DNA from: an uncultured Verrucomicrobiota bacterium
Lineage (GTDB): Bacteria; Verrucomicrobiota; Verrucomicrobiia; Palsa-1439
NCBI GenBank assembly: GCA_903825435.1
Contig: CAIKAP010000117.1
Coordinates: 1 to 60,018, forward strand
Reading direction: 5' to 3'
DNA length: 60,018 nt
The notes below the pieces were generated by a model. The model made no database searches, had not been told where the DNA came from, and saw only the letters and a program-made list of their open reading frames with translations. Positions 1 through 60,018 of the stretch are shown piece after piece (within the stretch, counting starts at the first letter, position 1; each line of letters opens with the position of its first letter). Position numbers and translations under genes: made by a program.

Positions 1-595
<595 letters not shown>

Positions 596-614
596 GCTCC
601 GCCGCTAGACACTC

Positions 615-650
615 AAAACCGGGCGTTCCGTACGGAACGCCCGGTTTTTT
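615..650. terminator. Bidirectional intrinsic terminator between convergent gap and response regulator
   Basis: Perfect 34-bp palindrome AAAACCGGGCGTTCCGT/ACGGAACGCCCGGTTTT with a T-run on each strand. Confidence 0.9.
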
Positions 651-665
651 AGTGTAACCTGAGGT

Positions 666-1049
666 TCAACTGCTGGTCTCGCCGAGCGCTTGACGGATCG
701 CCGCCAACAATTCCGCGTTGTCTGCCGGTTTGTGGAAGAAGGCGACAACGCCACGCTTGCGGGCCTCGTGGCGCAGGAACGGCGCCGGTTGAGCCGTCAG
801 GATGATGACCGGGGTTTGCCGCAACGCGTCATACGTGCGGAAACAATCGAGCAACATGATGCCGTTGCCGATCGTCAGGCCGATGTCCAGAAGTATCAGG
901 TCCGGTGGCGGCTGAGTCTCAACCACCTTCAGCGCGACGTTGACGTCCGGCGCTTCAATCACCTCGTAGCCGCTCGCCTCCAGCCGCACGCGCATCGCCA
1001 GCAGGAAATCGCGGTCGTCGTCCACCATTAAGATTCTATGTTTGGGCAT
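666..1049 (-). CDS. Single-domain response regulator (REC)
   Basis: MPKHRILMVDDD...PDLILLDIGL...VIILTA...FFHKP; overlaps the end of the kinase gene. Confidence 0.92.
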   Translation of the reverse strand: MPKHRILMVDDDRDFLLAMRVRLEASGYEVIEAPDVNVALKVVETQPPPDLILLDIGLTIGNGIMLLDCFRTYDALRQTPVIILTAQPAPFLRHEARKRGVVAFFHKPADNAELLAAIRQALGETSS

Positions 1050-2823
1050 GATTGGTCTCCGTTGGTTGAATGGGCAACGTGAAATGAACGGTCGTGCCCT
1101 GACCGGGGGCGCTTTCCAGCCAGATGCGTCCGCCGTGAAGCGCCACCAGTTCCTTGCAGATGTGCAGGCCGAGTCCGAGGCCTTTGCGACTCGTGGGATT
1201 GCTTCCTTCCACTTGGTAAAGCCGCTCAAACACCTTCGATTGTTGTTCCGCGGCAATCCCGATCCCTGTGTCGGCGACGGACACGCGCACGAAACCTGTC
1301 TCCGCCAACGCCGCCCGCACCGTGATCCGTCCGCGCGCCGGCGTGAACTTGAGCGCGTTGTCAATCAGGTTGCCGAGAATCTGCCGCACCCGTCGCGAAT
1401 CGGCCCAGACCGGCGGCACGCCGGGCGCGGTCTCCGTTTGCAGTGTCAGTTGGTGCACCTTGGCCGCGTGCGCAAACGACTTGATGACTTCGGAGACCAA
1501 CGCCTCCAGCGCGATCCATTCCGGCTCGATGGCCAGCTTGCCGGTCTCCGAGCGGACGGCCTCCAGCAGGTCGTTGATCATGGCCTGCAAATGCGACACA
1601 TTCGCCAGAATGATTTCCATGTAGTGTTTTTGGTCAGGCGTCGTCGGCCCGGCCAGTCCGTCGGTCAGGATCGTCGCAAATTGGTGGATGACCGCCATCG
1701 GCGTGCGCAACTCGTGCGAGACGTGCGACAACAACTCGTCCTTCATCTGGACTTCCAACCGGTGGCTTTCATCGCGCTCGCGGAGCACCTGCTCCATCTG
1801 CTGCCGCTCGCGTTCCGCCTCGTACGCCAGCCGATACTTCTGCGCCCGCTGCCAGAACATCGCTCCCAAGGCGAACATCATCGCCACCAGCAACGCCATC
1901 AACGCCAGCATCATCACCGACTGCGACCGCAACGTGGCAAACGCCTCCGCCTTGTCCATCTTGGCCACCATGAACCACGGCGAATCCGGAATCCGCCCTA
2001 AGTAAGACACGACCGGTACACCACGGTAATCGATTCCCTCAAACAAACCTCCCCGGCCAAGGACGGCCATGACAGAGGGGACATTCGTACGGGTGATGGG
2101 CATCTTAAATGAGAGCGCGGTGCCCTTACGATGGCGCAGTTCGTTCAAAAACACCACCTGGTCGCCCTGCCGCTCGACCAACAACGTCTCCGCCGACCGG
2201 CTCGCGGTAGGCCACGACTGGATGACCGGAAACAGGAAGTCGTCCGCATCAATCACCAGCACCAGCGTGCCCAGAAGTTTCTCCGCGCCGTTTTCCGCGA
2301 TCCGGATCGGGGCCACGACCGCCGTGTGCAGAATTGCATCCTCATGGTGGTGGTAAATGCCGGTCAGCACGGGTTTGCCATCCGCCATCGCCACCTTCAA
2401 TGACTTGGCTTCCTCTTCCACCAACGGATTCAGCTCCCCGCTCAGACTTAATCGTTTCCGACCCTCGACATCCACCAGCACGATATCCTCATAGTGGCAG
2501 CTTTGCCGCAGCCCCTTGAACCGCGCGAGCAACTCCGCCGTAACCTCCGGCGACGGCGCTCGCAACCACCGCTCCACCTGCGCCGTAAAAAATGTATCCT
2601 CGACAACTCCCTCTGCATCGCCCAGCCGTTCCACGCGCCACGCAGCAATCTGGTTCATCTTCGACTTGGCGACTGCCGCGAGTTCATCCTCCGCCGCTCG
2701 TCGCAGATGTAGCATCTGGACCCAGTAGAACCAGCCCCCACTGGCCAACATCGTCAGCGTCAGCAACACCAACACCAATAAATATGTTCGCCCCGCCGGT
2801 GACTTGTGTAAGTTGAGTGTCAT
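1036..2823 (-). CDS. Membrane sensor histidine kinase (two TM helices, Cache-like extracytoplasmic domain, HisKA, HATPase)
   Basis: SHELRTP H-box, NLIDNALKFT N-box, DTGIGI and GLGLGL G-boxes; ATG at 2823 preceded by GAGG. Confidence 0.93.
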   Translation of the reverse strand: MTLNLHKSPAGRTYLLVLVLLTLTMLASGGWFYWVQMLHLRRAAEDELAAVAKSKMNQIAAWRVERLGDAEGVVEDTFFTAQVERWLRAPSPEVTAELLARFKGLRQSCHYEDIVLVDVEGRKRLSLSGELNPLVEEEAKSLKVAMADGKPVLTGIYHHHEDAILHTAVVAPIRIAENGAEKLLGTLVLVIDADDFLFPVIQSWPTASRSAETLLVERQGDQVVFLNELRHRKGTALSFKMPITRTNVPSVMAVLGRGGLFEGIDYRGVPVVSYLGRIPDSPWFMVAKMDKAEAFATLRSQSVMMLALMALLVAMMFALGAMFWQRAQKYRLAYEAERERQQMEQVLRERDESHRLEVQMKDELLSHVSHELRTPMAVIHQFATILTDGLAGPTTPDQKHYMEIILANVSHLQAMINDLLEAVRSETGKLAIEPEWIALEALVSEVIKSFAHAAKVHQLTLQTETAPGVPPVWADSRRVRQILGNLIDNALKFTPARGRITVRAALAETGFVRVSVADTGIGIAAEQQSKVFERLYQVEGSNPTSRKGLGLGLHICKELVALHGGRIWLESAPGQGTTVHFTLPIQPTETNHAQT

Positions 2824-2899
2824 TGCCAACCTCAGGCACTCCTACAAGACGACTTACCGTCCGTCAACTGCAATATCCCGCCCCGCAACTGCACAGGCA

Positions 2900-3195
2900 A
2901 TTCACCTCGAAAGTCGTGGACTACGGCTACGGCGGGCTGGCCAGTGAAGGCGACGCATCGTGGGCATGTTTGGACCTGGGACTTCATCGCCGATGCCACG
3001 GCACGAGGTAGTGCCTTAAAGATGCTGACGATTCTGGATGAATACGCTCGTGAATGCCATGTGCTACGGGCGGATCGGGCGTTGCGAGCCGAGGATGTGC
3101 TGACATGGTTGCAGAAGGCCATCGAAGAGCACGGCACGCCAGAACACCTTCGCTCCGACAATGGTCCCAAGTTCATTGCCGATGCGGTTCATGAT
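2900..3195 (+). pseudogene. IS3-family transposase (integrase core) fragment
   Basis: HVWTWDFIADAT...LTILDEYAREC...PEHLRSDNGPKFIA, the first two DDE aspartate motifs; both ends truncated, boundaries approximate. Confidence 0.88.
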
Positions 3196-3219
3196 GAAAT
3201 CCGCCAGTCGTGCTCAAAG

Positions 3220-4191
3220 TCAACTGCATGTTCCATGCGCCTTCCCGATCAGCTCGCGCACGGTCGTCTTGTTGTCGTCCAGATATTTTTCCAAACCCTT
3301 TTTCATCTCGACAAACACATCCGGATACACGAACCACGCGGTACCGACTTGCACGGCGCTCGCACCGGCAAGGAGATACTCCACAACGTCCTCCCATGTC
3401 GAGATGCCGCCGATGCCGATGATCGGCACCTTCCGTCTCCGACATTCCGGAATCTTGGCGAAACAATCCCAGACCATGCACAGGCCGATGGGCTTGATGG
3501 CCGGGCCGGACAGGCCGGCAGAGACGTTGGCGAAGTAAGGTTCTTGGGTATGGATGTTGATGGCGACGCCACGCACCGTGTTGATCATCGAAAGCGCGTC
3601 GGTACCCGCCGCAATTGCCGCTTTTGCCGGCACGGTGATGTCGGTGATGTTCGGCGTGAGCTTGGTAACAATTAACACGTCGCGACCACGCGGCACAGCA
3701 GCTTTGACACCTCTGACAACACGTTCAACAACTTTCGGGTCCACGCCGAAGGCGACACCGCCTTCCTTGATGTTCGGGCAGGAAACATTGATTTCGAGTC
3801 CGGTAATTTGTCCGCCATCGTTCGCGAGCAAATGCGCCGCGAGTTTCGCGTAATCCTCCACCGAGTTGGCGGAAATATTGACGATCACCGGCAGTTCGTA
3901 CTGCCACAGCTTTGGCAAATCCTCGCGCAAGAAGCGATCGGCGCCCTTGTTCTGGAGGCCTATTGAGTTGAGCAGCCCGGCGCGCGTCTCGATCACGCGC
4001 GGCTCCGGATTGCCCCGGCGCGGTTCGAGCGTGACGCCTTTGGTGACAAATGCGCCGAGTGCCTGCGCCGTCGCTTTGCTCTCCCGCAACCCCGCAAGTT
4101 CGTCTGCGCTACCGGAGGTGCCGGAGGCGGTCAGGAGCGGGGTGCGCAGGTGCAGGTTGCCGATGGTTGTTTCGAGTCGTCGTTCTTCCAT
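3220..4191 (-). CDS. pyrD: Dihydroorotate dehydrogenase family 1B, catalytic subunit
   Basis: TASGT, TKGVTLEPRRGN, LNSIGLQN, EINVSCPN, KLTPN, GLSGPAIKP, GIGGI motifs. Confidence 0.95.
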   Translation of the reverse strand: MEERRLETTIGNLHLRTPLLTASGTSGSADELAGLRESKATAQALGAFVTKGVTLEPRRGNPEPRVIETRAGLLNSIGLQNKGADRFLREDLPKLWQYELPVIVNISANSVEDYAKLAAHLLANDGGQITGLEINVSCPNIKEGGVAFGVDPKVVERVVRGVKAAVPRGRDVLIVTKLTPNITDITVPAKAAIAAGTDALSMINTVRGVAINIHTQEPYFANVSAGLSGPAIKPIGLCMVWDCFAKIPECRRRKVPIIGIGGISTWEDVVEYLLAGASAVQVGTAWFVYPDVFVEMKKGLEKYLDDNKTTVRELIGKAHGTCS

Positions 4192-5558
4192 AAAATATCC
4201 TTCGCATCAAACAGCGGGCCGTCGGTGCAGACCCGCGCATAATCGTCGGCGCCATCTGCCAGGCGCACTTTGCAGACGCACGAGAAACAGACGCCCATCC
4301 CGCAGCCCATCCGTTTCTCCAGCAACACGCGCAGCGGAATCCCGGCTTGCGCGGTAATCTCCACGACCAGCTCCATCATCCGATTCGGCCCGCAGGTAAA
4401 CGCGCACGTCTTTCCGGTGGACCGGTGGGTTTCACGCCGGTAGAGGTCCGTCACAAACCCGGCGAACAAATTCGCCGGCGGAATACCGCGCCCGATCCGC
4501 GCCGGCTTGCCGCTGTCGCAGGAAACATAAACATCTTCCGGTGGTACGCCAGCCGCGAGCAGGTCGTCGATATAAATGTAGGCATCGCGCGGTTGCTCAC
4601 CGAACGTCGCCGCCAATTCGTCCCGGTAACGCAGCGATTGGAGCGTGGCGATACCGAGAAACGCTTTCACGCGGAAGCCATAGTACCGGAGCGATTCGAC
4701 CAGCAGGATCAGCGGTGCCATCCCGACGCCACCACCGATGATGTGGACCTCCTCGACGCCTTCCGCTCGCAACCGGCGCACATCGAACGGCCGGCCGAGC
4801 GGGCCGAGCATGTTGACGGTCTGGCCGCGTTTCAATTTCGCGATCAATGGCGTGCCGACACCGTGTGGTAGCACTTTGTACAGCATGTCGAAGTGATCCG
4901 GCAGCACAGGATACAATGCCACCGCCAACGTCGGCGGCAGGCGCAACCGTTTCACGTAGTCGATGGGGAAATGTGGGTGAAAATCACGACAGATGCCGAA
5001 TGGGCGTTTCAACAACGGCTGCGGCGTCAGATCGATGGCGCCGCGCAACTGACCGCGCGGTACCGGGCGCACGCCGAATGGCACGCGCGCCGGTTTGGTG
5101 TCCATCATGATGAACTGCGGTGGTTGCATGTTCTGCAAGCTGGGAGCCTTGAAGGCCAGCCGGTAGTGCGAGATTTGCGCGCCACCGACCGGCGTGTTCT
5201 CCAGAATCTCGGCCTTGAACGAGGTGATGCCGCCGCGCTTGTCCGATTTCACGGGAATCGTGCCGGCGGCGACGGCGCGGAGTTCTTCGAGCGACGCGAA
5301 CAGGGCGCGCGGGAATTTGTCGGCGTTGGCGCAGGACCGGAGGCGTTGCATGGCGGCGGTGGTCGGTGCGATCACGACACCGATGGTTTGGAACCGGTTC
5401 CGGTCAGCGCGCTGGATTCGGCGCAACGCTGCCGTCACGGCGCGTGTGGGCCGGCTGGTGAAAAAGAATTCGAGCCGCCGGCCGCGGTGGCGGGCGGTGG
5501 CGTCGCGCAACGTCCAGCCGTCGCGGTCGAGAAGGTTCTTGATCTGGATCGGCAACAC
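4131..5558 (-). CDS. pyrK: Dihydroorotate dehydrogenase electron-transfer subunit, unusually long (about 475 aa)
   Basis: RPFGI FAD motif, GPLGRPF, GGGVGMAP, CGP, and MGCGMGVCFSC...VCTDGPLF 2Fe-2S motif; adjacent to pyrD; GTG start supported by a promoter-like sequence. Confidence 0.85.
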   Translation of the reverse strand: MLPIQIKNLLDRDGWTLRDATARHRGRRLEFFFTSRPTRAVTAALRRIQRADRNRFQTIGVVIAPTTAAMQRLRSCANADKFPRALFASLEELRAVAAGTIPVKSDKRGGITSFKAEILENTPVGGAQISHYRLAFKAPSLQNMQPPQFIMMDTKPARVPFGVRPVPRGQLRGAIDLTPQPLLKRPFGICRDFHPHFPIDYVKRLRLPPTLAVALYPVLPDHFDMLYKVLPHGVGTPLIAKLKRGQTVNMLGPLGRPFDVRRLRAEGVEEVHIIGGGVGMAPLILLVESLRYYGFRVKAFLGIATLQSLRYRDELAATFGEQPRDAYIYIDDLLAAGVPPEDVYVSCDSGKPARIGRGIPPANLFAGFVTDLYRRETHRSTGKTCAFTCGPNRMMELVVEITAQAGIPLRVLLEKRMGCGMGVCFSCVCKVRLADGADDYARVCTDGPLFDAKDILWKNDDSKQPSATCTCAPRS

Positions 5559-5565
5559 GACGATT

Positions 5566-5608
5566 ATTCTAGCGTGATTTGGCAAACAACACAAGAGCCT
5601 GCTATATT
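5566..5608. promoter_or_regulatory. Overlapping divergent sigma70-like promoters for pyrK and the TPR gene
   Basis: Minus strand TTGTGT-N17-TAGAAT, 7 nt before GTG 5558; plus strand TTGGCA-N18-TATATT, 9 nt before ATG 5618. Confidence 0.55.
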
Positions 5609-5617
5609 GCACCGCAG

Positions 5618-6121
5618 ATGAATCCAGAAGTTCAAAAGCACGTGGAGTACGCGTCAGGCTACCTCGACTTGAAGATGCTCGAGGATGCGTTGCAGGAAAC
5701 TGACGCGGCGCTGGCATTGGAGCCGCACAATCCGCGCGCCATCGCGATGAAGTCGGCGATCCTCTGGCACGAGAACCGGCTGACGGAAGCGGAGCCCTTC
5801 ATCGCGGAGCTGGCGGAGTTGAACCCGCGCGACTCCGGCATCTGGATCAACCTCGCCTACATCCGCCGTCGTGTTCATTCGCTGGATGCGGCGGTGGAAA
5901 CGCTGCAACACGCATTCGACGCGAACCCGCGGAATGCCCTAGCCCATTTCAACATGGCCTGCTACCGCGCGGTGCAGAACCGGCCCGATGAGGCGTTGAC
6001 GTTGTTGGAGAACGCGCTGTCGCTGGACCCGAAGCTGCGCGACTTGGCGAAGGCGGAGCCGGATTTCCAGCCGTTACATGGCTTGACGGCGTTCCAGAAG
6101 CTGATCAGCGGCGAGGCCTGA
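5618..6121 (+). CDS. Tetratricopeptide-repeat protein
   Basis: Repeated TPR patterns (ALALEPHN, LNPRDSGIWINLA, AHFNMACY) and a LAKAEPDF tail. Confidence 0.88.
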   Translation: MNPEVQKHVEYASGYLDLKMLEDALQETDAALALEPHNPRAIAMKSAILWHENRLTEAEPFIAELAELNPRDSGIWINLAYIRRRVHSLDAAVETLQHAFDANPRNALAHFNMACYRAVQNRPDEALTLLENALSLDPKLRDLAKAEPDFQPLHGLTAFQKLISGEA

Positions 6122-6122
6122 G

Positions 6123-6377
6123 GCTCGTATTTGAACCGTCCATCGCCCATCTCGTCGCGATCGCTGTGGAATGAACGGAGGTTCACCACCGTCTTCACAC
6201 CCATTGCTTTGAGTTGGCGGAAGCCTTCGGAATCCGGCTGCGCGCCCCGCTAGGGCGTATCGCTGACCTTGTGGAAGTTCAGCAGGCCCGTTTTCTCGAT
6301 GCGGGTTACCCAAGGCGGGTTGTTTTCGTGGCGGCAACGCTGAGCGCCGCGATGGCGAGGATAAAGAGCGTCTTTAT
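6123..6377 (-). pseudogene. Decayed N-terminal fragment of a secreted protein-tyrosine/dual-specificity phosphatase-like gene
   Basis: IKTLFILAIAALSVAA signal-like peptide (ATA start), a frameshift, then LLNFHKVSDTP*RGAQPDSEGFRQLKAMGVKTVVNLRSFHSDRDE with an in-frame TAG; catalytic CX5R part missing. Confidence 0.7.
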
Positions 6378-6458
6378 GAAGGACTCTTACAACATCGGGC
6401 AGCGACAGCGAATCCAATTACCTTGACTGGGCGCTTCGCTTTTGACACGCTACTGCCT

Positions 6459-7169
6459 ATGAAGAATCCATTGATCGCCGTCACACTTGCCTTGACGTTT
6501 GCAATCGGTGTCCAGGCTGCCGAAACGAAAGGCAACACCGCCATTCATCCCGCCCCTCGCGATGCCAAGTGGGTCGCACGCCACGACGGCTTCGTCGCCA
6601 TCGCCAAGAAAGGCGGCGTCGAGCTGCTCTTCATCGGCGACTCCATCACCGATGGCTGGCGCGGCAGCGGCAAGGCGGTCTGGGAGAAAGATTTTACCCC
6701 GATCAAGGCCGCCAACTTCGGCATCGGCGGTGACCAGACCCAACACCTCCTCTGGCGTCTACAAAACGGCGAACTCGACGGCATCAAGCCGAAACTCGCC
6801 GTGCTAATGATCGGCACCAACAACCTCTACGGCAACAAGGATGGGGAAATCGTGGACGGCATCAAGGCCATCATAAAGGAACTGAAAACAAAGACACCAT
6901 CCACTAGACTTCTTTTACTCGGCATCTTTCCTCGCGGCGTGAAGGCCAACGACCCGTCACGCGTCCGCATCAAGCACATCAACTCCGCCATCGCCAAGCT
7001 CGACGATGGCGGCAAGACCATCAAGTACCTCGACATCGGCGACAAATTTCTCGAAGCCGACGGCACGCTGCCGAAAAGCATCATGCCCGACGCGCTCCAC
7101 CCGAACGCGCACGGCTACGAAATCGAAGCCGAAGCGATTCTGCCGGCCATCAAAGAGATGATGAAGTAA
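6459..7169 (+). CDS. Secreted SGNH/GDSL hydrolase (PAF-acetylhydrolase IB-like)
   Basis: Signal peptide, FIGDSIT, NFGIGGD, MIGTNN, DALHPN. Confidence 0.93.
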   Translation: MKNPLIAVTLALTFAIGVQAAETKGNTAIHPAPRDAKWVARHDGFVAIAKKGGVELLFIGDSITDGWRGSGKAVWEKDFTPIKAANFGIGGDQTQHLLWRLQNGELDGIKPKLAVLMIGTNNLYGNKDGEIVDGIKAIIKELKTKTPSTRLLLLGIFPRGVKANDPSRVRIKHINSAIAKLDDGGKTIKYLDIGDKFLEADGTLPKSIMPDALHPNAHGYEIEAEAILPAIKEMMK

Positions 7170-7175
7170 CCGCTG

Positions 7176-7194
7176 TGTTCCGGTTTTGTTCCGG
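7176..7194 (+). repeat. 19-bp direct-repeat motif, copy 1 (perfect), intergenic
   Basis: TGTTCCGGTTTTGTTCCGG between the convergent GDSL and carB-C genes. Confidence 0.9.
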
Positions 7195-7197
7195 CGG

Positions 7198-9003
7198 TCA
7201 ACGCCCTGCGCGGGCGTGATATTCCTGCAACGAGTGGACCTTCAGGCCGCGCTCGCGCAGCGTTTTGATGCCGAGCGCCGCCGCCTTCGCGCCGGCCAGC
7301 GTTGTCATGATCGAGATGCGATGTAGGACGGCGGCGGTGCGGATCTTCACTTCGTCCGAGCGCGGCGTCTTACCGGCAGGCGTGTTGATGATGAGTTGGA
7401 CTTCGCCGTTCTTGATCAGGTCGAGAACGTTTGGTCGGCCTTCCTGAACTTTGAAGAGTCGCTGGACGGTCAGCCCGGTCTTCTCCAACACTTCGGCGGT
7501 GCCGTCGGTCGCACAAATGGTGAAGCCGAGGTCGGCGATATCCTTCGCGATCTTCGCGGCGTGTGGCTTGTCGGAGTCGCGGACGCTGATGAAGACCTTG
7601 CCGCCGGTTGGCAACGCGGGCTGGGCGGCCATCTGCGATTTCGCGTACGCCATACCCCAATCGCGTCCGATGCCCATGACTTCGCCGGTCGAGCGCATTT
7701 CGGGGCCGAGCAGGATGTCCTGGCCGGGGAACTTGCTGAACGGGAAAACAGATTCCTTCGCGGAGAAATATTTCGGCCAGATTTCCTCGGTGAACCCAAG
7801 CTCGGTCAGCTTCTTGCCCGTCATCACCTTCGCCGCCAACTTCGCCAGCGGATGGCCGATGGCTTTACTGACGAACGGCACGGTGCGCGAAGCGCGCGGA
7901 TTAACTTCGAGCACCCAAACGTCCTTGCCCTTGACAGCGAACTGTACATTCATCAACCCGGCGACGCGCAGCTCGCACGCCATCTCGTGTGTGTACCGGC
8001 GCATCGTTTCGATCTGGCTCTTACCAAGCGAGTGCGGCGGCAACACCATTGCCGCGTCGCCGCTATGGCAACCGGCAAACTCGATATGTTCCAGGAAGCC
8101 GCCGATGACAATCGTCTCGCCGCCAACGCCGATATCGGCGATGCAATCCACGTCCACCTCGATGGCTTCCTCAAGGAACTTGTCCACGAGCACGGGCCGT
8201 TCCGGCGACGCCTCGACGGCGTGGCGCATGTAGTAACGGAGTTCCTCGTCGGAATAAACAATCTGCATCGCGCGTCCGCCGAGCACAAACGACGGGCGGA
8301 CAAGCACCGGGTAGCCGAGCCGCTTTGAGGCGATGAGCGCTTCTTCTTCGTTCGTCGCAAGGCCGTTCGGTGGCTGCGGGATGCCGAGCTTGTCGAGCAT
8401 CGCGGCGAAAAGTTTCCGGTCCTCGGCGATCTCGATGCTCTGCGGCGTGGTACCGATGATGTTGACGCCGTTCTTCTGGAGGCCGAGCGCGAGGTTCAGC
8501 GGCGTCTGGCCGCCGAATTGCGCGATGGCACCCCAGCAACCTTCCCGTTCGTAAATGTGGAGCACATCTTCGAGCGTGAGCGGTTCGAAATAAAGTTTGT
8601 CGGAAGTGTCGTAGTCGGTCGAGACGGTCTCGGGGTTGGAGTTGACCATGATGGTCTCGAAGCCGAGTTCCTTAAGGGCAAACGCCGCGTGGACGCAGCA
8701 GTAATCAAACTCGATGCCCTGGCCGATGCGGTTCGGGCCGCCGCCGAGGATCATGACTTTCTTCTTTTTGGTCTTGCGGACCTCGTCGTCGCCGGTGTCG
8801 TAGGTGGAATAATAATATGGTGTGTACGCCTCGAACTCGGCGGCACAGGTGTCCACGAGCCGGTAGCTCGGCACGAGGCCAAGCTCCTTGCGCAACGCGC
8901 GGACCTCGTCCTCGGTCGAGCCGACCAGTTGCGCGATCTGCCGGTCGGAGAACCCGAGGGACTTCGCTCTTGCCAACAATGATTTTGTTTTCTCGCTCGC
9001 CAT
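7198..9003 (-). CDS. carB: Carbamoyl-phosphate synthase large subunit, C-terminal part (split gene)
   Basis: AKSLGFSDRQIA, VDTCAAEFEAYTPYYYSTY, GGGPNRIGQGIEFDYCCVH, EVNPRASRTVPF, MGS domain. Confidence 0.95.
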   Translation of the reverse strand: MASEKTKSLLARAKSLGFSDRQIAQLVGSTEDEVRALRKELGLVPSYRLVDTCAAEFEAYTPYYYSTYDTGDDEVRKTKKKKVMILGGGPNRIGQGIEFDYCCVHAAFALKELGFETIMVNSNPETVSTDYDTSDKLYFEPLTLEDVLHIYEREGCWGAIAQFGGQTPLNLALGLQKNGVNIIGTTPQSIEIAEDRKLFAAMLDKLGIPQPPNGLATNEEEALIASKRLGYPVLVRPSFVLGGRAMQIVYSDEELRYYMRHAVEASPERPVLVDKFLEEAIEVDVDCIADIGVGGETIVIGGFLEHIEFAGCHSGDAAMVLPPHSLGKSQIETMRRYTHEMACELRVAGLMNVQFAVKGKDVWVLEVNPRASRTVPFVSKAIGHPLAKLAAKVMTGKKLTELGFTEEIWPKYFSAKESVFPFSKFPGQDILLGPEMRSTGEVMGIGRDWGMAYAKSQMAAQPALPTGGKVFISVRDSDKPHAAKIAKDIADLGFTICATDGTAEVLEKTGLTVQRLFKVQEGRPNVLDLIKNGEVQLIINTPAGKTPRSDEVKIRTAAVLHRISIMTTLAGAKAAALGIKTLRERGLKVHSLQEYHARAGR

Positions 9004-9011
9004 CGCGCGCG

Positions 9012-9040
9012 ACCTTAGCGGAAGCGCTGCGCTTTGACAA
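9012..9040 (-). promoter_or_regulatory. Putative sigma70 promoter of carB C-part (leaderless)
   Basis: TTGTCA-N17-TAAGGT, 8 nt upstream of ATG 9003, no Shine-Dalgarno. Confidence 0.6.
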
Positions 9041-9051
9041 GTAGCAGAACG

Positions 9052-9858
9052 CTATTTGATGACGATCTGCGCAAGGTCGGGCGGCGGCTTTGGCAGGCGC
9101 GGGTCCATTTCCTCCAGCGCCTCGACGATGATCTGCGAGACGGCGAGGTTGCGGAACCACTTCTTGTTGGCCGGGATGACGAACCACGGCGCCGTCTTCG
9201 TGCTGCACGCGCCCAGCGCGTCCTCGTAGGCCCGCTGGTACTCCTTCCAGCAACGACGTTCCGCCGCGTCGGCCGGCGTGATTTTCCAGTTCTTCGCCGG
9301 GTCGTCCACGCGCGACAGAAGGCGGCGACGCTGTTCGTCCTTGCTGATGTGCAGGAAGAATTTCAACACGCGCGTGCCGGTCGCGTTGAGGAACCCCTCG
9401 AATTGGTTGATCTGCTCGTAGCGCGCCGACCAGACACTCTTCGGCACGAGGTTATGGACGCGCACAACTAGCACGTCCTCGTAGTGCGAGCGGTTGAAGA
9501 GGCCAATCTCGCCGCGCGCCGGGACGGCCTTGTGGATGCGCCAGAGAAAATCGCGTCCACGCTCCTCCGCCGACGGCACTTTTAACGCCGTCACACGGCA
9601 ACTTTGCGGGTTCAAGCCGGTCATCACGTGACGAATGGTGCCGTCCTTGCCTGCGGCGTCCATGCCTTGCAACACGATCAGCAGCGAACGTTGTCCCTCG
9701 GCGTATAATCGGTATTCGAGTTCCGCCATCCGCGTGATGTTGCGCCCCAGTAACTCCTGCGCGTCGTCCTTCTTCAAGTCCGCCGTGTCATTCGCGTCCC
9801 AGTCTGCCAGTCGCACCTTGCTGCCTGGAGAAATGCAAAGCTTCTTAGTAAAGTTCAT
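9052..9858 (-). CDS. ppk2: Polyphosphate kinase 2 family protein (polyP:nucleotide phosphotransferase, class III-like)
   Basis: LQGMDAAGKDG Walker A, DFLWR, FNRSHYEDVLVVRV, KFFLHISKDEQ, APWFVIPANKKW. Confidence 0.93.
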   Translation of the reverse strand: MNFTKKLCISPGSKVRLADWDANDTADLKKDDAQELLGRNITRMAELEYRLYAEGQRSLLIVLQGMDAAGKDGTIRHVMTGLNPQSCRVTALKVPSAEERGRDFLWRIHKAVPARGEIGLFNRSHYEDVLVVRVHNLVPKSVWSARYEQINQFEGFLNATGTRVLKFFLHISKDEQRRRLLSRVDDPAKNWKITPADAAERRCWKEYQRAYEDALGACSTKTAPWFVIPANKKWFRNLAVSQIIVEALEEMDPRLPKPPPDLAQIVIK

Positions 9859-9902
9859 GTCGCATCCATAGCAAAATCGGCGTCGTCAAACAAGCCGCGC
9901 CC

Positions 9903-9921
9903 TGCTCCGTTTTTGTTCCGG
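9903..9921 (+). repeat. 19-bp direct-repeat motif, copy 2 (2 mismatches), intergenic
   Basis: TGCTCCGTTTTTGTTCCGG just past the carB-N stop codon. Confidence 0.75.
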
Positions 9922-9925
9922 CCGC

Positions 9926-11392
<1,467 letters not shown>

Positions 11393-11406
11393 GGTGTCGG
11401 GGACAG

Positions 11407-11435
11407 ACCTTATGACAGGGATTGCTTCCATTCAA
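11407..11435 (-). promoter_or_regulatory. Putative sigma70 promoter of carB N-part
   Basis: TTGAAT-N17-TAAGGT, 14 nt upstream of ATG 11392. Confidence 0.55.
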
Positions 11436-11504
11436 CCACGATTTTGGTATAAGCAGGCCGGAACAAATCACAACGTTCGGTGTCGGAAGCACGGAGATAA
11501 TGTC

Positions 11505-14500
11505 ATGAAACAATCCCTTCTTTGCCTGAGCCTTCTCATCGCCCAACTCACTGCCTTCGCCGCCGGGCCGCGCGATGCGCAATGGAAAAAAGTTGACGAG
11601 GCCGTCAACAAAGGTCTGCCGAAGACCGCCATCGAGGAGTTGGCACCGATCATCACCGGCGCGATGGCCGACAAAGCGTACGCCGAGGCGATCAAAGCCA
11701 TCGGCAAAAAAATCGCGTACGAAGGTAATATCCAAGGCAACAAGCCGGAAGAGAAAATTTTCCGGATGCAGGCCGAGCTGGAGAAGGCGACCGCCGAGAT
11801 GAAGCCGGTGATGGAAGCGATTATCGCGCATTGGTACTGGCAATATTTCCAACAGAACCGCTGGCGTTTCATGCAGCGCACGCAAACCGCCGCCGCACCG
11901 GGCGCAGACATCCAGACTTGGGACCTCGCGCGAATCCTTGCCGAGATTGATAAACATTTTACCGTCGCGCTCGCGAGCGAAAAAATTCTGAAGGCCACGC
12001 CCGTCACCGACTACAACGATCTTATCGCGAAAGGCAGCGTGCCGGACTGTTATCGTCCGACGATGTTTGATTTCCTCGCGTACGAGGCGCTGCAATTTTA
12101 CCAAGCCGGTGAACAGGCCGCGACGAAAGCAGAGGACGAGTTTGAACTCGACGCGACGACGCCGATTTTTGCCGACGCTGACGAGTTCATGAATTGGCAA
12201 CCGGCGACGACGGACGAAACTTCGGTGGCATTGAAAGCAATCCGTCTCTACCAAAATCTGCTGAAATTCCACCGTGTTGACGGCGACAACAGCGCGTTTA
12301 CCGATACCGACCTCGCGCGAATCCAGTTCGGCTACAATAAAGCCGTCGGCGAAAATAAAACCGACCGGTATAAATCCGCGCTCCAGCGTTTTATTGATGC
12401 GAACGCGAAGCATGAAGTCTCCGCCCGTGCCATTGCCGCGCTGGCCGAACAAATCAACCAAGACGGCGAGCCTGCGAAGGCGTACGAACTCGCCAAGCGC
12501 GGTCTCGATGCATTTCCGAAATCGGCGGGCGGCGCGATGTGTTTCAATCTTATCAAGCAGATCGAATCGAAGTCCGCTGGCCTCGACACCGAGCGCGTTT
12601 GGAACGAGCCGTGGCCGACGCTCAACGTCAACTACCGGAACATCACGAAAGTTTATTTCCGCGCCGTGTCGGCGAACTTCGACGACTACGTCACGCGCAC
12701 GCGCTGGGGCTTCGGCAACTTCGACGACGACCAACGCAAAAAACTTTTCGCCGCTGCGCCGGTGCTCGAATGGAGCGCCGACTTGCCGCCGACAAAAGAT
12801 TACAAGCAGCGCACGGAAAAACTACCGTCACCAACTTCGCTCAAGCCGGGCTTTTATTTTATCGTCGCCAGCCACGACAAATCGTTTGGCGAAAAAGAAA
12901 ATCAAGTCAGCGTTGCCGCGGTTTGGGTCAGCGACCTTGCGCTCGTGATGCAGTTGCGTCACGACGGCAAACCGCACAGTGGTTTTGTTCTAAAAGCCAA
13001 CAGCGGCATGCCGGTCGGCGGTGCGGCGATCCGGATTTGGCAGCGCGACCGCGAAGGTTGGTTCAAGCCGGTCGCGCCAGCGAAGACTGACGAGAACGGA
13101 CGGTTCGAGTTCTCGGTCAAGGACAACAATAATATTATGATGCTCGCCGAGTACGATGGTCAGGCGGTTTCGAGCAGCCACGAGTTTTGGAACCTTGGCA
13201 ACGGCGACCGGAACAAAACCGGAACACAAACCATCTTTTTCACCGACCGCGCGCTCTACCGGCCGGGGCAGACGATTTCTTACAAAGGCATTTGTCTGAA
13301 GTACGATCACGGCATCGCGAACTACGAAACGATTGCCGGACAAAAACTCACGGTTGTGTTTCACGATCCGAACCGCAAGGAAATCGCCCGCACCGAACTC
13401 AAGTGCAATGACTACGGCGCGTTCAGTGGCAGTTTCACCGCGCCGCGCGACCGCGTCATGGGGCAGATGCAATTGATGGTTCACGGCGGCCCGCACGGCA
13501 GCACTCATTTCAGCGTCGAGGAATATAAACGCCCGAAATTCCAGGCCGAACTCAACGCGCCCGTCGAGTCGGCGAAGCTCGACGCGACGGTAAATCTTAC
13601 CGGCAAAGCGACGGCGTACACCGGCGCGGCGATTGGCGGAGCGAAAGTAAAATGGCGCGTCGAACGCGGCGTGCAATGTCCGTTCTGGTGTTGGTGGTGG
13701 CAACCGCCCGCCGTCAAAGCCGTCGCGCACGGCACCGCTGTCACGGAACCGGACGGAACTTTTAAGATTACTTTTACCGCCGAGCCGGACCGCTCCGTGC
13801 CGGTGAAGAATGAGCCGGTGTTTACATTTACCATCAACGCCGACGTGACCGATTCGACCGGCGAGACGCGTTCCGCCAGCCGGACGGTGCGCGCCGGTTA
13901 CACGGCATTACAGGCGTCGGTCGCGGCGGACGAATGGCAGACGCCGGATAAACCGGTTGAGTTTACCGTCGAAACGAAATCGCTCGACGGCGATCCGCAA
14001 CCGGCGAACGGCGACGTGACAATTTACGCGCTCAAACAACCGGCGAAAGTCGAGCGCGCGGTGTTATTGGGCGAATATTATCGGTGGGGCCGCGACGGCG
14101 ACGAGCCGAAATCCGATCCGGCGAATCCGGATTCGTGGGAACTCGGCAAAGTCGTTGCGGAAAAATCTTTCAAGACCGACGCGACCGGCAAGACGCAGGT
14201 CAGCGCGAAGTTGAAAGCCGGTATTTACCGCGCGTCGCTGGAGACGAAGGACCGGTTCGGTAAAAAAGTCAGCGCGCGATTGACGTTGCAGGTGGTGGAT
14301 CCACGCGAACGACATTACCCGGTAAAACTGGCGAATCGTTTCGCCGCGCCGAAATGGTCGGTCGAGCCGGGAGAAAAATTTGTCGCACTCTGGGGCAGCG
14401 GCTACGACACGGGCCGCGCGTTTGTCGAGTTGGAGTACGACGGTAAAGTGTTGAAGAGTTATTGGACGGCGAGCAACCGGACGCAGGAACTCGTCGAGCA

Positions 14501-17500
14501 AGCCGTCGGCGAGGAGATGCGCGGCGGGTTGACGTTGCGCGTCACGTTTGTGCGCGAGAACCGCGCTTATTTTAATGAGCGCGTCGTGGACGTGCCGTGG
14601 TCGAACAAGAAGCTCGCGTTGAAGTGGGAAAGTTTCCGCTCGAAGCTGATGCCCGGTCAGAAGGAAACGTGGACGGCAGTCGTGACCGGTCCCGACGCGA
14701 AACGCGCCGCCGCGGAAATGGTCGCGACACTTTACGACGCGTCGCTCGATCAATATTTGCCGCACAACTGGCCGCAGGCGTTCGGCGTGTTCCGGCAGGA
14801 GTATAACCGGGTCAACGGCGAGTTTCAGAATGCGAAGCTCGATTTCCAGCATATTCAAGGTTGGTGGCAGACGCCGTCGCGCGGTGTGGATTGGAATTAC
14901 CGCGCGTTTCCGCAAGATGTCATCGCGAATCTCTGGGGCTACAGTTATTTTAGTGGCCGCAGAGACGCCCACAACAGTCTTCGGATGATGGCAAAAGGCG
15001 AAGCGATGGAATCCAACGGCGCAATGCTGATGTCCGACGCCGCCATGCCACATGCCGCTGCTGCGCCAGCGGCGTTCGGTGGCATGATGGAACAACAGCA
15101 AGCCAAGCGCCGCGAATTCGTAGATGAACGCATAGCTGTTGATAAACAGGCCGGTGGTGCGAGTGCTGGTGAACCCGGAGCCGCGCCCGCACCCGATCTC
15201 AGCAAAGTCGTCGCGCGAAAAAATCTGAACGAGACCGCGTTCTTTTTCCCGCAACTGCTCGCGGGCGACGATGGTGTTGTGAAGATGGTGTTCACGATGC
15301 CGGAGGCGTTGACGGAATGGAAGTTCATGGGCTTCGCTCACGACAAGCAGCTTCGCGCCGGTTTTCTGACCGACAAAACAGTCACAGCCAAAGACCTGAT
15401 GGTCGAGCCGAACCCGCCGCGTTTTGTGCGTGAAGGAGACGCGATTGAGTTTACCGTCAAAGTCAGCAACCAGTCCGCCGAACGCCAAGCCGGTAAGATC
15501 AGCCTAACATTTGCCGATGCGCGAACACTTGAGTCGCGCACGGGGCGGGTTGGCGAGGATTCCAATCACATAGTCGTCAACTTTACGCCGGAACAGCAAT
15601 TTGATGTACCGCCAAAAGAATCACGCACATACTCGTGGCACGTCTCGATCCCGGATGGATGCGAGTTCCTGACGTACAAGGCTGTCGGCGCGACTGCGAA
15701 GCTCAGCGACGGTGAGGAAGGTTTCCTGCCGGTGCTGAGCCGGAGAATTTTGGTGACGGAATCATTGCCGCTGCCGATTCGCGGCAAAGCGACGAAGCAG
15801 TTCGACTTCAAAAAACTTTTGGAGTCCGGTAAATCCGACACGCTCCGCAATCAATCGTTGACGGTGCAGATGGTGTCGCAGCCCGCGTGGTACGCGGTGA
15901 TGGCGTTGCCGTATTTGATGGAGTATCCTTACGAGTGCAGCGAGCAGACGTTCAACCGGCTTTACGCCAATGCGCTCGCGCGTCACATCGCCAACTCCGA
16001 TCCGAAGATTCGTCGCGTGTTCGATCTCTGGAAAGGGACGCCCGCGCTCGACAGCCCGCTGGAAAAAAATCAGGACTTGAAATCGGTGATGCTCGAAGAA
16101 ACTCCGTGGCTCCGTCAGGCGATGGCCGAGAGCCAGGCGCGCAAGAACGTCGGGATTTTATTCGACGCCAACCGGCTCGACGACGAAACGGCGCGCGGAT
16201 TGCGCAAGCTCTCGGAGATGCAGTTGAGCGATGGTTTGTGGCCGTGGTTCCCCGGCGGTCGGTCGAGCGAGTATATCAGTCTTTATATTACGACCGGCTT
16301 CGGACGATTGCGGCATCTCGGCGCGGAGATTGACGTGAAGCCCGCGATCAAATCGCTCAACGCGCTCGATGCGTGGATGGATGATCATTACCGGCATATT
16401 CTCAAACTGCCGCACCCGGAGGAATACGTGCCGAGTTATACCGACGCGTTTTATTTGTACGGTCGGAGTTTCTTCCTCAAAGATCGGCCTATCGCGAAAC
16501 AATATCAGGAGGCCGTGGATTTCTTCCTGCGCCAGTCGCGGAAATTCCGGTTGAAGGTGGATTGCCGTCAAAGCCAGGCACATCTTGCCATCGCGTTACA
16601 AAGATTCGGCGACAAGGAAACGCCGCTCGACATCATGAAGTCCATCAAGGAGCGCAGCGTCAGCAACGAAGAACTCGGCATGTTCTGGCGCGAGACGGAA
16701 TTAAGTTGGTGGTGGTATCGCGCGCCGATTGAAACGCAGGCGATGATGATAGAAGCGTTCGCCGAGGTGATGAACGACGCGCAAGCCGTCGAAGATTGTA
16801 AAGTCTGGCTTCTGAAACAAAAACAGACGCAAGACTGGAAGACGACGAAAGCGACCGCCGACGCGATTTACGGCCTCCTGCTGCGCGGCGTCAACATGCT
16901 CGCCAGCGACGCGCTCGTCGAAGTCGCGCTCGGCGGCGAGACGATCAAACCGGAGCACGTCGAAGCCGGTACCGGTTTCTACGAACAGAAATTCGTCCGC
17001 AACGAAATCAAACCGGCGATGGGCGAAATCACGGTGAAGAAAGTGGACGAAGGCGTTAGTTGGGGCAGCGTCCACTGGCAATACCTCGAAGACATGACCA
17101 AGGTCACACCGCACGAAGGCACACCGTTGAAATTGAAGAAGACGCTCTGGATCAAGGAGACATCGAAGAAAGGTCAGGAGTTGAAGCCCGTGACCGACCC
17201 GCTCGCCGTCGGCGACGAGTTGGTTGTCCGCATCGAACTCCGCACCGACCGCGACATGGAATATGTCCATCTCAAAGACCAGCGCGGCAGCGGCACCGAG
17301 CCGGTGAATGTATTAAGCCGGTATAAATTCCAAGACGGCCTCGCGTATTATGAAAGCACGAAGGACACCGCGAGCCACTTCTTTATAGATTATCTGCCGA
17401 AAGGAATCTATGTCTTCGAGTACAGCACGCGCGTCCAACTGAAGGGCAAGTACCAGACCGGCATCGCCGAAATTCAGAGCATGTACGCACCGGAATTCAA

Positions 17501-17537
17501 CTCGCACTCGGAGAGTTTCGCGCTGGAAGTGAAATAA
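11505..17537 (+). CDS. Bacterial alpha-2-macroglobulin family protein (2010 aa)
   Basis: Signal peptide, FTDRALYRPGQT (MG2), FSVEEYKRPKF, RKNLNETAFFFPQL, thioester motif YPYECSEQ, C-terminal SMYAPEF; GGAG RBS before ATG 11505. Confidence 0.95.
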   Translation: MKQSLLCLSLLIAQLTAFAAGPRDAQWKKVDEAVNKGLPKTAIEELAPIITGAMADKAYAEAIKAIGKKIAYEGNIQGNKPEEKIFRMQAELEKATAEMKPVMEAIIAHWYWQYFQQNRWRFMQRTQTAAAPGADIQTWDLARILAEIDKHFTVALASEKILKATPVTDYNDLIAKGSVPDCYRPTMFDFLAYEALQFYQAGEQAATKAEDEFELDATTPIFADADEFMNWQPATTDETSVALKAIRLYQNLLKFHRVDGDNSAFTDTDLARIQFGYNKAVGENKTDRYKSALQRFIDANAKHEVSARAIAALAEQINQDGEPAKAYELAKRGLDAFPKSAGGAMCFNLIKQIESKSAGLDTERVWNEPWPTLNVNYRNITKVYFRAVSANFDDYVTRTRWGFGNFDDDQRKKLFAAAPVLEWSADLPPTKDYKQRTEKLPSPTSLKPGFYFIVASHDKSFGEKENQVSVAAVWVSDLALVMQLRHDGKPHSGFVLKANSGMPVGGAAIRIWQRDREGWFKPVAPAKTDENGRFEFSVKDNNNIMMLAEYDGQAVSSSHEFWNLGNGDRNKTGTQTIFFTDRALYRPGQTISYKGICLKYDHGIANYETIAGQKLTVVFHDPNRKEIARTELKCNDYGAFSGSFTAPRDRVMGQMQLMVHGGPHGSTHFSVEEYKRPKFQAELNAPVESAKLDATVNLTGKATAYTGAAIGGAKVKWRVERGVQCPFWCWWWQPPAVKAVAHGTAVTEPDGTFKITFTAEPDRSVPVKNEPVFTFTINADVTDSTGETRSASRTVRAGYTALQASVAADEWQTPDKPVEFTVETKSLDGDPQPANGDVTIYALKQPAKVERAVLLGEYYRWGRDGDEPKSDPANPDSWELGKVVAEKSFKTDATGKTQVSAKLKAGIYRASLETKDRFGKKVSARLTLQVVDPRERHYPVKLANRFAAPKWSVEPGEKFVALWGSGYDTGRAFVELEYDGKVLKSYWTASNRTQELVEQAVGEEMRGGLTLRVTFVRENRAYFNERVVDVPWSNKKLALKWESFRSKLMPGQKETWTAVVTGPDAKRAAAEMVATLYDASLDQYLPHNWPQAFGVFRQEYNRVNGEFQNAKLDFQHIQGWWQTPSRGVDWNYRAFPQDVIANLWGYSYFSGRRDAHNSLRMMAKGEAMESNGAMLMSDAAMPHAAAAPAAFGGMMEQQQAKRREFVDERIAVDKQAGGASAGEPGAAPAPDLSKVVARKNLNETAFFFPQLLAGDDGVVKMVFTMPEALTEWKFMGFAHDKQLRAGFLTDKTVTAKDLMVEPNPPRFVREGDAIEFTVKVSNQSAERQAGKISLTFADARTLESRTGRVGEDSNHIVVNFTPEQQFDVPPKESRTYSWHVSIPDGCEFLTYKAVGATAKLSDGEEGFLPVLSRRILVTESLPLPIRGKATKQFDFKKLLESGKSDTLRNQSLTVQMVSQPAWYAVMALPYLMEYPYECSEQTFNRLYANALARHIANSDPKIRRVFDLWKGTPALDSPLEKNQDLKSVMLEETPWLRQAMAESQARKNVGILFDANRLDDETARGLRKLSEMQLSDGLWPWFPGGRSSEYISLYITTGFGRLRHLGAEIDVKPAIKSLNALDAWMDDHYRHILKLPHPEEYVPSYTDAFYLYGRSFFLKDRPIAKQYQEAVDFFLRQSRKFRLKVDCRQSQAHLAIALQRFGDKETPLDIMKSIKERSVSNEELGMFWRETELSWWWYRAPIETQAMMIEAFAEVMNDAQAVEDCKVWLLKQKQTQDWKTTKATADAIYGLLLRGVNMLASDALVEVALGGETIKPEHVEAGTGFYEQKFVRNEIKPAMGEITVKKVDEGVSWGSVHWQYLEDMTKVTPHEGTPLKLKKTLWIKETSKKGQELKPVTDPLAVGDELVVRIELRTDRDMEYVHLKDQRGSGTEPVNVLSRYKFQDGLAYYESTKDTASHFFIDYLPKGIYVFEYSTRVQLKGKYQTGIAEIQSMYAPEFNSHSESFALEVK
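13208..13226 (-). repeat. 19-bp direct-repeat motif, copy 3 (perfect), inside the macroglobulin gene
   Basis: CCGGAACAAAACCGGAACA on + strand; encodes D-R-N-K-T-G-T. Confidence 0.9.
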
Positions 17538-17545
17538 CGCCAAGA

Positions 17546-17612
17546 TTTCACCGCAGAGGCGCAGAGTTCGCAGAAGTGTTTTCTCTGCGTTCTCTGCACC
17601 TCTGCGGTTAAA
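17546..17612. repeat. REP-like imperfect palindrome between convergent genes (may act as terminator)
   Basis: TTTCACCGCAGAGGCGCAGAG...CTCTGCACCTCTGCGGTTAAA; includes the ruvB stop codon. Confidence 0.8.
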
Positions 17613-18618
17613 GTAATTCTCCGTCGCGCTTGCGGGAGACACCGAGTTTTTTATACGCCAACTCGGTCGGCACGCGGCCTTGCGGCGTCCGCTTCAGATA
17701 GCCTTCCATGATCAGGAACGGCTCGTAAACTTCCTCGATGGTGTCCGGTTCCTCGCCGACGGCAACGGCGAGCGAGTTCACGCCGACCGGTTTGCCGACG
17801 AACTTGATGACGAGCGTTTCCAAAATCCGTTTGTCCATTTCGTCGAGACCGTGCTCGTCTATCTCCAGCATCTTCAACGCGGCGTCGGCAATCTCGGCAG
17901 TAATCGTTGCCGACTTCGCCTTCACCTGCGCGTAGTCGCGGCAACGTTTTAGTAAATTGTTCGCGATGCGCGGCGTGCCACGCGAACGGCCAGCGATTTC
18001 GTTTGCACCGTCTTGGTCAATTTCGACATTCAAAATTCGCGCGGCGCGCGTGATGATCCGCGCGAGTTCCTCCGCGGCGTAATAGTCGAGCCGCTCGGTC
18101 AGACCAAAACGCGAGCGCATCGGCGACGTAAGCAGTCCGCTGCGCGTCGTCGCGCCGACGAGCGTGAAGCGCGGCAATTGTAATTTCACGCTCCGCGCGT
18201 TCGGTCCCTGATCAATCACAATGTCCAACCGGAAATCTTCCATCGCCGGGTAAAGATATTCTTCCACCGTTTTCTGGAGCCGGTGAATCTCGTCAATGAA
18301 CAGCACGTCACCGGCTTCGAGCTTCGTGAGCAGACCGGCAAGATCACCGGCTTTCTCAATCACCGGGCCGCTGGTGACGACGACGTTGACGCCCATCGCT
18401 TTCGCCAGAATGTAAGCGAGCGTCGTCTTGCCGAGACCGGGCGGGCCGCTGAGCAAAATATGATCGAGTGATTCCTTGCGCATCTTCGCGGCTTCAACGG
18501 CAAGTTCGAGCCGTTCTTTTACTTTTACTTGTCCGGCAAAATCGGCAAACGCACCGGGACGCAACGACACGTCGAGCGTCTTGTCGTGGATGGTTTGCGT
18601 GACGAATCGGTCGCTCAT
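17608..18618 (-). CDS. ruvB: Holliday junction branch-migration helicase RuvB
   Basis: [50 protein letters not shown]...RTPQGR. Confidence 0.98.
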
Positions 18619-19103
18619 GTGACAAGAAGCCGGAGTTGTTTTTGCCGGAGGAACCAACGGAGTTCGCCGTGACCAGCGCGCAATTCGCTGATCTCGACGC
18701 ACGCGACGCTGGCTTTGCCCATCGAAAGCGCGGCGGCATTCTCCGAGCCGAGCAATCCGGCAAGATGCTCCGCAAAACTCGGCATGTGCCCGACGAGTAC
18801 AACTTCCTTCGCGCCATCGAAAGTTTTTACAACGTGAAGAACATCGGCCAGTGTGCCGTCGTTGGAGAGTTCGTCGAACACGGCGATTTCGTTTTGGAAT
18901 TTCAGTTCGCGCGCGATGATGTCGGCGGTTTGCCGCGCGCGCGTGAGCGGGCTGGTGAGAACTTGTTCCGGTTTTGCTCCGGCTTTGAAAAGCGCAGTGC
19001 CGACGATGCGGGATTCCTCGCGCCCCTCCTTCGTCAACTCGCGCTCGGCATCGCTCGGAGCAATGTCGGAAGCGCTGGCATGACGAACAAGATAAAGCTT
19101 CAT
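18615..19103 (-). CDS. sixA: Phosphohistidine phosphatase SixA
   Basis: [30 protein letters not shown]. Confidence 0.9.
18964..18982 (+). repeat. 19-bp direct-repeat motif, copy 4 (1 mismatch), inside sixA
   Basis: TGTTCCGGTTTTGCTCCGG; encodes A-G-A-K-P-E-Q. Confidence 0.85.
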
Positions 19104-19164
19104 GCGATGATTCTTAGCCGACCGGCTTCCCGACGCAAGCAAATCTGTGCGGGGTTAGGCGAGC

Positions 19165-20604
19165 TTATTTACTTTTTAGCCTCGCCCGGTATATCCAGGC
19201 CGTATTGTGCGAGGGTTGATAATTGCAGTCGTAACCGCCAAAATACAGTGCCTTGCCTTGGTCAGCAGGGAATGGCGAGACGGCGATGGTTCGCACGGAG
19301 ACCAGTGTTGGCATGGCAGGATCTGTTACTTCTTTTAACTCGTAGGTGACGACACCGGCTTTGACGTGCCGGATGTAATATCGTCCTTCAGCGGCATAAT
19401 ACATGTCCCGACTCGATATGTCGTTCCGGTATTTGCCCTCGACCTTCATCACACGCCATTCCGGGTGCTGCTGGACTGCCGTCGGCGTAAAAGTCATTTC
19501 GCACCCGAACATCCACACATTTTCTCCCGTACCGGGCAATGTGTAATTCAGGAAATCGTTGTACGCGGAGAGCACGTACGGAACTTTTGCGGCCAAGCGA
19601 CGGCCCATGTCGGCATTTATGTTCAGTTCCACCGTCTCGGCGTAGTCGTTGGATGGGGCCAAACGGTGAACACAGGTTTGTTTATCGCTGCCGCGGCAGT
19701 TATACAGCAACACCTGCCCGCGGCCTGATGGATTCGGCACGGCAGTCAGGCCACGAATACAGGAAGCGTTGATTTCATTTGGATATTCTTTGACCGGGAT
19801 CCAGGAAGGCGAAGCTCCGTCCGTCCGTTTGAGAATACGTTTGGATGTGGCGGCGTAGAACACGCTATTGCAGTTGGCGAAACCCATCACTCTTTCACCG
19901 CCGGGGGAATACGCGCCAGCGTTCACAGTAAATTCCGACGCCTGCCAAGTGATGCGACCAGTCGCCTTGGCATCATAGACGCCTCTGTAAATTCCCAGCG
20001 CAGTGCTACCGGCAAAAACATAATCAATACCGGTGACAGAATTATGATGCAAACCGATAGCCCGAGTATCGGAATACTTGTCGCCGGTCGTCCCAAGTGT
20101 CATCGCCACCAATGCGTTTGAATTATCGTCAAGGCTGAAAACCTCGATAGACCCGGCACGGAGGTGATCCGGCGCTGTCAGCAACATCTCCACCGGGTTG
20201 ATTTTATTTCCGGCACCATCCGTCGTGAAGGTCACGGTTTGCAGACAAGTCAGCCGCAGGTTGCGCGTCGTGAATTGGTGAAAAAGTTTCCATTTTACAT
20301 CCGGCGAATCGAGCACCAACAACTGGCACGCTTTCGGAATCGAAGGATCGCTTTCCGTCCACAAAGTCGTGGAGGCGTAGAGTTTTTCTTTGTAGGGCAG
20401 GATGCACATGAGTTCGGTCCCGCACATCGTCTTTCCATTGACGTCTTTGTCTCCGGCATGCCACGACAACTGATAGGAAACCGGTTCGAGAAAAGCGTCT
20501 GTAGTTGCGGCTACAGCGGACGATATTCTGTCGGCCATGATAGAAACCGACACCAAAACAATAACAGCAACGACAATAAAAATCTTCATCAGCTTCTTTG
20601 TCAT
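19165..20604 (-). CDS. Secreted hypothetical protein, probably beta-propeller-like
   Basis: 479-aa ORF with a hydrophobic N-terminus, beta-rich pattern and LYFGGYDCN near the C-terminus; lower GC than neighbours. Confidence 0.7.
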   Translation of the reverse strand: MTKKLMKIFIVVAVIVLVSVSIMADRISSAVAATTDAFLEPVSYQLSWHAGDKDVNGKTMCGTELMCILPYKEKLYASTTLWTESDPSIPKACQLLVLDSPDVKWKLFHQFTTRNLRLTCLQTVTFTTDGAGNKINPVEMLLTAPDHLRAGSIEVFSLDDNSNALVAMTLGTTGDKYSDTRAIGLHHNSVTGIDYVFAGSTALGIYRGVYDAKATGRITWQASEFTVNAGAYSPGGERVMGFANCNSVFYAATSKRILKRTDGASPSWIPVKEYPNEINASCIRGLTAVPNPSGRGQVLLYNCRGSDKQTCVHRLAPSNDYAETVELNINADMGRRLAAKVPYVLSAYNDFLNYTLPGTGENVWMFGCEMTFTPTAVQQHPEWRVMKVEGKYRNDISSRDMYYAAEGRYYIRHVKAGVVTYELKEVTDPAMPTLVSVRTIAVSPFPADQGKALYFGGYDCNYQPSHNTAWIYRARLKSK

Positions 20605-20695
20605 ATTCTCTTTTCGCGGACAACAGAACCGGTCTCCACGTCCGCGGCCCGTTGGACGCGGAATAATCGCGACAACGATTTTTCGGTCTTGTGGG

Positions 20696-22063
20696 CTACA
20701 AAAACTCGCGTGGGTCGGTGATATGGCCGGTGATGGCACTCGCGGCAACGGTCATCGGCGACGCGAGGATGACTTGCGATTCGAGGTGTCCCATTCGTCC
20801 AGGAAAATTCCGGTTCGTTGTGCTGATACACTTTTGCGGCTTGTTCATGCGGCCAAACGTATCGGTCGGTCCGCCGAGACACGCTGCGCAACCGGGATTC
20901 TCGGTCATATCAACACCGGCATCCACGAGAATTTGCCAGATGGTCTTGTCGCCCATCTTCGTTTCCTTCAAGTCAGCCATGACATCCGGCGTCGCTGGCA
21001 CACCGAACGTGTGCAGCTTCACTTTGCGGCCGTTGACGATTCTGGCGAACGCCACAAAATCGCTGGTCTTGCCGCCGGTGCACGAGCCGATGTAGGCGCG
21101 GTCGAGCGCGACGCTGGAAAGTTCCTTCGCGAGTTTGCGCTGGCCGGGATTCGGATGACACGCAACCGTCGGTTCGAGTTTGCTCAAGTCGAACGCCTTT
21201 TCGTAAACAAATTTCTGATCCTTGTCGCAGAAGATGGCGTCGTATTTTGATTTTGTACCGTTGGCTTTCGTGCGCTCGTTGACGTACGCGAACGTCTGCT
21301 CGTCCGGCTCGAAGATGCCGTTCTTGCCACCGGCTTCGATGGCCATGTTCGTGATCGTCATCCGGTCGTCCATGTTCATCGCATGCGCACCGGGTCCGTC
21401 GAACTGCATCGCCCGGTAGGTCGCGCCGTCGAAACCGATTTCGCCGATGAGATGTAAAATGACATCCTTGCCCATCACGCCGGGCGAAAGTTTTCCCTCG
21501 AACCAAAACCGCATCGTCTCCGGAACCTTCAGCAAAAGTTTTCCGGTGCCAAGTACAAATCCAGCGTCGGTATTACCGATGCCGGTCGCGAACTCGCCGA
21601 ACGCGCCCGCCATGCACGTGTGTGAATCGGTGCCGAGCAACACCTCGCCCGGCCGCGTGTGCCCGCGCGCCGCGAGCGCCGTGTGACAGACGCCCGCGTA
21701 ATGACTGCCGTACTGTCGTTTATAATTTCCCTTCGCCGCGTCGAAAACCCATTTGCCTTTCGGGTCGTCAATGATGTCGTAAAAATATTTGATCCCCTGC
21801 GCGCCGACGAACTCGCGGAGAATGTCCACGTTCCGGTTGCACTTCGAGTCGGCGGTGAAAATATAATGGTCGGGAATAATCACGATCTTCTCGCGGTCCC
21901 AGACTTTCGCGTTCGCGCCGAACTCGCGGCGGAACACGCCGATCGTCCCCGGACCGCACACATCGTGCGTCATCAAAATATCCACGTTGGCCCAGACATT
22001 ATCGCCGGGCTGGACAAATTTTTTACCCGCCGCGCGGGCGAGAATTTTTTCAGTAAGCGTCAT
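20696..22063 (-). CDS. leuC: 3-isopropylmalate dehydratase / homoaconitase-family large subunit
   Basis: MTLTEKILA, MTHD, PDH, GTDSHTC, IGSCTGG, PGCAACLGG, STTNRNFPGRMG, ASP. Confidence 0.9.
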   Translation of the reverse strand: MTLTEKILARAAGKKFVQPGDNVWANVDILMTHDVCGPGTIGVFRREFGANAKVWDREKIVIIPDHYIFTADSKCNRNVDILREFVGAQGIKYFYDIIDDPKGKWVFDAAKGNYKRQYGSHYAGVCHTALAARGHTRPGEVLLGTDSHTCMAGAFGEFATGIGNTDAGFVLGTGKLLLKVPETMRFWFEGKLSPGVMGKDVILHLIGEIGFDGATYRAMQFDGPGAHAMNMDDRMTITNMAIEAGGKNGIFEPDEQTFAYVNERTKANGTKSKYDAIFCDKDQKFVYEKAFDLSKLEPTVACHPNPGQRKLAKELSSVALDRAYIGSCTGGKTSDFVAFARIVNGRKVKLHTFGVPATPDVMADLKETKMGDKTIWQILVDAGVDMTENPGCAACLGGPTDTFGRMNKPQKCISTTNRNFPGRMGHLESQVILASPMTVAASAITGHITDPREFL

Positions 22064-22070
22064 GTGTGGA

Positions 22071-22099
22071 ACCTTACGCAAGCCGTGCGCAACTCGCAA
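22071..22099 (-). promoter_or_regulatory. Putative sigma70 promoter of leuC (leaderless)
   Basis: TTGCGA-N17-TAAGGT, 7 nt upstream of ATG 22063. Confidence 0.55.
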
Positions 22100-22137
22100 C
22101 TGGAAACTAGGCAGGGACTATGGTAAAAGAAAGTGCC

Positions 22138-23223
22138 ATGGCAAAGATTGACGGATTTTTTAAAGTGATCGCAGAGCAGAACGCTTCCGACATGCACTTG
22201 GCAATCGGATCGCCGCCGGTGTTGCGGATTCAGAGCGCGTTGAAGAGGGCCGACTACCCACCACTGACAGAGGAGGTGTTGCGACCAATGCTCTACGAGA
22301 TCCTGACGGAACACCAAATCGAGGTGTTTGAACAGACGCATGACTTGGATTTTGCGTACACGGCACCCGGCATCGCTCGCTTCCGCGCGAACTACTACAT
22401 GAAATACACCGGCATCGCGGCGGCGTTTCGCATCATTCCGTTCAAGGTGCGCACGCTGGACGATCTGGGCACACCAGCGGTGTTCAAGACGATGTGCGAG
22501 TATCGAAATGGGCTGGTGCTGGTGACGGGACCGACAGGCAGCGGCAAGTCCACGACGTTGGCGGCGATGATCCACCACATCAACCAGATCGGCCATGAGC
22601 ACATCATGACGCTGGAGGACCCGTTGGAGTTCATCCACGAGCCCATCAAGTGCATGATCAGCCAGCGTGAGGTTGGCGCGCACACGGAGGGCTTCGCCAG
22701 CGGCTTGCGGGCGGCGTTGCGCGAGGATCCCGATGTGGTGTTGGTCGGAGAGATGCGCGATTTAGAGACGATCCAACTGGCCATCACAGCGGCAGAGACA
22801 GGTCACCTAGTGTTCGGCACGCTCCACACCAACAATGCCTCAAAGACCGTGGACCGCATCATTGATGTTTTTCCGTCCGACCGCCAGTCGCAGGTACGCA
22901 CGATGCTGGCGGAGTCGCTGCGCGGCGCAATCTCGCAGCAGTTGTTGCGGCGCGCCGACGGTAAAGGGCGCGTGGCGGCGTACGAGGTATTGGTGGCCAC
23001 GCCGGCGTTGCGGTCCTTGATCCGTGAACAGAAGACGTTCCAGATCCCGTCGGTCATCGCGACCAGCCGCAAGGAGGGAATGCAGACACTCGATCAGGCG
23101 CTGCTGGAACTGGCGCAGAACAAGATCATCACCTCTGAGGAAGCAATGCTTTTTGCCGATCAACCCATGGCCCTACTGGCGAAGCTCGCCACCCAGCAAG
23201 GCACCGGTAACGAGAAGAAATGA
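22138..23223 (+). CDS. pilT: Type IV pilus retraction ATPase PilT
   Basis: ASDMHL, GPTGSGKSTTLAAM, TLEDPLEF, ALREDPDVVLVGEMRDLET, AETGHLVFGTLHT, ALRSLIRE, GMQTLDQ. Confidence 0.95.
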   Translation: MAKIDGFFKVIAEQNASDMHLAIGSPPVLRIQSALKRADYPPLTEEVLRPMLYEILTEHQIEVFEQTHDLDFAYTAPGIARFRANYYMKYTGIAAAFRIIPFKVRTLDDLGTPAVFKTMCEYRNGLVLVTGPTGSGKSTTLAAMIHHINQIGHEHIMTLEDPLEFIHEPIKCMISQREVGAHTEGFASGLRAALREDPDVVLVGEMRDLETIQLAITAAETGHLVFGTLHTNNASKTVDRIIDVFPSDRQSQVRTMLAESLRGAISQQLLRRADGKGRVAAYEVLVATPALRSLIREQKTFQIPSVIATSRKEGMQTLDQALLELAQNKIITSEEAMLFADQPMALLAKLATQQGTGNEKK

Positions 23224-24980
23224 GCCTGTTCTCCAGAAAGAAACCGCCAACTCATGCGCCACCACCGACGGCGCCGCCGCGGCCAGCCGCGCCAAAGACT
23301 GAGACGATTCTGAAGCTGGAGTTGCCGAACGTATTCGCCTATCAGGAGGACGCTACACGCGCCAGTGACGAGGTCAAACCCAAACGCAACCGCGGTGTTA
23401 TATTACTGGTGGAAACCAACGACGAAATCCGCCGACTTCTCTCGCGCTTGTTTCAACAGGAAGGCTACTTATTACTCACCGCCACCTGTCTTGCCGAAGC
23501 GAGAGAGACGCTCAAGGAACGTTCCGTCGATTATGTGCTCGCCAGACGGGCTTGCGTGCCGCTCAATGTCGAAACCGACATCGCCCTACGCGATCTCCGT
23601 CAGAAGACACACGTCCGCATCGTTGACGACTTCGGCGAGTTAATGCTCGGTCAAGTCATTGACTACGAGTCCATGTCTCAATGCACTCTTGCACTCAGCG
23701 GCCTATTGCTATCGCTGTTGGAAGGCTCCCACGTCAACGCCCGCGGCCACGCCCAGACTGTCGCCAAATACTGCCGCATGGTCGGCCAACGCCTCGGCAT
23801 GTCTCGCCGCCAACTCGACGCACTCACCCTCGCCGCCTACCTCCACGACCTCGGCTCCGTTGAATCCGACCACCGCATCAGCGAACTAACCCTTGCGAGC
23901 GGCCAGCCCTTCCTCTCCCCGTCGCTCCAACCCACGCTCGAGCTGCTCGTCAACATCCCATTCGCTTACCCCATCAACGACCTCCTCGCCGCCAGCGCCG
24001 AGAACGCCGCGCCTACGGACGCGAACGGAGACCAGTCATTGCCCCCCCCCTTGCTTGGCGCGCGCATCCTGCGCGTCGTGGACACCTACGACACCCTCCG
24101 CCGTAACCATATCAGCGAATTTCCTGATGAAAAGAACCTCTTTGAGTGGATGCGTCGCCAGCGCACCGGCGTCCTCGACATCGACGCGCTCGAAACTCTC
24201 ATCAACATACGCAAAAATGAGCGCGCCATCAACGCGATGAACCTCTTCCAAGAGGCTGTTCTCGTCGTTGACCCCCACCCGGAAGAGATCCAGCTCCTCA
24301 CCCTTCGCCTCAAGAACGACGATCATCCGGTCCTCCTCACCCGTTCTGCCGCTGAAGCACTCGCCCAGCTCCGCGCCCAACCAGTCACCCTTGTCCTCAC
24401 CGAATACTACCTCGACGGCGATGCCACTGGCTTCGACCTCCTGAACACCATCAAAAACGACCCTGCCCTCCGCAACATCCCTGTTGTCTTCCACGCCTCC
24501 GGCAACACCGATCTCATTAAACAATCCCTCGAACTCGGCGCTGAAGACTGGTACCCGAAACCCGGCCACGTTGAAATTGCCGCCCTCAAAATTGGCCACA
24601 TCCTCCACCGCCTCCGCTCCCGTCCTGCCGCCACTGAGGGCGTCCGCGGCAACCTTCGCGAGATGGGCCTCATCGAGATGGTCCAGATCCTTTGCGCCGG
24701 CCATCGCTCCGTTCACATCCAACTCGAGAACGCAGCCGATAATGCCGAGCTCATCATCCACAATGGGCAAATCATCAACGCCCGCCACCGCGACCTCGAA
24801 GGCGAACAAGCCGCCATCGAGACACTCAGTTGGCGCGATGGCGCTTTCGTCATCCTGCCCCTGCGCGACGTACCACCGCCACGCATCACCGTCAGCACCG
24901 ACAGCCTGTTACTCCAAAGTTGCGTCACCGAAGATCACCCGAAAACCAAACAACACGAACACGGAGCCACCGCCCTATGA
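23220..24980 (+). CDS. Multidomain signalling protein: degenerate REC, HD (HD-GYP-like), REC, DUF4388/PatA_N-like
   Basis: ILLVETN, GHAQTVA...AAYLHDLG, ARILRVVDTYD, VLVVDPH...KP, GVRGNLREMGLIEMVQIL. Confidence 0.8.
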   Translation: MSLFSRKKPPTHAPPPTAPPRPAAPKTETILKLELPNVFAYQEDATRASDEVKPKRNRGVILLVETNDEIRRLLSRLFQQEGYLLLTATCLAEARETLKERSVDYVLARRACVPLNVETDIALRDLRQKTHVRIVDDFGELMLGQVIDYESMSQCTLALSGLLLSLLEGSHVNARGHAQTVAKYCRMVGQRLGMSRRQLDALTLAAYLHDLGSVESDHRISELTLASGQPFLSPSLQPTLELLVNIPFAYPINDLLAASAENAAPTDANGDQSLPPPLLGARILRVVDTYDTLRRNHISEFPDEKNLFEWMRRQRTGVLDIDALETLINIRKNERAINAMNLFQEAVLVVDPHPEEIQLLTLRLKNDDHPVLLTRSAAEALAQLRAQPVTLVLTEYYLDGDATGFDLLNTIKNDPALRNIPVVFHASGNTDLIKQSLELGAEDWYPKPGHVEIAALKIGHILHRLRSRPAATEGVRGNLREMGLIEMVQILCAGHRSVHIQLENAADNAELIIHNGQIINARHRDLEGEQAAIETLSWRDGAFVILPLRDVPPPRITVSTDSLLLQSCVTEDHPKTKQHEHGATAL

Positions 24981-25360
24981 CCACTTCTGGCCGCATCCTC
25001 ATCGTGGACGACAACGAACAGAACCTAGACATCTATGAAGCCGTCCTCAAAGAACAACATTACGGCGTCACCAAGGCTCGCGACGGCATCGAGGCCATCG
25101 ACCGCTTCGAGAAATACCAGCCCGACCTCCTCATTGTGGACCTCATGATGCCCCGCCTCAACGGCCTTGATTTCTGCGCCCATCTCCGTCGTTCCCCCCA
25201 CGGCCGCACTGTCCCCATCCTCGTCCTCACCGGCCTCGACGAACCCGCCGCCCGCCAGAAAGCCCTCCAAAACGGCGCCAACGATTTCCTCGCCAAACCT
25301 TTCCAAAACGCAGTCCTCTTCGAACACATCCGCGCCCTCCTCGACAAACCCAAGCCATGA
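24977..25360 (+). CDS. Single-domain response regulator (REC)
   Basis: ILIVDDN, PDLLIVDLMMPRLNG, ILVLTG, GANDFLAKPF; ATGA overlap with the upstream gene. Confidence 0.92.
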   Translation: MTTSGRILIVDDNEQNLDIYEAVLKEQHYGVTKARDGIEAIDRFEKYQPDLLIVDLMMPRLNGLDFCAHLRRSPHGRTVPILVLTGLDEPAARQKALQNGANDFLAKPFQNAVLFEHIRALLDKPKP

Positions 25361-26016
25361 CCGAACCCTGGTGGCTCCTCTCATCGCCGCCCGCCGTCGC
25401 GGCCCACAACATGGCCCTCGACGAAACACTCCTGCGCACCGCCGTCGCCCGCGCCCGGCCCCTGTTGCGCATTTACAGTTGGAACGAGCCCGCCATCACC
25501 TTTGGCTACTTCCAGAAATTTCCCCAACACCTCGCTGACACCCACACCGTCATCCGCCGCCCCACCGGCGGCGGCATCGTCCACCACACCGCCGACACCA
25601 CCTACACCGTCGTCGTCCCGCCCGGCCACTCGCTCCACGCCATGCCGACGCAGGACGCCTACAACCTCCTCCACTGCGCCGTCTCCGCCGCCCTCCATCT
25701 CAAATCACAGATTTCCAATTTCAAATCCGCCATCCACGGCCAGTACGAATGCTTCCAGAACCCCGTCGCCGGTGACGTCGTGACCGACGACGGCGCCAAG
25801 CTAGCCGGCGGCGCACAACGTCGCGGCAAGAACGGAATGCTCCACCAAGGCTCCATCGCCGCCAAAGTGACGGTCGAGCAATTGACACAGGGATTTCGCG
25901 ACGTCCTCGGTGCCGAGTTCGCCGACTACGCGCTCACGCCCGACGAAGCCGCGTTCGCCGAGAAATTAGCCCGCGAGAAATACACCACCGACACCTGGAA
26001 CCGCCGGAGCGCTTAA
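25357..26016 (+). CDS. Lipoate-protein ligase / octanoyltransferase family protein
   Basis: NMALDE, LRIYSW, TFGYFQ, RRPTGGGIVHH, KLAGGAQRR, LHQGSI. Confidence 0.9.
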   Translation: MTEPWWLLSSPPAVAAHNMALDETLLRTAVARARPLLRIYSWNEPAITFGYFQKFPQHLADTHTVIRRPTGGGIVHHTADTTYTVVVPPGHSLHAMPTQDAYNLLHCAVSAALHLKSQISNFKSAIHGQYECFQNPVAGDVVTDDGAKLAGGAQRRGKNGMLHQGSIAAKVTVEQLTQGFRDVLGAEFADYALTPDEAAFAEKLAREKYTTDTWNRRSA

Positions 26017-26054
26017 ACGCCAAAAGCCCCTTTAGCGATGCCGCAAAATTCCGG

Positions 26055-26073
26055 CCGGAACAAAACCGGAACA
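26055..26073 (-). repeat. 19-bp direct-repeat motif, copy 5 (perfect), at the left edge of the low-GC patch
   Basis: CCGGAACAAAACCGGAACA on + strand. Confidence 0.9.
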
Positions 26074-26147
26074 TAGTTCAAGGTTCAGGAGTTGAACCTC
26101 GACAGGCAATTTCAAGAACACTCTTAGATGCAATCAGGCTTACCAAG

Positions 26148-26636
26148 CTAGCGTTGGCAAGATAAGCAACGTATATGCATCGCCAAAATGGGGAAAAACA
26201 GGATGTAAAAGCCTGCTAGGCAAACAAAGCATACCGTTTTCTTGGGATCTTTATCCTTCGGTTCCTCTTGAGTATGGAAGTTTGGGGCCAATCCACTGTC
26301 GCCGAAAAAGGCGTAACCAAGGTTCAAGAACGCGAATACCGACAGAGCGGCGAAGGCGGCCGCGAGAATCGCTGGGCGCGTATCATCATCCTGTGGCACT
26401 ACCAAGTCCGATTTGATGAGATGAATGAACCATAACGCTGGAAACACGTTCAGGATCAAGATTCCGGCCAGCAAGCGTTTTGTGTTCTTCCAGGCTGCCT
26501 CTCTTCCATTTGAAAACCCGTCAATACTAAAAGGACGGAAATCGCGCGCCGAGGCAAGGACAACGCCCCAGAAAATCGCATAGAAAGCTGCGAAGGCAGC
26601 TTTCGCATCAAAGCTTATAATAACTCGTTGGATCAT
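26148..26636 (-). CDS. Hypothetical membrane protein (about 4 TM helices)
   Basis: 162-aa ORF with four hydrophobic segments, low GC. Confidence 0.6.
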   Translation of the reverse strand: MIQRVIISFDAKAAFAAFYAIFWGVVLASARDFRPFSIDGFSNGREAAWKNTKRLLAGILILNVFPALWFIHLIKSDLVVPQDDDTRPAILAAAFAALSVFAFLNLGYAFFGDSGLAPNFHTQEEPKDKDPKKTVCFVCLAGFYILFFPILAMHIRCLSCQR

Positions 26637-26655
26637 GTATTGTTACGCGACCTGT

Positions 26656-27075
26656 TCATGGGACTGTAGGAACCTTCCTGCCGCCAACCAAAGCGAAGAT
26701 GGCACCGAGCACAGCCAGTACCATAAAGAAGGCCACAATGGGACCGCCGAGAATCATACCGAAGATGGAACACACCAGAAGAATCCACGCAGGTTTCTGG
26801 CTCTTGCTGCACAGAACAACGATGCCCAAAATCAAAGCCAAGAAGGAAGCGAGGATACCTATCCAGCCCATCTTCATGATGGTCTCTCCATGATCCGCCA
26901 CCTTGCTTGCTTCGATAGTATCCATCATAGTGCGCCCCCCGTGCTCTGCGGTGTAATCACCTGACACCTTGCCGACGGCACCAACTAAACCGGTAATGAA
27001 CCCGGCGATGGTTCCACCAATGGAAGCGACCAAAGCCAAGATGCCACCCGCGATACGCATTCCTTTAGATTTCAT
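26656..27075 (-). CDS. Hypothetical small membrane protein
   Basis: AAGGAG RBS; Gly-rich hydrophobic helices; directly downstream of the ankyrin gene. Confidence 0.75.
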   Translation of the reverse strand: MKSKGMRIAGGILALVASIGGTIAGFITGLVGAVGKVSGDYTAEHGGRTMMDTIEASKVADHGETIMKMGWIGILASFLALILGIVVLCSKSQKPAWILLVCSIFGMILGGPIVAFFMVLAVLGAIFALVGGRKVPTVP

Positions 27076-27093
27076 GAACTGTCTCCTTACTTT

Positions 27094-29085
27094 TCAGAAA
27101 TTGTCTTTCAGTTTCTCCTGTTTCTTTTGTTCCTCAAGCTTCCCTTTTTCTTCCATTGCTCGGTACGCGGCCTTTTGTTCATCAAGGAGTTGTTTAGCTG
27201 CATCTACGTCATAATAAAGAACCATAATGTCATTGAAACTGCCCGGCTCGTTACCCGCCATGAGAATATTTTTACGCCATTGACTAATACTGGTACCATG
27301 ATAACGCTCGAATTTAGAAAGGCCTGTTATTCGGTGGAGTTCTTCTAATCTATTGTCTCCGTTGCTGCTGTCAGCACCGTATTTCGCGTTAAGTGCTTCA
27401 GCAATCTTCGAAAATTCAGACCTTTCAAAAGTTACCGCAGCTCCATAAGAAATCAAACCATCTCCTTTCTTTTTTAGGAGAATCTGTATCACTTTAATGC
27501 TGTCATTCTTCATTGCTTCGGATGGCTTAATTAAAAGTGCATATGCGTTAGCAGGCTCTAGGCTTTCGATTGAAGGTAGAATGAAGGTTTTCCCTTTATA
27601 TGAGACAGTAGGATTTTTTACACCCTTACATAGGGTGCGGAGAGCTTTTATAAAAGGAGACAGATCCGCGCCGCCGCTGTTATTTTCATTGAATTTGTCC
27701 GCCTTGTCTAAGTTTTGCTCGATCTTATCGTATTGAATGGCTTCTTTCTCTCCTATTTCTATGCCCGGCAACCCATAACTCTTCGCCCGAGTTACCACTG
27801 CTCTACAAGCTTCATCAATACCTTCTTTAGTATCGCCAACAACTTCAGCATTTTTTTCTTCATACCACTTTCTGATCTCATCCATAGATGCGCCGAGCGG
27901 GATTCCATACATCGCCTTTTTCAGTTCGATAACTTGCGATGTTGGGAGGGCCATCTCAGCGGCTTCGCTCCGAGCTTTTGCCCTTGCGGTCTCTTTTTCA
28001 GTCTCTTCTTTTGCCTTTGCCGCCGCATCTTTTGCCTTGGCGGCCTCTTTCGCAAACGCTGCGGCCTCTGGGGAATTGTTTACATCTTTGAGGTAAGCGA
28101 CAACTGCTGCCTGATTGGCTTCTCTAGCTTTTTCGATGACATCTCCAAGGCCATCTCCAGTCAAACCTGCGCCATTAGCGACGAAAATCTTTACGACATC
28201 AAGGTGGCCTTTAACTGCCGCGCGTCTAAAAGCATCCAACATGTGTGCGCGGGCTTCTTCCTCGTTGGAACTCACCTCGTGGTCTTTAGCTACAGCGCGG
28301 CATAAAGAGTTCAACCCACCTCCACTCGGAGAACGTTCTAATAATATTTGTACAATCTCTGCATATCCATTTTCGGCTGCCATCTGTAAATCAACTAACG
28401 ATCCACGCGCACCGGCTTCTATAATAAGTGTCTTCAAAGTTTCTGGTTGGTTTTTCTTACACGCTGCACGCACACCAAAACCCGGAGCAGCTCCAGCCTT
28501 CACAAGCATCTTCACGGCTTCTATGTGCCCATTACCGGCTGCTAGGCTCAGTGGAATAGGATCATGCAAAGATTTAGTATCAACCTCAACGTCTACCAAT
28601 TGCTGGATGATATTGGTGCAGCCATTTTCAGCAGCAAAGGCAAGTGGTGTGTATTCCGCGAATTTTTTCACCTCGTTTGAAACGTCGCCGTAGTCGAAAC
28701 GGCGTCCACTTACTTGGCGTACCGTCTTGTTGATAGACGACATATCCTTCTTTAGCAGTTCTGCAAATTGAAGCGCATCACCTTGGCGTGCAGCTTCAAA
28801 AAGCGGAGGAAGAACAACAGATGCTTCCACAGCAGAATCTGTTGTTCTCTTGCGCTGGCTTCTTTTCCCGGAGTCATCTACGGGATTGACCGCTGCCGTG
28901 TTGTTCGTCGCGACCGATTCTGCGGCGGGCGGCTGGGTGTTAGGCTTATTCTGCTTGTTCAATTTCTTATTGATCAAATCCCCCAAGCCTCCGCCAAATT
29001 GAGCATTTGCGTTGCTTGTTTGGTGCAGAAGCATTCCCGCAACAATCAGAGACCAGCAGACATTCATAATGTTTTTGCGTTTCAT
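27094..29085 (-). CDS. Secreted ankyrin-repeat protein with an unknown C-terminal domain
   Basis: Signal peptide ending ANA-QFG; ankyrin motifs TPLAFAAENGC, PLSLAAGNGHIEAVKMLVKAGA, AAENGYAEIVQILL, AAVKGHLDVVKIFVANGA; exact start uncertain. Confidence 0.85.
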   Translation of the reverse strand: MKRKNIMNVCWSLIVAGMLLHQTSNANAQFGGGLGDLINKKLNKQNKPNTQPPAAESVATNNTAAVNPVDDSGKRSQRKRTTDSAVEASVVLPPLFEAARQGDALQFAELLKKDMSSINKTVRQVSGRRFDYGDVSNEVKKFAEYTPLAFAAENGCTNIIQQLVDVEVDTKSLHDPIPLSLAAGNGHIEAVKMLVKAGAAPGFGVRAACKKNQPETLKTLIIEAGARGSLVDLQMAAENGYAEIVQILLERSPSGGGLNSLCRAVAKDHEVSSNEEEARAHMLDAFRRAAVKGHLDVVKIFVANGAGLTGDGLGDVIEKAREANQAAVVAYLKDVNNSPEAAAFAKEAAKAKDAAAKAKEETEKETARAKARSEAAEMALPTSQVIELKKAMYGIPLGASMDEIRKWYEEKNAEVVGDTKEGIDEACRAVVTRAKSYGLPGIEIGEKEAIQYDKIEQNLDKADKFNENNSGGADLSPFIKALRTLCKGVKNPTVSYKGKTFILPSIESLEPANAYALLIKPSEAMKNDSIKVIQILLKKKGDGLISYGAAVTFERSEFSKIAEALNAKYGADSSNGDNRLEELHRITGLSKFERYHGTSISQWRKNILMAGNEPGSFNDIMVLYYDVDAAKQLLDEQKAAYRAMEEKGKLEEQKKQEKLKDNF

Positions 29086-29107
29086 ACTTTTACTTTTCAA
29101 TTCTTAA

Positions 29108-29350
29108 TTATTTGAGCCATCCGGCTTTTTCGGCCTTGGAAACAAGCTCACGAAGTACACTGGCACTGGGAATGCGAGCTTGCCCACGAGCAGCTTGAAG
29201 ACTGTCATCATGCCTTCGCCAAATGAAGCGATAGCCGTTTTCGTCATCACGATCATCGTAATGGTACGTGACGCATTGAAAGCAGAGTTTCCAACCGCCA
29301 TCGGCTGGATATTGAACTTCCTTGTGAACTTCTACGCTTGCACTTGCCAT
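29108..29350 (-). CDS. Small hypothetical protein (80 aa)
   Basis: AGGTG RBS; globular-looking sequence WKLCFQ...GYRFIWRR...LQAARGQARIPS. Confidence 0.7.
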   Translation of the reverse strand: MASASVEVHKEVQYPADGGWKLCFQCVTYHYDDRDDENGYRFIWRRHDDSLQAARGQARIPSASVLRELVSKAEKAGWLK

Positions 29351-29423
29351 TTGATCACCTAGTTGTTTGATTTTTATGATGCTTGGTAGTTAATGCACGG
29401 TGCTTACCCGCCGACTGTGTTGC

Positions 29424-30152
29424 TCATTTCGGTGTTTGGGACGGTGTCGGCTGTGGGGCCGGGTTATTACCGTTGGCGTGGCCGCCGCCGGTGTCAACGA
29501 TGATACGGGCGCGTTTCCATGCTTCGATGAAACGTTTGCCGGCGTCGGTGCCGTCGAATTGCAGGACTAAATCGTCGAGGTCGGCCACTTGTTCCATCAT
29601 GTCGGCGGTGTCGGTGTCCACTTCCTTCAACAGCGTGCTGCGGTTGACGATCTGGCCGCGCGGGTTGTTCATGACGTTGCTGAAACTGGTGATGGTGGCG
29701 GTGAGCGCGGCAATCCGGGCGGCGGTCACGCCGCGTCCGTCGGCGCCGGGTTCGTTCTGGACGGCGATGCCGAGATCGCGGATGGCGGTGGCTTTGTCGA
29801 GCAGGTCTTGGTTGCGGAGTTGGACAATCGCGGTCTTGGTCACGTCCACTTTGCCGAGGCTGTCGAGGTTACCGGTCTTCTTGAAGTGATTGGCCAACGC
29901 GCGGGCCAGGATGTAGGCGGCGTCTTCCACGGCGGTTTCGGCTTGGGCTTTGGCATCGCCCGCGCCACCGGTGGCGGAATCGGCCTGCGCGGCTTTCTGT
30001 GTCACGGCGCTGTAATCGGTCTGGAGTTGGGCGAGGTCGGTGCCGAAATCAAGCGGCGGCTGGCCGGTCCAAACGGCGACGTAATCCTTGCTGTTGGCGA
30101 CGTTGATGCAGGCGCCAACCATCTTCAATTGGTTTGCGAGTCGTAGATTCAT
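29424..30152 (-). CDS. Hypothetical alpha-helical protein (242 aa)
   Basis: GGAGG RBS, strong codon bias, helical composition, AWKRARIIVDTGG and a Pro-rich tail. Confidence 0.85.
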   Translation of the reverse strand: MNLRLANQLKMVGACINVANSKDYVAVWTGQPPLDFGTDLAQLQTDYSAVTQKAAQADSATGGAGDAKAQAETAVEDAAYILARALANHFKKTGNLDSLGKVDVTKTAIVQLRNQDLLDKATAIRDLGIAVQNEPGADGRGVTAARIAALTATITSFSNVMNNPRGQIVNRSTLLKEVDTDTADMMEQVADLDDLVLQFDGTDAGKRFIEAWKRARIIVDTGGGHANGNNPAPQPTPSQTPK

Positions 30153-30209
30153 GGGTTTTTCCTCCGGTTAGTGGTTTGGTTGATGTTTTCGGCTGAAAAT
30201 CGTGGTTTT

Positions 30210-30482
30210 GTGGGTATTTACCGACTTTGCGCGGTCATCTGTCGGCTGTGGCTGGCCGTTTAGGGCGTGTGTAAGGTCATTTATCGGTTGTCGGAGGTCG
30301 TTTATCGGATGTCGAAGGGCATCTGGCGATTGTCGGAACGGATTTAGGGGTTGCGAATGGCGATTCATGGTCAGTTGATGCCCGTCCATCGGTTGAGGAT
30401 GCCAGTTCATCGAATGTCGAAGCCGATTCATCGGCTGTTGATGCGCCTCGATTGAACGACGAAGCGGCTCAATTGAATGTCG
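30210..30482 (-). repeat. Array of 13 degenerate 21-bp tandem units
   Basis: Minus-strand units such as CGACATTCGATGAACTGGCAT, CGACATCCGATAAACGACCTC and CGACAACCGATAAATGACCTT in exact register. Confidence 0.8.
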
Positions 30483-30541
30483 GTCAGGAGTGGCGAGGAT
30501 CGCCAGAAAGTGTTTGAAGAGCGAACGCCGTTCGGCGTTAG

Positions 30542-30571
30542 GCGCTGGTGCGCTGGTGCGCTGGTGCGCTG
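30542..30571 (+). repeat. 8-bp tandem repeat (GCGCTGGT) x3.75
   Basis: Read directly: GCGCTGGT GCGCTGGT GCGCTGGT GCGCTG. Confidence 0.9.
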
Positions 30572-30672
30572 TTATTGAAGATGAATCCCATCACCGTCAT
30601 CTCATTCCGGATTGGAGGGATAACGGGCGTTTCAGGAAATGTCAATACAGTTCTTGCCCTAGCGCACCCTGC

Positions 30673-31491
30673 CTACTGAAACGTGATGCTCACCGTCTTC
30701 GACGGGTCTTCCATCTGCACGCCGTCCACCTTTAGCTTGGATAACTTCTCCTGCTGATCCGGCGACTTTGTCGAAAGGATCTTCATCGCTTCTGCGTTTC
30801 CGGCAAACTTATCCATCGGCACATCCATCAACACCACCTGACGTTTGCCGTTGCGGAACTGCGCGTTCGTCTCCGCGATGTCGCCATCCACCTCCACGAT
30901 CACCGTCTGGCGCGCCCCCTTCAACGCCGACCCGAACATCGCCGTCATCATCTGCTCCGCCATCGGGTCCGCCGGTTTCACTTCCGTCGCCGCCGGTTTC
31001 GGCCCCGGCACAACCTTCAACACCGGCTTCGCGCCCTTCACAAACTGGAACGTGTACGCCGCCACCGGCGCCGCCTTCTTCTCCGCCGGATCCGGGGCGA
31101 GGTCAGCCTTCGCGCCCGGTACTTTCAACTGCGTGATGTCCTTGAACGCGAACACCGCCCGGTATCCCTTCCACCCCACCGCGTTCGTCACCGTCTGCTG
31201 CGACACCGGCGTGAGCCACTCGCCGCCGATCTGTTCGCAGCGCCCGTCAATCTGTGCCCGGAACATGTTCGCCTTCATCACCGGCGCGCCGGGCGCGTTC
31301 GTCGCACTACCGAGCTGGCCGAGCTGCTGCGTCATGCTCTCCATCACGCCCGTCATCTGCGGCGACATGTAATCCTCAATCGTCACCGTCCCGCTCCCAT
31401 CCTTCTTCACCGAGTACACCGTCTTGCTGTCAAAACACCCGGCGGCCAGACTCAGCGCCGCCAACAATCCTGCCAGTTGAATCAACTTCAT
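30673..31491 (-). CDS. Hypothetical lipoprotein
   Basis: MKLIQLAGLLAALSLAAGC lipobox, VKKDGSGT motif, AAGGA RBS. Confidence 0.82.
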   Translation of the reverse strand: MKLIQLAGLLAALSLAAGCFDSKTVYSVKKDGSGTVTIEDYMSPQMTGVMESMTQQLGQLGSATNAPGAPVMKANMFRAQIDGRCEQIGGEWLTPVSQQTVTNAVGWKGYRAVFAFKDITQLKVPGAKADLAPDPAEKKAAPVAAYTFQFVKGAKPVLKVVPGPKPAATEVKPADPMAEQMMTAMFGSALKGARQTVIVEVDGDIAETNAQFRNGKRQVVLMDVPMDKFAGNAEAMKILSTKSPDQQEKLSKLKVDGVQMEDPSKTVSITFQ

Positions 31492-31493
31492 CG

Positions 31494-32444
31494 TCATTCC
31501 TTTCTTGCGATCACAATCGAGTTCATCCATTCATCCCGGCGCGCCAGCGTCACACCGAAAAAACCAGCCGCCTCCAAATCCTCCCGCAGCTCCGCCAGCG
31601 TGAACGTCCCGCCGCCTTCCGTCGCGACCAGCATGTTCACCGCGAACAGCGCGCCCGACACCGGCGCCGTCCGCGACCGCTCCATCACGATGTCGCGGAT
31701 CGCGATCCGTCCGCCCGGCACGAGCGCGCGGCGCGCTTTAGCGAACAACGCCCGGTTCTGCGCCCGCGAATTCTGGTGCACAATCGCGCTGACCCAAACC
31801 AAATCCGCGCCACTCGGCAACTTATCCCGGTAAAAATCCCCCGCCACAAATTTCACCGGCAATCCCGCCAACCGCCGACGCGCCAGCGGAATCACCGGCG
31901 ACAAATCGAACAGCGTCGCCGTCGCGCCCGGGTTCGCGCGCAGCAACGCCACCGTCCACGTGCCCGACCCGCCGCCGACATCCAGCAGCTTCCGGCATTT
32001 CAGTCCGCGAACCACGGCGTCGGCACACGCCTCGTTGATGACGTGCATCGCCCCGATGAACGACTCGCGGTCCCCCACGGCGCCCCGCACGCTCGGTTTT
32101 TGTTCCGGTTTTGTTCCGGACCGGACGGTACAAGCCAGTTCCGCCCACCGGCGCAGACAATTCGCCTGGTGCTGGAGCATCGGCAGAGTCTTCTGGACGC
32201 TCACCGCAACGTCGCGCGGCACGGCGTAACGGTCGCCGCGTTTCGACAACAACCGCAACGCCGCCAACGCGTCGAGCAGGATCGCCGTCGCGCGCACGTC
32301 GCACTTCAGCTTCCGCGCCACCTCGCGTGCCGTAAGCGGGCGCAGCGCGAGCGCGGCGAACACGTCGAGTTCCGCCGCCGCGCCGAGAACGCAGGCGGCC
32401 TGGTACTGGCGCATCATCAATTCGAGAATCGAGTCAGGGTTCAT
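31494..32444 (-). CDS. SAM-dependent O-methyltransferase (dimerisation domain + Methyltransf_2)
   Basis: AAAELDVF, LLDVGGGSG, ATLFDL, AGDF, SAIVH, ALVPGGRI. Confidence 0.92.
   Translation of the reverse strand: MNPDSILELMMRQYQAACVLGAAAELDVFAALALRPLTAREVARKLKCDVRATAILLDALAALRLLSKRGDRYAVPRDVAVSVQKTLPMLQHQANCLRRWAELACTVRSGTKPEQKPSVRGAVGDRESFIGAMHVINEACADAVVRGLKCRKLLDVGGGSGTWTVALLRANPGATATLFDLSPVIPLARRRLAGLPVKFVAGDFYRDKLPSGADLVWVSAIVHQNSRAQNRALFAKARRALVPGGRIAIRDIVMERSRTAPVSGALFAVNMLVATEGGGTFTLAELREDLEAAGFFGVTLARRDEWMNSIVIARKE
32101..32119 (+). repeat. 19-bp direct-repeat motif, copy 6 (perfect), inside the methyltransferase gene
   Basis: TGTTCCGGTTTTGTTCCGG; encodes S-G-T-K-P-E-Q. Confidence 0.9.
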
Positions 32445-33333
32445 TGATTACCTCCACGGGCGTGCCGATCTCCACCATCCGAGCGAGCCGCTCGGCGTTC
32501 CAGTTCGTCAACCGGAAACAACCGTGCGATTCCGTCCGCCCAATGTCTTCCGGGTGCGGCGTGCCGTGGATACCGTAGCCGGGCTTGTTCAACCCAATCC
32601 ACGCCATGCCGACCGGGTTGTTCGGCCCCGGCGAGATGACGAGCTTGCCGTAGCCTTTCTGCTGCGCGTCGAGTTCGGGGAAATTCACCGGGTCGAACGT
32701 GTAGTTCGGGTTCAACGCCACATTCGCGACCGCCAACGTGCCGACAGGCCGCTTCTCCTGTTTCGCCGCGATGGAACACGGGAAGTGCGCGATGACCCGG
32801 CCCTCGGCATCGAACGCCCGGATAATTTTCTGTCCGAGGAACACGCGCAGCGTCGCCGCCTTGCGCGGCAGCTTCGTGTCGGCGAGCGTGTTCGGCAGTT
32901 TCAACGACGCGCCCACCGCACAGTTCGTCACGTCCGGGTTCAACCGGCGCACGAGCGCCTCCTTGCAGTGGAACCGCTCGGCGAACAGTTCGACGACCGT
33001 CTCGCACGCCATGCGCGACAGCTTTGAGCGTTCGAGCCAGTCTTTCGGGAACGGCCCGAGCTGTACGAGATCGTCGGCGGTGACGGTGCAGTTGGTGTAG
33101 AGCATTTCCGGCGGAAGCTCGGCTGGGATGCAGGCACCGGTCAGTTCGCCGGTGGCGGGCATGTCGTTGGCGAGCTGCCACGCCATCACGGCGGCGCGCG
33201 TCTGCGGGCCGCCGCGTCCGTCAATTGCACCGGGTGAGAAGCCGAAGCGGTCGAGCGTGACCTGCAGGCTCAGCGTCGCGTCGTCAGCGCATACGACAGT
33301 GGCCAGCAAGAAAATGAACGACAACCAGCGCAT
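32434..33333 (-). CDS. L,D-transpeptidase (YkuD) with a peptidoglycan-binding domain
   Basis: LQVTLDRFGFSPGAIDG, PGPNNPVG, GYGIHGT...SHGCFRL. Confidence 0.93.
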   Translation of the reverse strand: MRWLSFIFLLATVVCADDATLSLQVTLDRFGFSPGAIDGRGGPQTRAAVMAWQLANDMPATGELTGACIPAELPPEMLYTNCTVTADDLVQLGPFPKDWLERSKLSRMACETVVELFAERFHCKEALVRRLNPDVTNCAVGASLKLPNTLADTKLPRKAATLRVFLGQKIIRAFDAEGRVIAHFPCSIAAKQEKRPVGTLAVANVALNPNYTFDPVNFPELDAQQKGYGKLVISPGPNNPVGMAWIGLNKPGYGIHGTPHPEDIGRTESHGCFRLTNWNAERLARMVEIGTPVEVINEP

Positions 33334-34343
33334 CAGGTCAACGACGGCGGGTTCGCCTTGTCGCCGCCCTCGATCTGGGCGAGCTTGGCATCGAGCTTGG
33401 TCAGTGATTTTTCCGAGTCAGCATAGGCGCCGGTGGCGTTGGTGAGGTGTTTGCCGACGAGCCGGAAGTTTTCCTCGAACCGCTCGAAGTCGCCGCGCAA
33501 CCGCTGGAGCGTGACGAGGATTTCGTTGGCGCGCAGCTCGACTTGCAGGCCGCGCAATCCGAGCAGGACCGTCTGGAGATACGCGTAGAAACTGTTCGGC
33601 GAGACCGGGATGACGCGCCGCTGGAGCGCGTAGCTGAACAGTTCGTGCTCTTCACCGGCGTCCTGCTTGATGATGGTCTCGTAGTAAACGTTCTCCGCCG
33701 GGACGTACATCAGCGCGAAGTCGTACGTCCCCTCGTCCGGCAGGATGTACTTCGTCGCGATGGCGTCCACGTGTTTGCGGACGTCCTTCAGGAATTGTTT
33801 GCGCGCGGCGGCGCGGTCGGCGTCATTGGCGGATTCAACGACCCGCCGGAAGTTTTCGTACGGGAACTTGGCGTCAACGGGGACGAGGCGTTCGCCGATG
33901 CAAATGGCGGCGTCCACTTTCTCGCCGCTCTTGAAGGCGTGCTGGAGCCGGTAATGTTCCGGCGGCAGGATCTGCGAGAGGAGATCGCCGAGAAAGAGTT
34001 CGCCCATGCCGCCGCGCAGTTTCGGCGCCCGCATGATATTCACCAACTCCGCCGCCGCTTTGCCAACCTCGTGGATCTGGCCGACTTTCTCGCGGAGATC
34101 GCCGACGACCTTCGCGGCATTGTCGAGACGCGTATTCATCGAGGATGTGGATTGCTGGAGATTTTCCGCAACGGTTTGGCCGAAGGCGTCGATCCGCTGC
34201 TGGAGCGCACTGAGCTGCTGCTGCATTATCAACAGCGATTGGTCTGGTGTTTGAGATCTGTTCCGCTCGCGCAGGAACACCACCAGCACCACCACAACCA
34301 CAGCAAGCGTCAGCACACTAAGAACAATGGCAACAACTTCCAT
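33333..34343 (-). CDS. rmuC: DNA recombination protein RmuC
   Basis: N-terminal TM and coiled coil, PKLRGGMGE, VDAKFP, IATKYI, TYDFALMYVPAE, VSPNS. Confidence 0.92.
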   Translation of the reverse strand: MEVVAIVLSVLTLAVVVVVLVVFLRERNRSQTPDQSLLIMQQQLSALQQRIDAFGQTVAENLQQSTSSMNTRLDNAAKVVGDLREKVGQIHEVGKAAAELVNIMRAPKLRGGMGELFLGDLLSQILPPEHYRLQHAFKSGEKVDAAICIGERLVPVDAKFPYENFRRVVESANDADRAAARKQFLKDVRKHVDAIATKYILPDEGTYDFALMYVPAENVYYETIIKQDAGEEHELFSYALQRRVIPVSPNSFYAYLQTVLLGLRGLQVELRANEILVTLQRLRGDFERFEENFRLVGKHLTNATGAYADSEKSLTKLDAKLAQIEGGDKANPPSLT

Positions 34344-34401
34344 GACGGCGAGCCTAGCAGCTTGTCGCTTAGCCTGCCAGCCGTTTTATGCAACTCACAA
34401 G

Positions 34402-35343
34402 CTACGGTGACTGCATGTTGGCGCTCTGATCCTTCTTCTCCGGCCAGATGAGCGAGGCGACAACGCTCAGCGTGAGCAGGACGGCCACGACGCCGAGCGC
34501 AATGATGGTAGGGATTTCGCACCAATGGCCAAGAATCATCTTGGCGCCGACGAAAACGAGTATCGCCGACAGACCGTAATGGAGGTGGTGAAACAGGTTC
34601 ATCACACCCACCAACGCGAAGTACAGCGAGCGCAGGCCAAGGATGGCGAAAATGTTCGATGTGTACACAATGAACGGGTCGCGCGTTATCGCCAGCACGG
34701 CTGGGATGGAGTCCACGGCGAAGATGAGGTCGGTGGTTTCTGCCACCAACAAGACCACGAAGAGCGGCGTCGCGAATCGTCGGCCTTCCAGCCGCACGAA
34801 AAAGCTTTTGCCGTGGTAGTCCTTCGTCACTGGGTAAAACCGGCGAAATAATTTCAGGACTGGATTGGATTCCGGGTGGATGTCCTCGTCTTTCTTGAAC
34901 GCCATCTTGACGCCGCTGTAAACGAGCACCGCCCCGAAGATGTAGATGATCCAGTGGAACCGGTTGATCAACGCCACGCCCGCCACGATGAAAATCAGCC
35001 GCATGACCACTGCGCCGAGGATGCCCCAGAACAGGACGTCGTGCTGGTGCTGCTTCGGCACGCGGAAGAAGGAGAACAGCAGTAGGAACACAAACAGGTT
35101 ATCCACGCTGAGCGATTCCTCGATGACGTAGCCGGTGAGGAATTCCAGCGCCGGTTGGCGTCCGCGAAGCAACGCGATCAACCCCATGAATCCGAGTGCC
35201 AGTCCGATCCAGATCCCGCTCCACGCCAGCGCCTCCTTGAACTTGATCTCGCGCGACTGACGGTGAAACACGCCGAGGTCGAGTGCCATCACGCCGACCA
35301 CGACCACGCCGAAGATTGTCCACAGCCACGCGTCGTTGCTCAT
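34402..35343 (-). CDS. TerC/Alx family metal-homeostasis membrane protein
   Basis: ALDLGVFHR, YVIEESLSVDNLFVF, ETTDLIFAVDSIPA, TSNIFAILGLRSLYF. Confidence 0.95.
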   Translation of the reverse strand: MSNDAWLWTIFGVVVVGVMALDLGVFHRQSREIKFKEALAWSGIWIGLALGFMGLIALLRGRQPALEFLTGYVIEESLSVDNLFVFLLLFSFFRVPKQHQHDVLFWGILGAVVMRLIFIVAGVALINRFHWIIYIFGAVLVYSGVKMAFKKDEDIHPESNPVLKLFRRFYPVTKDYHGKSFFVRLEGRRFATPLFVVLLVAETTDLIFAVDSIPAVLAITRDPFIVYTSNIFAILGLRSLYFALVGVMNLFHHLHYGLSAILVFVGAKMILGHWCEIPTIIALGVVAVLLTLSVVASLIWPEKKDQSANMQSP

Positions 35344-35429
35344 GTGCGGCGGCATTCTGCTGGCTCCGCCGCACTGCGTCAACTTCAACCGGCTGGCATT
35401 GTCGCACCGCCTTTGGTAATCTTCCTGCT

Positions 35430-36377
35430 ATGAAACGCGTGTTGCTAGTCATCCTGTTGCTCAGTGCTGTCGGAGGCGCTTATTGGTTGCTCACCCGGAA
35501 CACGCCCGGAACACAAGTTGTGTCGGGCACCATCGAGACCGACGAGGCACACGTCGCATCGCGCTATGGTGGACGCGTCGTCGCGCTGTACGCACAGGAA
35601 GGTGACTCGCTAACCAACGGTCAACCCATCGCCGACCTCGACGCTGCCGAACTGCAAACGCAGCGAGCCCAGGCCGACGCAGCGTTGCTGGAGTTGGTGA
35701 ACGGGCCGCGCACCAACGAGATCGCCTCCGCCCGCCACGATTGGGAATCGGTACAAGCCGACTTGGCGCTCGCCATCACGGAGTCGAAACGAGCGGTCGA
35801 ATTGTTCGAGAAAAATGTGATCCCGGTTGAGGATCGCGACCGCGCTGTCTCTCGTGTCCAGACCCTCGAAGCGCGCGTCAGCGGCGCAAAGGCGCACTTG
35901 GACCTATTGATCGAGGGGACGCGGCAAGAGACCATCGCCAACGCGCGGGCCCGTCTCGCTGAGATTGACACGAGGCTGCGCGAGATGCTCGTTATCGCAC
36001 CGGGCAATTGTTCGCTGGAAGTGCTCAGCGTGAAAGTCGGCGACGTGTTGCCACCCAACCGAGAGGTGGCGACATTGCTGATCACCGGCCATCTCTGGGT
36101 GCGCGTCTACGTGCCGGAGTTGTGGCTCAGCCACATCAAGATCGGCGACAAGGCTCGCATCCACGCCGACGGACACGACCGCGAGTTTCAAAGCGTCGTC
36201 GAACAAATTAACCGCCAAGCCGAGTTTACGCCGCGCAACGCCCAAACCGTCGAGGACCGTGTCCGTCAGATGTTCGGCGTGAAGATCCGCCTGCCGAGCG
36301 ACACCGGCGTCTTGAAAGCCGGCATGAGTGTGGACGTTGCGTTTGCTAACGTCCCACCGCCGCCATCACCGAAATGA
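35430..36377 (+). CDS. HlyD-family membrane-fusion protein
   Basis: N-terminal TM, SGTIE, EGD, coiled coil, WVRVYVPE, AEFTPRNAQT, LKAGM. Confidence 0.92.
   Translation: MKRVLLVILLLSAVGGAYWLLTRNTPGTQVVSGTIETDEAHVASRYGGRVVALYAQEGDSLTNGQPIADLDAAELQTQRAQADAALLELVNGPRTNEIASARHDWESVQADLALAITESKRAVELFEKNVIPVEDRDRAVSRVQTLEARVSGAKAHLDLLIEGTRQETIANARARLAEIDTRLREMLVIAPGNCSLEVLSVKVGDVLPPNREVATLLITGHLWVRVYVPELWLSHIKIGDKARIHADGHDREFQSVVEQINRQAEFTPRNAQTVEDRVRQMFGVKIRLPSDTGVLKAGMSVDVAFANVPPPPSPK
35495..35513 (-). repeat. 19-bp direct-repeat motif, copy 7 (both 8-mers perfect, different spacer), inside the HlyD gene
   Basis: CCGGAACA-CGC-CCGGAACA on + strand. Confidence 0.75.
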
Positions 36378-36388
36378 AAGGAAGAAAC

Positions 36389-36739
36389 ATGAGCAAGTGT
36401 ACCCATAAATCGAATTCCGCGGGCAATATCATCGGCAGGGCTATTGCACTTACGTCGTTGGTTGAGTATCAGGCTGGCGCGATTGTTAGCCGTGAGGTGT
36501 TGCGGAAACAAACCGGCACGGTCACGACGTTCGCATTCGACGAAGGCCAGGCTCTCAGCGAACACACCGCACCGTTTGACGCGATGGTCTGCGTGCTCGA
36601 AGGCGAAGGCGAAATCTTCATCGAAGGCAAACCGCACCAAGTCGGTGCCGGGCAGATGATCATCATGCCGGCGAACAAGCCGCATGCCGTCAAGGCCGTT
36701 AGCCGTTTCAAGATGATGCTCGTGATGATCCGTTCGTGA
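36389..36739 (+). CDS. Cupin-domain protein
   Basis: [36 protein letters not shown]. Confidence 0.9.
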
Positions 36740-37688
36740 ACGCGCCCGACATCATGATTGAGGTTGAGCGTCTCACGAAACGTTTTGGTCCGGTCACGGC
36801 GGTGGACCATGTCAGTTTCACCGTCGCGCGACGTTCCATCTTCGGCTTTCTTGGCCCGAACGGCTCCGGTAAAACCACCGTCATACGGATGCTGTGCGGC
36901 CTGCTCGAGCCGAGCGACGGCGCGGGCCGGATTGCCGGTTCGACGTGGCGCGGGAGACCGACAAGATCAAGGGCACCATTGGCTACATGTCGCAGAAGTT
37001 TTCGTTGTACGACGAACTGACGGTGGACGAAAACCTACTCTTCTACGGACGCCTCTACGGCCTGCGCGGCGACGCACTGAAGAAACGCCGCGAGGAACTC
37101 ATCGCGCTCACCCACCTCGAACCGTACCTCGAACGCCGCGCCGCGCTACTCTCCGGCGGCTGGCGTCAACGGCTCGCGATGGCGTGTGCGCTCGTCCATA
37201 AACCAATCGTGCTCTTCCTCGACGAACCGACCGCGGGCATTGACCCGGTGGCACGACGCGAGTTGTGGGATTTATTGTTCGAGCTTTCCAGCAATGGCGT
37301 GACGTTGTTTGTGACGACACATTACATGGACGAGGCGGAACGTTGCTCGCACGTCGGCTACATTGACATGTCGAAGCTGATTGTCTGCGGCGCACCAGAC
37401 GACTTGAAACAATTGCCGGAAGTGAATCCGCCGGGCACAAAACGGCTTGACGTGACTTGCGACCATGTCACCATCGCCCTACAAACCGTGCGCAAGCTCC
37501 CCGGCATCCGCAACGCGACCGTGTTCGGCCAGTCCATGCATCTGCTCGTCGAGGCGCGCCTGCCGGAGCAGGCAATCCGCGATGCGCTCGCGTCGCTCGG
37601 CATTCACGAAATCGACATCCGTCACATCGCTCCGTCGTTGGAGGATGCGTTCGTCGCATTGACGGCGCGCAACGGAGGACAGAACTGA
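36736..37688 (+). pseudogene. ABC transporter ATP-binding subunit with a 1-nt frameshift near 36940
   Basis: Walker [10 protein letters not shown] in ORF 36736..37020; LSGGWRQ, LFLDEPT and TTHYMDEAE in ORF 36894..37688; adding one T at GGTTCGAC restores IAGFDV. Confidence 0.85.
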
Positions 37689-38809
37689 TGACGAATCCAT
37701 TTCGCGGTTTCCGCGCCATCCTGTTCAAGGAATTCCTTGTCGTGTTCCGCGACAAGATGACGCTGTTCCTCATGTTCTTTCCGCCACTGTTGCAGATTAT
37801 CGCGTTCGGGTACGCGCTGGACACCGACGTGAAAAACATGCGGATGGTCGTGCTCAACGAGGACCGCACAACGGAGAGCCGCCAGCTTATTGATGCGTTC
37901 GTCAACACCGGCAGCTTCCGCGTCGCCAAGGAAGTCCGGAGCGTCGCCGAACTGGAAACTGCCGTGCGCCGTGGTGAAGCCTACATCGGCCTGCAAATCC
38001 CGCCGGATTTCACGCGCAAACTGCACGAAGGCCAGAAGGCGACGGTACAGGCGATTATTGACGGCTCCAACTCAACGACGGCATTGCAAGCGTTGAACAC
38101 GGCGATGGGCGTCGCGTTCAGCCGTTCCATCGGCGTGCTGCTGGCGGAGACAGGACGACGTGAACTGCCGGTCGAAGTGCGACCGCAGATGCTCTACAAC
38201 CCTTCGATGCGGGCGCCGAATTTCTTCGTGCCGGGCGTGATCGGGATGGCATTGCAGATCGCGACGGTGTTCGCCGTGGCGATGGCCATCGTACGCGAAC
38301 GCGAACGCGGGACGCTGGAGAACCTTCTTATCAGCCCGTTGTCGCGCTGGGGACTCATGCTCGGCAAGATGACGCCATACCTGTGTATCTCAATGACGAT
38401 GGCGACGCTGCTGTTTACGATTCTACGGTGGGTATTTTATGTGCCAATTGCTGGTAGCCTAGTGGCGTTATTCTTGGCGGCGTTCCTGTATGTGTTCGCG
38501 CTGGCCAGCCTAGGACTGCTTGTCTCGACCAAGGCACACTCGCAAAACGAGGCGATGCAGATGACCATGACGGTTCTTTTACCATCGATCTTCTTCAGTG
38601 GTTTCATCTTCCCGCGCGAAACGATGCCGTGGCCATTCTACGCTATCGGCACAGTTTTACCGGCGACGTATTTCATCGATCTGATGCGGGCAATCATCCT
38701 ACGTGGTGCGACGTTCGCTGATTTCGGAACACAACTATTGATTCTCAGCGTGATGGGCGTGGTGTTGTTTACGTTGTGTGCGTTGCGGTTCAAACAAAGA
38801 ATCGCATGA
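37688..38809 (+). CDS. ABC-2 type transporter permease
   Basis: KEFLVVFRD, FGYA, YNP, FVPG, IVRERERGTLENL, FSGFIFP, PATYF. Confidence 0.93.
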   Translation: MTNPFRGFRAILFKEFLVVFRDKMTLFLMFFPPLLQIIAFGYALDTDVKNMRMVVLNEDRTTESRQLIDAFVNTGSFRVAKEVRSVAELETAVRRGEAYIGLQIPPDFTRKLHEGQKATVQAIIDGSNSTTALQALNTAMGVAFSRSIGVLLAETGRRELPVEVRPQMLYNPSMRAPNFFVPGVIGMALQIATVFAVAMAIVRERERGTLENLLISPLSRWGLMLGKMTPYLCISMTMATLLFTILRWVFYVPIAGSLVALFLAAFLYVFALASLGLLVSTKAHSQNEAMQMTMTVLLPSIFFSGFIFPRETMPWPFYAIGTVLPATYFIDLMRAIILRGATFADFGTQLLILSVMGVVLFTLCALRFKQRIA

Positions 38810-39484
38810 GAGAGGGGATCAGCGACAATCTCATTTCGACAACCGATTCCGCAGGATAACGAGTATCACCACTTCGCGGACACACGAACATGGCTCGGCA
38901 CGCCGAACGCATCGGATGTTTGGTCAAACTTGCCGTTTGTTGTGATCGGCATAGTCGGATTGCTGTGGCTGGCGCGGCGACCAATGCCGCAACGTTGGAT
39001 GTGGACGACGTTTTTCGCGGGCGTGACGCTGGTCGGATTCGGCTCGGCTTACTACCACCTGAATCCCTGCGATGCGACGCTGGTCTGGGACCGGTTGCCG
39101 ATGACGATTGCGTTCATGTCGTTCTTCGCCGCGCTGATTGCGGAGCGGTGTAACGAGCGCGTCGCGACGTGGTTGTTCGCGCCGCTGCTGGCGTTCGGCA
39201 TCGGCAGCGTGATGTACTGGTATTATACGAATGACTTGCGCTGGTACGCGCTGGTACAATTCGGGCCGATGTTGGTGATCCCGATCCTGCTGCTGGCGCG
39301 ACCGTCGCGCTATTTGCGCACGAGCAATGTTTGGATCGTGCTCGCTTGGTACGAGGCGGCAAAAGTCCTGGAGCGCGCGGACGCCGTCGTCTTTTCGTTG
39401 AGCGGCGGCGTAAGCGGTCACACGTTGAAACATTTTGCCGCGGCGGCCGGTTGCGGCTGGGTGCTGCGAATGTTGTCGAGGTAA
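38810..39484 (+). CDS. Ceramidase-like (CREST superfamily) membrane protein lacking an obvious start; possibly 5'-truncated
   Basis: In-frame PIPQDNEYHHFADTR...PNASDVWSNLPF lies upstream of the first TTG; GSAYYH, LVWDRLPM, SGHTLKH motifs. Confidence 0.7.
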   Translation, partial: ERGSATISFRQPIPQDNEYHHFADTRTWLGTPNASDVWSNLPFVVIGIVGLLWLARRPMPQRWMWTTFFAGVTLVGFGSAYYHLNPCDATLVWDRLPMTIAFMSFFAALIAERCNERVATWLFAPLLAFGIGSVMYWYYTNDLRWYALVQFGPMLVIPILLLARPSRYLRTSNVWIVLAWYEAAKVLERADAVVFSLSGGVSGHTLKHFAAAAGCGWVLRMLSR

Positions 39485-39519
39485 TTGACAGAAAACCAAC
39501 TGAAAGGAAGTTATAGAAT

Positions 39520-40605
39520 ATGAAAGAGACGAATAAACACAAAGGTCCGTGGCTGCACCGGCTTGGAATCGGCGTACTGACGGTGGCGCTGACGCTGCTG
39601 GCGTTCTGGTTGCTCGACTTCGTGATGGACGACATCGGCACGCTGCGCGGGCCGCAGTTCGAGGACACGGCAAAGAAGTTCGTCAGCCAGTCGTTGCTCG
39701 ACGAGGCGAAAGGCGTTGACCGTCAGCTTGCCGACATCGGACGACAGATCTCCGACCAGAAGGAACGACAACGGTTGTTACGCGACAGCACCAGCGGTTT
39801 CCAGCGGACGATGAATCAACTGCTCGACATGCAGCGCACGCGCTTGGAGAAAGGCGTTGCGCTACCAGAAGCGCAACAGAAGGCGTTGTCCGACAGCGTC
39901 GAGCTGTTTCTCGCCAACCAGAAACGCGACCAGGAGTTGACCGAGGACATCACCAAGCTCAGCGAACGGCAACGCTCGCTCCAAGCCGAGAAGCGCACGC
40001 TCGACGAGAAGATAGAGGCCCAGCGCGAGGTTGCCCGCAAAGACTGGAAACGTCTCGACCGCCGGCATGAGTTGAAGCTCGCGTGCTTGAAACTACTGGT
40101 GTTGTTGCCGTTGCTGGCCGCAGCGAGCTGGCTCTTCCTGAAGAAGCGCGGCACCATGTACGCCCAGCTGATCTACGCTACCGGTAGTGCGGTGTTATGG
40201 CAGACCGTTCTCGTGATTCACCAGCATTTCCCGACGCGCTATTTCAAGTACATCATCCTCTCCGCCGCCATCGGGATCGTGATCTACCTGCTCGCGCTGT
40301 TGCTGCGCATGATTCGGTTCCCCAAGGCGAACGTGTTGCTGAAACAGTACCGCGAATCCTATGAGCACTTCTTTTGTCCCGTCTGCGAGTACCCGATCCG
40401 ACGCGGCCCGATGCGCTTCCTCGCATGGACGCGCCGCAGCGTCCGAAAACTGACACCAGCCGCCACAGAAACCGACATGCCGTACACTTGTCCAGCTTGC
40501 GGGACGGCGCTGTACGAACATTGCACTTCTTGCAAGGAAGTGCGCCACTCGCTGTTACCGCACTGCGAACATTGCGGTGCGGAGAAACCTGTCACAGGAG
40601 CCTAA
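39520..40605 (+). CDS. Hypothetical membrane protein with a coiled coil and C-terminal zinc ribbons
   Basis: TM, coiled coil, 3 TM, then CPVC, CPAC, CTSC, CEHC. Confidence 0.85.
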   Translation: MKETNKHKGPWLHRLGIGVLTVALTLLAFWLLDFVMDDIGTLRGPQFEDTAKKFVSQSLLDEAKGVDRQLADIGRQISDQKERQRLLRDSTSGFQRTMNQLLDMQRTRLEKGVALPEAQQKALSDSVELFLANQKRDQELTEDITKLSERQRSLQAEKRTLDEKIEAQREVARKDWKRLDRRHELKLACLKLLVLLPLLAAASWLFLKKRGTMYAQLIYATGSAVLWQTVLVIHQHFPTRYFKYIILSAAIGIVIYLLALLLRMIRFPKANVLLKQYRESYEHFFCPVCEYPIRRGPMRFLAWTRRSVRKLTPAATETDMPYTCPACGTALYEHCTSCKEVRHSLLPHCEHCGAEKPVTGA

Positions 40606-40607
40606 CC

Positions 40608-41918
40608 ATGAACCGACGACAACTTCACTGGCTGTACCAGGAACTGCCGAACCTCGTAAGTTCCGGTATTGTTCCGGCCGAAACTGCAGACCGAATCCGC
40701 AAACACTATGGCGACATTGACGCGCAAGGCAGCGGCCGGCACTGGCTCATCATTCTGTTCGCGATCATCGGCGCGGCGTTGATTGGTGGCGGGATCATCC
40801 TGCTGCTGGCACACAACTGGGATGAGATGTCGCGTCCCGCGCGCGCGGCGATCTCGCTGGCACCGATGCTGATCACGCAGGCGCTCGCGGCATGGGTGTT
40901 GTGGACGCGCGCCGAGAGCACGGCTTGGCGCGAAGGTGTCGGGACATCGTTGACACTGGCAATTGGGACTTCAATCGCGCTGATCTCGCAGACGTACAAC
41001 CTCGGCGGGACATTCCCGCAGTTCATGTTGGTGTGGACGCTGCTGGCGTTACCAGTGGCGTACCTGCTGCGGGCAACGTTGCCGTCGCTTTTGTACCTGA
41101 TCGGCGTGACGGTGTGGAGCGGTTCGGTGATGAACGAAGGCTCAAAGTCGCTCTGGTTCTGGCCGCTGGTGGCGTTGGCGTTGCCGTACCTGTGGATGGT
41201 GGCGAAAGAGAACCGTTATCACCCGCGGCCATTGCTGTTCTGCTGGGTGTTGAGCATCGTCGGCGCAATCGGGACCGGGTTCGGCGCACACAGGCTGCTG
41301 GACGAGCATTCATGGTGGATCGTGTTGTTCGCCGGGTTGTACGCGGTGTGGTGGCTGGTCGGGTCGCGCTGGTACGGCGAGGCGGCAAGTGTGTTGCAGC
41401 GTCCGTTCCAGATTATCGGAGGACTGGGGCTGTGGGTATTGTCGCTGGTGCTGACGTTCTCGGATCCGTGGCGTGCGCTCGGTCATCCCTTTTGGTACTC
41501 AGGCCCTTGGATGCAAACAGCCGAGTGGACGGCGGCTCTGGCGTGGCCCGTCGTTGCCATCGCGCTGTGGGTCGCGGCGTGGCGACGGCGCGAGACGTCG
41601 GAGCTGTTGCTAGGTGCGATACCGGTGTTCACCGTGATTGGGCAGGCGTTGGCCGCTCATAACCACGAAGTGACGGCGGCAGTCGTGTTCAATGTTTATG
41701 TGCTGGTGGTGGCCGTTGCGCTAATCACCAGCGGCGTGAAGGAACGGCGGTTGGGCGTGATCAACGCCGGGATGCTGCTGTTGTCGGCCCTGATTCTGTG
41801 CCGGTTCTTTGACGCGGACCTTGGATTCGTGGCTCGCGGGGTGGCCTTCATCGCGCTAGGAACCGGATTCCTCGTCACCAACCTCGTCCTGCTGCGGCGG
41901 AAAGGAGCGGCGCAATGA
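40608..41918 (+). CDS. DUF2157-type multi-pass membrane protein
   Basis: IGAALIGGGIILLLAHNWDEM, IALISQTYNL, CRFFD. Confidence 0.85.
   Translation: MNRRQLHWLYQELPNLVSSGIVPAETADRIRKHYGDIDAQGSGRHWLIILFAIIGAALIGGGIILLLAHNWDEMSRPARAAISLAPMLITQALAAWVLWTRAESTAWREGVGTSLTLAIGTSIALISQTYNLGGTFPQFMLVWTLLALPVAYLLRATLPSLLYLIGVTVWSGSVMNEGSKSLWFWPLVALALPYLWMVAKENRYHPRPLLFCWVLSIVGAIGTGFGAHRLLDEHSWWIVLFAGLYAVWWLVGSRWYGEAASVLQRPFQIIGGLGLWVLSLVLTFSDPWRALGHPFWYSGPWMQTAEWTAALAWPVVAIALWVAAWRRRETSELLLGAIPVFTVIGQALAAHNHEVTAAVVFNVYVLVVAVALITSGVKERRLGVINAGMLLLSALILCRFFDADLGFVARGVAFIALGTGFLVTNLVLLRRKGAAQ
40659..40677 (+). repeat. 19-bp direct-repeat motif, copy 8 (2 mismatches), inside the DUF2157 gene
   Basis: AGTTCCGG-TAT-TGTTCCGG. 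Confidence 0.7.
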
Positions 41919-42478
41919 AATCTTCGCGAATCATTCTGGCCCTGTTTATCGTGGTGGCGCTGCTGCAACTTGCAGTGCCGGTAAGCCAACTCTGGCGGTA
42001 TGAGCAAACGTTAAGGACAGGTAAGCCGTACAAGTTCCGGACGCGGCCGGTAGATCCTTACGATGCGTTCCGTGGACGGTTTGTGGCGCTGGCGTTCGAG
42101 GAGCACGAAGCGCCGTGGGAGGGCAAGACGACGCCCGTTCACGACACCACGGGTTACGCGGTGCTCGGCAAGGACGCAAACGGGTTCGCGCAGGTCTTGC
42201 GTGTGACGCCAGTAGCGCCGGAGGGTGGCGATTATCTGCGAGTGAAAACGGGCTACTGCGGCGCTTCGAACCGGGTGAGCTACACGTATTCGTTCGACCG
42301 TTTCTACATGGAAGAACGCAAGGCGCCCGAGGCGGAGCGTGTATACCGCGAGAACAATCGCTGGAACACCACCAACCGCAACACCTACGCGGTCGTCCGC
42401 GTCCGCGGCGGCGTCGGCGTGATCGAAAACCTATTCGTCGGTGACAAGTCGATCAACGAGGCTATTCGACGGCCCTGA
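41915..42478 (+). CDS. GDYXXLXY-domain membrane-anchored protein
   Basis: TRPVDPYDAFRGRFVALAF, DRFYMEE; usual partner of DUF2157. Confidence 0.85.
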   Translation: MKSSRIILALFIVVALLQLAVPVSQLWRYEQTLRTGKPYKFRTRPVDPYDAFRGRFVALAFEEHEAPWEGKTTPVHDTTGYAVLGKDANGFAQVLRVTPVAPEGGDYLRVKTGYCGASNRVSYTYSFDRFYMEERKAPEAERVYRENNRWNTTNRNTYAVVRVRGGVGVIENLFVGDKSINEAIRRP

Positions 42479-43253
42479 CGATGTAGCCGCCGGACTTGAC
42501 GTCGGCTTCGAGCTTCAGGAGGTTGCGTTTCTGGGCTTCCAGTAGCAGGTCGTTGAAGCTGCGGAAACCGTGGGCACGTTCGTTGAAGCCGGGATTGCGG
42601 CGTTTGAGGGTCTGCTTGATCATGGAACCGAAGATCGGATCGTCGCCGCGGCGTTCCTGGCTGATGGCGTCGAATGTTTCCACGACCATTTCCAGCGCAC
42701 GGTCGGGGCCGAGCGATTTGCCGTCGGTTTCCGCCGTCTTTGCCGCGGGCGATTGCCGTCGGGCCTTTGACGGTTCGGGACGAACGAGGTCGTCGTAGTA
42801 AAGGAACTCGTCACAATTGTTGATGAAGAGGTCGGAGGTGGAGTTCTTGACGCCGACGCCGATCACGATCTTGTCGTTCTCGCGCAGTTTGCTGACGAGC
42901 GGCGAGAAGTCGGAGTCGCCGCTGATGATGGCGAAGGTGTCAACGTGCTGCTTGGTGTAGCAGAGATCGAGCGCGTCAACGACCATGCGGATGTCGGCGG
43001 AGTTTTTGCCGGACTGGCGGACGTGCGGGATCTCAATCATCTCGAAGGCGGCTTCGTGGAGGTCGCGCTTGAAGACTTTGTAGCGGTCGAAATCGCAGTA
43101 AGCTTTTTTGACGACGATGTGGCCTTTGAGGAGGAGCCGTTCGAGCACCTTCTGAATGTCGAACTTCGGGAAATGCGCGTCGAGAGCACCGAGGGCGATG
43201 TTTTCGAGGTCGAGGAAGACCGCCATGGTGGCGTTGTTTTCGCGGATGCTCAT
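42462..43253 (-). CDS. NYN-domain protein with a C-terminal OST-HTH/LOTUS domain
   Basis: AVFLDLEN, GKNSADIRMVVDA, SGDSDFSPL, CDEFLYYD, FNERAHGFRSF. Confidence 0.92.
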   Translation of the reverse strand: MSIRENNATMAVFLDLENIALGALDAHFPKFDIQKVLERLLLKGHIVVKKAYCDFDRYKVFKRDLHEAAFEMIEIPHVRQSGKNSADIRMVVDALDLCYTKQHVDTFAIISGDSDFSPLVSKLRENDKIVIGVGVKNSTSDLFINNCDEFLYYDDLVRPEPSKARRQSPAAKTAETDGKSLGPDRALEMVVETFDAISQERRGDDPIFGSMIKQTLKRRNPGFNERAHGFRSFNDLLLEAQKRNLLKLEADVKSGGYIVRAVE

Positions 43254-43254
43254 G

Positions 43255-43650
43255 TCAATGTCCTTTCAAAACGCGTTTGGCCGCGCCGAGTTTATCCACG
43301 CGCAGGATGATCGCACCCGTCGTGGTGTCAGGAACGGTGGTGGCGTAGGCGTACTCGATGTTGATTTTCTTAGCTGAAAGTTTGCGGGCAATGGAGGCCA
43401 GTTCGCCGGGATGGTTGGTGCAGGCCAACAGTAATACGTCACGCTCGACGACGAGGACGCCGCGTTCGCCGAGCAAATGCAACGCTTTCTGCGGTTCGTC
43501 CACAACCATGCGCACGACCGCGTGGTCCACGCCGTCGGTGACGGAAATGGCGATGATGTTGACCTTGGCGGCGGCGAGCGTCTTGCAGACGGCGCCAAGG
43601 GTGCCGGGTCTATTTTCCAGAAATAGAGAGAGTTGTTTTACCGTTTTTAT
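43255..43650 (-). CDS. Tandem ACT-domain protein
   Basis: KQLSLFLENRPGTL, NHPGELA, INIEYAY; likely start is ATA at 43650 after GGAGG (alternative ATG at 43680). Confidence 0.85.
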   Translation of the reverse strand: MKTVKQLSLFLENRPGTLGAVCKTLAAAKVNIIAISVTDGVDHAVVRMVVDEPQKALHLLGERGVLVVERDVLLLACTNHPGELASIARKLSAKKINIEYAYATTVPDTTTGAIILRVDKLGAAKRVLKGH

Positions 43651-43780
43651 TGTTATCCTCCGTGTTTGGTTCGAAAGCATAATGGACGCAACCGGCTCCG
43701 CCGTCAACCCTGCTCTTGACATCTCGCCGCTCATGTATTAGTTATACTCATTCAAGCAGTTGATTGAATCAGAATTACTA

Positions 43781-44674
43781 ATGCAGATTGAGGCTCTCAA
43801 AATTTACGCCGACGTCGTCCGCCTCCGCAGTTTCAGCCGCGGGGCGGAGGCGAACGGCGTGTTGCAGTCGGCGGCCAGCCAGGCCGTGAACAGCCTGGAA
43901 CGGCAGCTCGGCGTGTCGTTGATCGACCGGTCGCACCGGCCGTTCGAGGTGACGCCGCAGGGGAAATTGTTTTACAACGGCTGCCGGGAGATCGTGGACG
44001 CGTACTCGGAACTGGAGGCGACGGTGCGCGGCGCGCACAAGAACGCGGACGCCGTGGTGTGCGTGGCTGCGATTTTCTCCATCGGCCTCGGCGACATGAG
44101 CCGGTACGTGCAGCAGTTTTCGCAGACGCATCCGCAGGCGCGGGTGCAACTGGAGTATCTCAATCCGGACCGCGTTTACGAGCGGGTGCTGGAGGAAGCG
44201 GTGGATTTCGGGATCGTCTCGTTCCCGCAACGGCGCAAGGAACTGGCGGTAATTCCGTGGCGCGCGGAGCCGATGGTGCTGGCGTGCCCGAAAGGACACC
44301 GTCTGGCGAAACGGCGCGCCGTCGCGCTCGGCGATTTGAACGGCGAAAAGTTTGTGGCGTTCGACAAGAATTTGGCGATCCGGCGCGAGGTTGACCGGTT
44401 GCTGCGAAAGGCGAAGGCGCGCGTCGAGGTGGCGATGGAGTTCGATAATATCGAGGCGATCAAACGCGCCGTCGAAGTCGGCGCGGGCGTCGCGATCCTG
44501 CCGGAGCCGACGCTGGCGCGCGAGGCGGCGTTGAAGACGCTGGCGGCGGTGCGGCTGGAGGGCGCGGAGTTTTCGCGTCCGCTGGGAATCATTCACCGTC
44601 GCGGCAAGAAGTTTTACCAGAACACGCAGGATTTTCTCGGACTGCTGTTGAAGAATGGAAAAGGACACAAGTAA
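43781..44674 (+). CDS. LysR-family transcriptional regulator
   Basis: SFSRGAE...[40 protein letters not shown]. Confidence 0.95.
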
Positions 44675-44675
44675 G

Positions 44676-47600
44676 ATGAACGTGAACCAGTGGCGCGCCC
44701 AAGGTTTGTACCACCCGCAATGGGAACACGACGGTTGCGGCGTCGGCTTCGTCGCCGACATCAAGGGGCGACGTTCCAGCAAGATTTTGCGCGACGCGTT
44801 GACGGTGCTCGTCAACCTGCGGCATCGCGGCGCGGCGGGCGCGGAACCGAACACGGGCGACGGCGCGGGCGTGTTGATGCAGTTGCCGCATGAGTACCTG
44901 AAGAAGAAGTCGGACCAACTCGGCATCGCGTTGCCGGGGCCGGGCGAGTACGGCGTCGGCATGATGTATTTACCGCCGCATCCGGCGGATCGGTACAAGT
45001 GCGAAAAACTTTTTGAGGAAATCGTCGAGCACGAAGGCCAGCGGTTTCTCGGCTGGCGCAGCGTGCCGACCGCCGACAGCAAGCTCGGCAAGACGGCGCG
45101 CATCGCACAGCCGATTATCCGTCAGGCGTTCATCGGGCGCAGCGCCGACATTACCGACGCGATGGCGTTCGAGCGGAAGCTGTACATCATCCGCAAGCTC
45201 GCCGAGAAAGGCATCCGCTATTCCACCATCAAAGGCGGCGACTGGTTTTACGTCGCGAGCCTGTCGAGTCGGACGATTGTGTACAAGGGGATGTTGATGT
45301 CGGAACAGTTGCAGGAATTTTATCCGGAGCTGAACGATCCCTCGATGGAAACGGCGCTGGCGCTGGTGCATTCGCGGTTCAGCACGAACACATTTCCGAG
45401 TTGGTATCGCGCGCATCCGTATCGTTACATCGCGCACAACGGCGAGATCAACACGCTCCGCGGCAACGTCAACTGGATGCGCGCCCGCCAGTCCATGATC
45501 GCCTCCGAGGTTTGGGGCGACGAGATCCGTAAACTTTTCCCGATCATCTGCGAGGACGGCAGCGACTCGGCGATGTTCGACAACGTGCTGGAGTTCCTCG
45601 TGCTCTCCGGGCGGTCGTTGCCGCACGCGATGATGATGATGATACCGGAGCCGTGGGAACATCACGAGTCCATGCCCGACGACAAACGCGCCTTCTACGA
45701 ATATCATTCCTGCTTGCAGGAACCGTGGGACGGTCCCGCGTCCGTCGCGTTTACCGACGGCGTCTGCATCGGCGCGTGCCTCGACCGCAACGGACTCCGC
45801 CCGTCGCGTTACTACGTCACCAAAGACGACCGCGTCATCATGGCCAGCGAAGTCGGCGTGCTCGACATCGCGCCAGAAAATATCGCGCACAAAGGGCGGC
45901 TTCAGCCGGGCCGCATGTTCCTCATTGACACGCGCGAGGGGCGCATCGTCGCCGACGACGAACTGAAACAGAAAATGGCGGACGAACATCCGTACCGTAC
46001 ATGGCTTACTAATAGTCTCGTCAAACTCGAACAACTTCCGGAGCCATCGCAAGTTCGCGAGTCGGATCACAAGACCATCGTCCGCCGCCAAAAGGCGTTC
46101 GGTTATACGTTCGAGGATTTGCGTTTGCTCATCGGCCCAATGGCGCGCGACGGCGTCCAGCCGCTCGGCGCGATGGGCAACGACGCGCCGCTCGCCGTGC
46201 TCTCGAACAAACCGCAGTTGCTCTACAGTTATTTCAAGCAACTCTTCGCGCAAGTCACCAATCCTCCACTCGACTGCATTCGCGAGGAGATTATTACCTC
46301 GACCGTCACCCGTCTCGGCTCCGAGGCGAACCTGCTACAACCGAAACCGTCGAGCTGCCGCGTCGTCGAGCTTCCGACGCCGATTCTCACCGAACAGGAA
46401 CTCGCCAAGCTCGAACATCTCGATCTGCCCGGCTTCAAGCCGGTCCGTCTGCCGATTCTCTTCAACGCCACCGACGGCGTTGCCGGCATGGAACGCGCGC
46501 TCGAAGAACTTTTCGCCACGGCCCGCAAAGCCATTCGCGACGGCCATAATCTCATCATACTTTCCGACCGCGGCGTTGACAAAGACCGCGCCGCGATACC
46601 GGCGTTGCTCGTCATCTCCGGACTGCACCATCATCTTATCCGCGACGAATTGCGGACCCGGTGCAGCATCGTGCTCGACTCCGGCGAGCCGCGCGAAGTC
46701 CATCACTTCGCGTTGCTCATCGGCTACGGCGCGAGCGCGATTTGTCCGTACCTCGCGTTTGAAACGCTCGACGACATGATCCGCGAAGGATTATTGCCCG
46801 ACATCGAACACAAGACCGCCGTTAAAAATTACGCCAAGGCCGTCGTCAAAAGCGTCGTTAAAACCATGGCCAAGATGGGCATCTCCACCATCCAGAGTTA
46901 TCGCGGCGCGCAAATCTTCGAAGCCGTCGGACTCAACCAGGCGTTCGTTGATAAATATTTTACATGGACCGCCACGCGCATCGAAGGCGTCGGCATCGAG
47001 GAAGTCGCGCGCGAAGTATTGGCGCGACACCACCACGCATTTCCCGAACGCGAAACCAACGGCGAAGCCCTCGACTCCGGCGGACAATACCAGTGGCGGC
47101 AGGACGGCGAGTATCACCTTTTCAATCCCGAAACCATCCACCTCCTCCAGACCGCCACCCGCACGCCGAGCTACGACGTCTTCAAACAATATTCCGCCGC
47201 CGTCAACAACCAGTCGAAACATCTCTGCACCTTGCGCGGCCTGCTCGACTTCAAGTTCGCCGCCGCGCCGATCCCTCTCGACCAAGTCGAGTCGGTTGAC
47301 AACATCGTCCGCCGTTTCAAGACCGGCGCGATGAGTTACGGTTCCATCAGCCAGGAAGCGCACGAAGCGCTCGCCATCGCCATGAACCGGCTCGGCGGCA
47401 AAAGCAACACCGGCGAAGGCGGCGAAGACCCCGCGCGTTACAAACCGGAACCGAACGGCGACTCCAAAAATTCCGCCATCAAACAAGTCGCGTCCGGACG
47501 TTTTGGTGTTACCAGCAATTACCTCGTCAACGCCCGCGAACTTCAGATCAAAATGGCGCAAGGCGCCAAACCCGGCGAAGGCGGCGAGTTGCCCGGTAAA

Positions 47601-49271
47601 AAAGTTTATCCGTGGATCGCCAAGACTCGCGGCACGACCGCCGGTGTCGGACTTATCAGTCCCCCACCCCATCACGATATTTATTCCATCGAAGACCTCG
47701 CCGAGTTGATCCACGATTTGAAGAACGCCAACCGCGCCGCCCGCATCAGCGTCAAGCTCGTCGCCGAAGTTGGCGTCGGTACCATCGCCGCGGGCGTCGC
47801 GAAAGCGCACGCCGACGTTGTCCTCATCAGCGGCCACGACGGCGGCACGGGCGCGTCGCCGCTCTCCTCGATCAAACACTCCGGCATCCCGTGGGAACTC
47901 GGCCTCGCCGAAACTCACCAGACGCTCGTCTTAAATAATCTCCGCAGCCGCATCGTTGTCGAGACAGACGGCCAACTTAAAACCGGCCGCGACGTCGCCA
48001 TCGCCGCGTTGCTCGGCGCCGAGGAATTCGGATTCGCCACCGGACCGCTCGTCACGCTCGGCTGCATCATGATGCGCGTCTGCCACCTCAACACCTGTCC
48101 CGTCGGCGTCGCCACACAAGACCCGCGCCTCCGCGCGCGGTTCACCGGCAAACCGGAGTACGTCGTCAACTTCATGCGATACATCGCGCAGGAACTCCGC
48201 GAAATCATGGCGCAACTCGGTTTCCGCACCATCAACGAAATGATCGGTCGCACCGACAAACTCGAATTGCGCAAAGCCATTGACCACTGGAAAGCGCGCG
48301 GTCTCGACTTCTCAAAAATTTTGTACCAACCCGAAGTCGAATCCGGAGTCGGGCGACATTGCAGCGACCGACAAGACCACGGCATCACCAATTCGCTCGA
48401 CGTGACGACGCTCCTGAAACTTTGCCAGCCCGCCATCGAGCGCGGCGAAAAAGTCTGCGCCACGCTCCCGATCCGCAACGTCAACCGCGTTGTCGGCACA
48501 ATCACCGGTAGCGAGATCACGAAAAAACACGGCCCCAACGGTCTCCCCGACGACACCATCGCGCTAAACTTTCACGGCAGCGCTGGCCAGAGCTTCGGTG
48601 CGTTCATCCCGAAAGGAATGACGCTGACGCTCGAAGGCGACGCCAACGATTACGTCGGCAAAGGACTCAGCGGCGGTAAGATCATCGTCTATCAGCCGCC
48701 ATGTTCCGGTTTTGTTCCGGAGGAAAATATCATCATCGGCAACGTCGCCTTTTACGGCGCGACCGACGGCGAAGCCTACATTCGCGGCATGGCGGGCGAA
48801 CGGTTCTGCGTCCGCAACAGCGGCGTCACCGCCGTCGCCGAGTCCGTCGGCGACCACGCCTGCGAATACATGACCGGCGGCCGCGTCGTCGTCCTCGGCG
48901 CGACGGGCCGCAACTTCGCTGCCGGAATGAGCGGCGGCGTTGCGTACATTTTCGACGAGCGCGGCGATTTCGCCACGCGCTGCAACCCGGCAATGGTCGC
49001 GCTGGAAAAATTAACCGACGCCGACGAGATCGCCGAACTGCGGCGATTGATCGAACGGCACGGTGATTACACCAAGAGCACGCGCGCGGGGAAAATTCTC
49101 GCCGAGTGGGACGCCAGCGTCCCGCGTTTCGTCAAGGTCATGCCGAAAGATTACAAACGCATCCTCGAATCGCTCGCGCGCGCGAAAGCCGCGGGACTCA
49201 GCGGCGACGAAGCCGTTGCCGCCGCGTTCGAGGAAAACGTCAAAGACATCAGCCGCGTCGGAGGAAACTGA
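44676..49271 (+). CDS. gltB: Glutamate synthase large subunit
   Basis: [70 protein letters not shown] domain; alternative start 44655. Confidence 0.98.
48702..48720 (+). repeat. 19-bp direct-repeat motif, copy 9 (perfect), inside gltB
   Basis: TGTTCCGGTTTTGTTCCGG; encodes C-S-G-F-V-P just before EENIIIGN. Confidence 0.9.
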
Positions 49272-49274
49272 TTT

Positions 49275-50759
49275 ATGGGCAAGCCCACCGGATTTCTCGA
49301 AATCAACCGCGAACTCGCCGCCGACACCGCGCCGCGCGAACGCGTCAAACACTGGCAGGAATTTCACGAACACCTGCCGGAAGAAAAACTCCGCGCACAA
49401 GGCGCGCGTTGCATGGACTGCGGCATCCCCTTCTGCCACGTCGGACGCATCCTTGCCGGTGCCGCCGCCGGTTGCCCGATCAACAACCTCATTCCCGAAT
49501 GGAACGACATGGTTTATCGCGGCCTCTGGAAAGAAGCGATTGAACGGCTCCTGAAGACAAATAATTTCCCGGAATTCACCGGACGCGTTTGTCCCGCGCC
49601 GTGCGAAGGTTCGTGCACCGTCGGAATGCACACGCCGCCCGTCACCATCAAACAAATCGAGTGCGAGATTATTGACCGCGCCTTCCGCGAAGGTTGGATC
49701 GCGTCGCAACCGCCCGCCACGCGCACCGGCAAAAACATCGCCGTCGTCGGTAGCGGCCCTGCCGGACTCGCCGCCGCCGCGCAACTCAACAAAGCCGGGC
49801 ACAACGTCACCGTCTTCGAGCGCGCCGACCGCATCGGCGGACTGTTGATGTACGGCATCCCGAACATGAAGCTCGATAAAGAACAAGTCGTCCTCCGCCG
49901 CGTCAAACTCATGGAAAAAGAAGGCGTCAAGTTCGTCACCAACACCGAAGTAGGAAAAAATTATCCGACGAAGAAACTTCGTGCCAATTTCAACGCCGTC
50001 GTCCTCGCCACCGGCGCGACCGTGCCGCGCGACTTGAAGATTGAAGGACGCGCGTTGAACGGAATCTATTTCGCGATGGACTTCCTCGCCGCCAACACCA
50101 AGTCACTGCTCGACGGCAAACGCACCGCTAACTTCATTGACGCCGCCGGTAAAGATGTCGTAGTTATCGGCGGCGGCGATACCGGCACCGATTGCGTCGG
50201 CACTAGCTTGCGACACGGTTGTAGAAGCGTGACGCAACTGGAGATTTTACCGCAACCGCCGCTCGAACGCGCCGCGAACAATCCGTGGCCGGAGTGGCCG
50301 AAAGTTTACAAGCTCGACTACGGTCAGGAAGAAGCCAAAGTGATACAAGGCGCCGACCCGCGAACGTATCTTGTCACCGCCAAGAAATTCATCGGCGACG
50401 CCAGCGGCAACATCAAAGAAATCCTCACCGTCAAAATCGAATGGCAGAAAGATGCCCAAGGCCGGTTCACGCCGAAGGAAGTTCCCGGCACCGAGAAGAC
50501 AATCCCCGCGCAACTCGTGTTGCTCGCGATGGGATTCCTCGGTCCCGACGCCGCGATCCTCAAAGACCTCGGCGTCGCACAAGACGACCGCACCAACATC
50601 AAAGCCGACTACGGCAAATTCGCCACGAGCGTCCGTGGGGTGTTCGCTGCCGGTGATTGTCGTCGCGGCCAGAGCCTCATCGTCTGGGCGATCAACGAAG
50701 GCCGTGCCTGCGCCAGCGAGGTTGACCGCTACCTCATGAGCCAGACCGACCTACCTTAA
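49275..50759 (+). CDS. gltD: Glutamate synthase small subunit
   Basis: [56 protein letters not shown]. Confidence 0.98.
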
Positions 50760-50774
50760 TTTGCTCCGCCGACA

Positions 50775-50809
50775 GCGACAAAAATTGCCCATTTCAGCGT
50801 TTTTGTCGC
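50775..50809. terminator. Inverted repeat after gltD (possible terminator or operator)
   Basis: GCGACAAAAA-N15-TTTTTGTCGC; no clear U-tail. Confidence 0.4.
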
Positions 50810-50987
50810 GTGTTACTTGCAAACCGAGGTCCGGATGAGCTTTTGGCACTATCCTACTCTTTTTCTACTACTTGCGCTTATTTCCGCCTACTTTCGCCTA
50901 CTAACAAACCTCGTGTCATCTCACAGAGGTCAACATCATGCTGACCGGAACAGGCGGTTGACCTGCGGCGGGGTGTTGGGGTAGCCT

Positions 50988-51287
50988 GTGCGTGTGATTC
51001 CGGCAACTGACAGGGTAGTTCCGACACGCCGCGAGCTGGAGCGCACGTTCATCAAACTGATCGTCGTGCTCGGCGCACTGGGGCCGACTGTGCTGGCATC
51101 GCTCAACGTTTGGGGCGCCAACCAGTGGGTGCTGGCTAGCGCGATTGTGTTCTATGCGATCGCGCTCGGTGCAACGGCGTGGTGGCTTGAGAAACAGACG
51201 CGTTGGAGCGGTGTGGGGTTATGCCTGACGGTGCTGCTGCTGGGGATGCTGGTCGTCTATCTCACACACCGCCGTGTCTTGCGATGA
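50988..51287 (+). CDS. Small hypothetical membrane protein (3 TM)
   Basis: 99-aa ORF with three hydrophobic segments. Confidence 0.5.
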   Translation: MRVIPATDRVVPTRRELERTFIKLIVVLGALGPTVLASLNVWGANQWVLASAIVFYAIALGATAWWLEKQTRWSGVGLCLTVLLLGMLVVYLTHRRVLR

Positions 51288-52365
51288 GCCGCAGGAGTTC
51301 CTTCTCGAACAGGGCGCTGTCCATCGGCAGCTCCACCGTCTGTTCCTGAAGCGAGGAGAGTAACATCGCGTTGGCGAGTTCGACCGAGCGGATCCCCTCA
51401 GAGGCAGGCGCAATCAATGGCGAGCCATCGAGGATCGCGTCCACGAAGTTGCGCACAATCGCCATGTGTTGGCCGCCGATGTTTTGAACCGGAATGACGG
51501 TTGTCTGTGTTGGCGGCGCGGCAAACAGTTCCTTGGCCGTGCGGCTGAACTCGGAGGCGGGCACTTCGTTGCGCGTGAAAGTGAGTATGCCGTTCTCGAA
51601 AACGAACCGGCCATTTTCGCCGGCGATTTCGAGACGGTTAGTGCCGGGGGCTTCGCCGGTGGAGGCGATGAATGTGGCGGTCAGGTTGTTGTCGTAGTCG
51701 AGGTAGGCGGTGACTTCGTCCTCGACTTCGATGTGGTGGTATTTGCCGAAGTGACAGAAGGCGCGGATGCGGCGGGGCATACCGATGAGCCATGGAAGAA
51801 GGTCGAGTTGGTGCGGGCACTGGTTCAGCAGGACGCCGCCGCCTTCGCCCGACCATGTGCCGCGCCATGGGGCGCTGGCGTAGTAGGCGGCGGGCCGAAA
51901 CCAATTGGTGATGGTCCAGTTGAGACGGCGGACTTCACCTAGTTCGCCGTCGTGAATCATCTGGCGGATTTTTAGGAAGACCGGGTCGGTCCGCATCATG
52001 AACATTGCGGCAAAGACTTGGCGCAGGTCGGTGTGTGCGGCTATTAGGCGTTCGGCGTCGGCTTTGTGGACGGAGATCGGTTTGTCCACAAGGACGTGGA
52101 GGCCGTTACGCAGTGCGTCGGCGCCAATGGTGGTGTGGGAGTAGTGCGGTGTCGCAATGAGAACCGCGTCAACCGCGCCGGAGCGAATAAGGTCTTCGCT
52201 GCGGGTGAAGGCGCGCGCTTGCGGAAACTTCGCCAGCTGCACGGGGTTACGCGCACAGACGGCGGCCAGCTTACAACGCGGAACAACTCCCGCCGCAATC
52301 TGTTCGGCGTAGCGCGCGCCCATGGCGCCTATGCCGATGCTGCCGAGTCGAATCGTCGCCGTCAT
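51262..52365 (-). CDS. Gfo/Idh/MocA-family oxidoreductase
   Basis: IGIGAMG, DAVLIATPHYSH, HVLVDKP, GGGVLLNQCPHQLD, IEVEDEVTA. Confidence 0.93.
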   Translation of the reverse strand: MTATIRLGSIGIGAMGARYAEQIAAGVVPRCKLAAVCARNPVQLAKFPQARAFTRSEDLIRSGAVDAVLIATPHYSHTTIGADALRNGLHVLVDKPISVHKADAERLIAAHTDLRQVFAAMFMMRTDPVFLKIRQMIHDGELGEVRRLNWTITNWFRPAAYYASAPWRGTWSGEGGGVLLNQCPHQLDLLPWLIGMPRRIRAFCHFGKYHHIEVEDEVTAYLDYDNNLTATFIASTGEAPGTNRLEIAGENGRFVFENGILTFTRNEVPASEFSRTAKELFAAPPTQTTVIPVQNIGGQHMAIVRNFVDAILDGSPLIAPASEGIRSVELANAMLLSSLQEQTVELPMDSALFEKELLRLIARHGGV

Positions 52366-52519
52366 TCGAATAGCAAGACGGCAAGGAACGCCACCAACGA
52401 GTTCTTGTTCTTACTGACGTTCAACGTGGTCTAGCCCTCCTGAGGTTGCTGCGCTCCATCCTTACCACGTCCAACGCCGATGCCAACTCCAAATTACTCA
52501 TGGATCTTGCAATTGACGA

Positions 52520-52924
52520 ATTGCCGACGAGATCGAGAAGATTCTCCGACACCTCGGCCCGTAGGAAGATGCACCACCGGACACACGAGCCCCGCCGCGA
52601 CCAATTGAACGCGAGTTCACCTACGAGCCGTTTTACGATGACTTCCCAACCGGCTCACGCGACTGGTATGCGGACTGATTCACCGATCGCCATCGGTGGC
52701 AATGGAATCGGTATCACTTCGAGCGCGCCAACCGTACAATCGCGAACAGAAAGAGGCATGGAATGCGGCACGGAGACAAACACGGAAGATGGCGGAAGGC
52801 AAATGAAGGCCGACCGAACTAACCGTCGGGCATTTTCGGATGCTAAGCTACGGACAGGGCGGATCAGGACGGCCAGTTTCGTTCCCCCTTTTAACCCCCT
52901 CCGCAAAACCGAATTCCTATCAGT
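52520..52924 (+). mobile_element. Remnant of an IS91-family (rolling-circle) element: transposase C-terminal tail plus putative ori end
   Basis: 52520..52678 reads EIEKILRHLGP*EDAPPDTRAPPRPIEREFTYEPFYDDFP; ILRHLG...RAPP resembles IS91-type transposase C-termini; followed about 210 bp later by the repeat ending GAATTCCTATCA. Confidence 0.65.
52891..52924 (+). repeat. 34-bp ori-like direct repeat R1
   Basis: TTAACCCCCTCCGCAAAACCGAATTCCTATCAGT. Confidence 0.92.
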
Positions 52925-53028
52925 AACTCGCGGCAGCGGTTGAGGCGGCACGGCGCGCATGATGCTGGATTCGCTTGTTGTTTGTTGGTTGACAATCCGT
53001 CTCATTCGGTGTTTTTAACCACAACAAT

Positions 53029-53760
53029 ATGAAAAAACTCCTCTTGAGTTCATTGGTGTTGACTTGCCTGTGCGGCGTGACGTGGGCGCAGCAGCCGGTT
53101 GCTGACTTAAAACTGGATTTCAACAGGTTGAAATCGTGGGACACGAAGCGCTACGAGATGCTCGTGCCGTATTCAGTCACGACCGCTCTAGGTGGCCAGA
53201 CTAACAAGCAGGTTAACATCAACCACGCAGGCATCTCCACCATGGCAACTGAAGTGACCGGCGATTCGCTGATTCTGACCGAAACGATGGAGCGTCAGAA
53301 GATGAAAATGGTTTACCATTGTCGGAAAGACAACGGGTTGGCACTTCTGAAATCAGATATGACCATGGGCAACCAGACCGCCATCGCCGAATTCAAGGAC
53401 GGGAAAATGTCGGTTACGGCGAACGGCAAGGTACATGAGATGCCATTCCCGGAAGATACGTTGGTTGAGCCGGCCTTTCTGCGGTTGGTTACGCTATTGC
53501 CGCGTGAGAAGGGTGGCCGTTTTTCGTTTAAGCACTGGAGTGAAATGCGAGGGGGGCCACCCTCGGATTCCGTGCCGATGACGAAAGCGCCGCTGGTCAT
53601 CGTTTGCGAAGGCGAAGATACGATCAAGCTGGCCGGTAAGGATGTGCGCGGCACAAAATACAATCTCGGCAATCGTTATCTGGCTTGGGTTCGTGACGAC
53701 GGTACGCTGCTGCGATACGAATTGCCCGGCCGCACCATCTTGGAACTCGTCGCGAACTGA
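53029..53760 (+). CDS. Secreted hypothetical protein (beta-rich)
   Basis: MKKLLLSSLVLTCLCGVTWA signal peptide, 243-aa ORF. Confidence 0.8.
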   Translation: MKKLLLSSLVLTCLCGVTWAQQPVADLKLDFNRLKSWDTKRYEMLVPYSVTTALGGQTNKQVNINHAGISTMATEVTGDSLILTETMERQKMKMVYHCRKDNGLALLKSDMTMGNQTAIAEFKDGKMSVTANGKVHEMPFPEDTLVEPAFLRLVTLLPREKGGRFSFKHWSEMRGGPPSDSVPMTKAPLVIVCEGEDTIKLAGKDVRGTKYNLGNRYLAWVRDDGTLLRYELPGRTILELVAN

Positions 53761-53764
53761 CCGG

Positions 53765-53960
53765 CTACTTCACCTCGAAAAACTTTTCCTTCTTCGCGCC
53801 GCAGACATCGCAGTGATCGGGTTGATCGCCAATGTGGGTGTGCCCGCAGATTGAACAGACCCAAATGGACGCGCCAGCGAGATCTTTTCTGGCTTTAATC
53901 TGCGCCAACGCCCGTGAATAGAGGCCGTGGTGGATTTCCTCGACAGCCAACGTATTCTTA
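53765..53960 (-). pseudogene. Rubrerythrin C-terminal fragment truncated at repeat R2
   Basis: KNTLAVEEIHHGLY (ExxH) plus rubredoxin-like CSICGH...CDVCGA; N-terminal helices missing. Confidence 0.82.
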
Positions 53961-53992
53961 ACCCCCCTCCGCAAAACTGAATTCCTATCAGT
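53958..53992 (+). repeat. 35-bp ori-like direct repeat R2
   Basis: TTAACCCCCCTCCGCAAAACTGAATTCCTATCAGT. Confidence 0.92.
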
Positions 53993-54044
53993 TCAGTACG
54001 GCCACCACGGAAACATAATTGCATTCGTTCCCAAGATTTTGCTC

Positions 54045-54488
54045 TTACGGCACAGCATGGGGGTTGTTAATGTCGCACCCCTTGCTCTTAAGTTCTTCCT
54101 GTGCTGTTTGCCGATCCACTAAGACCGGATGAATGCCTTTCCCGAACGCTGAGTCATCGACATCGAATCTGATGAATACTTGCTGATCCTTTTTAAGCGT
54201 GAACTCTATTTTCTGGTTCCCGCCGCCAACGCGGACAATGTGCCGACCCACACAAACATCCTTGCAGTAATACCGGTCTGGTCTAATCTGGCCGCTCCAT
54301 CTGCCATCGAGGATCCAGTCCTGCCACAAACCGGGAGTACTGCGAGATGCGGTCCGATAAACGTACACTCGCCCGGTATCGGATGAAGAAGTGGAAGGTT
54401 GGTAGTTCTTCGGATCATCAACAGTGATGCATCCTGCCAAGAAAACGAGCCCGATCAGGGCATTGCAATGTTTTTGACACGAAATCAT
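54045..54488 (-). CDS. Lipoprotein, DUF2846-like
   Basis: FLAGC lipobox, GRVYVYR, GRHIVRV, QQVFIR; GAGGTAAGGA upstream. Confidence 0.75.
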   Translation of the reverse strand: MISCQKHCNALIGLVFLAGCITVDDPKNYQPSTSSSDTGRVYVYRTASRSTPGLWQDWILDGRWSGQIRPDRYYCKDVCVGRHIVRVGGGNQKIEFTLKKDQQVFIRFDVDDSAFGKGIHPVLVDRQTAQEELKSKGCDINNPHAVP

Positions 54489-54575
54489 TCCTTACCTCAC
54501 TTCAGTAGTTGCTGTACCATTTGCATGCGTTCTAACATTGTTGTTCAATGAGACTCGTGGGCGGCATCCTGAGAT

Positions 54576-54609
54576 TTAACCCCCTTCGCAAAACCGAATT
54601 CCTATCAGT
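54576..54609 (+). repeat. 34-bp ori-like direct repeat R3
   Basis: TTAACCCCCTTCGCAAAACCGAATTCCTATCAGT. Confidence 0.92.
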
Positions 54610-54611
54610 TT

Positions 54612-55766
54612 TCACGGATAACGGCGCGCTTGGAGTATCTCCAGCGAGGTCAGGCTGTACGCGGTGCAGAGAACGGGGTCGTTCTCCCACCAACGGTTGT
54701 TCTCGTTCTGCCAGAAACCGTCAGACTTCTGGAGCGAGACGAACTTCTTCATCAACTCATACCGCCAGTCGTGTTTCTTCCCCTTGGCATCGGTAAAGGT
54801 GTCATCGCCGTACACCGTCAACGACTTGGTGACAGTGTGGTAGTAGTAATATAGTCCCTGAGGTCCCATGCCGGGATTATCGTCGAGCGTGTAGTTGCGC
54901 TGGAGCCATTCCACCGCCGCTTTCACGCGCGGGTCGTCCTTCTTCAATTCCGCGTAGATGTAGCTCTTCAACCCCGCGTAGCTCATCGAGCCGTAGCTGC
55001 GCAACGGCGTCTTCTCGTCCGACGGCGGTGCCTCGTCGGCAAAACTCATCCCCGGCATGTACACGAACCCGCCAGCGTCGGCTTCGCGGACGTTCTTGGC
55101 CCACGGCTGGTCGTTGCTGGCAGGAAGGTTCTGGCAACGCTGAAGGAACTGGACGGCCTTGCTCCAATGCAACCGCGACCCGGTGTGCGGCGAGTCATCG
55201 CCAGCACGAGTCTCCAGCGACTCCGTCAGTCGGATCGCTTCCAGCGCCCACTGCGTGTTCGACAAATCCGGCCGCTCCCGTTTACCGTAGCCGATGCCGC
55301 CGTAGCTCGTGTCGGATTCCTTGACGTTCTCGCCCGCGTCAAACTGCGAGTCCAACAGGAACCGTCGGGCGCGCTTGATCGTGTCGGTCAGCTCCGTCCT
55401 GCCGGTGGCCAGCAACGCCATCGTACAGATCGCCGTTGAGTAATTCGGATACTTGTCGGTCTCACCGCCGCCGTAGATGGCGCCGTTGGACTTGACGTTG
55501 CTGAGCAGGAACTTCACCGCCCGGTCCATCGCGCCCTGCGGCGGTTTCTCGCTGCGCGCTAGCGCCGTCAACGCCAGCCCCGTAATCGCCGGATGATGCC
55601 GCCACGAGCCGTCGGCCTCCTGCTGCTTGAGCATCCAGGCTGTGCCGCGTTCCTGCGCGCGCGCCACCTCCTGCAACAGTGAGATGTCCACCTGGCTCGG
55701 CAATTCTGCCGCCGCCGCGACACCGACGAACAGCGTGACCACAAGGCTGGCAATGAGGAGGCGCAT
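54612..55766 (-). CDS. Secreted prenyltransferase/squalene-cyclase (QW) repeat protein
   Basis: Signal peptide, WMLKQQEADGSW, PDLSNTQWA, FLQRCQN, YGSMSYAGLKS, LQKSDGFW. Confidence 0.88.
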   Translation of the reverse strand: MRLLIASLVVTLFVGVAAAAELPSQVDISLLQEVARAQERGTAWMLKQQEADGSWRHHPAITGLALTALARSEKPPQGAMDRAVKFLLSNVKSNGAIYGGGETDKYPNYSTAICTMALLATGRTELTDTIKRARRFLLDSQFDAGENVKESDTSYGGIGYGKRERPDLSNTQWALEAIRLTESLETRAGDDSPHTGSRLHWSKAVQFLQRCQNLPASNDQPWAKNVREADAGGFVYMPGMSFADEAPPSDEKTPLRSYGSMSYAGLKSYIYAELKKDDPRVKAAVEWLQRNYTLDDNPGMGPQGLYYYYHTVTKSLTVYGDDTFTDAKGKKHDWRYELMKKFVSLQKSDGFWQNENNRWWENDPVLCTAYSLTSLEILQARRYP

Positions 55767-55768
55767 GG

Positions 55769-56239
55769 TCAGGACTTGGTTTGTTCAGCGAGATAGTTCT
55801 GAAGGCCGAGTTGTTCGATCTGGGTCAGTTGTGTTTCGATCCAGTCGAGGTGGTCTTCCTCGTCCTTGAGGAGCGATTTGAACAGTTCGACAGTGCCGTT
55901 GTCGCCCAGTTCGGCGGCGAGGCGGATGTCGGCATTGTAGTCCTTGATGGCGCTGACTTCGGCGGCGCAATCGTTCTGCAACTGTTCGGGCACGTCCTTG
56001 CCGATGCGGATCGGGCTGAGACGGCTCACCGTGGGCTGGCCTTCGAGGAAGAGGATGCGACCGATGAGTTTCTCGGCATGCTTCATCTCATCAACGGCAC
56101 GTTTTTCGACGAGTTTGTGGAATTTTTCGTAGCCCCAATTGGCGCACATTTCCGAGTGCACTATGTACTGGTTAATCGCGGCCAGCTCGTCGGCCAGCCG
56201 CGCGTTCAACTGTTTCAATACCTTCTCACTGCCTTTCAT
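55769..56239 (-). CDS. bfr: Bacterioferritin
   Basis: MKG, ELAAINQY, DEMKHAEKLIGRILFLEGQP, DEEDHLDWIE, GLQNYL; AAGGGAG RBS. Confidence 0.95.
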   Translation of the reverse strand: MKGSEKVLKQLNARLADELAAINQYIVHSEMCANWGYEKFHKLVEKRAVDEMKHAEKLIGRILFLEGQPTVSRLSPIRIGKDVPEQLQNDCAAEVSAIKDYNADIRLAAELGDNGTVELFKSLLKDEEDHLDWIETQLTQIEQLGLQNYLAEQTKS

Positions 56240-56330
56240 GATGATTCTCCCTTTTTTGGTTGCCGGAACTGTAGCACCACCGCAGGCATGCCGCCAGCGG
56301 GAAAAAGGTTTTTGCGTGGTGGCCGGGCGT

Positions 56331-57443
56331 TCATGCGGCGGCGCGACAGGCCGCCGCGCGGGCGAGCAGCAATGCCTGCTCGGCAACGAGGAATTCCACC
56401 GGCGTGCGCAGGTAATGCACGGCGACAGGCTGGCACTGGCGCTGAAACACCGTTTGCTGCTTGAGCCATGCGGCGCTGGCGCGCCCGGCGGCGGGATAAC
56501 GGCCGGAAAGGGCGATGGCATCTATGCCGCCCATGGCCGCGAACGCCATACCGGATGCCTGGAGGAGACGGTAGCGGATCACGTCGCGAGCAAGTGTGTA
56601 TTTGTTTTTCGGCGCGTCAAAAAGTTCGTCGAAGGTGATGACCCGGCCGGTCAAGCCCTTGAGACCACTCTCGCGCGTGAAAAGCGTATTGAGCCGCTCG
56701 GGTCCCCAGTGGAGTTCCTCGGCCAGCAACATGACGAGGCCGGGGTCGAGGTCACCGCAGGTTGTCTGGCCAGGTAATCCCTCGATGGGGGTGACGCCAC
56801 TGGTGACGTACACCGGGCGGCCGCCATGGATTGCGGCAAGCTCCATCTGCGGTTCAAGGCAGAGCGAGAGAATGCGTGTGGCGCCGGTGCGCGCGGCATG
56901 CTGCCACGCGGCGGCGTGCAGCAGGCCGCAATAACCGAAACGGCGCAACCCGTGGGCACGCGCCAGATCGGTGTCGAGTGCATAAAGATACTCGCGCGCG
57001 GGCAGATCAGCGAAAAAGGCGGTATCGAACACCAGCACCTGCGGAACATCGGGGAACTGCGTGTCACATTGTTGCAACAGCTCCAGCAATACCGGGATGT
57101 GCAGCGGCGCGGCGGATGTCAGCGTTTCGAGCCGTCGAAGCACGTCGGCATCCACCACAACCGGTCCGTGAAATTCCGTGCCGCCGAAGGGCACGCGTAT
57201 CCCGATGGCGACCAGGGCTGCCGCCGTCTTGCGATTTGTTTGCGCGGCAGCCTGCAGGGCCTTCCGTATTTTCAACAGCGCAAGGTGGCACGCCATGGCG
57301 CCACGATAATCGCGGATCACGCCGGCGTTGTTTGGCCGCGTCAGGCGGTCCGTAAAAATGGCGTACCGGAGGGCTTCATGGCCGGGGACAAGTGTCAAAA
57401 GTTGCATGGAAGTTTCCTGTTCAAGCGGCTTGTTGTTCTTCAT
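56331..57443 (-). CDS. Degenerate acetate-kinase-like protein
   Basis: APLH, VFDTAFF, RRFGY, TPIEGL...CGDLDP and ESGL retained; NxGSSS and HRVVHGG motifs lost. Confidence 0.8.
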   Translation of the reverse strand: MKNNKPLEQETSMQLLTLVPGHEALRYAIFTDRLTRPNNAGVIRDYRGAMACHLALLKIRKALQAAAQTNRKTAAALVAIGIRVPFGGTEFHGPVVVDADVLRRLETLTSAAPLHIPVLLELLQQCDTQFPDVPQVLVFDTAFFADLPAREYLYALDTDLARAHGLRRFGYCGLLHAAAWQHAARTGATRILSLCLEPQMELAAIHGGRPVYVTSGVTPIEGLPGQTTCGDLDPGLVMLLAEELHWGPERLNTLFTRESGLKGLTGRVITFDELFDAPKNKYTLARDVIRYRLLQASGMAFAAMGGIDAIALSGRYPAAGRASAAWLKQQTVFQRQCQPVAVHYLRTPVEFLVAEQALLLARAAACRAAA

Positions 57444-58642
57444 GGGGGGGGAAGCGTGGCATAGGTCTGGCGGCCAATGGCCAGTTCCTCGTTCGTCGCC
57501 ACGACAAGGATGCGGATGTCGCTGTCCATGGTTGCGACGTCGCATGGCAGCGACAGCGGCGCCGCGTTGTGCTGGAAATCCATCCGGACACCGAAACAGT
57601 CCATGTCAGCACAGACGGCGGCGCGCACCCCCGGCATCGTTTCGCCAATGGTGTCGGTGAAGATGATCGCGTCGGCGTCGCCGACGGTTGCGAGGTAGGC
57701 GCCGAGATATTTACGGAGGCGCCAGAGATAGACCTGGCTCGTGGCGTGCCGGCGCGCCGGGTCGGTCTCGTCGGGCGCGGGCGCGGCCAGCACGTCGCGG
57801 ATGTCGCCGGAGATGCCGGAGAGTCCCAGCACGCCGCTGCTCTTGTTCAGGGTCTTTTCGAGGGCATCGGTGTCGCCGCGCGCTGCGATCAGGAGGCGCA
57901 ACGCCGACGTGGAATCGAGGTCGCCGCAGCGCGTGCTCATCACCAGCCCCTGCAGCGGTGAAAAGCCCATGGTGTTGTCCACCGACCGGCCGTCCACCAC
58001 GGCGCAAAGGCTCGCGCCGCCGCTGCCGAGGTGGCAGCTCACCGCCGAGAATTTCGCCAATGGTTTTTTCAGGAACCGCGCCGCTTCCTCGACAACGTAC
58101 TGGTGGCTCGTGCCGTGAAACCCGTATTTGCGGATGCCCAGTTTTGCCGTAAGCTTGCGTGGCAGTGCATAGGTCGCGGCGCAGGCGGGAATAGTCGCAT
58201 GGAATGCGGTGTCGAACACCGCGACCTGGGGCAGGTCGGGATAACGTTCGCGGCAGGCGGCAATCAGCGCGGTTGCGGGGGGATTGTGCAGCGGGGCCAG
58301 TTTCTGGATCGTCTGCAGGTCGCGCAGCGCGTCGTCGTCCATGATCGTCGGGCCGGAAAAACGGGTGCCGCCGTGGACGAGACGGTGGCCGAGCGCGTTC
58401 GGCCTGGGCGCGCCGGTGTGCGCTAGCAGGCGCATGATTTCGTCGAAGGCGATGGCGTGGTCCGGCATTTCGACGGTGTGGACGGTTTGCTGTCCGTCCG
58501 CATGGTGCAGGATGCGCGAGGGCTCGGCGGTGCGCGGGCCGACGCGTTGGGCCTCGCCGCCCGCCAGTTCACGAGCTTCCGGCATGGCCAGCAGGCGATA
58601 CTTCAGCGACGAACTGCCGCAATTCAACACAAGGACATTCAT
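57440..58642 (-). CDS. ackA: Acetate/propionate kinase family protein
   Basis: LVLNCGSSSLKY, GHRLVHGG, LAPLHNP, VFDTAFH, KYGFHGTSH, CHLG, TNEELAI. Confidence 0.9.
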   Translation of the reverse strand: MNVLVLNCGSSSLKYRLLAMPEARELAGGEAQRVGPRTAEPSRILHHADGQQTVHTVEMPDHAIAFDEIMRLLAHTGAPRPNALGHRLVHGGTRFSGPTIMDDDALRDLQTIQKLAPLHNPPATALIAACRERYPDLPQVAVFDTAFHATIPACAATYALPRKLTAKLGIRKYGFHGTSHQYVVEEAARFLKKPLAKFSAVSCHLGSGGASLCAVVDGRSVDNTMGFSPLQGLVMSTRCGDLDSTSALRLLIAARGDTDALEKTLNKSSGVLGLSGISGDIRDVLAAPAPDETDPARRHATSQVYLWRLRKYLGAYLATVGDADAIIFTDTIGETMPGVRAAVCADMDCFGVRMDFQHNAAPLSLPCDVATMDSDIRILVVATNEELAIGRQTYATLPPP

Positions 58643-58672
58643 GTGATTTCCCCTCCCGGTTTTTCCGGTGGC

Positions 58673-59881
58673 TCAGATTTCGTCCGCGGTCCAGCCGCAG
58701 ACCGGGATGCCGATCAGGCTGTGCGCGATGGAGGCGGTGCCGTAGATCGCAGTGTGCAGTTTTTCCAATTCGACAAACTCGCCGCGCGCATGCGCCTGTG
58801 CCTCCAGCCCAGGGCCGTAACCGATCGTCGGGATTTTGAATTCGTTGACCAGCACGCTGCCCGCGGTGCCCATGCCCAGCCGTCCGAGTTGCCACTTACC
58901 GGGCTGGCTCGCGCAACCCGCCGCCGCGAGCGCCTGCCGGGCGCGCGTCATCAGCGGATCAAACGGGTCTGTGCTCCACGCGCTTACGACGCGTCGCGCC
59001 ACCGCCGTGCGGCCGGTGTAGAGGCGTTGCGCTTCTTGTCGTACTTGCACGGCGACCTCGACCGAGCTGGAGTTGCGCGCGATCTGCCGGGTCTCGTGCG
59101 CGATTTGGTTGAGCACGCCAACCTCGTCGCCGTGCTGATGCAACCGTCGCGCGACGCGCATTGAGGCCAGCGCCACGCCACCCTGCTGGCAGCGGCCATT
59201 CTGAGCGAGGACAAAATCTTCGCCCGCAGAATCCGCGCCACCCATCACCTCGCCGAGATCACCGGCGATGCTGCGCGCAATGTCGTCCACCTGAAATGAA
59301 TTGAGACCTTCTACCTTGATGTCTATCTCCATCCAGCCATCGTGCCCGTAGTAAAGGCCAAGACCTGTCGGTTCGCCCATGATGACATAGTCCGGCTTCA
59401 ACCCCATCTCTGGCAACGTTCGTTCCATCAGGCAGCGCACACCCAGACTTAGGCCGTTTTCTTCCGCCACGGTCGCGGCCACCACTAGGTTGCCGTCCAG
59501 CGGCAGCAGGCTGTGTTTGAGCAGGTAAGCGGCATACAATTGCGCCGCCAAGCCGCTTTTGCAGTCTGCCGCACCCAGGCCGAAAAGCCGCCCGTCCTTC
59601 ACATGACACGGATGCGGATCGTCCCTGTCGGGCACAACGGTGTCGAGATGGCTGACCAATGCGAGCGTGGTATCCGCCTGCCGTCCCAGCAGCACACCGG
59701 TGACGTTGCCGCAGTCGTCGCGCACCACCGTGTGGAAACCGAGCGAGCGCATTTTCTCCTCGACCAGGTCGGCGGCCTGTTTCTCGTGAAGGCTCGTGTT
59801 GTCAATACTGACCAGCTCGCGCGCAAATTCCGTGGCGTCCGCCCTCAACCCATTCAATCGTCGTTGTAAAATATCGTACAT
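58673..59881 (-). CDS. M20-family metallohydrolase (YgeY/ArgE/DapE-like)
   Basis: SHLDTV, GLGAADCKSG, VAEENG, GEPT, GYGPG...AH. Confidence 0.88.
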   Translation of the reverse strand: MYDILQRRLNGLRADATEFARELVSIDNTSLHEKQAADLVEEKMRSLGFHTVVRDDCGNVTGVLLGRQADTTLALVSHLDTVVPDRDDPHPCHVKDGRLFGLGAADCKSGLAAQLYAAYLLKHSLLPLDGNLVVAATVAEENGLSLGVRCLMERTLPEMGLKPDYVIMGEPTGLGLYYGHDGWMEIDIKVEGLNSFQVDDIARSIAGDLGEVMGGADSAGEDFVLAQNGRCQQGGVALASMRVARRLHQHGDEVGVLNQIAHETRQIARNSSSVEVAVQVRQEAQRLYTGRTAVARRVVSAWSTDPFDPLMTRARQALAAAGCASQPGKWQLGRLGMGTAGSVLVNEFKIPTIGYGPGLEAQAHARGEFVELEKLHTAIYGTASIAHSLIGIPVCGWTADEI

Positions 59882-60018
59882 ATGACGTTCTTGCAAAACT
59901 CGCTTTTGCGGGCTTTTTCGGCGATGGATTTGAACGGGATGCAAGGGGAAGCGTCTCAGAGTTATGCATGAACTGACCGCGATCTTCCACCATCTTCAAC
60001 GCCATCTTTTCCCTACAC

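Follow-up and report, generated by a model that had tools for sequence, protein, structure and literature searches.

What does a 19-bp direct repeat do that recurs on both strands, in unrelated genes and in the spacers between them, in the DNA of an uncultured Verrucomicrobiota bacterium? An initial annotation of the window (the whole stretch of 60,018 nucleotides analyzed here) had placed nine copies in it, and all nine were recovered with coordinates and strands unchanged, six of them exact and three near-exact (Table 1). The consensus is (A)TGTTCCGG-WTT-TGTTCCGG(C), that is, two head-to-tail units in 19 bp. The six exact matches to TGTTCCGG-N3-TGTTCCGG, five with the spacer TTT and one with GCG, compare with 0.00 expected (100 shuffles), and the 10 matches with up to three mismatches with 0.82 expected. 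The single 8-mer TGTTCCGG was observed 22 times against 2.6 expected. The tenth match, at 33944, was rejected as a copy; its sequence is present in the congeneric genomes G001, G002, and G003 apart from one or two bases.

Table 1. Motif copies in the window and the genes that contain or border them.
Feature	Position	Strand	Match	Setting
Motif copy	7176..7194	+	exact, spacer TTT	28-bp gap between two gene stops (GDSL-lipase, ends 7169; carB C-half)
carB C-half gene	7198-9003	minus		
Motif copy	9903..9921	+	2 mismatches, both within first half-site	between PPK2 start (9858) and carB N-half stop (9926)
Motif copy	13208..13226	-	exact	within alpha-2-macroglobulin-family gene (11505-17537, plus)
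Motif copy	18964..18982	+	1 mismatch	within His_Phos_1 (SixA-like) gene (18615-19103, minus)
PilT-like ATPase gene	22120-23223			
Motif copy	26055..26073	-	exact	38 bp 3' of lipoate-ligase-family gene (25357-26016); borders atypical patch 26.1-29.1 kb (ankyrin-repeat protein)
Motif copy	32101..32119	+	exact	within O-methyltransferase gene (31494-32444, minus)
Rejected match	33944..33962	+	3 mismatches, only one good half-site	coding sequence
Motif copy	35495..35513	-	exact, spacer GCG	close to 5' end of HlyD-family gene (35430-36377, plus)
Motif copy	40659..40677	+	1 mismatch (first base A)	close to 5' end of DUF2157 gene (40572-41918, plus)
Motif copy	48702..48720	+	exact	within gltB (44655-49271), translated C-S-G-F-V-P

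As annotated, six copies lie within genes (those of the A2M-family, SixA-like, O-methyltransferase, HlyD-family, DUF2157, and GltB proteins), and those at 7176, 9903, and 26055 are intergenic. The corresponding positions in G001, G002, and G003 were occupied to different degrees. The 13208 site was exact in G001 and G002 and had two mismatches in G003, within flanks about 76% identical. The 18964 site was exact in G001 and motif-free in G002 and G003, and the 19-mer at 40659 was identical in G001, the same place in G003 being without motif and without indel. One half-site and part of the second were retained in G001 at 35495, and blastn with the region of the 32101 gene gave no alignment to G001–G003. 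Regarding the intergenic copies, the carB-C flank carries no motif in any of the three congeners, synteny being broken at the 7176 copy, and the 9903 copy is missing from their matching flank. PPK2 is located elsewhere in G002 and G003, where it directly follows lipB without a motif (compare the 26055 copy).

The annotation had proposed a genome-wide signal at the level of DNA, and the counts bore this out. The source genome (G000) is a Verrucomicrobiota MAG, a draft assembly of 3,434,657 bases (3.43 Mb). It contains 155 exact copies (83 plus, 72 minus) and a further 83, 57, and 89 with one, two, and three mismatches, respectively; an order-3 Markov null gave 0, 0.3, 3.3, and 49 at zero to three mismatches. 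The 295 copies with at most two mismatches compare with about 4 expected, and the exact 19-mer would be expected about 1e-4 times. Density is about one copy per 12 kb (exact copies: one per 22 kb). Most copies (212 of the 295; 72%) are inside predicted genes, in all six frame classes (27, 19, and 47 on the strand of the gene; 44, 39, and 36 antisense), which agrees with the earlier argument that protein coding cannot explain the motif. Intergenic copies are nearer to 3' than to 5' gene ends: 64 lie near 3' ends (median 19.5 bp), convergent spacers are enriched, and orientation relative to the adjacent gene is unbiased (27 vs. 28). This genic and 3' placement also upheld the view that the copies do not form an SOS or other promoter regulon. 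Relative to GC skew there is a weak excess of one orientation (57:43), and a polar motif of the Chi or KOPS type was rejected on this ratio, which is not the co-orientation with replication that such motifs have. The lack of copies noticed in the accessory patches of the window turned out to be part of a genome-wide depletion, copy density being 3–5 times lower in bins of low GC or atypical codon usage; this motif-poor DNA was probably acquired from elsewhere.

The geometry of the motif is equally constrained. Pairs of units are spaced strictly, 155 at 11 bp and none at 10 or 12, as expected from the head-to-tail arrangement at one helical turn that had been described, and no inverted class of unit pairs was found in G000. 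All eight bases of each half-site are constrained, not GTTC alone, and the logo consists of two equal half-sites and an A/T-rich spacer. Copies occur as isolated dimers, not as arrays with an AT-rich unwinding region, and inverted pairs of 19-bp copies are rare. The functional unit is the 19-bp pair rather than the 8-mer.

A survey of related genomes, which the annotation had recommended, restricted the motif to one genus: the four genomes of the genus contain 155, 205, 34, and 1 exact copies, and no exact copy occurs in 37 further genomes from the same family, order, and class. With up to two mismatches, the four species have 466, 295 (G000), 138, and 14 copies, so that copy number varies about 30-fold between congeners and G003 is nearly motif-free; a 400-kb sample of this genome revealed no sister "dialect". 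Conservation was assessed with 60 exact sites from two congener MAG records; 38 of them gave a hit in G000, and for 17 the alignment spanned the site. Twelve of these 17 alignments retain all 16 core bases and 15 retain at least 14, and identity is 94.4% in the motif vs. 80.7% in the flanks, values that possibly overstate conservation since the 21 hits without alignment across the site may include lost sites. Copies are thus much better preserved at orthologous positions than the sequence around them, and the motif is a genus-specific double-stranded-DNA signal across the whole chromosome.

The way in which copies arise was apparent from orthologous sequences lacking them. Fourteen G000 sites were aligned to G003, eight of them without indel, with 55.6% identity within the motif vs. 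72.0% in the flanks. The clearest case is GltB, where CSGFVPEE in G000 replaces xGSTFVPEE of the family, a departure from the family consensus (CSG vs. GST) of the kind that the annotation had suggested looking for. Among 19 other genomes S-T-F is present in 16 and G-S-T in 13, C-S-G occurs in G000 alone, and GltB has the same length in 18. No other genome in the comparison showed the gltB copy, which cost G000 a conserved Gly and Thr, and about eight substitutions have accumulated in these 19 bp since the split from G002. The motif therefore arises through point substitution in existing sequence, even against conserved amino acids. The chance that the copies are instead a miniature mobile element or the footprint of transposon excision is next to nil. 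On the surface the motif (8-mer, three bases, same 8-mer) looks like a target duplication that includes a footprint, and two insertions, the kdp island and a small cassette, have direct repeats on either side that start at a copy. However, no conservation of flanks extends beyond about -8 to +21, few copies with common flanks emerged from an all-against-all comparison of the 295 contexts, and genic copies preserve the frame and have motif-free orthologs of equal length; an 11-bp insertion is excluded for them, since the frame would be broken. A MITE or REP-type repeat, which the annotation had already argued against, was rejected for the bulk of the copies, there being neither flanks in common nor a length difference at empty sites.

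It is probable that this pattern goes together with a reader protein that recognizes tandem sites. Such a protein would bind two 8-bp major-groove sites, head-to-tail and one helical turn apart, across the A/T-rich spacer; the strict geometry, the W-rich spacer, the likeness to Pho boxes, and identical iterons beside genes for alpha-like primase-helicases all point to it. PhoB binds Pho boxes as two head-to-tail major-groove sites one helical turn apart, and origin-binding winged helices of the P4-alpha type bind type-1 iterons in the same way, so that the identity of iterons beside P4-alpha-like genes suggests a tandem winged-helix reader. As regards function, the annotation had named DNA uptake or self-recognition, nucleoid organization, and decoy sites; among these we tentatively place uptake or self-recognition first, with somewhat less than an even chance. 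By analogy with the DUS of Neisseriaceae and the USS of Pasteurellaceae, the motif may act as a self-DNA tag spread by transfer-biased drive, a proposal that we favor while granting it less than half of the probability. The motif would mark resident DNA, and tagged fragments would be preferentially taken up or otherwise transferred and then recombined, each copy thereby having a transmission advantage (molecular drive). Drive of this kind would explain why copies are gained against protein constraint and conserved site by site, why foreign DNA is poor in them, and why their number varies roughly 30-fold between species.

Like DUS and USS, the motif is lineage-specific and hugely over-represented genome-wide, occurs on either strand, in several frames, and in genes as well as spacers near gene ends without replication polarity, is kept at orthologous sites and scarce in foreign DNA, is written by substitution, and differs greatly in number between relatives. 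As in DUS, inverted copies can form a hairpin 3' of a gene, although this was seen in a single 3+3 inverted cluster, which folds at -55 kcal/mol. Uptake and processing genes are also present in G000 (ComEC, DprA, ComEA-type HHH_3, secretins, and the PilT-like ATPase, the last confirming the pilT of the annotation), but they give no specific support because they are equally present in motif-poor G003 and in the outgroups. DUS and USS are, in contrast, single asymmetric 9–12-mer words with a density of about one per kb, frequent inverted terminator pairs, and a known uptake bias and receptor, while the motif is a 19-bp tandem repeat in another phylum, with about 5–10 times fewer copies, mostly genic, few inverted-repeat terminators, and no receptor identified for DNA bearing it. 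DUS dialects number 1,200–3,100 copies per genome, and about half of DUES are located in terminators; this counts against a DUS-like role for a motif whose copies are mostly genic and seldom inverted. So does the low density, because short fragments would seldom carry a copy, and tandem A/T-spaced sites are typically targets of regulators or replication initiators in the cytoplasm, in keeping with the rival explanations. A literature search found no natural transformation for Verrucomicrobiota. If the tag is real, an uptake-type signal would exist in a new phylum and with a new, tandem architecture. We consider it doubtful that the motif would also be a new kind of uptake or transfer-recognition sequence, without precedent outside Proteobacteria: a chromosomal iteron pair read by a tandem winged-helix protein such as phage and satellite primase-helicases use at their origins. 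In its boldest version, an alpha-like replicon would fire or package from the sites and transduce the flanking host DNA, with no transformation involved.

Several other explanations have to be set against the self-DNA tag. The copies could be a site array for a nucleoid-associated or chromosome-organizing protein, with a role comparable to Noc-NBS, SlmA-SBS, or MatP-matS, or a titration sink for a host regulator; this we consider unlikely, and equally so that each site is kept by selection on cell function rather than by drive. Strict tandem geometry with an A/T spacer is typical of cytoplasmic DNA-binding proteins, genic sites occur in any frame and are conserved between species without transcription-related orientation, and their stability over about 20% divergence means that the reader must be a long-term host component. 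Noc-NBS, SlmA-SBS, and MatP-matS are likewise specific protein-binding sites dispersed in genes without a role in transcription (binding to the motif being a prediction), but they are palindromes in tens of copies, family-wide and regionally patterned, whereas the motif is a direct repeat in hundreds of copies, confined to one genus, with no regional pattern in the draft assembly. Counts per contig are near Poisson, with no clear excluded domain at the resolution that the draft allows. A 30-fold range in copy number among congeners is moreover odd for a core cell-cycle function, and with 300 interchangeable sites, selection on any single one should seldom prevail over protein constraint, whereas in GltB a conserved Gly and Thr were lost. 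No candidate protein was found, the OmpR-family regulators of G000 being PhoB and KdpE only, and the kdp system of the latter was found in G000 only. It is quite improbable that the pattern is instead a by-product of sequence-specific mutation, repair, or templated-conversion bias, the finished sites having no protein-binding function. Very-short-patch repair skews words in E. coli, change is directional toward the motif (e.g., the gltB substitutions), the signal is lineage-specific and graded, and one orientation relative to GC skew is slightly favored (57%). Nevertheless, no repair system is known to recognize 16 specified bases in a strict tandem repeat, candidate machinery was not found, and the logo, with two equal half-sites and an A/T spacer, is shaped like a protein-binding site.

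Closer in sequence are the iterons of mobile elements. Arrays of the identical 8-mer TGTTCCGG, with 9–11 bp periods and often A at -1, were found in eight phage or metagenome loci (viral contigs L198, L186, and L214; metagenomes L316, L313, L300, L336, and L284), where they lie immediately next to the 3' end of a primase-helicase gene (Toprim, DUF5906, VapE-like, or D5); in L214 they flank an AT-rich stretch. In phage P4, "ori type 1 repeats" (TGTTCACC) are annotated at a spacing of 10–11 bp in both ori and crr, the latter being located immediately 3' of the alpha gene, much as the arrays adjoin alpha-like genes. The P4 repeats are octamers of the form TGTTC-NNN at about one helical turn, sharing five of eight bases with TGTTCCGG. 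Chromosomal copies might serve an incompatibility-type defense against invading phages, satellites, or plasmids, as decoys by which the origin-binding domain of their P4-alpha-like primase-helicases is titrated or handcuffed, or else be pseudo-origins or pseudo-pac sites used by such an element, from which flanking host DNA would be over-replicated, packaged, and transduced, a transduction-based drive. We regard this as improbable. Host copies are strict 11-bp dimers dispersed in genes, with no multi-unit array and AT-rich unwinding region beside an alpha-like gene; a few changes would free a phage from decoys that cost the host hundreds of substitutions; site stability across species argues for a stable host reader; five of 10 metagenome ORFs tested beside arrays are not primase-helicases; and the link is one of likeness between DNA sequences. 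The genus yielded neither such an element nor a reader: PF19263, PF05272, phrog_1139, and the L214 protein had no real match in G000–G003 or G005, and tblastn with three C-terminal domains gave nothing. This absence fits exclusion of such elements but proves nothing either way, because MAG binning often drops mobile elements.

Host regulators with direct-repeat sites fit less well than the self-DNA tag. It is highly improbable that the copies are PhoB-related, additional Pho-box-like sites that engage this phosphate response regulator across the genome as a sink for it or as an expansion of its regulon. The pstS Pho box of the lineage, which nine of 17 stretches upstream of pstS contained (several genera), shares with the motif the 8+3+8 head-to-tail layout, the 11-bp period, the A/T-rich spacer, and seven of eight bases per half (CCGTAACA against CCGGAACA); phoB lies in a pstSCAB-phoU-phoB-phoR cluster, and PhoB is the sole OmpR-family regulator of G000 with clear orthologs in G001–G003. 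The differing base is, however, invariant in the Pho boxes seen (GTAACA), and in G000 TGTTAC-N5-TGTTAC occurs once (pstS) and TGTTCC-N5-TGTTCC 198 times, with six mixed pairs, indicating two discrete classes. The recognition helix and wing of PhoB are the same in G000–G003, and nearly so family-wide, so that no change in specificity tracks the motif. Motif copies number hundreds and lie mostly away from promoters, and G003 has PhoB yet almost no copies. There is only a minimal chance that the copies are SOS boxes of LexA or decoys for it, decoys being very unlikely. The annotation had compared the core to the alphaproteobacterial LexA direct repeat, GTTC-N7-GTTC (PMC8565304), and that core geometry does fit; the alphaproteobacterial frame does not, the motif-rich records being Verrucomicrobiota MAGs. 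The full 8-mer of each half is constrained, and SOS promoters are not where the sites lie. None of the four genomes of the genus (86–96% complete) yielded the LexA DNA-binding domain PF01726, while it was present in the one sister-genus genome (G005) and, as a control, in 10 of 14 reference genomes.

A scan of the window with the pattern TGTTCCGG-N3-TGTTCCGG, that is, two head-to-tail 8-mers separated by a 3-nt spacer, returned six exact matches (0.00 from shuffles) and, when up to three mismatches were allowed, ten matches versus 0.82 expected. The nine copies listed in the initial annotation were all recovered at the positions and on the strands reported, and five of them were the exact 19-mer with a TTT spacer, as claimed. 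The tenth match (33944) carries three mismatches and is a mere half-site in coding sequence common to the four genomes of the genus, and it was not counted. Pfam searches placed six copies inside genes, again in agreement with the initial annotation (A2M-family, His_Phos_1 or SixA-like, O-methyltransferase, HlyD-family, DUF2157, and gltB genes), the other three being in short spacers, and also identified the gene for a PilT-like ATPase that had been noticed there. Apart from this, the window includes a patch of atypical composition and without the motif, in which the gene model trained on native genes made no call; it contains the gene for an ankyrin-repeat protein of 668 aa, plus two small ORFs that match Pfam little or not at all.

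The source genome, G000 (a draft of 3.43 Mb in 242 contigs, 58.6% G+C), contains 155 exact copies of the motif (83 on the plus and 72 on the minus strand), and 83, 57, and 89 more with one, two, and three mismatches, respectively. Since an order-3 Markov null gives 0, 0.3, 3.3, and 49 copies for zero to three mismatches, and only about 1e-4 exact 19-mers are expected, the proposed genome-wide excess was borne out: the signal is real and strong. The spacers of the exact copies were mostly TTT (81), AAA (25), ATT (19), CTT (8), and TAA (7), others being rare. Outside the motif, the logo showed preferences for A at -1 (102/155) as well as, on the other side, for C (92 copies at +19) and G (85 copies at +21), and its information ended at about -8 to +21. 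When 295 motif contexts were compared all-against-all with the motif masked, shared flanks were found in only a handful of pairs, which were paralogues, contig-end overlaps, one shared terminator, and two local duplications. The scarcity of shared flanks and the lack of information beyond about -8/+21 indicated that the motif is a short dispersed signal and not part of a longer repeat. The head-to-tail geometry described initially proved to be strict: 155 direct pairs of 8-mers were 11 bp apart start-to-start, none was at 10 or 12 bp, and inverted arrangements showed no enrichment in the same pair counts. Since 309 of the 645 copies of the 8-mer occur in exact pairs, with this strict spacing, the unit is the pair. 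Single-base homodimer variants occurred 0 or 1 times each, and the second half-site was better kept than the first (32 mismatches versus 51 in the one-mismatch copies).

Placement of the copies was analyzed with gene calls from a home-made frame-periodic Markov gene finder, a crude tool that covered 79% of the genome and whose intergenic class takes in some missed genes. With fractions that are accordingly approximate, 212 of the 295 copies lay wholly inside genes, 80 were intergenic, and three were on gene edges. Coding cannot explain the motif, as had been argued from the window, because all six frame and orientation classes were used (27, 19, and 47 copies on the gene's strand and 44, 39, and 36 antisense). 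Intergenic copies preferred 3' ends (64 within 300 bp, median 19.5 bp; 43 near a 5' end, median 100 bp), and the motif was about 2.4 times enriched per kb in convergent spacers, while its distribution along gene length was flat. An RNA-level or terminator role was considered unlikely in view of the orientation relative to the adjacent gene (27 versus 28) and of empty Rfam searches at two loci, and a Chi/KOPS-type polarity was rejected since the copies split only 57:43 with respect to GC skew. The spacing of copies was near random and not even (CV 0.94 versus 1.0 for the null), with close pairs slightly in excess. Per-contig counts were close to Poisson (chi-square 78.4, 56 d.f., p = 0.026; 57 contigs of at least 20 kb) and revealed no clear regional exclusion in a draft whose 242 contigs prevent an ori/ter map; contig C81 was high in motif. 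A side observation concerns contig C89 (59 kb, 59.5% G+C, typical), with 0 copies versus 5.0 expected (p = 0.007), which may have been mis-binned or else represents a domain of the chromosome that lacks the motif. The absence of copies from accessory patches, initially noted in the window, had its counterpart throughout the genome, where the lowest-GC decile and the bins without native-type gene calls had a 3-5 fold lower density; the motif's own G+C is 53%, yet it is depleted in low-GC bins. Inverted clusters were rare, although one 3+3 inverted cluster that follows a gene has a folding energy of -55.3 kcal/mol (z = -9.8), and the genes beside multi-copy clusters were unrelated metabolic genes in which no common theme was found. 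The same ~45-bp segment, whose end is a GC-rich hairpin accompanied by a T-run on the opposite strand, was also observed after three copies (C197:13058, C41:20795, and C81:15827) as a small shared terminator module beside the motif.

Analysis of related genomes revealed 205, 34, and 1 exact copies in three other species of the genus (G001, G002, and G003) and none in 37 genomes from outside it (21 from other genera of the family, two from the order, and 14 from the class); with the reversed pattern as control, every genome gave 0. At up to two mismatches, the counts were 295 in G000, 466 in G001, 138 in G002, and 14 in G003 (control 4), and outside the genus 7 in the sister genus G005 (control 4) and 1 in the further relative G010 (control 1). 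Metagenome contigs 75-85% identical to G000 also carried the motif, some of them with three tandem units. Searching with the exact 19-mer among one genome per species yielded at least 64 stretches, 53 of them in two MAG records named Verrucomicrobiota; among the matches listed, the other 11 were spread singly over 11 unrelated records. No over-represented 10-, 12-, or 14-mer that would represent a sister "dialect" was seen in a 400-kb sample of G003, and no published account of the motif was found in the literature searched.

Comparison of G000 with the G003 sample informed on how copies arise. For 14 sites aligned with at least 30 bp on both sides, eight of them indel-free, identity was 55.6% within the motif and 72.0% in the flanks. 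The motif positions are thus the most changed, which indicates gain in the G000 lineage, since decay in G003 would leave about 72% identity. A polarized case was gltB, where G000 alone reads C-S-G-F-V-P, encoded by an exact 19-mer; among 19 other genomes, S-T-F is found in 16 and G-S-T in 13, the length of GltB is the same as in G000 in 18, and about 8 of the 19 bases depart from the family state, all towards the motif. The motif here overrides conserved residues. Retention was assessed by querying G000 with 60 exact sites taken from both named congener records; 38 of them gave a hit, and 17 aligned across the site. All 16 core bases were kept in 12 of these 17 and at least 14 in 15, and identity was 94.4% in the motif versus 80.7% in the ±100-bp flanks; the 21 hits not spanning the site may hide losses. 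Sites in the window are shared to differing depth: G001 and G002 have an exact copy at 13208 and G003 one with two mismatches, 18964 and 40659 are common to G000 and G001 only (G001-G003 compared), and 48702, 7176, 9903, and 26055 are in G000 only among the genomes compared. This indicated that copies were added step by step along the lineage and then held. A MITE or a footprint was rejected, in line with the initial argument against a MITE, because flanks are not shared, copies arise by substitution, and the length of GltB is unchanged.

Several copies stand exactly at rearrangement junctions. On C81, an 11.3-kb island (L153 and L154) containing kdpFABC, a BsoBI-type restriction enzyme and DNA methylase, and kdpDE is bounded by 64-bp direct repeats that start with the motif and continue for 45 bp; in a congener record, this 64-bp unit has 97% identity and its flanks about 82%. 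Of five genomes, only G000 yielded KdpA and KdpD. Exact copies lie 46 bp upstream of kdpD and 35 bp after kdpE, and the copy that precedes kdpA has an orthologue in a congener record. On C194, a 0.85-kb insert with two small ORFs sits between two diverged copies of a ~110-bp segment, each starting with the motif and including the 3' end of the neighboring gene. With G003 the region shares 91% identity, a level far above the norm of the genome and suggestive of recent transfer, and an Rfam search at the locus found nothing. In the window, synteny with G001-G003 is broken at copies 7176, 9903, and 26055, one break being the move of PPK2 (polyphosphate kinase) from beside lipB to between the two halves of a split carB, which encodes the large subunit of carbamoyl-phosphate synthase (ORFs of 501 and 601 aa for the N- and C-half). 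The carB halves are about 30 bp apart in G002 and on different contigs in G003, and PPK2 directly follows a lipB-like gene in both. Since these ancestral junctions are without the motif, the copies are not old recombination sites; new junction DNA may acquire copies fast, or copies may promote or accompany insertion.

Locations of features and loci discussed in the text
Feature	Location	Strand	Source
carB C-half	window 7198-9003	-	Pfam
PPK2	window 9052-9858	-	Pfam
carB N-half	window 9926-11431	-	Pfam
PilT-like ATPase gene	window 22120-23223		Pfam
Atypical patch	window 26148-29100		
kdp/BsoBI-type island	C81:31503-42910		
Insert between ~110-bp segments	C194:9368-10330 (L118:1368-2335)		
Units upstream of pstS	C239:11205-11245		
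Array-adjoined primase-helicase loci, viral	L198, L186, L214		
Array-adjoined primase-helicase loci, metagenome	L316, L313, L300, L336, L284		

Known binding sites of similar build gave leads to a reader. The initial annotation had noted the geometry of the LexA box, and GTTC-N7-GTTC is indeed the alphaproteobacterial LexA repeat (PMC8565304). This lead failed: the host belongs to the Verrucomicrobiota, and the LexA N-terminal DNA-binding domain was found in none of the four genus genomes (86-96% complete), while it was present in the sister genus G005 and the control was positive in 10 of 14 reference genomes. The LexA/SOS reading was therefore rejected and is hardly credible. One likeness was found at the pstS-pstC-pstA ... 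phoU-phoB-phoR cluster of G000, where the stretch some 30-70 bp upstream of pstS contains three units with a period of 11 bp, two of which read CCGTAACA. In 9 of 17 pstS upstream stretches from several genera (L128-L143), related units form pairs at 11 bp, as in the CTGTAACA-N3-CTGTAACA box of the further relatives G011 and G026, and tandem C(C/T)GTAACA units at this period are probably the Pho box of the family and class. Pho box and motif share the 8+3+8 layout and 7 of 8 bases per half, the single-base Pho-box variant of the motif being the TGTTACGG pair. They are nevertheless discrete classes, since G000 has the TGTTAC-type pair once and the TGTTCC-type pair 198 times. No change in PhoB specificity was seen, its recognition helix and wing being identical in G000-G003. 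The only other OmpR-family protein of G000 is KdpE, rejected as the reader since the kdp system is restricted to G000 among the five genomes, even though copies adjoin kdpD and kdpE. That the copies serve as a sink for PhoB thus appears very improbable.

The second likeness was to mobile-element iterons. A scan of viral contigs (91 stretches, most of them with one hit) and a triple-unit scan of metagenome contigs (at least 120 stretches) yielded dense arrays in which exactly TGTTCCGG recurs every 9-11 bp. At eight loci the array lies directly against the 3' end of a primase-helicase gene (Toprim, DUF5906, VapE-like, or D5); among ten metagenome ORFs tested next to arrays, five were primase-helicases and the other five were unrelated or without hit. 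In L214, 14 units flank an AT-rich stretch. The record of satellite phage P4 annotates "ori type 1 repeats" as GGTGAACA/TGTTCACC, spaced by 10-11 bp both in ori and in crr, the latter directly 3' of the primase-helicase gene alpha, and the arrays share this design of octamers at about one turn located 3' of an alpha-like gene. The C-terminal winged helix of P4 alpha would be the part that binds type 1 repeats. Together, the Pho box and iteron leads point to a reader binding head-to-tail in winged-helix style. An iteron-related role of the chromosomal copies would account for the exact sequence match to element arrays; however, no element or reader was found in the genus (alpha-like genes were found neither in G000-G003 nor in the sister genus G005), and a pure decoy defence would evolve too slowly and be escaped too easily, so we regard this role as improbable.

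Considering all these data, we tentatively favor, at a level still short of probable, that the motif is a self-DNA tag maintained by transfer-biased drive, comparable to the DNA uptake sequences of Neisseriaceae (DUS) and Pasteurellaceae (USS). We commit to this reading because the evolutionary signature is of the DUS/USS type: copies are gained against protein constraint and tightly retained site by site, they show no polarity and are scarce in foreign DNA, and their number varies 30-fold among congeners. Points against this reading are the arrangement in tandem, the large proportion of copies that lie in genes, and the low density, about 1 per 12 kb in G000 versus a published 1,200-3,100 DUS copies per genome; competence genes do not discriminate the motif-poor G003 from motif-rich species. 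A host organizer or sink reading the copies would fit the architecture, but fits poorly with the copy-number spread and the override of GltB, and we consider it possible though rather unlikely. A bias of repair or conversion is given a slim chance, and a mobile element, with the flank and substitution data against it, practically none. In behavior the motif resembles an uptake sequence, but in its construction an iteron pair or the box of a response regulator.

Uptake-type tags are a textbook case of molecular drive shaping a whole genome. In the literature consulted they are known from two proteobacterial families only, and a signature of this type is now seen in uncultured Verrucomicrobiota, with an architecture pointing to a different kind of reader. 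As four stages occur within one genus (14, 138, 295, and 466 copies), the order of events and the tag-reading gene should be findable by comparative genomics, and the exact match to iterons of P4-alpha-like replicons offers a testable link between origin recognition in mobile elements and host genome-wide signals. With 16 fixed bases and no chance background, the tag is a near-unique marker, usable for assigning metagenome contigs to the genus and for flagging acquired DNA within them.

Further observations were made on the arrays themselves. Those of TGTTCCGG in phage contigs L198, L186/L190, L214, L219, and L246 occur at 39-67% G+C. The L198 arrays are located between the primase-helicase gene and terminase genes, and the L219 arrays just upstream of a terminase-large-subunit-like ORF, so that some arrays may be packaging sites and not origins. 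In addition, at least 35 contigs from a single metagenome, those of the Ga0126336_* series (L285-L362; 36-47% G+C), carry long arrays of 7-18 TGTTCCGGGG-type 10-11-mers, several ending in the common flank TTTTACAGACACC; these arrays have the look of satellite-type repeats, of one family, from some unrelated organism.

Follow-up and report, generated by a model that had tools for sequence, protein, structure and literature searches.

The locus analysed here raises two questions: what three short, same-strand repeats are, and how unrelated stretches of DNA came to lie between them. The window is a stretch of 60,018 nucleotides from an uncultured Verrucomicrobiota bacterium (GCA_903825435.1, CAIKAP010000117.1:1-60018). 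A search of the window with the 34-mer gave exactly three matches, all on the + strand, at 52891-52924 (R1, TTAAC...CCTATCAGT; 0 mismatches), 53959-53992 (R2; 3 mismatches with ungapped scoring) and 54576-54609 (R3; 1 mismatch), and 0 matches were found in 100 dinucleotide-preserving shuffles, confirming the three same-strand copies of the original prediction. With a gap allowed, R2 covers 53958-53992, and its differences from R1 come down to one extra C and one C>T; R3, which ends the row, departs from R1 by a single C>T. The sequence common to R2, R3 and R1 was limited to 34-36 nt by blastn, as had been claimed, and R1 was identical over 44-47 nt to units on contigs C59 and C72 of the same genome.

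The two blocks separated by the repeats proved as unrelated as described, with lengths of 1,033 and 583 nt. Block 1 (52925-53957), which starts with GTAA if the unit end is taken as CCTATCA, holds on the + strand a secreted-type open reading frame (ORF) of 243 aa (53029-53760) with a signal-peptide-like start and no Pfam family, and on the minus strand an ORF (53765-53974) with a rubrerythrin C-terminal fragment (PF21349, E 5.6e-10). The rubrerythrin-derived codons start immediately past the TTAA of R2; the gene is thus cut exactly there, as originally read. The other rubrerythrin-like stretch of the genome (C39) was just 71% identical over 111 nt. With the unit end defined in the same way, R2 is followed by GTTC. 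Block 2 (53993-54575) holds a minus-strand lipoprotein-type ORF of 147 aa (54045-54488), which has an LAGC lipobox and matches DUF2846 weakly (E 1.5e-6, under the curated cut-off). No DNA match to either block was found in any of 44 other genomes of the same family. At the chromosome junction (54608-54614), the tetranucleotide is GTTT, again of target type if the element ends in CCTATCA, and a stop codon comes directly behind it. The last base of R3 is 54609, and the minus-strand gene at 54612-55766 has its stop codon from 54612 onward, the predicted 2 bp away; this gene was 83-86% identical at the DNA level in three same-genus genomes. A promoter and terminator scan of 52300-54800 returned nothing exceeding shuffles, and an Rfam scan of the same region (E up to 1) returned only a chance microRNA match far under threshold.

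R1 forms the right end of a 5'-truncated, decayed IS91-family element (52512-52890, + strand) made up of a transposase tail remnant and a noncoding 3' tail that runs into the ori end. Translation of 52532-52675 gave 48 residues with an internal in-frame stop, 57% identical (tblastn) to residues 435-482, the C-terminus, of a transposase encoded on contig C206, which upheld the earlier placement of R1 behind a decayed IS91-type transposase tail. The unit ends about 250 nt after this remnant, and the conserved tail upstream of R1 (a C-run, then TTTTAAC) occurs likewise in C70, C72 and C59. The window element was 79-80% identical (blastn) to other decayed copies at C72 and C70, and its tail aligned with 11 other copies; decayed tails of differing length (160-290 nt) exist elsewhere. 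The left end of the window copy has been lost.

The C206 gene (33491-34936) is the one intact IS91-family transposase gene of the genome. Its product carries a Zn_Tnp_IS91 domain (PF14319, E 3.2e-18) and a Y2_Tnp domain (PF04986, E 3.5e-20; HUH, two-tyrosine) and aligned over 93-95% of the query with the annotated transposases of ISCR1 and ISVsa3, at 25-26% identity. A 56-nt unit whose two termini match those of the 34-mer unit begins 230 nt and ends 286 nt after the stop codon of the C206 gene. The motif TTCCTAT also occurs at ISCR1 oriIS (about 230 nt after the stop codon) and at the end of a Trichlorobacter relative. Comparison of two independent copies (L037 and L056) put the left end of the element near C206:33452, where a possible stem around GGTTCC lies; no likeness was seen between this true left (ter) end of the intact element and the TTAAC edge. 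The element tails share a conserved TTGACT-17-TACAAT-like motif, and a consensus RNA fold of 12 tails contained 0 pairs and so gave no sign of structured RNA.

To define the units further, the bases on both sides were tabulated. Past CCTATCA, the next four bases began with GT in 46 of the 53 units with distinct flanks and with TT in the other 7, GTTC being commonest (14/53), with GTAA in 8/53. The target of the IS91 family, according to PMC13181058, is a tetranucleotide whose second base is T (GTTC or CTTG types), with no target duplication, and the GT and TT counts fit this rule. Together, the transposase tail ahead of the repeat, the TTCCTAT motif and the GT-type tetranucleotides substantiated its identification as an IS91-family ori end. 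Judged from sequence, R1 to R3 each reproduce the minimal origin-side (oriIS) end of a verrucomicrobial rolling-circle transposon of the IS91 family. On the other side, all 35 bare units began with TAAC, preceded by T in 26; the edge thus wobbled by 0-2 T only, which agreed with the predicted fixed TTAA left edge and not with the variable left boundaries considered as an alternative. No repeat of the flank (no target duplication) was found on the left side of the units.

Two other element classes were considered and rejected. A DDE transposon or miniature inverted-repeat element (MITE) with TTAA duplication, an alternative raised at the outset, was not borne out: the right flank started with TAAC in only 2 of 53 cases, the units of a contig were all on one strand, and full-length units were never inverted on the contigs read, the sole inverted piece being a 20-nt fragment at C206:35929-35948. 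REP/REPIN sequences mobilized by RAYT (a Y1 HUH enzyme) were also set aside, the units being nonpalindromic, arranged as direct repeats and not inverted doublets, and placed at the end of a Y2 IS91-type element. Single-strand folds of the 34-mer context were no better than shuffles (z +1.1 and +1.6), and those of the 56-nt context, which formed short local stems, got no further than z -1.9 and -2.4. As a separate observation, pairing was seen in R2 and R3 between the flank and the inner AAAAC(C/T)GAA stretch, and was given no weight.

The arrangement seen in the window recurred, and one-directional rows with unrelated cargo turned out, as originally suggested, to be a general feature of this transposon clade, present on several contigs and in several genomes. 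Full-length units numbered three on C117 (the window), three each on C28, C72 and C206, two each on C70 and C59, and nine on C220, on one strand in each case. The 56-nt unit had 12 identical, same-strand copies in the genome, one of which closes the intact transposase gene; nine of them form a 9.5-kb row on C220 in which the GC content of the blocks ranges from 0.28 to 0.62. Units also stand directly in tandem (C220:9405-9516 and L025). The element or its tail was the upstream member in seven rows that were read (C117, C206, C72, G002:C129, G029:C17, L026 and L034). The 34-mer subfamily is represented in this assembly by decayed transposase pieces in C117 and C72, none intact. A 23-nt pattern searched in 60 relatives gave only single copies, mostly linked to a tail.

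Most of these arrays are known from metagenome bins and assemblies, and joining of unrelated contigs at a short common repeat had been named as an alternative origin of the row. Contigs from public runs other than that of the window, from two studies, bridged R2 (runs X3, X4 and X7) and R3 (runs X3, X5 and X7) without differences, which spoke against misassembly at these two joins. The R1 join was without an independent bridge among the matches listed from four runs, because the k=31 contigs (X3, X4 and X5) break inside the repeat, and the 44-47 nt that R1 shares with the units at C59 and C72 would suit such an artefact. Against this, independent metagenome contigs and other genomes show the same layout of tail copy, cargo and bare unit, and we regard an assembly artefact as exceedingly improbable. 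The identical 56-nt repeats could make an assembler misorder the blocks of C220. Contigs of the four public runs showed no block-less variant and no circle-type joint at unit borders; contigs drop rare forms, and this result was therefore uninformative either way.

We then considered the possibility that the units are passive scars of successive full elements that inserted at one GT-type target and lost their bodies by deletion, the other DNA having arrived otherwise and the units never having moved a block. The truncated, decayed R1 element, the diverged window units and the decayed tails found elsewhere would all be expected of such a history. However, in all 35 bare units, which come from several genomes, the left edge falls at TTAAC to within two bases, a coincidence that independent deletions would not produce, and the 12 identical 56-nt copies, found beside an intact transposase gene, argue for recent and repeated production of units. 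Passive scarring thus appears quite improbable.

Comparison with related genomes bore on whether the blocks themselves have moved. In the same-genus genome G002, from a sister species, the same transposon lies at the orthologous site (left flank 80-84% identical) with three units and different cargo. In genome G234, an aldo/keto-reductase gene stands between two units; gene and units are all missing in G216, where both flanks are contiguous, and this pair provided one empty site. The slot between the genes flanking the window row varies across the genus, holding different genes in G001 and G003, and no clean empty site was therefore found for that row; its left-flank gene was absent from the 7.9 kb of G002 examined. 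Genes interrupted at a unit left edge, and lacking their remaining half to the right, occur in the window (rubrerythrin), on C206 (a cupin start) and in G002 (a DUF4160-like start, as judged from the translation). Fragments of genes, or several genes in either direction, are common inside the blocks. Paralogues of the cargo at other places in the genome were just 67-80% identical, and none of the blocks of C117, C206, C220, C72 and C28 was found at two sites.

These observations must be weighed against a reading in which the bare units are only MITE- or REP-like mini-elements, pieces of 33-57 nt that hop nearby with a strand bias; the cargo would then be landing-site DNA that never moved, and rearrangements would break the synteny. 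Contig C28 fits this reading: the block between its units (6432-9016) is native DNA, 80% identical to the same-genus G001, so the unit there may simply have landed in the chromosome; the flanks of the C28 row map to different contigs in relatives, and synteny ends exactly at the unit left edge. The direct unit-unit tandems indicate that a unit can stand alone, and in a closed Trichlorobacter plasmid all 18 ori ends, spread over 90 kb, share one strand with no need for cassettes. The cut genes that lack their other half, the spread of GC content inside a single row, the window cargo found in 0 of 44 related genomes, the differing cargo of the orthologous G002 element and the G234 gene inserted together with two units all speak against it. 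On balance, we consider mini-elements alone an unlikely explanation.

The original prediction had invoked a second site-specific step. In that form, a recombinase would cut and join at TTAA (GTTAA on the other strand) and couple ori units to new DNA, in the manner of an integrase acting on attC. The left edge is indeed sharp and placed at a TTAA, but it wobbles by 0-2 T. Moreover, the genome has 19 Phage_integrase (PF00589) matches, of which 0 are on C117, C206, C220, C28, C72, C59 or C70; the gene upstream of the C206 transposase gene is a chromosomal gene common to G002 and not a recombinase; and the units lack an attC-like hairpin and have no Rfam match. No evidence for a second step was thus obtained, and we hold such a recombinase to be very unlikely. 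In addition, the units were rejected as attC sites, which are imperfect palindromes that fold as a single strand and carry RYYYAAC and GTTRRRY boxes, since the units fold poorly, have no Rfam match and are followed by bases that do not fit TTRRRY.

Starting from what was observed directly (how the units are built, how many copies exist, the intact sister element, cargo that differs at an orthologous site and one empty site), we propose instead that each cargo block with its unit is a nick-to-nick segment, extending from immediately past one unit through to the end of the following one, which is moved in trans by the transposase and inserted beside resident ori ends. We put this at about an even chance. 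In the window, R1 closes the decayed element and R2 and R3 each close a transposase-free block; mobilization in trans is inferred. A matching transposase made elsewhere would nick the right end of a unit; one strand would be peeled off up to the next nick site, either a neighboring unit or a chance GT-type site; the strand would be closed into a circle; and the circle would reinsert beside a GTNN-type target, the best one being that already present behind a resident ori end. With that target used repeatedly, rows pointing in one direction would arise, headed on the upstream side by the transposon or what is left of it. A bare unit without any attachment would be the smallest nick-to-nick segment, and one that lands beside or inside a foreign gene, such as that for rubrerythrin, could by later read-through capture neighboring DNA and so form a new cargo block. 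As for the common TTAAC edge, the simplest guess is inheritance from one founder mini-copy that has been excised nick to nick ever since; alternatively, the C-run/TTAA/C-run motif might be a preferred stop. The window row is probably an old, inactive example: the system there looks extinct because its units have diverged and its transposase is decayed, and since the 34-mer units differ from one another, the row may never move again.

Several features of this arrangement are familiar from known systems. IS91, IS801 and IS1294, like the element described here, have a Y2 HUH transposase with a zinc-binding N-terminal domain and an ori end downstream of the gene, and IS91-family elements likewise insert beside a tetranucleotide with T at position 2, most commonly GTTC, without target duplication. 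Read-through ("one-ended") transposition that carries adjacent DNA is a known property of the family, as described in PMC13181058. Unlike in that family, many bare units of 33-57 nt are present here, with one fixed left edge and in rows with unrelated cargo. A literature search found no paper describing rows of bare IS91 ori units with cargo between them, and searches on IS91 with Verrucomicrobia, or on HUH enzymes with integron-like cassettes, found nothing relevant. The transposases of ISCR1 and ISCR2/ISVsa3 belong to the same family, with an oriIS about 230 nt behind the gene that contains TTCCTAT, as here. To our knowledge, the variable region in ISCR contexts is not closed by a further minimal ori unit, and rows of many short units have not been reported for these elements. 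ISCR elements carry variable acquired genes on the oriIS side and outward promoters in the oriIS region, according to PMC6218425; the tails described here have their conserved TTGACT-17-TACAAT-like motif.

A related element is the IS91-type element of Trichlorobacter lovleyi plasmid pIAE1 (NZ_CP058410.1), whose transposase is 42% identical over 91% of the query and whose end reads AAAGCAAATTCCTAT, resembling the right part of the 56-nt unit. On this plasmid, mini-fragments of 13, 22, 28 and 37 nt stand in tandem directly behind full ends. Unlike the units described here, they vary in length and stay beside their parent, most ends being part of full elements, and the stretches examined contained no cargo block that a bare unit closes. 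Such variable-length tandem ori fragments suggest, by analogy, that truncated units are made by the rolling-circle enzyme itself. Helitrons also use an HUH-type rolling-circle enzyme and have many nonautonomous copies, and they capture gene fragments via bypassed or newly formed ends, according to PMC4778049. They differ in being eukaryotic, in their Rep-helicase fusion, in having capture tied to a terminating 3' hairpin end and in forming no ordered rows at one site. With integrons and CALINs, the rows share one direction, short conserved sites between unrelated and often promoterless or partial genes, cargo that differs between close relatives at an anchored site, and a mobilizing gene at the upstream end. 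The differences are that no tyrosine recombinase is found on the array contigs, that the units are not imperfect palindromes, that partial genes, or multiple genes in either orientation, are frequent in the blocks, and that the chemistry here would be single-strand HUH nicking.

On this basis, we tentatively suggest a broader reading, one that is plausible while short of an even chance: an HUH-transposase gene-cassette system in which the ori unit (33-57 nt) would act as both start and stop signal, each cargo with its unit would be a separately movable single-strand circle, and resident ori ends would serve as the landing pad, so that a row would lengthen at a single site and change its content from one sister species to another. 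The movement of resistance and virulence genes is attributed to IS91 and ISCR elements, and debate continues over the way in which these elements acquire genes and the reason for the position of such genes on the ori side. Free-standing ori units that close blocks of foreign DNA constitute a natural experiment on this gene capture, in a small system of one transposase gene and a 56-nt site. The rows mark accessory DNA and synteny breaks overlooked by gene callers, which is of use in annotation. If the proposal is true, it would provide a concrete route by which ISCR-type elements acquire genes on the ori side, as well as a second, mechanistically unrelated bacterial route to integron-like cassette rows, found here in abundant uncultured freshwater (lake) Verrucomicrobia.

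The window corresponds to contig C117 in a genome bin (G000) of 3.43 Mb in 242 contigs, and the public runs that contain this stretch are freshwater and lake metagenomes. Three copies of a 34-mer were found in the window, all on the + strand, with no matches in 100 shuffles: R1 (52891-52924), taken as the reference copy; R2 (53958-53992), with one extra C and one C>T change; and R3 (54576-54609), with one C>T change. Block 1, between R1 and R2 (1033 nt), carries a 243-aa secreted-type ORF and a C-terminal fragment of rubrerythrin whose codons follow directly upon the R2 TTAA. The 583-nt block 2, between R2 and R3, carries a lipoprotein-type ORF, and a conserved chromosomal gene has its stop codon two bases beyond the end of R3. 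A decayed transposase tail lies upstream of R1, and R1 itself ends an IS91-family copy that is decayed and truncated at its 5' end. Checks of coordinates, ORFs, and the 100 shuffles upheld all that the original prediction had described of the repeats, the blocks, the cut rubrerythrin gene, the stop codon at R3, and the transposase tail. No intact transposase for this 34-mer subfamily was present in the G000 assembly, where only decayed pieces were found in C117 and in contig C72, and the units of the subfamily differed by one to several changes between copies. The window cargo had no DNA match in any of the 44 other genomes of the family.

The sole intact IS91-family transposase gene of the bin lies on contig C206 (33491-34936). 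Its product contains Zn_Tnp_IS91 and Y2_Tnp domains and aligns to the annotated ISCR1 and ISVsa3 transposases over 93 to 95% of its own length. At the end of this element, 230 nt past the transposase stop codon, is a 56-nt unit that shares its termini with the window 34-mer (TAACCCCC on the left and TTCCTATCAGT on the right), only the middle being different. A TTCCTAT motif likewise occurs at ISCR1 oriIS, about 230 nt behind the ISCR1 gene, and at the end of the element of a Trichlorobacter relative. Flanks were tallied for 53 units with distinct flanks, drawn from G000 and its relatives and from metagenome contigs. The tetranucleotide behind CCTATCA started with GT in 46 units and with TT in the other 7, GTTC being the most frequent form (14/53), and no flank duplication was found on the left of the units in this tally. 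The IS91-family target is described as a tetranucleotide adjoining oriIS with T at position 2 (PMC13181058). The flank tally obeys this rule; the repeat is thus an IS91-family end, the one on the origin side. Runs of TCAGT or TTCAGT pentamers often stood behind the ori ends (C59:5931-5955, with three to four in succession; C70:2395-2418; C72:4579-4590; and window 53993-53997), and the most frequent flank 4-mer was TCAG (10/53). Two metagenome contigs (L026 and L034) had partial copies of the unit's last 11 to 13 nt behind the end.

Copies attached to an element shared an upstream tail of 160 to 290 nt, and the bare copies had no common sequence left of TAAC. Every one of the 35 bare units began at TAAC, with a T before it in 26, so that the left edge wobbles by no more than two T. 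Comparison of the tails (window 52700-52890 with L085, L082, L010, L023, L029, L013, L015-L017, L086, and L026) revealed a conserved promoter-like motif, TTGACT-17-TACAAT. About 40 nt of these 3' tails (GAAATGAGG...GGAGACAGATTCGGAGGA) were also conserved, directed outward through the ori end and, together with the motif, reminiscent of the ISCR1 outward promoters. No consensus RNA structure was found for the tails, and two of the indels among tail copies were multiples of three. In three species of one sister genus (L015, L016, and L017, from G032, G025, and G033), a transposase-less tail and ori end lie at an orthologous site upstream of the same gene, with 77 to 87% identity, flanks included; because the position is orthologous in three species, this is an old insertion that was retained.

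Full-length units lay on one strand within each multi-unit contig of the bin (three each in C117, C28, C72, and C206, two each in C70 and C59, and nine in C220). The 56-nt subfamily was represented in G000 by 12 identical copies, in C220:1-10718 and C206:35167-38358. In C206, the intact element is closed by one unit and followed by two others; in C220, nine units lie inside 9.5 kb, the final two as a direct tandem. The blocks between 56-nt units ranged in GC content from 0.28 to 0.62 and held genes and fragments unrelated to one another, encoding an exosortase, an FkbM methyltransferase, a PIG-L deacetylase, part of a gluconolactonase, an M48 peptidase, and, at low GC, a PEMT-like protein. Where paralogues of this cargo existed elsewhere in G000, they were only 67 to 80% identical. 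Genes were truncated at the left edge of a unit, and their other halves were absent on its right side. Just before the second C206 unit, 20 nt of that unit's right end recur in inverted orientation (C206:35929-35948); this copy supplies a truncated cupin-like ORF with its stop codon and could form a 20-bp hairpin with the right end. C220 begins with a carA-like fragment that shares only 76% identity with a carA-like stretch on C64, and the row therefore probably runs on past the contig end. At the other end, about 140 nt (C220:10578-10718) recur with 99 to 100% identity at 25 other places in G000, nearly all contig ends; this is the end of an abundant, assembly-breaking repeat, probably another insertion sequence.

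The original prediction had read this part of the window as an integron-like gene-capture array, in which IS91-type ori units were joined to new DNA by a second site-specific step. The ori units were borne out by the C206 element with its Y2_Tnp domain, by the common termini, and by the target rule. Three IS91-family features were recognized: the transposase domains, the ori end, and the target rule. The rows with cargo were borne out by same-strand units on seven G000 contigs and by the unrelated genes between the 56-nt units. The anticipated fixed left and GT-type right junctions were likewise found. The second step was not: of 19 tyrosine recombinase matches in G000, none lay on an array contig, and the units had neither a hairpin nor an Rfam match, which rules out attC sites. 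It had also been allowed that the 34-mer might be a DDE-element inverted repeat accompanied by TTAA duplication; this is excluded because the units of each contig point in the same direction and the right flank does not read TTAA. Variable left boundaries, a further reservation, were not seen at the bare units beyond the wobble of at most two T. As for mis-assembly, both R2 and R3 are spanned by contigs that show no differences, in each case from three runs belonging to two studies, and the window row is probably not an artifact. The join at R1 was bridged by none of the contigs listed, since contigs built from 31-letter words break inside the repeat. In C220, the assembler could have mis-ordered blocks through the identical 56-nt repeats.

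A gapped pattern covering both subfamilies matched 11 of the 401 class genomes, 9 of them among the 44 of the same family, with conserved termini and variable middles. An exact 24-nt pattern was found in one other species-level genome, a Verrucomicrobiae bin being the sole genome-contig match, and at 18 metagenome loci, several of them from the same population as G000. Additional rows were found in G029:C17, G031, and G002. The element or its tail was the upstream member in seven of the rows examined (C117, C206, C72, G002:C129, G029:C17, L026, and L034); C59 and C70 have a degenerate unit ahead of the tail copy, and C220, C28, and L018 had no tail copy. The same-genus genome G002 has the intact element at the orthologous site, with a left flank 80 to 84% identical, three units, and different cargo between them. 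At C28:9013, a same-genus sequence is identical as far as the TT that opens the unit and diverges beyond it. In G234, an aldo/keto-reductase gene lies between one unit and a second, degenerate one, at a site where both flanks are contiguous in G216. Immediately left of the G234 unit (L018 5047-5167) is a separate repeat of about 120 to 140 nt, also present at the G216 empty site and, at 75 to 81% identity, at many places in G302, G216, G033, and others of that genus. No empty site for the window row was found among relatives, the slot between the flanking genes being filled by other genes in G001 and G003. This slot (window 52340-54613; L078 4858-6661 in G001; L079 5429-6887 in G003) is variable in the genus and is bounded by a GFO/IDH/MocA oxidoreductase gene and a prenyltransferase-like gene; it holds two paralogous 285-aa secreted proteins in G001 and two paralogous 210-aa proteins, on the opposite strand, in G003.

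Rolling-circle systems begin and end a round at the same nick site, and IS91-type enzymes insert next to a GT-type tetranucleotide. The transposase would nick at the right end of a unit (candidate positions CCTATCA|GT, CAG|T, and CAGT|), and the next unit encountered would be a ready terminator. Each segment of cargo plus unit would then run from nick to nick and might exit as a single-strand circle, to re-insert at the tetranucleotide behind a resident ori end, a site already proven cleavable. Repeated re-insertion there would give one-directional rows with the element at the head; the direct unit-unit tandems are the arrangement expected from it. A bare unit landing in or beside a foreign gene would cut it, as may have happened to the rubrerythrin gene, and read-through from such a unit would take up the DNA on its left as new cargo. 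Read-through transposition is reported at 1 to 14% for the IS91 family and, when IS91 lacks Orf121, at roughly half of events (PMC13181058). One founder mini ori copy, excised nick-to-nick, would give all descendants the same left edge and so account for TTAAC without a second enzyme. Alternatively, TTAAC might be a preferred stop in a C-run/TTAA/C-run motif. We infer that this nick-to-nick mechanism is the most likely, and an old product of it is the best reading of the row at 52512-54611.

In the closed Trichlorobacter lovleyi plasmid pIAE1 (NZ_CP058410.1), whose transposase is 42% identical, all 18 ori ends lie on one strand at about 162 to 251 kb (over 90 kb; L129-L146), and some full ends are followed immediately by tandem truncated ori fragments (13, 22, 28, and 37 nt). 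These tandem fragments show that the element family produces mini ori copies at its own end. The pIAE1 flanks were TCCT, TGAC, or CCCC. One-ended transposition, as in IS91 and IS1294, and truncated ori-end copies are among the nearest known behaviors. The tail motif resembles the outward promoters of ISCR1, whose oriIS side is described as variable and gene bearing (PMC6218425). No description of a free-standing, fixed-edge minimal ori unit closing successive unrelated blocks was found in openly searchable full text, a weak absence, as subscription journals and ISfinder/TnPedia lie outside that scope. What appears new here relative to known IS91 behaviors is that ori units with a fixed edge end successive blocks in ordered rows.
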